A stretch of DNA of 34,844 nucleotides. It comes from Reclinomonas americana ATCC 50394 (taxonomy: Eukaryota). The notes under the pieces were generated by a model that did not search any database, was not told the origin of the DNA, and saw nothing but the letters and a program-made list of their open reading frames with translations. The DNA is taken from assembly GCA_048213135.1 (NCBI GenBank), contig PS015260.1:24433-59276 (forward strand). The letters run 5' to 3'. The stretch's first letter is position 1, and each line of letters starts with the position of its first letter. The position numbers and the translations under genes were made by a program. Below are positions 1-34,844 of this stretch, one piece after another.

Positions 1-1
1 T

Positions 2-3000
2 GCCGACACGTGTGAGTTCGCGACTGGCTGCCGCGTGTTCCGCGCGACCATCACGCCAAATGGATCGAGTGGCGGCGGTGCCTACAAGTTGTGTGTGGCG
101 GCCAACAACGGACCGTACGTGTCGTCGGGGGAGTCGTTCACTGCCGGATTCATGACGGCCGGTGGTCTCAGTGCGAGCAGCAGCGCGGCGCCCACATCAA
201 CGCTATCGACCACTGACGACATGGACAGCAGCCCTGCCACCCCGAAGCCGAACATGTCAACACTGGCAGTGACGGCAACCACGATCCAGTTCACGTTTGC
301 TCGCGAGTTCTACCGCCGCCCGCGTGTGTTGCTCGGCTTTGCCAGTGTCGGTCGTCAGGGCGCCGCTGGCCCAATTTCCACTCTTGCCAACGAGCCGACT
401 GACGGCACGTTCGCATTCTGTGCGGAGCCGGTGGTGACTGTGGCGCAACTGTCGACTCGATGCCATGGCGTGTCAAGTGACGGCCAGCTGGGACCCACCA
501 TCACACTAAGTTGCGTTCACAGCGATAAAGGACAAGGCATTGAAGTGTGTGACTTATCATCTTCCCTCCGCTTTGCTGCATGTGCAGGCTACCTGGCGTA
601 CTACGTGCATCAGACGAATGCTCTGTCGATGGATGGTCAGCGCACGCTGACAAGCGCAGCGTGGGCGTCGGATGCGGTAAACAAGAACAGCTCAAGTGTT
701 GCGTGATTTTTGTGTACTGTCGTCTCTCTCGCGCCTGCTCATCCAGCTTACTTCGTGTCATGCACAGTTGGTAAGCGTGTCATCGGCGTACCAGTTTGCG
801 TCGGTGCCAGCCGTTCCCGTGGCCGTGATCGGTGTAATGTCGATGCGGCAGACGGCTGCCGGCAATGATGGACGCGTTCGCGGCGACAGCTTTTCGGTGA
901 CAAGCAACTCAGCCTCGCGCTCGAGTTTCGTCATCAAGGGCACGGTGAGCGGCGACTCGCGCATGGAGGCGGTATCGGCACGCTTTGCTGTGGCACCGAC
1001 ACGCGCCGACAGCACCAACAACAGCGGATTTGTCATGCTGTCGGGAGGTGCGTTCTCATCCTCCTCTTTGGTTGGAGCGACATCAGGTTGTCTCTGTGCC
1101 TGACCCTTGCGTGTGGCGCAGAGACGACGCACACCAGCGCCGTGACGATGCAGACCGCCAGTCTGGTGACGGCGTCGACACCGAATGGCCTGCTGCGCGC
1201 CACCATCAGTGTGCAGCTGTTCCTGCGTGGGTGGAAGTCGTCGGCAATCACAGTGCAGAACCGCATCGATCAGCAGTCGCTGCAGTTCACCACCAAGCGC
1301 CTCGGCAATGAGGACTATGTGACGGCGATCTCGTACAGCGCCAGCGGGGCGGACGCGTCCGACATTGAGTACGTGACGTGGGTGGCGATTGGTCGTGCGG
1401 CGCAAGGCGCGCCGATCTCGTGCCCTGTCGGCTACAGCGGCTCCAACTGCGGCGTGTGCACGCTGGCCGACGGTACCACGACGTGCTCACTGAACCGACG
1501 TGCGGTGCTGAGCTGTGCCTACGGCACCACTCAGATTGTTGCTGAGTGTACCGAGGGTCGCGAGTGCTTTGAGGCTTACGGCTCGGCGCAATGTGGATGC
1601 TCGGCGAACGGTGCCGTGTGCGTGAGTAGCGGCGACTGCTGCTCTGGCAGCTGCGATTCTGGTCTGTGTGTGCCAGCGTGCAGCCCGACTACGACGTGCT
1701 CTGGTCATGGAACGTGCAACACCGATGGAACGTGCACTTGCACAAGTCCTTGGAGCGGTGAGTGATGTGATTGCTGTCGACCGTGAATTCGCTGCTGTTC
1801 AATGCTGACTTGTTCCCGCGAACAGGGCCTGCGTGCTCGACCTGTTCTGCTAGTCCTATTGTTTCCCTTGGATACATTGGCAGCTGGACATCATTGGCCT
1901 CCAGCAGTGACGGCACCAAGCTGGTGGCTAGAGAGAGTGGCAGTGGTCGGATCTACACCTCCACTGATAGCGGTGCGACGTGGACAGCACGTGAGTCCAG
2001 TCGCAGTTGGAGTGGGGTGGCATCCAGCAGTGACGGCACCAAATTGGTGGCTGTGGTGTTTGGTGGCCAAATCTACACCTCCACTGACTCTGGCGTGACG
2101 TGGACAGCTCGCGAGTCCAATCGCTCCTGGAGGTCTGTGGCCTCCGGCAGTGACGGCAGTAATCTCGTCGCGGTTGCTCAGGCAGACAAGATTTACACCT
2201 CCACGGACTCTGGCGCCACGTGGACGCCTCGCGAGTCCGATCGCAACTGGTGGTCAGTGGCCTCCAGCAGCGATGGCACCAAACTGGTGGCTGTGGAGAA
2301 TAACGGGCAGATCTACACGTCTGCCGACTCGGGCATAACATGGGCAGCTCGTGAGACCAATCGCTTTTGGCAGTCAGTGGCCTCCAACAGTGACGGCACC
2401 ACATTGGTGGCTGTGGCGATTGGCGATCAGATTTACACTTCCACTGACTTGGGCGTGACATGGACAGCTCGTGAATCCAATCGCAGTTGGAATTCAGTCA
2501 CCTCCAGCAGTGACGGCAGCAAGCTGGTGGCTGTGGCGAATGGTGGTCAGATTTACACTTCGACCGACTCTGGAGTGACATGGACGCCTCGTGATTCCAC
2601 TCGTGACTGGCTATCAGTGACCTCCAACAGTGACGGCACCAAGTTGGTGGCTGGGGTTCGCCTCGGGCAGATGTATACCTCCACTGACTCTGGCGTGACG
2701 TGGACTGGGGTGACTTCCGAAGGGCTACATGGGAAGAATACCTGGCAGGAAGTGGCCTCCAACAGTGACGGCTCCAAGCTTGTTGCAGCTGTGAATAGTG
2801 GTCAGTTGTACACCTCCACTGACTCGGGTGTGACATGGACGGCTCGCGAGCCCAATCGCAACTGGAGAGGAGTGGCCTCCAGCAACGATGGCACCAAGTT
2901 GGCGGCCGTGGCGCAAGGCGATTGGATCTACACCTCTACTGACTCTGGTGTGACATGGACTGCTCGTGATTCCACTCGCCGCTGGACTGCAGTGGCCTCC

Positions 3001-3540
3001 AGCAGTGACGGCAGCAAGCTGGTGGCTGTAGCTTTGTTTGGGCAGATCTACACCTCCACTGACTCTGGCGTGACATGGACGGCTCGTGATTCCCTTCGCA
3101 ACTGGACTGCAGTGGCCTCCAGCAGTGACGGAACCAAGCTGGTGGCTGCACAACAATTTAACCAAATCTACACATCTACTGACTCGGGCGTGACATGGAC
3201 GGCTCGTGATTCCAGTCGCGGTTGGCAATCAGTGGCCTCCAGCAGCGATGGCACCAAGCTGGTGGCTGTGGTGAACGGTGGCCAGATCTACACCTCCACT
3301 GACTCGGGTGTGACATGGACGCCTCGTGAATCGAATCGCGCCTGGACTGCAGTGGCCTCCAGCAGTGACGGCACGAAGCTGGCGGCTGTTGTGAGCAATG
3401 GTCAACTGTACATCTCCACTGACTCTGGTGTAACGTGGACGGCTCGTGATTCCAATCGCAACTGGCTGTCAGTGGCTTCCAGCAGTGACGGCACCCAGAT
3501 TGTGGCCAGTGCGGATCAGGTGTACATTTTCCCGTGTTGA
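2..3540 (+). CDS. Probable extracellular protein, 5' partial: about 3 H-type-lectin-like domains, Cys-rich/EGF-like region, 14-blade Asp-box (BNR) beta-propeller
   Basis: ORFs 35-706, 696-1103, 1088-1765 and 1771-3540 join in frame via GT-AG introns 510-587, 698-767, 1048-1121 and 1758-1825. The last junction rebuilds an EGF motif, CSGHGTCNTDGTCTCTSPWSGPAC. Motifs FTFAREFYRRPRVLLGF, YQFASVPAVPVAVIGV and YVTWVAIG resemble H-type lectin domains (recognised by eye). Repeated SxDxGxTW Asp-box. Confidence 0.8.
1885..3537 (+). repeat. Coding tandem repeat, 14 x 120 nt (40-aa blades)
   Basis: GCCTCCAGCAGTGACGGC-like core recurs about every 120 nt (135 nt between units 7 and 8). Consensus WxxVASSSDGTKLVAVxxxGQIYTSTDSGVTWTARESNRx. 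Confidence 0.97.
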
Positions 3541-3769
3541 CCATTTTTTCCTGCACGCTCATGTTGTTTCGAACGATGTGGTCGCGGGAGAACGACTCCC
3601 CGCTCTTCGTTAGCTTCCACTCTCTTCCCATTTTTCTTGCCTTGTTGTTCGTGCCCTTGCGCCCTTCATCAGTTCCTTTCCGCGACCTGCGGGGTTTTGT
3701 AGTGTACAAGATTTGGCTTGTCAGTTCTGGCTCACAATCAGCGATATGGNNNNNNNNNNNNNNNNNNNN

Positions 3770-5211
3770 CGATGCCGATACGCTGTTGAAGTTTGTGCAG
3801 GACTGCCGCGCCATTGGCATCACGTGCCCCATCTTTCTTGGCGTCATGGTATGTGTGTCTCTATTTTTTTTTTACAAGGGGCACTGGACGGAGGCTTTCG
3901 TCCCTAATCTCCGCGCATACAGCCGATTCGCGAGTACGACCAGTGGGCACGCATGGTGGAGCGCTCTCACACGGTCGTTCCGGCCTCGGTACACGCACGA
4001 CTGGATGCAGTGAAGCACAATCCGGTGGAGGTGCGTCGCGTTGGTGTCGACGTGTGTGCCGAGCTGTGCCAGGAGCTATTCCGGCGTGGCCACCGCTACT
4101 TTTACCTGTACACCATGGACATTGTCGAGTGTGTGCCGCAAATCCTGCAAAAGCTTGGATGGGCTCCCGAATCTCCCGCCAAGCCCTATCCGTGGGAGGC
4201 GGTGCGCGTGCTTTTTGTGGTTGCCTTGCCTTCTGCTGACTCCCATTCTCATGCAAACATCGTCGTTTCAGTCGTACACCGGCACGCGGACTTCCGAGAG
4301 CGTACGCCCCATTTACTGGCAGCACCGACCGTACTCGTACTGCCTGCGCACGCGTCACTGGGGCCAGAACTTCCCGTCAGGTCTGTGGACCATGGGCCAA
4401 GAGTCGCGTCCAGACTTTCTCCCCTTTGATGGTGCCGACTACTTGAGCAATCACTACGTGCCGGGAGTTGGGTCTTGTGTGGGGTTTTGAGAATTGCACG
4501 GATGCCGAACGAATCTGACGTGAGTGGCGCTCCTGCAGACACCATTCGATCGTCGCAAGGCATGGCATCCGTCACCGTCGAGCGACGAGGACATCCAGGC
4601 CGTGTTTGAGAACTTTGTGGCTGCCGATCCTGAGGTTCCCGCACTGCCGTGGATGCCACACGCGCGTGCCATGTTGCCGCTTGAGATGCGCGACAGTCTC
4701 ATGCAGGTGCGCACTGCTCGAGAGTGTGTTTTTGTCGTCCCCTCCTCCTCCTACTCACATCTGACGTTGTCGTATTACAACAGCTGGTGCGATCAGGCTG
4801 CTGGCCCATCAATTGGCAGCAGTGCGTGGAGGGTGCATCGTCCGAGGACCCGCTAGTAGGCTGGGGCGATGAGGGCGGCGTTGTGTATCAAAAGGTGGTG
4901 TTCTTTTCCCCCACTTGTGCGAAGGCGACTGAGAGATGAGTGTGTTGATTCCACGTCGCTGCATGCGGCAGGCGTACATTGAGTTTTTCTGCTCGCCGGA
5001 GAAGCTTGCGACGCTGTTGCCGCGGCTGCAGTCGAGCAAGTCCCTGACGTATGCGGTTACAAACCGAGAAGGTTTGTGTGCGTCGAGTCTGCGCTGCTGC
5101 CGCCCTCTCATCAACGCGACTACAGGTGACGTGTGGCACACAAACATGCACCGATCCGCCACCGTGACGGCTGGTCTGTTCCCCCGACGTGAGATGATTG
5201 GAGCCACGGTG
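3770..5211 (+). CDS. MTHFR: Methylenetetrahydrofolate reductase-like, eukaryotic type, divergent, partial at both gaps
   Basis: Introns 3849-3922, 4202-4271, 4467-4538, 4707-4783, 4895-4971 and 5072-5125 give [65 protein letters not shown]. These match the end of the catalytic domain plus the regulatory domain. Confidence 0.88.
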
Positions 5212-5276
5212 GTGAGTATTCGNNNNNNNNNNNNNNNNNNNNCAACAACGACCTTCCCACGTGTTGCCTCGCTCAC

Positions 5277-6155
5277 CTTTGGACTGGTCAAATCGCCAAC
5301 CGTGACCCAATTGACAAACGCACCGACGCCCGGATGCGCCTCAAACCAATCCTTCTCCGTCTGCAGATCCTTATGCTCCGCAATGTTCAACAAGCTGCAC
5401 ACCACCACCACCACCACCACCACCATCAACACCCCACAATGCACCACAACGCAGCACGCCTCCACCCACACAGACCACACATCAATCAAAAAGTACTCCT
5501 CCGGCAACACAATGCCCTTCTCCTGCTGCAACACGGCCGCACCGCGCGACTTGATCTGCCGCATATTTTTTGTTGTTGTGAATTACCGGAAACGCTCTCG
5601 GCGGCGGCGGGAAGAGGAAAGAAACGCCACAAACCAAGTCGTACGCAAACGATAGCGAGCCGTCCGGGTTGACAATCGTCGGCTCATTGCCCTGCATTGA
5701 TGAGATGCATCAATGAATGGATGAATGCACATTCACAAAGAGACACTCCACTGATGCTCTCTCTCTCTCTCTCTCTCTCTGTGCGTGTGTTAGTGTGTTT
5801 GTGTGAGTGTGATTGTGTGTGTGTGTGAGTGTGTGTGAGTGTGATTGTGTGTGTGTGTGAGTGTGTGTGAGTGTGTGTGTGAGTGTGTGTGAGTGTGTGT
5901 GTGAGTGTGTGACGCTATTTCTCACACTGTCATGCACTCTTCTCTCACTATTCCTCTTCCTCTTTCTCTCTCTCTCTCTCTCTCTCACTCTCACTCTCTG
6001 TCTCACTTTCTCACTTCTCACGCAACTCGGAACAACACATTCCACCGTCCATCAACCAACCGCGTGTCGACCACATGCATGCGGTCCGCATCAAACGACG
6101 CAATGACCACCGCCGCACAAAGCAACACAGAGACCAGCACGCACAACCCGCGCAT
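5277..6155 (-). CDS. Secreted protein of a protist PTP-like (tyrosine-phosphatase-fold) family, 3' end lost in gap
   Basis: Exons 6155-6027, 5691-5635, 5555-5476 and 5394-5277 splice to MRGLCVLVSVLLCAAVVIA (signal peptide)...RMHVVD...NVLFRGNEP...FAYDL...LPEEYFLIDVCLLN...EKDWFEAHPGVG...GDLTSP. The family call is from motif recall, and the catalytic CX5R motif is not visible. Confidence 0.6.
5757..6010. repeat. Compound (CT)n/(GT,GAGT)n microsatellite in intron
   Basis: Direct inspection; lies within intron 5692-6026. Confidence 0.95.
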
Positions 6156-6474
6156 GTTTGAGTGATATAGTCCACCGTCCCATTCCGTCCATCGGCGTCA
6201 CGGCAATTTCGTTAAGTCGGTTTTTTTGTGGCACGAGGCGAGCAAAGTCAGACTTTGCGCTTGCGTGTGCGTCTCTGTGTGTGTGTATTTGCGCACGTGC
6301 GACTGTGTCACACGCTCCCTGTGTTCAGTGAGTGCGTGCTATTCGCAAAGGTGACATCGCATTTGCTTGTGTGCACGTCTGTGTGATACTCCGACAAAAC
6401 GCGTGCTGACTTTGCAAAAACGCCCTCCTTTTTGCCTCTGTGTTTTGTTGTGCACGCATAGTGAGCGCGCAAAG

Positions 6475-9065
6475 ATGCTCTCTGGACCCGCCTACAATGA
6501 GCGCAAGCGCACTGGTCGTCAGTCGATGTTGACGACTGTGGTGGTGACGTTGGCGACTCTGCTGACCATCTTTGTCGCCTATCGCGTGCTCTTTGGCGGC
6601 AACAACAACAACAACTCTAACAACAACAACAATGCGTCTTCATCGTCGTCGACGGCGAGCGCGGGCGGTGACGTCACGCGCGATGGAGTCATTCACCAGC
6701 GCGTGGTGATGCATAAGCGCTCGACACCGCCGCAGTTGGACGAGAATGTGTCGCTGGAGGACGCCGAGTGCAAGCAGCGCGCGGCAAACTTTGCCCAGCT
6801 GTTCACCGAAATCAAGAATGGAATGGCCGGCACCGATAAGACCGGCGGAGAGGTACACTTTGCAGTGATTGTGCCACGTGTCCGCCACGTGCTCATTTGG
6901 TGGCGCAGGTGGCAGCGTTCCGCTATGTGCGACACAAGCCGAGTGCGGCGGAGGAGGGCCTCCGGCACCGGTTGGACGAGTTNNNNNNNNNNNNNNNNNN
7001 NNNNNNNNNNNNNNNNNNNNNNNNNNNNNNNNNNNNNNNNNNNNNNNNNNNNNNNNNNNNNNNNNNNNNNNNNNNNNNNNNNNNNNNNNNNNNNNNNNNN
7101 NNNNNNNNNNNNNNNNNNNNNNNNNNNNNNNNNNNNNNNNNNNNNNNNNNNNNNNNNNNNNNNNNNNNNNNNNNNNNNNNNNNNNNNNNNNNNNNNNNNN
7201 NNNNNNNNNNNNNNNNNNNNNNNNNNNNNNNNNNNNNNNNNNNNNNNNNNNNNNNNNNNNNNNNNNNNNNNNNNNNNNNNNNNNNNNNNNNNNNNNNNNN
7301 NNNNNNNNNNNNNNNNNNNNNNNNNNNNNNNNNNNNNNNNNNNNNNNNNNNNNNNNNNNNNNNNNNNNNNNNNNNNNNNNNNNNNNNNNGCTGCGGCCGT
7401 TGGCGCGTGACGGGACCATTCTGTTCACGGCGGTGCGCATCACGCCGCGCAATCGCAAGTTCTCGGCGTGGACGGTCAACTGGGCGTTGAATGCCAAGCA
7501 GAATGGCATTCGCCAGCCGCTGGTAGTGTGCGCTGATCGGTACACGTACACGGTGCTGCAGGAGGCGGGTATGCCGACTCGCACGCTGTTGCTGGATGAG
7601 ACGGAGTGGGAGCCGGCCAAGAAGGCCGCCAACCTCAAGTGGCTGTACGGCCACCTGATGCTGTCGCTCGGCTACGATGTTCTGTACACCGACTCGTCGA
7701 TTCTCTTCCATCGCGACCCGATGGGCTACCTCAATCAGCACCTGCCGTTCCCGCTGCCGGCCAACGTGCAGGCCGACCCGCCGTTTGCCGATGTGTTGTT
7801 CATGTCGGCGCAGAGTGCGAGCCCCAATGCGGCCACGTTTGACGACATTCGACCGGTGCGTGTGCTGGCGCCGTGGAACTACGCGCCTCGCTGCCCCGAT
7901 CTCGACGAGCAGGTGAAGCGCTGCAATCGCTTCCCGCACCTCTACTGCGCCAACCCCGAATTCTTCATGGCGCACGCCAATGAGCGCACCCTCATGCTCT
8001 TCTCTGACATGGTCGACGAGATGGAGACGCGTGGCGACGATCGTCTCGGTCTCAACAGCATTCTCGACATGCACGTGGCCGCCGGTCTGCTGATCGAGGT
8101 GCGTGCAACAATTCGGATTGCATGCAACTCGTTTTTCATCCCCTGCGTCTCACTCTCAATGGTTGCAGATTCTCGATGTGCGCCTCTTCCACACCAAGGA
8201 GGGCTACAAGGCACTGGCCAAGTCCGACGACCCGCGCGCCCGTGAAAACAACCTCGCGCCGATCGCCACCTCGTTTATTGAGGAGCACCGTATGAAGCGC
8301 GAACAGGCCATTCGTGACTCGGGACTGTGGCGCCTCTCGTACACCGTGGAGGAGCAGCAGCGCGAGAACGAGCACGAGGAGCGCATGCGCAAGGAGGATA
8401 TTGCTCGTGAGGTTTGTTTGTTTGTTTGTTGACCGACGTGTGCGGTACAGCAGTGTCTCACTGCCCGCTCTCCACAGCAACATTATCGTCAGCAGCCGCC
8501 CTCCAGGTCGCCGCCGATGCCGCCTCCACCGGCCGCCGACTGGGAATCGGCACAAAAGGAGTTTGACTTGCAGCAGCGTCTGACTGGACTTGCGGCACCG
8601 ATCTACGCCGCTATGCAACACCAGCAGCAGCAGCAGCAACAACAGCAACAAGTGCTCACAAACGAGCCGGTCCCACTGCAGCAGCAGCAGCAGCAGCAGC
8701 CACCGCCGCCGCCACCACCACCACCACAGATGCAACAGGCACCACCTGCGCCTCCGTCTCCGCCGTCGGTTCCGCAGTATGACATGACTCCGCCTGCGCC
8801 GTCAGTGCCACAGTCGCCACCGCCCACACCGACGCCGCAGTACGAGGCCCCGCCGCCGCCGCAGCAGCAGCAGCAGCACCAACAGCAGCAGCAACAAATG
8901 TATCACCAACAGCAGCAGCAGGCTCCGGGAGCACCGCCGGTGCCGCCACACATGATGCACTTGGCTGCGCCGCACCTCCAGGCGCACTTCCAGCAAGTGC
9001 AGACCTACTATCAGCTGCAGCAGCAACAACAGCATCAGCAGCAGCAGCAGTTGCTACTCCAGCAG

Positions 9066-9100
<35 letters not shown>

Positions 9101-9548
9101 ATTGCTGCGTCAACAGCAGCTCCAGCAGCAGCAGCAGCAGATGCCTCAGCAGGCGCAGGGTCGTCGCCAACAGCCGCCGCCGCCTCCGCCACCGCCGACT
9201 CCGCCGCAGTATGCTCAGTACGCTCCTCCCGCACACGGAATGCCACGGCAGCAGCAGCAGATGCAGCCGCCGGTCCCGCCGGGAGGGCGATCATTCAGCG
9301 AGCAGCAGATGCGCCAAAAGGAGATGGAGCGCCAGCGCGGCTATCCTTCTCCCCCTCCTTCGTCGGCACCGCCGCCACCGCCACCTCCACCACCTCAGCA
9401 GCAGCAGCAGCATCGTCAAAGAAGACCGCGTGCGCCGTCATCGCCATCGCCGCCTCCACCGCAGGCTGCTGTCGCCGATGATTACATGGCCGCCATTGCT
9501 GCCGCTCGTCAGGCTTCGCAGCGTCAGCAGCAGCCGGGACAACAACAA

Positions 9549-9584
<36 letters not shown>

Positions 9585-9749
9585 CAACAGCAGCGGCGGC
9601 CGCCCATGCCTCCGCAGCACCAGCAGCAGCAGCAGCAGTATCCTGGCAGCCACGCAGCACGCGCAGCGCAGATTGCGGCCGCACAAGAACGTGCTCGAGC
9701 CACTCACGGCGATCAGCAGAATCAGCAGCAGCACCAAGCGTATCTTTAT

Positions 9750-9781
<32 letters not shown>

Positions 9782-9866
9782 ACAACAACAACAACAACCA
9801 CAATATCACTATCACCACCAGCAGCAGCATGACCAGCAGCAGTTCCTGCACCCGGTGCACTACTAG
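6475..9866 (+). CDS. Type II membrane nucleotide-diphospho-sugar transferase-like (GT77-like) protein with C-terminal polyQ/polyP tail
   Basis: N-terminal TM TVVVTLATLLTIFVAY; motifs NW...LVVCAD and LSLGYDVLYTDSSILFHRDP. Introns 6853-6908, 8099-8169 and 8412-8477 join the ORFs in frame to the Q/P-rich ORF 8517-9866. Contains gap 6983-7389. Confidence 0.72.
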
Positions 9867-10060
9867 TTTGTGTTTTTGGTTTGCACGAGGGGTGAGGAGT
9901 GGAGAGCGAGAAAGAGAAATGTTTTACGATTCGATCGCGATGTCGACAAAAATGAAGAAAAACTACATAGGTTACTTCATCTAGGACCGGCAAGGTGTCA
10001 CCAAGCACCGTCAAAGTCGTCAGTTGTCCCGCAACATGTTTTTCCGACAATTCTTGTTGT

Positions 10061-12003
10061 ATGTGTGCTCGTGAATTGGTATTCTCGGCGTGGCAGGAAC
10101 ATCGCCGCCAGTCGCTCCATGAGCCCGAGTTTGGCCCCACTGTGCCACTACTCAACATGGTCACAGATGCTTTGCGCACAGAGGTCGTGGCAAGCTCCGA
10201 CAGCGACAGTGCCGCAGAGATCGTTCGTGTGGTGGCCATTTCAAGCACACACAGCGGAAGACAGGTCTGCGTTGCATCTCCACGAGTTTGTGTGTGCATG
10301 TGTGTTGTGCTCAGTGTTGTCATAGTTGATTGCCATGGCGAGCTGGAACCGCGTGCATGTCTTCGATGCTGTGAGTATGAGTGTGCTGTGCACATTCCCC
10401 ACCAGTGATTCGCGTGCTGCTCCACACGCTATCGGCCTCGCTTTTTCTCCCTCTGATGAGACCATGCTGACGATTGCATTCCCGCTGCCGGACTTGCTGC
10501 AACTTCCCTTCGAGGTCACGGTGTGGGATTTGCATTCTCCAGGCCGTGAGTCGGCGTCTGAGTGGTCAGCGCACAGTCGTTGGCGACAAACGGTTGAAAC
10601 AGACGGAGGGTTGTGTGTGGCAGTGACGCACGACACGAAGTCTGTGTGCTACGCGACCGAGAATACCGTCCGCGTGCTGCATGGTGTGAACGGCGAGTGC
10701 ACGTGTGAGGCTGTTGACGGCGACCAGGTGGTACCCTTCCGAGCCATGATGGTGACCAGCGACGACAGATTCCTGTTGCTTGCCAGAAACGAGGTGCTGG
10801 AGTGGCGCGATTTGTCGCATGCGAAGCTCCAGGTGACTCGTCAGTGCCGTGTGGAGCTCGGTCGCGTCTCATCGTTGGCATTGTCGCGTGATGGCGGCTG
10901 GCTGGCTGTGGGTGTCACCACAGGCCATGTGGAGGTGCGATCAGCAGAGACTGGCGAGCTGAGGTTGAAGGTTGTGGCACGCGGAACCGATGCCAGCACA
11001 GGGTGGATATCGACACTTCCCATTGCATCCTTCTCCGACGATGGGCTGCTGCTGTTCACCGGCAACAGTTGCATAGTGGGACATATTCGTGTTTCCAAGT
11101 GCTTGCTCTGACCTCGTTTCCTCGGTTGCAGGTGGCATGGCGGCAGTGCACAGCGCCATCACAGGTCGCTGTTTGGCTCTCCTTGCTGTGCAGATGGTCG
11201 GACACGGAGGCAAGATTGATGCTTTTGGTGGCGGTTTCATGCACGACAACGGCATGATCACCGCGGATGGCAGTGGCATCTACGTGTGGCACGGTTCGCA
11301 AGAATATGTGAGTCTTTCCTCTGTCTTTCTCTGTCGCTCACCACAAGCACCAGGTCCGACGTGGATGCCACTGTTGCACATGCGCAAGGAACTCGAAGAC
11401 GTGCAGTGCGCCAAGGCGGCACTGCAGGACTTGGAAGCCAATGCCGGTGTCGACTGCGAGTCACTTCCGCTGTTCGTGATGCGGTGTTTCATGGAGGAGG
11501 AGGCACAATCACTGCTGCACGTGTATGGTGACTCGTCGAGTCGGCGCCTGCCTCCACCACGGAGACCTACGGTGGAGGATTTGGGTGTGATTATGGGCGC
11601 TGATTGTTGGCGCGTTGTGGGCGAGCTGCTTTATCCACTGGTGGAGGCTTCTTTTCGTGCCCAGTTTCACGACGACTCGCAATCGTGGGCCCGCAAAATC
11701 ACTGGCATGCTGCTCGAGCTGGAGATGCCTTTGCTAATCGCCTTGCTGGAGACGCCACTCTACCTGCAATCCATGGTGCAGGAGGCGGTGCAAGCCCTTT
11801 GTGGCAGCAAAGATGTTCTTCGTGATCTCCTCTTCCCACTGGTGGAGGCGGCTTGTGCTGCCCGACATGCATACTATGCACGCGCAGTCATGGTCACGGA
11901 GATGATGGTGGAGTTGGGGACGGACCGAATCGTTGAGCTGCTTCAGTCGCCGCCTGCGCTGGATTCCAAGGTGCAGGAGTTGCTGCAGCTCCTCAATGAA
12001 TAG
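10061..12003 (+). CDS. WD40-like repeat protein with two C-terminal MLLE (PABC) domains, paralogue A
   Basis: Introns 10265-10325, 11068-11131 and 11294-11353. WD-like VSSLALSRDGGWLAVGVTTGHVEVRSAETGE. MLLE motif GELLYPLVE...ARKITGMLLE...LLETPLYLQSMVQEAVQAL, followed by a degenerate second copy. Confidence 0.8.
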
Positions 12004-12070
12004 ATTGTTTCAGCTCTTGAAGAACTTCGCAGAGTGATCAGAGGCTGCCTGCATGTCCTGTGTAGCCGAC

Positions 12071-13891
12071 ATGAGTGCCTGGGAGCGCGTGCTCTCTGCG
12101 TGGCAACAGCACCGCCAGCGGTGTTTGCAGGGACCAGTGTGCGACCCTGTTGTGCCCTTGGTCAACGCGGTCACACACGCAACCCGAATCTCGTCTCCGT
12201 CTCCAGAAAACCTCATCCGTGCAGTGGCCATTTCCAGCACGCGCAACGGCAGACAGGTCAGTCAAAGGCGCTCCCTCTCCCACCTTCGCTTGCGTGTTTG
12301 AGCACGATTCCTGAGTGTGACCGCGAGTGCAGCTGATCGCCGTCGCCAACATGGAATGTGTTCGCATTTTCAATGTCGAGAGCTCATCAAGCGTGCGTAC
12401 ACTGTGCTCGTTCCCTTCCACCGGCGGACTCTTCGGCCCTCGCCGCTGCAGCTTGGCATTTGCTCCCACCGATGACACCGTGTTGGTGTGGAGTGACAGG
12501 CAGCTGGATTACAGTCGTGTGTTCATCAATGCGTCGCCTGTCATGGTTCAGGTGTCATTGTGGGATCTGCAGGCGTCGCAGTTGGCAGAGGGTGAGTGGC
12601 AAGCGTGTTGTCGATGGCGGAATGATGACGGTGGCCGGATGCTCGGCATCGTAGGCCTGGAAATGACGCACGACAGGAGGTTTGTGTGCTGTTGCGCCGA
12701 CAACTTGGTTCGCGTTTTCGAAGGGAAGAGTGGCAAGTGTGTGCGAGAGGTGGCCGCTGGCAATATGTTCACACATGCACCTTTCACGGCGATGACGGTG
12801 AGCAGGGACGCTAGATTCATGGTGCTCGCCAGAAACCAGGAACTGGAGTGGCGCGAGNNNNNNNNNNNNNNNNNNNNNNNNNNNNNNNNNNNNNNNNNNN
12901 NNNNNNNNNNNNNNNNNNCTGTCGCATGCACAGCTGGAGAGAGCGCACGAGTGCCACACAGAGCACCAAGTCATTTCACTAGGGTTGTCGCGAGACGGCG
13001 ACTGGTTGGCGGTGGGGACCGCGACTGGGCACGTCGAAGTGCGATCGACGGAGACTGGCGAGCTGCGTCTCTGCATCGAAGGCACGATGTCTGCGAATTG
13101 TGTGGCATCCTTCTCTGATGACGGACTGCTGCTGTTTGTCGGCTACAGTTGCGTCGGGAGGGTTGATACACAAAGGCACGCCTGCTGACATGTTGTCGGT
13201 GATCGCGCAGCGGATTCGGTGCGAGTGTACTGCACCGTGACGTGCCGCTGCTTGGCCATTCTCGATGTGCAGGTGCAGTCTGCAAACGGTATCTGGGGTG
13301 GCTTTGTGTACGGAGACAGCGTGATTACCGTCTCCAGCAGCAGCGGTCTCCATTTGTGGCCAGGTTCGAGTGCGACGGAAGTACAATGTCATTCAATGTG
13401 TTTTTTTTCGCTCACGCTCCACGTGCTCAGGTGGCCCATGGATGCCGCAGTGGCAAATGCGCAGAGAGCTTGAAGAGGTGCGGCGCATCCGAGCTGCGTT
13501 ATGTGACTTGGAGGATGGAGATGGCGACGAGTCGCTACCGTCGTTTGTGTTGCGGTGTTTCATCGAGGAGGAAGCCGAGGCCTTCTTCCATCGCTACGAG
13601 AGCATGTCTGCTGTACATCTGCCACCCGCTAGGTTGCCGACAAGAAACGATGTGGGGACGATTCTCACTCAGTCGCCCACCGAGGAGCGCCGCGCATTTT
13701 TGCACGATCTGCTCTCCCCGTTAGTGGAGGCGGCATGCGGTGGCCATGTTCAGAATGCGCTCGACGTCACGAGCACGCTGGTGAATTTGCAGCCGAATGC
13801 CGTTCTAGAGTTGCTCGAATCGCCGTCGACTCTCCACGACAGAGTACAAGAGGCGCTGCGCACGGCCGCCAATCACAGTGCTCCACACTGA
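12071..13891 (+). CDS. WD40-like repeat protein with one degenerate MLLE domain, paralogue B
   Basis: Colinear with A (MSAWERVLSAWQ vs MCARELVFSAWQ; SRDGDWLAVGTATGHVEVRSTETGEL), with the same three intron positions (about 12257-12332, 13148-13210, 13364-13430). The frame break falls at gap 12858-12918. Confidence 0.78.
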
Positions 13892-13909
13892 CAGCAAGAA
13901 ATGTACTGT

Positions 13910-13913
<4 letters not shown>

Positions 13914-13999
<86 letters not shown>

Positions 14000-14198
14000 A
14001 CGACGTCGTCGNNNNNNNNNNNNNNNNNNNNNNNNNNNNNNNNNNNNNNNNNNNNNNNNNNNNNNNNNNNNNNNNNNNNNNNNNNNNNNNNNNNNNNNNN
14101 NNNNNNNNNNNNNNNNNNNNNNNNNNNNNNNNNNNNNNNNNNNNNNNNNNNNNNNNNNNNNNNNNNNNNNNNNNNNNNNNCGTAACGTACGTTAGTTG

Positions 14199-14281
<83 letters not shown>
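13914..14281. repeat. (GT)n microsatellites flanking an assembly gap
   Basis: Pure GT runs at about 13914-13998 and 14200-14281. Confidence 0.95.
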
Positions 14282-14282
<1 letters not shown>

Positions 14283-14345
14283 ACAGCTGCGGTCCCTCCT
14301 CTCGCCGACAGCAAGCGCAACAACCAGAGCACCCAGTGTGCGCGT

Positions 14346-15599
14346 CTACGTGGCCTTCTTCAACGCGGCCAGCTGCTGCTCGGCGGCCTGGTAGCGCGTC
14401 AAGATGCGCTGCACGAGCACAATCATGCTGTAGGAGGAGCAGGTGAGCACTCACGGTCGGTCGACATAAGTGGAGTACAGAAGAAGAAGAAGAAGAAGAA
14501 GAAGCATGCGCAACGCTTGCACCAGGAATCCACACATGGCGATCCAAAAGTTGCGCTGTGCGCTATTGTGCGGGAAAATGTGAGTTTCCGGAGACAGCAT
14601 AGAGGGGTGGGCGGGTGGACGACAGACCGGAAGTGCTGCGCCAGCATCTCAGAGTGCGCCTGCGGGTTGTCGGTGGTCTTCAGATGCGGGTGCGGGTACT
14701 TGTACGTGTATGCGCTCCACTCGACTGACACACACACGGACACGATGAGCGTCCAAGAATGCGCGACAGCGGGTGGTGCGGCTGCCTCACCGTACACAGC
14801 CACTCCACACAGGGCGACCAGCACGAGAAGAACACGCAGGTTGCGTCCGATAAAGTTCTGNNNNNNNNNNNNNNNNNNNNNNNNNNNNNNNNNNNNNNNN
14901 NNNNNNNNNNNNNNNNNNNNNNNNNNNNNNNNNNNNNNNNNNNNNNNNNNNNNNNNNNNNNNNNNNNNNNNNNNNNNNNNNNNNNNNNNNNNNNNNNNNN
15001 NNNNNNNNNNNNNNNNNNNNNNNNNNNNNNNNNNNNNNNNNNNNNNNNNNNNNNNNNNNNNNNNNNNNNNNNNNNNNNNNNNNNNNNNNNNNNNNNNNNN
15101 NNNNNNNNNNNNNNNNNNNNNNNNNNNNNNNNNNNNNNNNNNNNNNNNNNNNNNNNNNNNNNNNNNNNNNNNNNNNNNNNNNNNNNNNNNNNNNNNNNNN
15201 NNNNNNNNNNNNNNNNNNNNNNNNNNNNNNNNNNNNNNNNNNNNNNNNNNNNNNNNNNNNNNNNNNNNNNNNNNNNNNNNNNNNNNNNNNNNNNNNNNNN
15301 NNNNNNNNNNNNNNNNNNNNNNNNNNNNNNNNNNNNNNNNNNNNNNNNNNNNNNNNNNNNNNNNNNNNNNNNNNNNNNNNNNNNNNNNNNNNNNNNNNNN
15401 NNNNNNNNNNNNNNNNNNNNNNNNNNNNNNNNNNNNNNNNNNNNNNNNNNNNNNNNNNNNNNNNNNNNNNNNNNNNNNNNNNNNNNNNNNNNNNNNNNNN
15501 NNNNNNNNNNNNNNNNNNNNNNNNNNNNNNNNNNNNNNNNNNNNNNNNNNNNNNNNNNNNNNNNNNNNNNNNNNNNNNNNNNNNNNNNNNNNNNNNNNN

Positions 15600-15651
<52 letters not shown>

Positions 15652-15784
15652 TGAGTGAGAGAGAGAGTGAAGATACCATGCACTCTTCAGTAATTCTCTT
15701 CTTCCTCACTCATGCATACGTTCTTCTTTTGAAAATGGGTGTGAGAGACAGAGAGAGAGAAAGAGAGATGTTCCCTTGCACTGT

Positions 15785-15833
<49 letters not shown>

Positions 15834-16106
15834 CTCTGTGTTGGATGAGTGGGAATGAGGTTCCCTTGTATGCATTCTCTCTTCACTCACTCATGCATAC
15901 ACTCTCACACACATCTCTCTCTCTCTCTCTCTGCCTGTGTGCACATGCTTGAGGATGCACATTCATACCTCGACAAACACGAGGGCATTGAGAAGCCACC
16001 ACGGCTGCGCAAACAACAAGTGAGCAAGAGCAAGGAATCACACAATGCACACGTGTCACACTCTCTCTCTCACACACACCGAGAGATGTCTGATCACAGA
16101 AAGCAT
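14346..16106 (-). CDS. BAP29/BAP31 (Yet-like) ER membrane protein
   Basis: Spliced product MLSVIRHLS|PWWLLNALVFVE|(gap)...LAQHFR|AQRNFWIAMCGFLVQA|MIVLVQRILTRY...LKKAT*. Has the FRAQRN family motif and a C-terminal KKxx ER-retrieval signal. Confidence 0.82.
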
Positions 16107-16209
16107 TATGCGCGCTGGACGAGTGAACCACTGACAGGAAAGACGACGAGCTCTGCTCACAAGAGAGAATGCAACGAAATTGATAGTCCTCTTCCGTCTT
16201 CACTCTGCC

Positions 16210-17293
16210 TCAGACGTTCTTTGCACCGGCCTCGCCTGGTCGTCCGACCCACACACACTTGCCCTCGGGGGTCAACCGATACGCGACATCCATGACCAAA
16301 CACTGCGGAATGACCGTATGCCGATAGTAATTGACGCACTGATAGCCGACACTGCGAGCTGACAGACGTGAGCAGCAAGCAAGCAAGGCGAATGAGAGAG
16401 AGAGAGAAAGGCGTGCACGGAGACGGGACCGTCCAGGTATGTGCGACGAGAAAAGACCCCACAGATCGCCACACCCGTACTGGTGCACGAGACGATCGAA
16501 CAGCTCGCGTTCTTCCGCTGACCAGTCGCCCATGCGCGGAGGATCGCCAGGCGCGTTGTGCCGGTAAAAGTACTGCATCTCGCGTCGTGAATGCCTCACA
16601 CTCCACCAGCGCATCAGCAGCAGCAGTCACACACCGTATTCGGATTCGCGCGCAGCTGTCGCGCCGAGTACTCCTTTGCCGAGAGGCCTCCCGATCGCCG
16701 CCCGCCTGCACCGCCGCCTTTAACCGACGGCGCACGCCTTCCCGCGCCCTCAAACTGCGCACGCCACGCCTCCTCGGTCGCGGCAATCCCATGCGCCGCG
16801 CACACCTCCGCATTCACCCACCCGCGATAGTGCCCATCGGTGACATACCCCACCGGCAAGCCGTGAATCCGCGCGTACTCCTCCTGCGTCAGCAGCTGCT
16901 CCCATTCCTTCTCTGCTCGCCGCGGCACAACAATCGCCTCTTGCTCGTCGTCGACATCGTCGGGTAATGGACCGACGTCCTCCGCAGCCTGCCCACGCAC
17001 GCGACGACTGGTGCGCGTCGGCAACGCAGCCGCTCGACGGACCGCCATCGCCGATGCCTTTTTCACGCGTCCACTTGCCACCCCCGACTCGCTCACCTTG
17101 CGACTGGTGGACGCGCATTGAGCGAGAGACATTTTGCGCGCGCACACGATCGCGCGAGCTACCTCTTTGTGACGGGGGCGATCGGTGACAGCAACGCGGC
17201 GGCATCGCCTGTGCTCGACTGCAACGTGAGCTCCTCAAGCTTCTCACGGTTGCGCTTGATACGCAGTCGACGCTGTTCCTCGTACGAGGCCAT
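16210..17293 (-). CDS. Myb/SANT-like domain protein
   Basis: Starts MASYEEQRRLRIKRNREKLEEL. After three introns it reads NPNTYFYRHNAPG...GDWSAEERELF...WGLFSSHIPGRVGYQCVNYYR, a Myb-like W-spaced repeat. Confidence 0.8.
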
Positions 17294-17438
17294 TCAAAAG
17301 AGTGAGTCACTGTGGAGCCGCGCATGATTTGTCACCCATATCACTCGCTCATCGTGTACACGCGCGCGCGTTGATTGCCTGCTCACGTGTGCATCCTTTG
17401 TGCGTGTGGCCTGCTCTCTGTGTGCGTGTGTGTAAGCT
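17294..17438. promoter_or_regulatory. Probable bidirectional promoter between Myb-like and copine-like genes
   Basis: Head-to-head start codons 145 nt apart; positional inference only. Confidence 0.45.
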
Positions 17439-20400
17439 ATGGGGTGCCGCTCATCGACACCAGTCGCGGAGAGTGCGACATTTCCGCCTGTGACCTCGCC
17501 TTCGCCTTCCCCGCCTGTTGCCTCCGCTGTGCCCCGTCGACTGAGCAGATCGCGGATCAGCGCGTGTGCATCATTCGGCGACGTGGCGGCGCTCATTGCA
17601 CGCGAGAGTGGAGCTGATTGCATCGGTCTTTTTCTTTGTCACACACACACATCATGCACTTCACTGCACACGCGCGCGTGCTCATACACATGTGTTAGGC
17701 TTGATCTTCTGCTTCGACTTCTCCTCGTCTCTGTCGCTCTCCAACCGATACCGCGACCAGCGACATCATCGCCACCAGCGCTCACTCTCCTCGGGCGCAC
17801 TCACTGCCGATGACTCAAGTGCGAGCAGTGCGCCACCACCCGCCAGTGACGTCAGTGAGAAACGGTTATCGGGGAGTCGGTTGCAGCAGGAGCAGTGCTC
17901 GGAGGTGGTGCGCATGATTGGGAATGTGTTGCAGTCGTTAAGTAGATTTTTGCCTCTCTTGCAATGGCGGCGTGTTCGGTGATCCTCATTGCATTATGTC
18001 ATGTAGGTTTGATCCGGATAATCTCGTGCCGGCGTATGGCTTTGGCGATTCGCGTACAAGAGTTGAGAGGCGCAGTCCACACAAATGTCGTCTCTTGTCG
18101 TGCTTGCCTCTCGTTATCCACCGATATTGTCTCTGTCTCACTCTCGTGTGGCCTCTCTCTCTCTCTCATCCACCCTCTCCTGCTCCTCCTCGTTCTCCTC
18201 TCTCTCTCCCTCTATTTGTCTCGTCTGCACTCTCTCTCTCTCTCGGTTACACTCGCCGATCTCTGTCCTTCTCTCCCTCTCTCTTTTTCGCTGTCTCTCG
18301 TCTTTCCTCGCCTGCTCCGCTTTCTCCTCCTTCTCTCTCTCCCTCCCGATCTCTCTCGTCTGCACCCATCGATCTGTCTCTGTCGTCCACAGTCGCCAAT
18401 CTCTCTTCCTCTTTCTTCCTCTCGATATCTCATCTGCACTCATCTATCTTCAGTCTCTGTCGTCCACACTTGCCATTCTTTCTCCTTCTTTCTCTCTCTG
18501 TGTCTTCCCTTGCCTCTCTCTCTCTCTCTCTCTCTCTCTCTNNNNNNNNNNNNNNNNNNNNNNNNNNNNNNNNNNNNNNNNNNNNNNNNNNNNNNNNNNN
18601 NNNNNNNNNNNNNNNNNNNNNNNNNNNNNNNNNNNNNNNNNNNNNNNNNNNNNNNNNNNNNNNNNNNNNNNNNNNNNNNNNNNNNNNNNNNNNNNNNNNN
18701 NNNNNNNNNNNNNNNNNNNNNNNNNNNNNNNNNNNNNNNNNNNNNNNNNNNNNNNNNNNNNNNNNNNNNNNNNNNNNNNNNNNNNNNNNNNNNNNNNNNN
18801 NNNNNNNNNNNNNNNNNNNNNNNNNNNNNNNNNNNNNNNNNNNNNNNNNNNNNNNNNNNNNNNNNNNNNNNNNNNNNNNNNNNNNNNNNNNNNNNNNNNN
18901 NNNNNNNNNNNNNNNNNNNNNNNNNNNNNNNNNNNNNNNNNNNNNNNNNNNNNNNNNNNNNNNNNNNNNNNNNNNNNNNNNNNNNNNNNNNNNNNNNNNN
19001 NNNNNNNNNNNNNNNNNNNNNNNNNNNNNNNNNNNNNNNNNNNNNNNNNNNNNNNNNNNNNNNNNNNNNNNNNNNNNNNNNNNNNNNNNNNNNNNNNNNN
19101 NNNNNNNNNNNNNNNNNNNNNNNNNNNNNNNNNNNNNNNNNNNNNNNNNNNNNNNNNNNNNNNNNNNNNNNNNNNNNNNNNNNNNNNNNNNNNNNNNNNN
19201 NNNNNNNNNNNNNNNNNNNNNNNNNNNNNNNNNNNNNNNNNNNNNNNNNNNNNNNNNNNNNNNNNNNNNNNNNNNNNNNNGAGGAGGAGGAGGAGAGGAG
19301 GAGGAGGAGGAGGAGGAGGAGAGGGGAAGGAGGGGGAAGGAGGGGGAAAGAGGGCACGAGGGAGAAGAAGGGAAGACAAGGGAAAGGGAGAGGGGAGAGA
19401 ACAATACATACCTCACGCTCCGTTTCGTTGTTGCATTCGCGCACGACACTCGAGTAAGATACAAAGTGGAAATTGTCAAACTTGCGTTCTGGCAGGCGGT
19501 CAATGAAGAGCTGTGATGAAGGGAGTGAGCGAGAGGCAGTGAAACAGGTGGGGAAGAGGAAAATAGGCACCTCCAGGTCCTCCCACGGCCCTTCGCCGAC
19601 GCCGACACAGACAATGGACAGACTGTGCGCAGAGGAGGAGTGTAAGGTGAGCGCACGCACGCCAAAGAACAGCATCGGAAAAATACACACGCAACGGATA
19701 GTACGACGCCTCCACAATGGCATCGAGAGTCGCCTGCTCATTCTCCACGTGACCTGACGAAAAACAAGAGGCATCGTCACGCAAAGAAACGCGGAAAAAT
19801 AGAAGCACAGATTATGCGAACCGGTGGTGATGATCACCAGCACGTGATAGTGTTCGCGCATCTTGACCAACTCCATCGCCTTGTAAATCGGCAACGTAAA
19901 CGACCGATGCCCGCCCGGTCGCACACGTGTAATCGCCTGATCCAGCAGCGCCAACACATCGCCAACTCCCTCACACGGTGCATCCTTGTCGTTCAGTGAA
20001 AACAGCGCCGTATCCTGCATCGAGAGCAAGCGGTGAGAGAAGAGAGGGCAGAGAGAGAGAGAGAGAGAGAAAGAGAGGGAGGGAGAGGGAGAGAGAGAGA
20101 ATGAGACTGAGAGCGACGAGAGAAAGGCAGAGAAGTAGCAGCAGGAGAGAGACAGATCGGAGAGAGAGAGAGAGAGGAGGAGGAAGTGAAGAAAGAAGAA
20201 AAAGAGAGGAGGAGAGAGAGANNNNNNNNNNNNNNNNNNNNNNNNNNNNNNNNNNNNNNNNNNNNNNNNNNNNNNNNNNNNNNNNNNNNNNNNNNNNNNN
20301 NNNNNNNNNNNNNNNNNNNNNNNNNNNNNNNNNNNNNNNNNNNNNNNNNNNNNNNNNNNNNNNNNNNNNNNNNNNNNNNNNNNNNNNNNNNNNNNNNNNN

Positions 20401-22589
20401 NNNNNNNNNNNNNNNNNNNNNNNNNNNNNNNNNNNNNNNNNNNNNNNNNNNNNNNNNNNNNNNNNNNNNNNNNNNNNNNNNNNNNNNNNNNNNNNNNNNN
20501 NNNNNNNNNNNNNNNNNNNNNNNNNNNNNNNNNNNNNNNNNNNNNNNNNNNNNNNNNNNNNNNNNNNNNNNNNNNNNNNNNNNNNNNNNNNNNNNNNNNN
20601 NNNNNNNNNNNNNNNNNNNNNNNNNNNNNNNNNNNNNNNNNNNNNNNNNNNNNNNNNNNNNNNNNNNNNNNNNNNNNNNNNNNNNNNNNNNNNNNNNNNN
20701 NNNNNNNNNNNNNNNNNNNNNNNNNNNNNNNNNNNNNNNNNNNNNNNNNNNNNNNNNNNNNNNNNNNNNNNNNNNNNNNNNNNNNNNNNNNNNNNNNNNN
20801 NNNNNNNNNNNNNNNNNNNNNNNNNNNNNNNNNNTCTTCCCCCTCCTTCTCCCTCATCCACCCGTCTCCCCATGTCCCCCTCTCATTCCTTCTTTGTGCA
20901 AACAGGTCGCTGTTCCGATGCACATTCTCGCCGAAGTGCCACCGCAATACGGAACCGTCTCTGCGCTGGGCTACCAGACGCGACGACGCTTTGTACATCC
21001 ACTCCCCGTGCGCGTGCTGCCACCACCCGGCACCAGTGGCATTGATGAGCTGTTTCGTTGCCCGTCCTTCCCCTTGGTATGAGAGTCGATCGCTCATCTT
21101 GCTTCATCTTCATTGCCGCAGCACCGAATCCGAACTGCGTGACGAAAACGTGCGCCTTCGTCAGAAACTGGCTGACGCGCAAGCGGCGCTGGTGCTGCTG
21201 GAGGCGCAGGTGGAGGTGCATGCGGCTGCGGCGGTAAAGGCCGAGGCCACCGCCGAGGCGCGTGCCATGGCGGCTGCCGAAATGGCGGCGGCGGCGGCGA
21301 CGGCTTTGGCGCGCGAGGAACACGAGCAAGAGAAGCGGCACTCGCGTGAGTTTACCGGCGACGCGATCCAGCTCGACGACATGGTGGTGGAGGTGCAGGG
21401 GCAGGAGGAGTACGAATTGGAGACGGCGGAGGTGCCATCGCGCGAACTGGCGACAGGGGAGAAGCGCTCAAGCCTCCCGCAGACGTCAAGTGTCGCCTCC
21501 GATGGTGGTGGTAGTGCTCCTCGTCGGCTGTCGCGAGAACCGTCGAGTGAGATTGACATTCCCGACGTGCCGCCAGCGCCACCTTCGCGCGAGACGCACT
21601 TGTCGCCACCGTCTGCCTCCCTGGCTCTGGACGGCACTGGTCGGCGTCGTGTGTCATCGCCGCTGCCGCCACTCGACGATCATGCCACGGTGAATTTCTT
21701 GGTCGACGAGAGTGCTCCGCCAATGGCTGAGCCACCGGTGGCGGCCGTCGTCAAGCACCACTCTGGCGCAGTGGAGCGTGAATCGAACAGCCCCGAACCA
21801 CCGCAGCTGCCGCCGGCACCCAACGATCGGCCGCTGTTGCGCCCGCTGGAGTTGGCGATTGATGTGAATGGACGTGCCAGTGGCACGTCGTGGGTCGACG
21901 ATGTGGACGAGGAGGACGGCGTCATTGGCGCCATGGCCTCGTCACCGGCGCACCCGCCAATCCCACGTCTGCCGCTGGAGCAGCTGTCGCCGGCGTCGGC
22001 CATGCAGAGACGGAAAAAGTCGACCGACTCGAACGCAGCGGCGGCGGCATCGACCGCCATTGCCGCGCTAAAGGAGGAGCAGAGACGTAAGGTGGAGGAG
22101 GACGCGGCGCGGCGCAAGGCCGAGGCTGCACTACCGGCGCTGACACCAACACCCGGTGGCGACTTTGTGTCGCCGACCGCCAAGTCGGGTGTGGTGCGAA
22201 AGAAGGTCGTGCGCAAGGTGGTTCGACGATCGTCGGCCACCTCCACCGCCTCCGCCTCCGATCCAGCCACCTCGCCGATCGTGGCGGGCACTCCTGCCTC
22301 GCGCGCCAGCTCCGACAATATGCAGTCGCCGGCGTCGAGTGGGAGCACTCCGCTGCGGTACACGTCGCCGAATCGCGCCGCCGCCGCCAACGGCAACGGC
22401 AACGGTACCAGCAGCAATGGCACCAATGGTGCTGCGCTGTCACCTGTGCGAATCCAAGCGTCGCCCATCCGGCTGCAGCCGCCAGTGAAGCCACCGAGTC
22501 CGGCTGCAGCGGCGGCCGCGGCGGCTGTCGCTACAGTTGCGGCGGGTCGCAGACACTCGCGCAGCGATAGCGGAGGTCGTCCCGTGTGA
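17439..22589 (+). CDS. N-myristoylated RGLG/copine-type vWA protein with coiled coil and low-complexity tail; middle exons lie inverted at 19412-20014
   Basis: MGCRSS N-terminus; GLIFCFDFSSS; SFDPDNLVPAYGFGDSRTR (about 18007-18061); MHILAEVPPQY (about 20907 onward); joins ORF 20991-22589 via intron 21052-21121. Confidence 0.78.
19412..20014 (-). CDS. Middle exons of the copine-type vWA gene, on a gap-bounded inverted block
   Basis: DTALFSL...YHVLVIITTG|...TLDAIVEASYYP|LSIVCVGVGEGPW|...RKFDNFHFV fills exactly the missing part between the + strand exons. Confidence 0.85.
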
Positions 22590-23062
22590 GGTAGTAAGTG
22601 TGTGTGTGGGTGTTTGTTTGTTTCGAGAAGGGAATATGGAGCGATAGGAGGGAGAGAGAGAGGAAAAATGCCAACACCAGCTGAAATGTATATGTCTGTG
22701 AGATGTTTAAGTCGTTCTTTCTTTTCAAATGTGTACACACAAGTTCATTCAAGGAGGGGGGAGGCAGAGCGACCGCATCAATCGGTCAGCTCGCCGCTTT
22801 TCTTCTTTCTTTCTCAGCGTTCTAATGCAACGACAAAACACACACACAATGGCCTATGGACAAGAAGAGTGCAACAAAACAAGTCTAACGCAAGGGAAGG
22901 GGTGGAAAAACAGCGTGAATGGAGCAATCGTCCACTCACGCGAGCAAAGACGGCAGCAGTCAAATTAAAAAACAGAGTATCGAGTTTGACATGCGCGGCA
23001 ATACAACAGAAAAACACACATAATAGCATACACAGCGGGCCAAGACCAGCACGTTTAAACAG

Positions 23063-26000
23063 TTACTCGTTGGTCTTCACATGCTGCAGCCAGATGCGAG
23101 TGCGGAAAATCTGCCGAAGAAAAAAAGTNNNNNNNNNNNNNNNNNNNNNNNNNNNNNNNNNNNNNNNNNNNNNNNNNNNNNNNNNNNNNNNNNNNNNNNN
23201 NNNNNNNNNNNNNNNNNNNNNNNNNNNNNNNNNNNNNNNNNNNNNNNNNNNNNNNNNNNNNNNNNNNNNNNNNNNNNNNNNNNNNNNNNNNNNNNNNNNN
23301 NNNNNNNNNNNNNNNNNNNNNNNNNNNNNNNNNNNNNNNNNNNNNNNNNNNNNNNNNNNNNNNNNNNNNNNNNNNNNNNNNNNNNNNNNNNNNNNNNNNN
23401 NNNNNNNNNNNNNNNNNNNNNNNNNNNNNNNNNNNNNNNNNNNNNNNNNNNNNNNNNNNNNNNNNNCAGCAGCAACAACACCAGCAGCAGCAGCAGCATC
23501 AGCATCAGCGCATGATGCAGCAGTACCATGCTGGCCATCACCGCGCGCAGCACTTTGCCGGCGGCAGTCCGAACTTTGGTCCGCAGCAGACGCCGCAGAG
23601 TGGCTTCTTCCACGGCCAGCCGGTGCAGATGCGCCCGCGCAGCCACTCCATGTCGACTGGTGCGCCGGGCATGATGACTGGCGGGTTCCGCAACCAGCAG
23701 CCCATGCGTCAGCACCTCCCGCTGCACCACCACCACGCTCACCAGCAGCAGCAGCAGCAGCAGCAGCAGGCGTCGCCGCAGCCGCATCCGTGGTCCACGG
23801 GTGGCGGCCAGTACCAGCAGGCACCGCCGCCGCGCTTTGCGGCACCTGCGGCCCCGCGCCACCAGTCGGCCATGGACTTTATGATGCCGCCGTCGGCGAC
23901 GCAACCTGCGGCCGCCGCCACGGCCCCGACCTACGCGTCCACTGGCAACTCGCCGTCGCCGCCTTCTGGCTCGCCGTCGCGCAGCCCGCAGCCGTACCTG
24001 CCTCCGCATGCGCGCATGCAGTCGCAACCGCAGCCGCCGCAGCAGCAATCGTCGTCATCGTCGATTGGCAGCTTTATGCAGTCGTCGCCCCCGCAGCAGC
24101 AGCAACAGCAGTCGCCGTCGGCGTCGCCGCAGCCGCGCATGATTCCGCAATCGCCGAGCTCGCCTCCGTCTTCGGCGTCGTCGTCGCCGCACCTGGGCGG
24201 TTTGGCATCGCCCGGCTCGCCGCAGCAGCAGCCGACCAGAATCGTGGAGACGGTGTACGGCTACTATGCGGTCGAGTTCAAGAACGGACGTCGCGCCACC
24301 TTCCGCATGATGGAGGGCGGCCTGACGTACCAGCCCGGCGACTGTGTGGTGGTCGAGGGCGACCGTGGCTACGACTTGGGCGTGGTGCTCAACATGGTGC
24401 CACCGGAGAAGGTCCTGCATCCGGACCGCGTGCAGCGCCGCGTTCTGCGCCCGGCCTTGCCTCGTGAAGTGGAGTCACTGAGCGAGAAGGCCCGCGAGGA
24501 GGACATGGTGCTGAAGGTGTGCCAGGAGAAGAGCCTCGAGCACGGCCTGCCCATGGAACTCGTGTATGCCGAGTACCAGCACGACCGCAACAAGCTGACG
24601 TTCTACTACCGTGCTGAGGCTCGCATCGACTTCCGTGACTTGGTTCGCGAACTCTTCAAGGTATGTCTTCCTCCTCCTCCTCATTCTTCTTCTCTCTGCA
24701 TAGCATTGTGTTTCTCACCNNNNNNNNNNNNNNNNNNNNNNNNNNNNNNNNNNNNNNNNNNNNNNNNNNNNNNNNNNNNNNNNNNNNNNNNNNNNNNNNN
24801 NNNNNNNNNNNNNNNNNNNNNNNNNNNNNNNNNNNNNNNNNNNNNNNNNNNNNNNNNNNNNNNNNNNNNNNNNNNNNNNNNNNNNNNNNNNNNNNNNNNN
24901 NNNNNNNNNNNNNNNNNNNNNNNNNNNNNNNNNNNNNNNNNNNNNNNNNNNNNNNNNNNNNNNNNNNNNNNNNNNNNNNNNNNNNNNNNNNNNNNNNNNN
25001 NNNNNNNNNNNNNNNNNNNNNNNNNNNNNNNNNNNNNNNNNNNNNNNNNNNNNNNNNNNNNNNNNNNNTTGCTGCTGCTGGTGCTGCTTGTTGTCCTCCA
25101 TGTCCAGCGTGGCAAGTGCGTCCGACACACCGCCATCCAGATCCTCTCCGTCATCATCGTGCGCCGCATGCGACGACGGCGAGAATGCAGCGTGCAAGCC
25201 TATCGGAGGAGAAGACAGAACGTGAGCACAACGCACAATGAAGGGAGGGAGGGGGGACACACGACAGTCATGCATGATTTTGCACTCACCGGAAGTTCCC
25301 CAGAGGCTCTGCGAGGCCGATTCCACCGTGCCAATCTTGACGGACAAACCCGATGATGAGGGCGACGATGGAGCAGAAGACGACGACGAAGGCGACGACG
25401 ACGACGACAGAGAAGACGAAGAGGGTCCGACCGAGGAGGACGAGGAGAAGAAGGAACGATTGTCGCCCACCGTCGAGATCTTCACCGAGAGACCGCCCTT
25501 GGCGGCACCCTCAAAGAGAGACGACGACGACGAGGACGAGGAAGAGGAAGAGGTGACACCAACAGGGGCGCCAGAGCCACCAGTCGAAGACGACGATTCA
25601 AATGACATGGGACGAAATGCGAAACAGAGGTAGATGATATATAAGGGAAGGGAAATCAAGGAAAAGAGAGAGTGTGGCGGCAGATAGACACACACACGCG
25701 CGTGTAGTAAGTAGGTAGTAGGTGGGGAAGGGAGTAGTAGGTTATAGGAAAAGTAGCCGGGGGAGGGGATGGGAGCACTTTCTCTTCTCTCTCACACGAA
25801 TGCAGAAAAACACGAATACGAGACAACGTCCCGAGACCAAGAGTAAGCCCGAGCGACCAAAGGAGAAACTCTGTCCCGAACACTCACCACCGAGGCGGGA
25901 AGCGCAAAGGGCGCTGGCTGTTGCTGCTGCTGCTGCTGTTGTTGTTGTTGCTGTAAAGGACTTGCATAAAGCATTGCGCGGGAAGGAGTAGGCGACGACG

Positions 26001-27273
26001 ATGGCGATGCGGTCATGAGCGGCGACCCGGCAAGCATGTGATGATGATGATGATGGTGACTGTGCATGACGTGTGGCGGAGGCAGTGGCAAGAGAGGCAC
26101 GGCCATGGCGGCACCATCTTGTCCGCCCGCGTCACTGTCAACGTCGCCGCCTCCGCCGCCCATCATCATCATGTGCATGTTACTGGTGGGCGTGGTGGCC
26201 TCAAACAGCCCCGCGCCTAGTGACAAGTGCCGCGGTGACTTGTTGGCGGCAAACGAGCGGTGGTGTGTCAGTGGCTGGTAAGGCGACGACATGGACGAGG
26301 AGGATGCGGGCGAGTGCGCTTGTAGTGGCGGGGATGCAGTCGGGTCGCTGTCGCCTGCAGACACGCCCCAGGCAGCGCTGGAGAGGGAAGAAAGAGAGAG
26401 AGTGAGTGAGTGTGAGGTGAACAGCGCGACGAGTGATCACACGCACCGAATCTGCGAGAGCGCCGCGCATTGCTTAGGCGACCGCGTGCCCCATGCTGCC
26501 GGACCCACCAGCACGCCATCCCTGCACACACACAGAGGCATGAGAGAAGGCAAGCGCGCACAAACAAACAAGCGCGAGATGGCCACACAGCATAAAGCGG
26601 GAAAATCACACCACGCGCAAGACCGAACACACGCACGCGCGTCGGCATCAAAGGCAACGCGCGCGCAAGAGACAGAGGCATACCACACAGCGCGGCACAA
26701 CGCACACAAAGAAGACACGCAAAAGAAAAGAACGAGCAAGAGTTTGTCGGAAATGGCCGACGACGACGACTAACCAAGAGCTTGCCACTGTGTCCATGCC
26801 GCCTGCGCTCTGCTGTGTGAGACACTGGAGGGGAGACAACTGCACACACCATGACTCACCATGTGCTGCTGCCGCTGCTGCTGCCGCCTGTTGCTGCTGT
26901 TCCATTAGTGATGAAGGCAGCGGCTGCATGCCATACTGCTGTTGCTGTTGTTGCTGTTGCTGCTGCTGCTTGGCATCGTATGTGTCGTGCTCGTCTGTGG
27001 GAAACAAGCGCTGTCGTTGTTGTTGTTGTTGATGCTGAAAGTGTTGTTGTTGTTGATAGGCCAGTGGGCTTTCGTGCACCATCGTGGAGGAGGCGGGAGA
27101 GGGCATGGTGGTGCCGGCAGCGGGACTGCCGCTGCCTCCACTGCCGCTGCTGCTTGTTTGAAACAGACACAAAAGAACGCAATGATGATTATGAGAGATT
27201 CACCGATACTCGACTCTCTCTGTGTGCACACAGACCTCACAGGCGAGAAGGCGCTGGTGGCTGCAGCGAACAT
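23063..27273 (-). CDS. PSP1 C-terminal domain protein with long Q/S/P-rich N-terminus; large exon inverted at 23467-24660
   Basis: Minus-strand N-terminal low-complexity exons 27273-25070 end in polyQ at a gap. The last exon IFRTRIWLQHVKTNE* (23110-23063) completes the domain. Confidence 0.75.
23467..24660 (+). CDS. PSP1-C domain exon of the above gene, on a gap-bounded inverted block
   Basis: YAVEFK...GDCVVVEGDRGYDLG...AEYQHDRNKLTFYYRAEARIDFRDLVRELFK followed by a GTATGT donor at 24661. Confidence 0.88.
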
Positions 27274-27925
27274 GCTTGTTGTTGTTGTTGTTGTTGTTTG
27301 GTTCTACGAGTGTCTATAGTGTGTTTTGTTGTTGCTTATTCTCTGCGCATGCTGTCTTGTTCTTCTCTCCAGTCTCTCTATGTGCGTGTGCTTGGCCCCC
27401 ACCCCACTCTCACTCTCTCGTGGTTCCTCCGCACAGGAAGGGAGGCGGCGACCGAGGCACACACAACACACACACTCTCTCTCTCACTCTCTGTGCGCGA
27501 CGAACGACTGCGGGAAATTTTACGCGACCTCAAAATGCACGCAGGCGCGAATGCAGGTTGGCAAATGCGGTTTGCGCAACGGGTGTCTAGAGAAGTGATA
27601 GAGAGAGAGGCCAGCAGGTGTGTTCTTTGTGGCCACTGGCAGTGAGCAATCGTCGAATACATCGGGAAATGAAATGTACTTTGCAATTGCAATCGTGGCA
27701 TGGTCGCGCGCCGCACAAGATGACAGAGTGAATGCAGCGTGTACGATACGTTGCCGGTCGAGGAGGAGAAGAGAAGAGCGGCGAAAACCCGTCCGATTTC
27801 TGACAAGATTTGGCCGGAAATCGATGACTCATCATCACGCGTTGTGATTGGTTCGGAAGGGAGCAATCACCTTAAGCCCGCGCCTCTCTCTCCCCTCGTC
27901 TGTGTGTGTCTCTCTCTGTGCACTT

Positions 27926-30017
27926 ATGAGCGTCAAGAAGTCACGACCAGTCTCTCGCGCTGAGTATCTCTCACGATTGGAGAGCTCCACCAGCAACGGC
28001 CTTGGTGGACTAGGCACAACAACCCGAGGAGGAGGAGGAGCAACAGGAGTTCTCACAGGAAGCACAGGAGCAGGTGAGCAGCAAACAACAACAACAGAAA
28101 GAAAAAAGGGCGCTCTTGATTGCCTCTGCTTGGTTTTTTTTCTAATCACAACGCCTCTCTCAATGAGAAAAAGGTGTGCGCACTCTGGCGGCCTCGCGAG
28201 TGGCGCCCTCGCCGGTGGCGCGAGCTGGGTCGCCCTCTGCCACACAAAGGACAGCGTTCAGTGGCACAGGCACTCGATATCTGCGGCCGGAAATACAACG
28301 GCAGAGTTGCGCGCGCGAGAGAGAAGGGAGAGAGGGAGGGAGAGGGGGGAAGGGAGGAGAGAGAGGGAGGGAGGGAGGGAATGCAGACACACTCACTCCC
28401 TATCTTCCTCACTTTGTCAATCGTCTTCTCATGCGCTCTGCAGTCCTTTCAGTAGTTTGTGGCTCAGACTCTCTGCCGGTCATTCAGTCGCTCCTCACCC
28501 ACTCAGTCACTCACTCGCGCATCATAGTTAATCGTCTTCTCATGCGCTCTGGACCTTTAGTTGTTGACGACTCGACTCTGTCGGTCATTCAGTCGCTCCT
28601 CACCCACTCACTCACTCACTCGCGCATCTAGTCAATCGTCTTCTCATGCGCTCCGCGGACCTTTCAGTTGTTGGTGACTCTGATCGGTCTCTCGTCGCTC
28701 CCTCACTGACCCACTGTCCCTGGCACTCACTCATTCACTTGCGCATTCTGTCAGTTGTTTTCTCCTGCGCTCTGCAACCCTCTCAGTAATTCGTGGCTCA
28801 GACTCTCCGCTGATCACTCAGTTGCTCACTCTCTCACTGCCTCCTGCATTCGCTGTCTCCCTTCCTCACTCACCGGTCAGTCGTCTACTCACGCGCTCTG
28901 AGTCCTTCAGTAGTTCGTGACTCGGACCGTTTGCCGTTCACTCAGTCGCCTACTCACTCACTCCTGCCTCGCTGAATCCCTCCCTCACTCACCGGTCAGT
29001 TGTCTACTCCTGAGCTCTGAGTCCTTCGGTAGTTCGTGACTCAGACCCTTTGCCGGTCACTCGCTCCCTCATTCACTGCGCTTGCACTTGCTAGTCAGTC
29101 GTCTTCTCCTGCGCTCTGCAACCCTTTCAGTAGCTCGTGGCTCAGACTCTCCGCTGGTCACTCAGTGCTTTCAATGCCTCCTGCATTCACTGCATTCACT
29201 GCCTCCCTCCCTCACTGACCCACTGTCCCTTGCATTCTTTGCCTCCATCACTCAGTCAGTCGTCTACCAATACGCTCTGCAGTCCTTTCAGTAGTTCGTG
29301 ACTCGGACTCTGCTTCTCCTTCCTCGCTCACTCCCTTCCTCATTTCCCCTCCCTTCCCCTATTCCCTCCCACAGTCAACGCCAAGGGCACTGAGAGACAA
29401 GCAACTGTCCGCGGATCATTCTCGTGGGCGGCCACTGGAGTGCAGGAGGTGCCGTCGGAGGCGTGGGTCGAGCCGAGATACAAGATGCCGGTGCCGACGA
29501 CGTTTTTGCCGCGCAATCGCATGCCGCAGCCGCCACCGAGTGCCGACAGCTCGGCCGATGCGAGTGAGCGTGCGAGTGTGGCGTACAAGGCGGTGGTGAG
29601 GAATCCGGTGCATTTGCGCGAGGCGGAGATTACGTACTTTAGGACGCCGCCGACGGAGCTGTCGTGGCACGGCACCAAGGATGCCATGGAGGCGCAGGGC
29701 AAGCATTGCTTGGCCGAGGCCGCCGGCGAGTACACGCGCAAGTCGCGATCGGGAACGTACGTTGTTGTTGTTGCTCTCTCTCTCACTCTCTGTGAGAAGC
29801 GCTCATCTCTCTCTCTCTCTCGCTCCGCAGATTGTATCGACCGTCGCCGCAGCTGGCCTCCAACGGTGAGCACCTGTCGTTGCAAGTGAGCAGTCGACAG
29901 GCCAAGGCCAACAGCAAGGGTCGCTTTGCCGGCCCTGTCGGCGAATTCTCCAAGTACATGGACCAGGCGGTGCTGGGCAAGGAGAAGATCCCGTTCACCA
30001 ACAAGGTGGCCGTGTAG
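27926..30017 (+). CDS. Hypothetical protein, three exons
   Basis: Exons 27926-28073, 29375-29756 and 29831-30017 join in frame with GT-AG boundaries and GC3-rich codons. No recognised domain. Confidence 0.6.
28174..28316 (+). ncRNA. Candidate intronic structured RNA, unclassified
   Basis: Ends pair (GTGTGCGCACTCTG with CAGAGTTGCGCGCGC). Internal stems CTCGCG/CGCGAG and TGCCAC/GTGGCA. G-U pairs favour the + strand. Confidence 0.3.
28416..29310 (+). repeat. Intronic tandem array, 8 diverged units with about 70-nt core and variable CT-rich linkers
   Basis: Units start at 28416, 28527, 28631, 28750, 28876, 28995, 29094 and 29255. Core GTCARTCGTCTTCTC.TGCGCTCTG...TTCAGTAGTTCGTG.CTCAGACTCT...GGTCACTCAGT. 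Confidence 0.9.
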
Positions 30018-30461
30018 CAGCTGCAGTCTGTGATGATGACCGGCCAGTGAATGGGCGATTGTAGTACTCGCGTGGTGGAGCAGTGCGGGGTGCAGGGTGC
30101 GGGTACGCTTCGCTGCACGTCGACCTGTGCGACGTGGAGACGATTCGCTTCATCAGCATGGTTGATTGGTAGACAACACCAATGATACGATGACCAAGTC
30201 CAACCATATCCAAACATCAACACGAACACCAGTCTTGAGGCAGCGCAGGTTTTTGCTAGCTCTCGCGAGAACTGTGTCGATCGTCGGTCACTGGAGAGCG
30301 AGGATTCATCGCTTACGATCTGTGGTTGCTGTCTTTGTGCGTGAGCAAAACGTAGTGCTGACAAGCTCCATTTATTCGCACATTCACAATCTCTCCTCTC
30401 TCTACCTCGCCAAAAAATCAAAACAATAAAAGAAGAAAACACCCCGCTGCGCACAGCCGAC

Positions 30462-31126
30462 TTACACAAATGGCCGACGGCCGACACCAGTGCCGGCATT
30501 GACTACATTGGGGTAGCGGAAGGTGGTCTCCTCCGTGCCAAAGAGCATCGCATCAATGGCCTCCACACCCTGCATGCACGAGTGGTCCTGGTTGGCCACC
30601 TCGTACTTCCACGCGCCGAAACGGCCGCGGGAGTGGATGCCGAAGGGCAGGAGTGCGTCGTCGACCTTCTTCACCAGTTCGTCACTGCGCGCACCGACAA
30701 GGAGAGTGAGTAAGCAGAGGAGAGAGAGAGGGCGATTAGGGGAAGGGAGGGGAAAGGGAGGGAAAGGGAGGGAAAGGGAGGGAAAGGGAGAGAGAGGAAG
30801 GAATGAAACAGTGAGAGAGAAAGAATGAAAAAAGAGAGGCAGAGAGATAATGAGAAAAGGAGACGGAGAGAGAGAGAGAGGGCGAGAAGGAAGAACAGAC
30901 AGTCGCACAAGTAGCAGAGAACACACTGCCCACTCGATCACTCTTCTTTTTCTCTCCTTCTCTTCGCTCACCACTCACACGCTGTACCACATGCGCTCTA
31001 ACTCTCTCCCTTCTTCAAAAACACAAACGCGCTGCACAACAAAGAACAAAACAGCCCAGTACAGCGCACTATCCACGAAGTCTCTCGTCACAATTTCTCT
31101 CTCTCCCACACACACACTCGTTTCTT

Positions 31127-31164
<38 letters not shown>

Positions 31165-32874
31165 GCCAAACGCATAGTAAGGAAAGACGCTCAACCAAGT
31201 CACGCACAGCACACACTGTCTCGTCTCTTCCCCTCTCCCACTTCCCTAACCACTCATACTCACCACGCACGACAAAGCACAGCACAGCACATGCTCTCAC
31301 TCCCTCCTCTCCTCTCCTCTCTCTCCTCCTCTCTCCTCTCCGTTCCCCTCTCTCCCCTTTGCGCTCACCGCTTGAGGAACGGCACGGGGTAGCCATAGTT
31401 CAGTCGCGTGTACCACCTCGACACAATCTTGCTCGGCTCCTCCAGCAGACCGCACAGTCGCAGGCCAGCAATCACCGCCTCGGTCACATCCTCCGGTCGC
31501 GGCGGCACGCCCAGCTCACCGCCCGGGAGCGCCGGTCGAGTAGTGCTCTCCGACACCTCCACAATCAGCGAGTAGTACCTGTGTTGGCAGAGAGAGTGAG
31601 CCACAGTGTGTTAATCGTTCTTCTGCGCCCAGCAGCGCAACTTGGAGAGATCCGAGTTGGGCACCACAGACGCCGCAAAGTTGCTCATCACCGTCACGCG
31701 GTAGAACACGTACTCGTCCTCGGGGAAGTACATCCATGACACATCGGCAAACTCCTCCTTCAGCTGCCCCTCGATGCCCAGACCCACCAGATTCACCGAC
31801 TGGCGCACAAAGCCGGGTGCCACCGCCTCCAGTCCGGCAACGTCGGTCCTGTCAGAGAGGGAAAAGAGTGAGATAATGTGGCCACTCTTCCCCCATTTCT
31901 CTCGCTTTCACAGCATTCCATTCACTGCGCTTCTCCATCAATTTTTCTCTGTCTCTCGCTCATTTCATCTCTCTCCCTATTCCTTCTCTATTTTCCTCTC
32001 TCCTTCCCCTTTCCCCTCCCTTTTTTCTCCCTCTCTCCTTCCCCTTCTCCCTCCCTTCTCCCCCTTTCCCCTTTCCCCCCTCTCCACCCTTCCCACTCTT
32101 CCCCCTTCTACCCCACCCCCACTCACATCGTGGCCATGTGATCCGCGGGCATGGTGCTGAGCAAATGATCAAACTTGTACACACCGCCGTCGGNNNNNNN
32201 NNNNNNNNNNNNNCCGTGTGCACCTCCTTGCTGGCGGTGGAGACGTGCGTCACGCGCTGGCCAAACTTGACCTTGGACTTGTCGCACACCTCGTAGAGGT
32301 TCTTCCAGATGGCGCCAGTGCCACCAAACTTGGGGAAGCGGAAGGTGGCATTCGGACCCCAGTTGCTGGCCACGTTGCGCGCGACCATGTTGCGCAGCAC
32401 GACCTTCAGATCGGTAATCGCCACGCGCTCTCCAATCCACGACGAGTTCATATCGCGCGGATGCGTCGCCCACACCTTGCAATTGTACGGCGTCATGAAC
32501 ACATCCGCAATGCCCTTGCTGGATGAGAAGCGGGACGATCAGTTGTCTGCCAACTGCTGCTGCCGGATCATACAGAGTACTTACCCAAAGCACGTGTGGA
32601 TAAACTCGTCAAAGTTGGCGGGTTTCGTGGCCAATCCCTTGCGCTCAGTCGCATCCACCAGTCCATCGAGACACTTGGTGAGGTCCTCGTCGGGCAACAA
32701 CCACACATTGTTCTGAAACGGATACGGCACTTGTCGCTGGCGCATAAACACCGTCACCTTGCGAATGTGCTCCTCCCACTCGTCCACCACGTGATCCATC
32801 AGTCGATCAAAGTACTTGTAGTGCGAGAACAGGCAGTGCACACCGTGATCAAACGTGAATCCCTCGGGAGTCGT
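30462..32874 (-). CDS. glf: UDP-galactopyranose mutase, eukaryotic type, exons 2 to end
   Basis: [108 protein letters not shown]. Confidence 0.93.
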
Positions 32875-34353
32875 CTGTGGACAGGGGGAATGAGAGAGAG
32901 TCAGTTTGTGATCAGACATGCTCATGNNNNNNNNNNNNNNNNNNNNNNNNNNNNNNNNNNNNNNNNNNNNNNNNNNNNNNNNNNNNNNNNNNNNNNNNNN
33001 NNNNNNNNNNNNNNNNNNNNNNNNNNNNNNNNNNNNNNNNNNNNNNNNNNNNNNNNNNNNNNNNNNNNNNNNNNNNNNNNNNNNNNNNNNNNNNNNNNNN
33101 NNNNNNNNNNNNNNNNNNNNNNNNNNNNNNNNNNNNNNNNNNNNNNNNNNNNNNNNNNNNNNNNNNNNNNNNNNNNNNNNNNNNNNNNNNNNNNNNNNNN
33201 NNNNNNNNNNNNNNNNNNNNNNNNNNNNNNNNNNNNNNNNNNNNNNNNNNNNNNNNNNNNNNNNNNNNNNNNNNNNNNNNNNNNNNNNNNNNNNNNNNNN
33301 NNNNNNNNNNNNNNNNNNNNNNNNNNNNNNNNNNNNNNNNNNNNNNNNNNNNNNNNNNNNNNNNNNNNNNNNNNNNNNNNNNNNNNNNNNNNNNNNNNNN
33401 NNNNNNNNNNNNNNNNNNNNNNNNNNNNNNNNNNNNNNNNNNNNNNNNNNNNNNNNNNNNNNNNNNNNNNNNNNNNNNNNNNNNNNNNNNNNNNNNNNNN
33501 NNNNNNNNNNNNNNNNNNNNNNNNNNNNNNNNNNNNNNNNNNNNNNNNNNNNNNNNNNNNNNNNNNNNNNNNNNNNNNNNNNNNNNNNNNNNNNNNNNNN
33601 NNNNNNNNNNNNNNNNNNNNNNNNNNNNNNNNNNNNNNNNNNNNNNNNNNNNNNNNNNNNNNNNNNNNNNNNNNNNNNNNNNNNNNNNNNNNNNNNNNNN
33701 NNNNNNNNNNNNNNNNNNNNNNNNNNNNNNNNNNNNNNNNNNNNNNNNNNNNNNNNNNNNNNNNNNNNNNNNNNNNNNNNNNNNNNNNNNNNNNNNNNNN
33801 NNNNNNNNNNNNNNNNNNNNNNNNNNNNNNNNNNNNNNNNNNNNNNNNNNNNNNNNNNNNNNNNNNNNNNNNNNNNNNNNNNNNNNNNNNNNNNNNNAAA
33901 AAACACAATGGAAAGGGAAGGGGTCTTTTGTTGGTAACCACGCAGATGATGGTGGGCATGCAGATAATCGCAACTGCTGCAGTTGAGGCGGGATGGTCTA
34001 TCACTTCACTTGTCAAGCTGAAGCTCCGAAGTGAAGGTCCATTGGCAAGCAAGCGATAGCAAGCTGCAGTGGACACAGCATTCAACGTGGAATGAAGCTG
34101 GGTGAGCTGCTTCCGTCAGGAATCCACATTGGCGAAGTCGCGATCGAAGTTGGGCAAGCAAATCGATAGCAGGGTGCTCTGTCTCTACAGCCTTTCTAAG
34201 GCACGAAAGTGGACGTGCAGACCAATGGTTCATCACCGTCATCCGGCTCCCTGCAGCAACACCGACTTCAACATGTCCTGCACTGACTCTCTCCGGCGAT
34301 CACACCACCGAGAGCGCATCTCCCCCCTTCCTTCCCCCTTCCTTCCTCCACAC

Positions 34354-34530
34354 ATGGCCTCATCGTCCACCGCCAGCACGCCGCTCGGTCGCCGCTCGCA
34401 AGAGCGCATTGTCGTGATTGGCACGGGTCCGACCGGTCTCGGCGCCGCCTGGCGTCTCACTGAGCTCGGCCACGAGAACTGGATCGTGCTGGAGGCCGGA
34501 GACTCCCCCGGAGGCCTTGCTTCCTCAGTG
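34354..34530 (+). CDS. glf: First exon of UDP-galactopyranose mutase (FAD-binding Rossmann motif), opposite orientation to the rest
   Basis: IVVIGTGPTGLGAAWRL...LEAGDSPGGLASSV then a GTGAGT donor; joins phase 0 to TTPEGFTFD at 32874. Confidence 0.85.
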
Positions 34531-34559
34531 GTGAGTGAAAGAGAGAGAGAGAGAGTGGG

Positions 34560-34844
34560 AAAGAGAGTGCAAAAGTGTGTGCAAAAGTGTGCAAAAGTGT
34601 GTGCGAAGAGCGTGCAAGTGTGTAATAGTGTGTGCACTAGAGTGTGCGCGACAGTGTGCGTGCAAGAGCGTGTGCAAGTGTGCATCAGTGTGTAAAAGTG
34701 TGAGCACGAGTGAGCAAAAGTGTGTGCCAAAGTGTGCAAAAGTGTGTACAAAGTGTACAAGAGTGTGCACAAGAGTGTGCGCAACTCTGTGCCTGCAAGC
34801 GTGTGTGTGCAAGCGCGTGTGCAAGAGCGTGTGCAAGTGTGCGA
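34560..34844. repeat. Degenerate 10-12 nt minisatellite (AAAGTGTGTGC-like) in intron
   Basis: Direct inspection; runs to the window end. Confidence 0.9.

Follow-up and report, generated by a model that had tools for sequence, protein, structure and literature searches.

The stretch of DNA analysed here (the window, 34,844 nucleotides) includes a BNR/EGF gene, a gene with an MTHFR regulatory domain, a gene for a small secreted or membrane protein, tandem WD40+MLLE paralogues (A and B), and BAP31-like, copine-like and UDP-galactopyranose mutase genes. We re-traced 51 GT-AG introns by coordinates in this single 35-kb sample, independently of an earlier list; the junctions are traced throughout from sequence and protein homology, with GT-AG borders assumed. 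One donor was set at 26849 instead of 26859, with a G as the last exonic base at either position. The assembly of the window is of low quality (12 N gaps, two mis-oriented contigs). A Viterbi gene finder that worked from coding potential and bare GT/AG, with no splice-signal model, recovered the donors at 11068, 21052 and 31641 but mis-spliced many genes. Identity to the best relatives, which belong to scattered taxa, is 42-54%.

Thirty-seven of the 51 donors carry a G at the last exonic position (-1G) and 14 do not (Table 1). A preliminary description of this DNA had drawn the same line: its 14 donor strings without -1G all lie at the coordinates and on the strands it gave, the re-tracing returned the identical 14, and the two it had set apart as exceptions (29757 and 32126) are as it described them. 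The remaining 12, hereafter the shifted class, had been summarized as N/GTTRNG, a motif that describes them in general but does not match literally at 21052 (GTTTCG) and 11068 (GTTGCA). Acceptors and lengths of the 12 shifted-donor introns resemble those of the other introns. With four of the 12 sites (17937, 18062, 19695 and 21052) falling in the one copine-like gene and two in paralogues, this small sample is not made up of independent cases throughout.

Table 1. Introns whose donor lacks an exonic -1G. The slash marks the exon-intron boundary; scores are in bits, from the weight matrix described in the text.
Intron	Strand	Donor	Length (nt)	Phase	Gene	Shifted score	Canonical score	Remarks
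510..587	+	A/GTTGCGT	78	1	BNR/EGF gene	8.8	-7.8	no better in-phase donor
698..767	+	T/GTTGCGT	70	0	BNR/EGF gene	8.8		unfixed by homology
4467..4538	+	A/GTTGGGT	72	0	MTHFR regulatory domain	6.0		
5692..6026	-	A/GTTGCGT	335	0	small secreted or membrane protein	10.0		
11068..11131	+	A/GTTGCAT	64	1	WD40+MLLE paralogue A	4.5		
13148..13210	+	A/GTTGCGT	63	1	WD40+MLLE paralogue B	7.4		
14428..14514	-	C/GTTGCGC	87	2	BAP31-like gene	6.5		unfixed by homology
17937..18006	+	C/GTTAAGT	70	2	copine-like gene			gapless vs. 40 homologues
18062..18541	+	A/GTTGAGA		0	copine-like gene			start of a long, CT-rich intron that enters an N gap
19623..19695	-	C/GTTGCGT	73	2	copine-like gene, inverted contig			gapless vs. 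40 homologues
21052..21121	+	T/GTTTCGT	70	2	copine-like gene, C-terminal part	5.8		
29757..29830	+	C/GTACGT				-4.0	1.6	ordinary register
31579..31641	-	A/GTTGCGC	63	2	UDP-galactopyranose mutase gene			30-homologue alignment, gapless; upstream-exon PDB match
31849..32126	-	T/GTGAGT			UGM gene	-7.7	4.7	ordinary register

Donor signals with and without -1G

A G at +5 occurs in 31 of the 37 donors with -1G. Among the 14 donors without it, 12 have T at +3, 11 have G at +6 and 11 have both, a combination seen in none of the 37 -1G donors (Fisher p=7.6e-9) and in just 103 of the 3133 non-donor GT dinucleotides that are likewise not preceded by G (3.3%). The shifted class makes up 12 of the 14 donors without -1G and 12 of the 51 donors in the window (95% CI 13-38%), in line with the figure of about a quarter of introns given previously. 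Its commonest form, GTTGCGY, agrees with the local GTNNGY consensus. The +5G of the normal register is absent from 11 of the 12 sites, 4467 (GTTGGG) being the sole carrier, and 11068 is without the shifted equivalent of +5G.

A weight matrix trained solely on the 37 -1G donors was applied both in the normal register and in a register shifted by one base. The 12 sites score between -4.6 and -11.8 bits in the former and +4.5 to +10.0 bits in the latter, compared with a mean of 5.9 bits (sd 3.2, leave-one-out) for the -1G class itself; scores of at least 6 bits in the shifted register are reached by 1.0% of 3917 decoy GT. That is, the sites behave as ordinary donors slid by one base, as had been proposed when the intron's +1G was suggested to replace the missing -1G, and at all 12 the slide brings back the donor consensus of the host at the equivalents of -2, -1 and +2 to +6. 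From the last exon bases through +7, each position fits the -1G class after the slide. The base before GT in the non-G donors is A7 C4 T3 (ordinary -2: A17 C12 G1 T7), and the second base before GT is A4 C4 G5 T1 (ordinary -3: A10 C8 G15 T4). This -2/-3-like composition indicates that the exon side is shifted too, which suggests a reader that acts early, extends across the junction and would not be bound to the true exon end.

The dependence of the signal on the -1 base is also evident from how often each string is used, with GT on the sense strand of exons serving as decoys: G/GTNNGY accounts for 29 donors and 49 decoys, H/GTTNNGY (H, not G) for 10 donors and 20 decoys, and H/GTNNGY for two donors and 162 decoys. 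The rate of donor use is therefore about the same for H/GTTNNGY as for G/GTNNGY, and H/GTNNGY goes almost unused.

Junctions and their support from homologues

Five junctions of the copine-like and UDP-galactopyranose mutase genes were put through an isoform comparison, in which every GT..AG pair within 60 nt that kept the frame was scored by homologue profiles blind to donor motifs. Protein homology fixes six of the 12 shifted sites (five independent): 17937, 18062, 19695, 31641 and the paralogous pair 11068/13148. In the copine-like gene, where the scaffold carries the middle contig (19281-20221) in inverted orientation, 17937 is the best of 12 isoforms (+7.2 bits) and 19695 the best of 11 (+8.5 bits), with Pfam Copine profile positions running continuously over the latter junction from 137 to 138. 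The intron that starts at 18062 has its end at 20015 (minus strand), the acceptor falling within the inverted contig; the spacing of GFGDSRTR/DTALF across it is identical in homologues, and this junction is the best of 13 isoforms (+20.3 bits). The donor at 31641 is the best of 12 (+12.8 bits), the exon downstream of it giving no PDB match. Donors 11068 and 13148 occupy the identical intron position in the tandem paralogues, the A/B alignment is gapless over the junction, and 13148 is the only donor among the frame-compatible GT..AG pairs within 60 nt. Of the protein motifs previously said to fix junctions, SRTR/DTALF, YYP/LSIV and LSK/YYSL are borne out by the homologue alignments; LFR/GNEP is not borne out in this way, no family having been found. 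The exception at 32126 is likewise the best of 12 isoforms under the homologue profile.

The other six sites (510, 698, 4467, 6026, 14514 and 21052) have no such fix, and none of them has a decent in-phase alternative donor, the best usable one scoring 2.0 bits in the canonical register (G/GTAAAC at 677, a rival to 698). The preliminary description had called 510, 698 and 4467 less constrained. The 510..587 intron is in frame and stop-free and need not be an intron; no homologues were found for it, and Pfam has no family for the N-terminal part of this first gene. At 4467, -1G is missing from the in-phase alternatives (4458 and 4479) as well, and both score below 0 bits; the PDB alignment of the upstream MTHFR exon ends 16 residues short of the junction, the downstream exon has no PDB match, and the MTHFR exon returned no homologous proteins at E<=1e-8. 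Six nucleotides beyond the donor at 6026 there is an in-frame TGA, and the gene holding it matches no Pfam family. For 14514, the in-phase alternatives are 14535 (0.1 bits) and 14454, which scores 3.2 bits but would leave a 27-nt intron; the short BAP31-like exons match no Pfam family. The sole in-phase alternative to 21052 scores -4.3 bits and the flanks are unconserved, and a 64-aa copine exon used as query returned no homologous proteins.

A probable displacement of the donor signal from the cut site

We consider it probable that the introns of the shifted class are of the ordinary U2 type (GT-AG), with a donor signal that is read one base deeper into the intron than the cut site. The usual donor here is G/GTNNGY, with information at -1, +1, +2, +5 and +6, and the second class has this pattern written as H/GTTNNGY: the first G of the intron would occupy the place of the exonic -1G, U at +3, G at +6 and Y at +7 would replace +2, +5 and +6, and U at +2 would lie opposite the position that normally pairs with +1G. 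The reader is most likely the 5' end of U1 snRNA in a '+1 shifted' register, assuming the conserved human U1 5' end, and the cut would still be made before the only GU, by later U6/U5 steps. Counted by hand against the human U1 5' end, which may differ from that of the host, the number of base pairs is higher for the shifted register than for the canonical one. At the protein level, and with GT-AG assumed, the cut at 17937, 18062, 19695, 31641 and 11068/13148 falls at the GU, a single base 5' of the point that the U1 register would predict. An altered U1/U1C/Luc7/U6 system, as proposed in the preliminary description, would not appear to be needed. Human cells use the shifted register, an established human U1 binding mode according to Tan et al. 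2016 (PMC4856993); that the machinery is unaltered there is our own reading of that paper.

The intron-side pattern GU-U-NNGY would be identical if U1 instead paired with +1G and +2U, one U (+2 or +3) bulged, and pairing resumed from +4 to +7. A +2/+3 bulge register is documented in human (PMC4856993), and two -1G donors without +5G, G/GTCCCGT at 16429 and G/GTGGTGT at 4895, fit a one-base bulge and not a shift, becoming ordinary GTNNGT when one base is skipped; non-standard registers of more than one kind may therefore occur. However, a bulge keeps -1 as -1, so that most of the donors concerned should carry -1G as 37 of 51 do overall, whereas +3T together with +6G is seen in 11 donors, not one of which has -1G. 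Further, G/GTTNNGY yields no donors vs. five sense-strand exon decoys, and the two bases before GT are composed like ordinary -2/-3 and not like -1/-2, leaving a bulge as an unlikely account of the shifted class. We would give somewhat less credence still to a variant U1 snRNA or other dedicated factor matching GUUNNGU, that is, to two machineries and not two registers. The class is frequent (12/51) and sharply defined, variant U1 genes exist in other organisms, and full pairing would take just one base change opposite +2U; yet a standard U1 would already account for the pattern with one mismatch, and an Rfam scan of the window gave no match, to a U1 gene or to any other snRNA.

That the class is an artefact of motif-led mis-tracing, chance GTTGCG strings or sequencing errors adding a T seems very improbable. 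Seven of the 22 GTTGCGY strings on both strands are listed donors, six sites are without homology support and the assembly has the gaps and mis-oriented contigs noted above, all of which could be held in favor of an artefact. However, four junctions beat every frame-compatible alternative under the motif-blind profiles, 13148 has no other possible donor, the scoring matrix derives from the -1G class alone, and no in-phase alternative donor scores well; an error process that adds a T would not depend on the base before GT. An introner or repeat origin was also rejected, the 12 introns being, on reading, alike in their first 7 bases only, as were TT-start introns cut after the G, of which 6 of the 12 would then not end in AG.

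Extended to the whole genome, a shifted reading register would mean that at least a fifth of introns have their register displaced by one base from the cut, under a two-register 5' splice-site code in which H/GTTNNGY serves any non-G exon end. This would make the host the first organism to routinely uncouple U1 register from cleavage, possibly with matching U1, U6 or Prp8 changes, a proposition for which we see the chances as evenly balanced. The spliceosome's choice of the exact cut after U1 leaves has so far been studied on a few odd human sites and engineered reporters; if one intron in four is shifted genome-wide, the host would supply such sites by the thousand in a natural setting. The questions that this would open include what fixes the cut site, what weight the +1G:C8 pair has in U1 binding, and how coding constraints at exon ends are eased, with any last exon base becoming usable. 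Gene finders trained on G/GTNNGY would, if the frequency holds, mis-splice about a quarter of the genome's introns.

Comparison with known systems

U12-type introns, with their donor box RTATCCTT, resemble the shifted class in forming, beside the main one, another sharply defined class of donors in a single genome. They differ in that this long donor box is found in none of the 12 donor strings, and the acceptors and lengths here are ordinary. In ordinary donors, the exon-end G and the intron +5G compensate for each other (for example, Artemyeva-Isman and Porter 2021, PMC8283771), and the two exceptions, C/GTACGT and T/GTGAGT, are similar in that they lack -1G and have a stronger intron side. 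The 12 shifted sites, however, lack -1G and, in 11 of 12 cases, also the normal +5G, so that simple compensation fails, and in the normal register they score below random GT. Validated bulge/asymmetric-loop registers are predicted for about 1.5% of 201,541 human sites (PMC4856993); they are similar to the shifted class in restoring pairing to equivalents of +5G/+6U that lie one base too deep, but they keep -1G, whereas the class here excludes -1G and has its exon side shifted too. Our literature search, which reached few subscription papers, returned no report of a shifted register at such frequency or of its frequent use outside human.

Human shifted-register sites are rare, a few dozen among about 200,000. 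That U1 can pair with atypical human 5' splice sites in a register shifted by +1 was reportedly described by Roca and Krainer in 2009, a study cited for this register by Tan et al. 2016 (PMC4856993). The likeness to the sites in the window lies in the GU at the cut, the U at +3, the consensus moved by one and the +1G standing for -1G, and C/GTTAAGT at 17937 is of the very motif type described for the human shifted sites. The differences are that the register is rare in human, whereas the shifted class makes up 12 of the 51 donors in the window, and that GTTGCGY, and not GTTAAGT, is the form most often met here.

Donor classes and the base before the intron

Gene models were re-traced from the sequence, with each exon set by coordinate, and none of the resulting translations contains an internal stop; one donor was set at 26849, not 26859, to restore the frame, with G as the last exonic base (-1G) at either position. 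The preliminary description had proposed that donors without -1G follow a motif displaced by one base; its 14 donor strings are all present in the window at their given places, and the 14 of our 51 re-traced donors that lack -1G are the same 14, the other 37 having -1G. The existence of two donor classes is real within the window. Specifically, the -1G class has G at +5 in 31 of 37 donors and T or C at +6 in 33 of 37, that is, a local consensus of G|GTNNGY, and the non-G class has T at +3 (12/14), G at +6 (11/14) and T at +7 (10/14). The combination of +3T with +6G is found in 11 of the 14 non-G donors vs. none of the 37 -1G donors (Fisher 7.6e-9), against a background of 103 of 3133 (3.3%) non-donor GT dinucleotides without -1G.

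The motif by itself is not rare, since the two strands of the window carry 22 copies of GTTGCGY and only 7 of these are donors of the displaced type; its location is what counts. Among exon decoys on the sense strand, G|GTNNGY marks 29 donors vs. 49 decoys and H|GTTNNGY 10 donors vs. 20 decoys, compared to 2 donors vs. 162 decoys for H|GTNNGY and 0 donors vs. 5 decoys for G|GTTNNGY. Hence, an intron start GTNNGY without -1G is almost never used, but the same pattern, when it follows GT in place of GG, is on a par with the standard donor in usage.

We also scored the 12 displaced donors, i.e., 510, 698, 4467, 6026(-), 11068, 13148, 14514(-), 17937, 18062, 19695(-), 21052 and 31641(-), with a weight matrix built from the 37 -1G donors alone, omitting the +1 column. 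In the normal register these sites score -4.6 to -11.8 bits, under the mean for random GT (-3.4); a one-base slide raises their scores to +4.5 to +10.0 bits. The -1G donors average 5.9 bits (sd 3.2) in leave-one-out, and among 3917 decoy GT only 1.0% have a shifted score of 6 bits or more. The two other non-G donors, 29757 and 32126(-), score 1.6 and 4.7 bits in the normal register, respectively, and have negative shifted scores. For none of the twelve sites is there an in-phase alternative donor with a good ordinary-register score; among the usable ones, 677 ranks highest (2.0 bits), and an alternative at 14454 (3.2 bits) would leave an intron of 27 nt.

Genes of the window and homology at the junctions

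The window is eukaryotic nuclear DNA of about 57% G+C with 12 runs of N, and contains about a dozen intron-rich genes whose introns are short (mostly 54-90 nt); an Rfam search of the window found no RNA gene. The closest proteins in very large collections share 42-54% identity and come from scattered taxa. One gene encodes what we take to be a BAP31-like protein, recognized by eye, unlike the other named families. Long CT, GT and GGGAA-type microsatellites are carried by introns and intergenic stretches.

Genes and other features of the window
Feature	Position	Basis of name or observation
BNR/EGF protein		Pfam, PDB or homologue matches
MTHFR		Pfam, PDB or homologue matches
Small protein		No family
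Glycosyltransferase		Pfam, PDB or homologue matches
Two tandem WD40+MLLE paralogues	10090-12003, 12054-13890	Pfam, PDB or homologue matches; WD40 repeats then MLLE domains; the three introns match in position and phase, donor class same within each pair
BAP31-like protein		By-eye recognition
Myb-like protein		Pfam, PDB or homologue matches
Copine-like protein (one gene)		Pfam, PDB or homologue matches
PSP1		Pfam, PDB or homologue matches
Q-rich protein	
Unnamed gene	
UDP-galactopyranose mutase		Pfam, PDB or homologue matches
Q-rich gene, first-intron acceptor	27147-27153 (-)	Repeated CAG next, so several in-frame acceptors possible, 3 nt apart
Q/P-rich tracts, three unrelated genes	8590-9850 (+), 23467-24250 (+), 25900-27100 (-)	Long; coding sequence of mixed CAG/CAA repeats
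Tandem repeats, about 105 and about 119 nt	28416-29077 (+)	2.4-2.8 copies, 77-85% matches; within the 1301-nt first intron of gene 27926-30017
Stop-free introns in frame	510-587 (+), 5395-5475 (-), 16352-16429 (-)	78, 81 and 78 nt; retention would preserve the reading frame

Two orientation errors were found in the scaffold. The contig 19281-20221, between the N gaps 18542-19280 and 20222-20834, is inverted: the copine-like gene runs on the plus strand to 18061, then on the minus strand (20014 to 19412), and again on the plus strand from 20906, and upon inverting the contig the CT-rich intron sequence runs on across both gaps. The second error lies across an N gap, between 33898-34844 and 30300-32926; the UDP-galactopyranose mutase gene has exon 1, with its ATG at 34354 and the FAD-binding GxGxxG motif, on the plus strand, and the rest of its exons on the minus strand, at 32874 and below.

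Homologous proteins were used to judge the junctions. The minus-strand open frame of the inverted contig (19283-20221) had 266 relatives at E<=0.001 in a full HMMER search, and a MAFFT alignment of the spliced model with the best 40 of these is gapless at 17937 (VLQS|FDPDN), 18062 (GFGDSRTR|DTALF) and 19695 (EASYYP|LSIV), the Pfam Copine positions being continuous across the last (137 to 138). For the mutase, 33 relatives were found and 30 aligned, and the exon upstream of 31641 also matches solved structures. We then took all GT..AG alternatives up to 60 nt from a junction that kept the frame and had no stop, and compared the resulting whole proteins against a homologue profile that was blind to donor motifs, although the model row had been part of the alignment that supplied its columns; the proposed junction ranked first at 17937 (12 isoforms, lead 7.2 bits), 18062 (13, 20.3 bits), 19695 (11, 8.5 bits) and 31641 (12, 12.8 bits). 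Further, the WD40+MLLE paralogue alignment is gapless across both 11068 and 13148, and 13148 has no other frame-compatible donor within 60 nt. Together, the homologue profiles and alignments and the paralogue agreement fix six sites at the protein level, five of them independent. Sites 510, 698, 4467, 6026, 14514 and 21052 are not fixed in this way, their flanks being unconserved or their family not found; an in-phase G|GTAAAC lies 21 nt upstream of 698.

Shifted or bulged register

A shift of the register by one base and the bulging of one U both give GU-U-NNGY on the intron side, and it is the exon side that tells them apart. With a bulge, -1 is still read as -1 and should be mostly G, as in 37 of the 51 donors overall; yet -1G is absent from all 11 donors that combine +3T with +6G. 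If the whole register were shifted, the base before GT would be read as -2, a position hardly ever G here (1/37). The base before GT in the non-G class (A7 C4 T3) is to be compared with the ordinary -2 (A17 C12 G1 T7), and the next base out (A4 C4 G5 T1) with the ordinary -3 (A10 C8 G15 T4), which speaks against the bulge. The exon-side composition therefore favors the shift. That the exon-side preference follows the register, not the true exon end, points to an early reader spanning the junction, as U1 does, and U1 would be the likely reader. A bulge may nonetheless be tolerated beside the shifted class, since G|GTCCCGT at 16352-16429 (-) and G|GTGGTGT at 4895-4971 (+), both with -1G but no G at +5, become ordinary GTNNGT upon skipping one base and would fit a one-base bulge. 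The former lies in a gene with a Myb domain match (profile positions 2-35), and the spacing at 16429 fits the consensus spacing of that domain.

Taking the shifted scores, decoy counts and exon-side composition together, the core of the preliminary reading holds as the best explanation, namely that the +1G of the intron stands in for the missing -1G in a second register. The altered U1C/Luc7/U6 system proposed along with it is not required for the pattern.

Comparison with known registers

The shifted share in the window is 12/51 (23.5%, 95% CI 12.8-37.5%), or 5/50 (10%, CI 3.3-21.8%) if only the homology-fixed independent sites are counted, and the weight of the finding hinges on whether the pattern holds genome-wide. 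Human shifted sites number about a few dozen. In full-text searches that took in few of the subscription journals, frequent use of a shifted register was reported for no organism, and a tunicate paper mentions the register only as a possibility. According to Tan et al. 2016 (PMC4856993), U1 is known to use both kinds of register, shifted and bulged, at human 5' splice sites, the shifted one being treated as a special case that goes back to Roca and Krainer 2009. Validated non-canonical registers are put there at about 1.5% of 201,541 human sites, whereas in the window the shifted donors make up 12 of 51.
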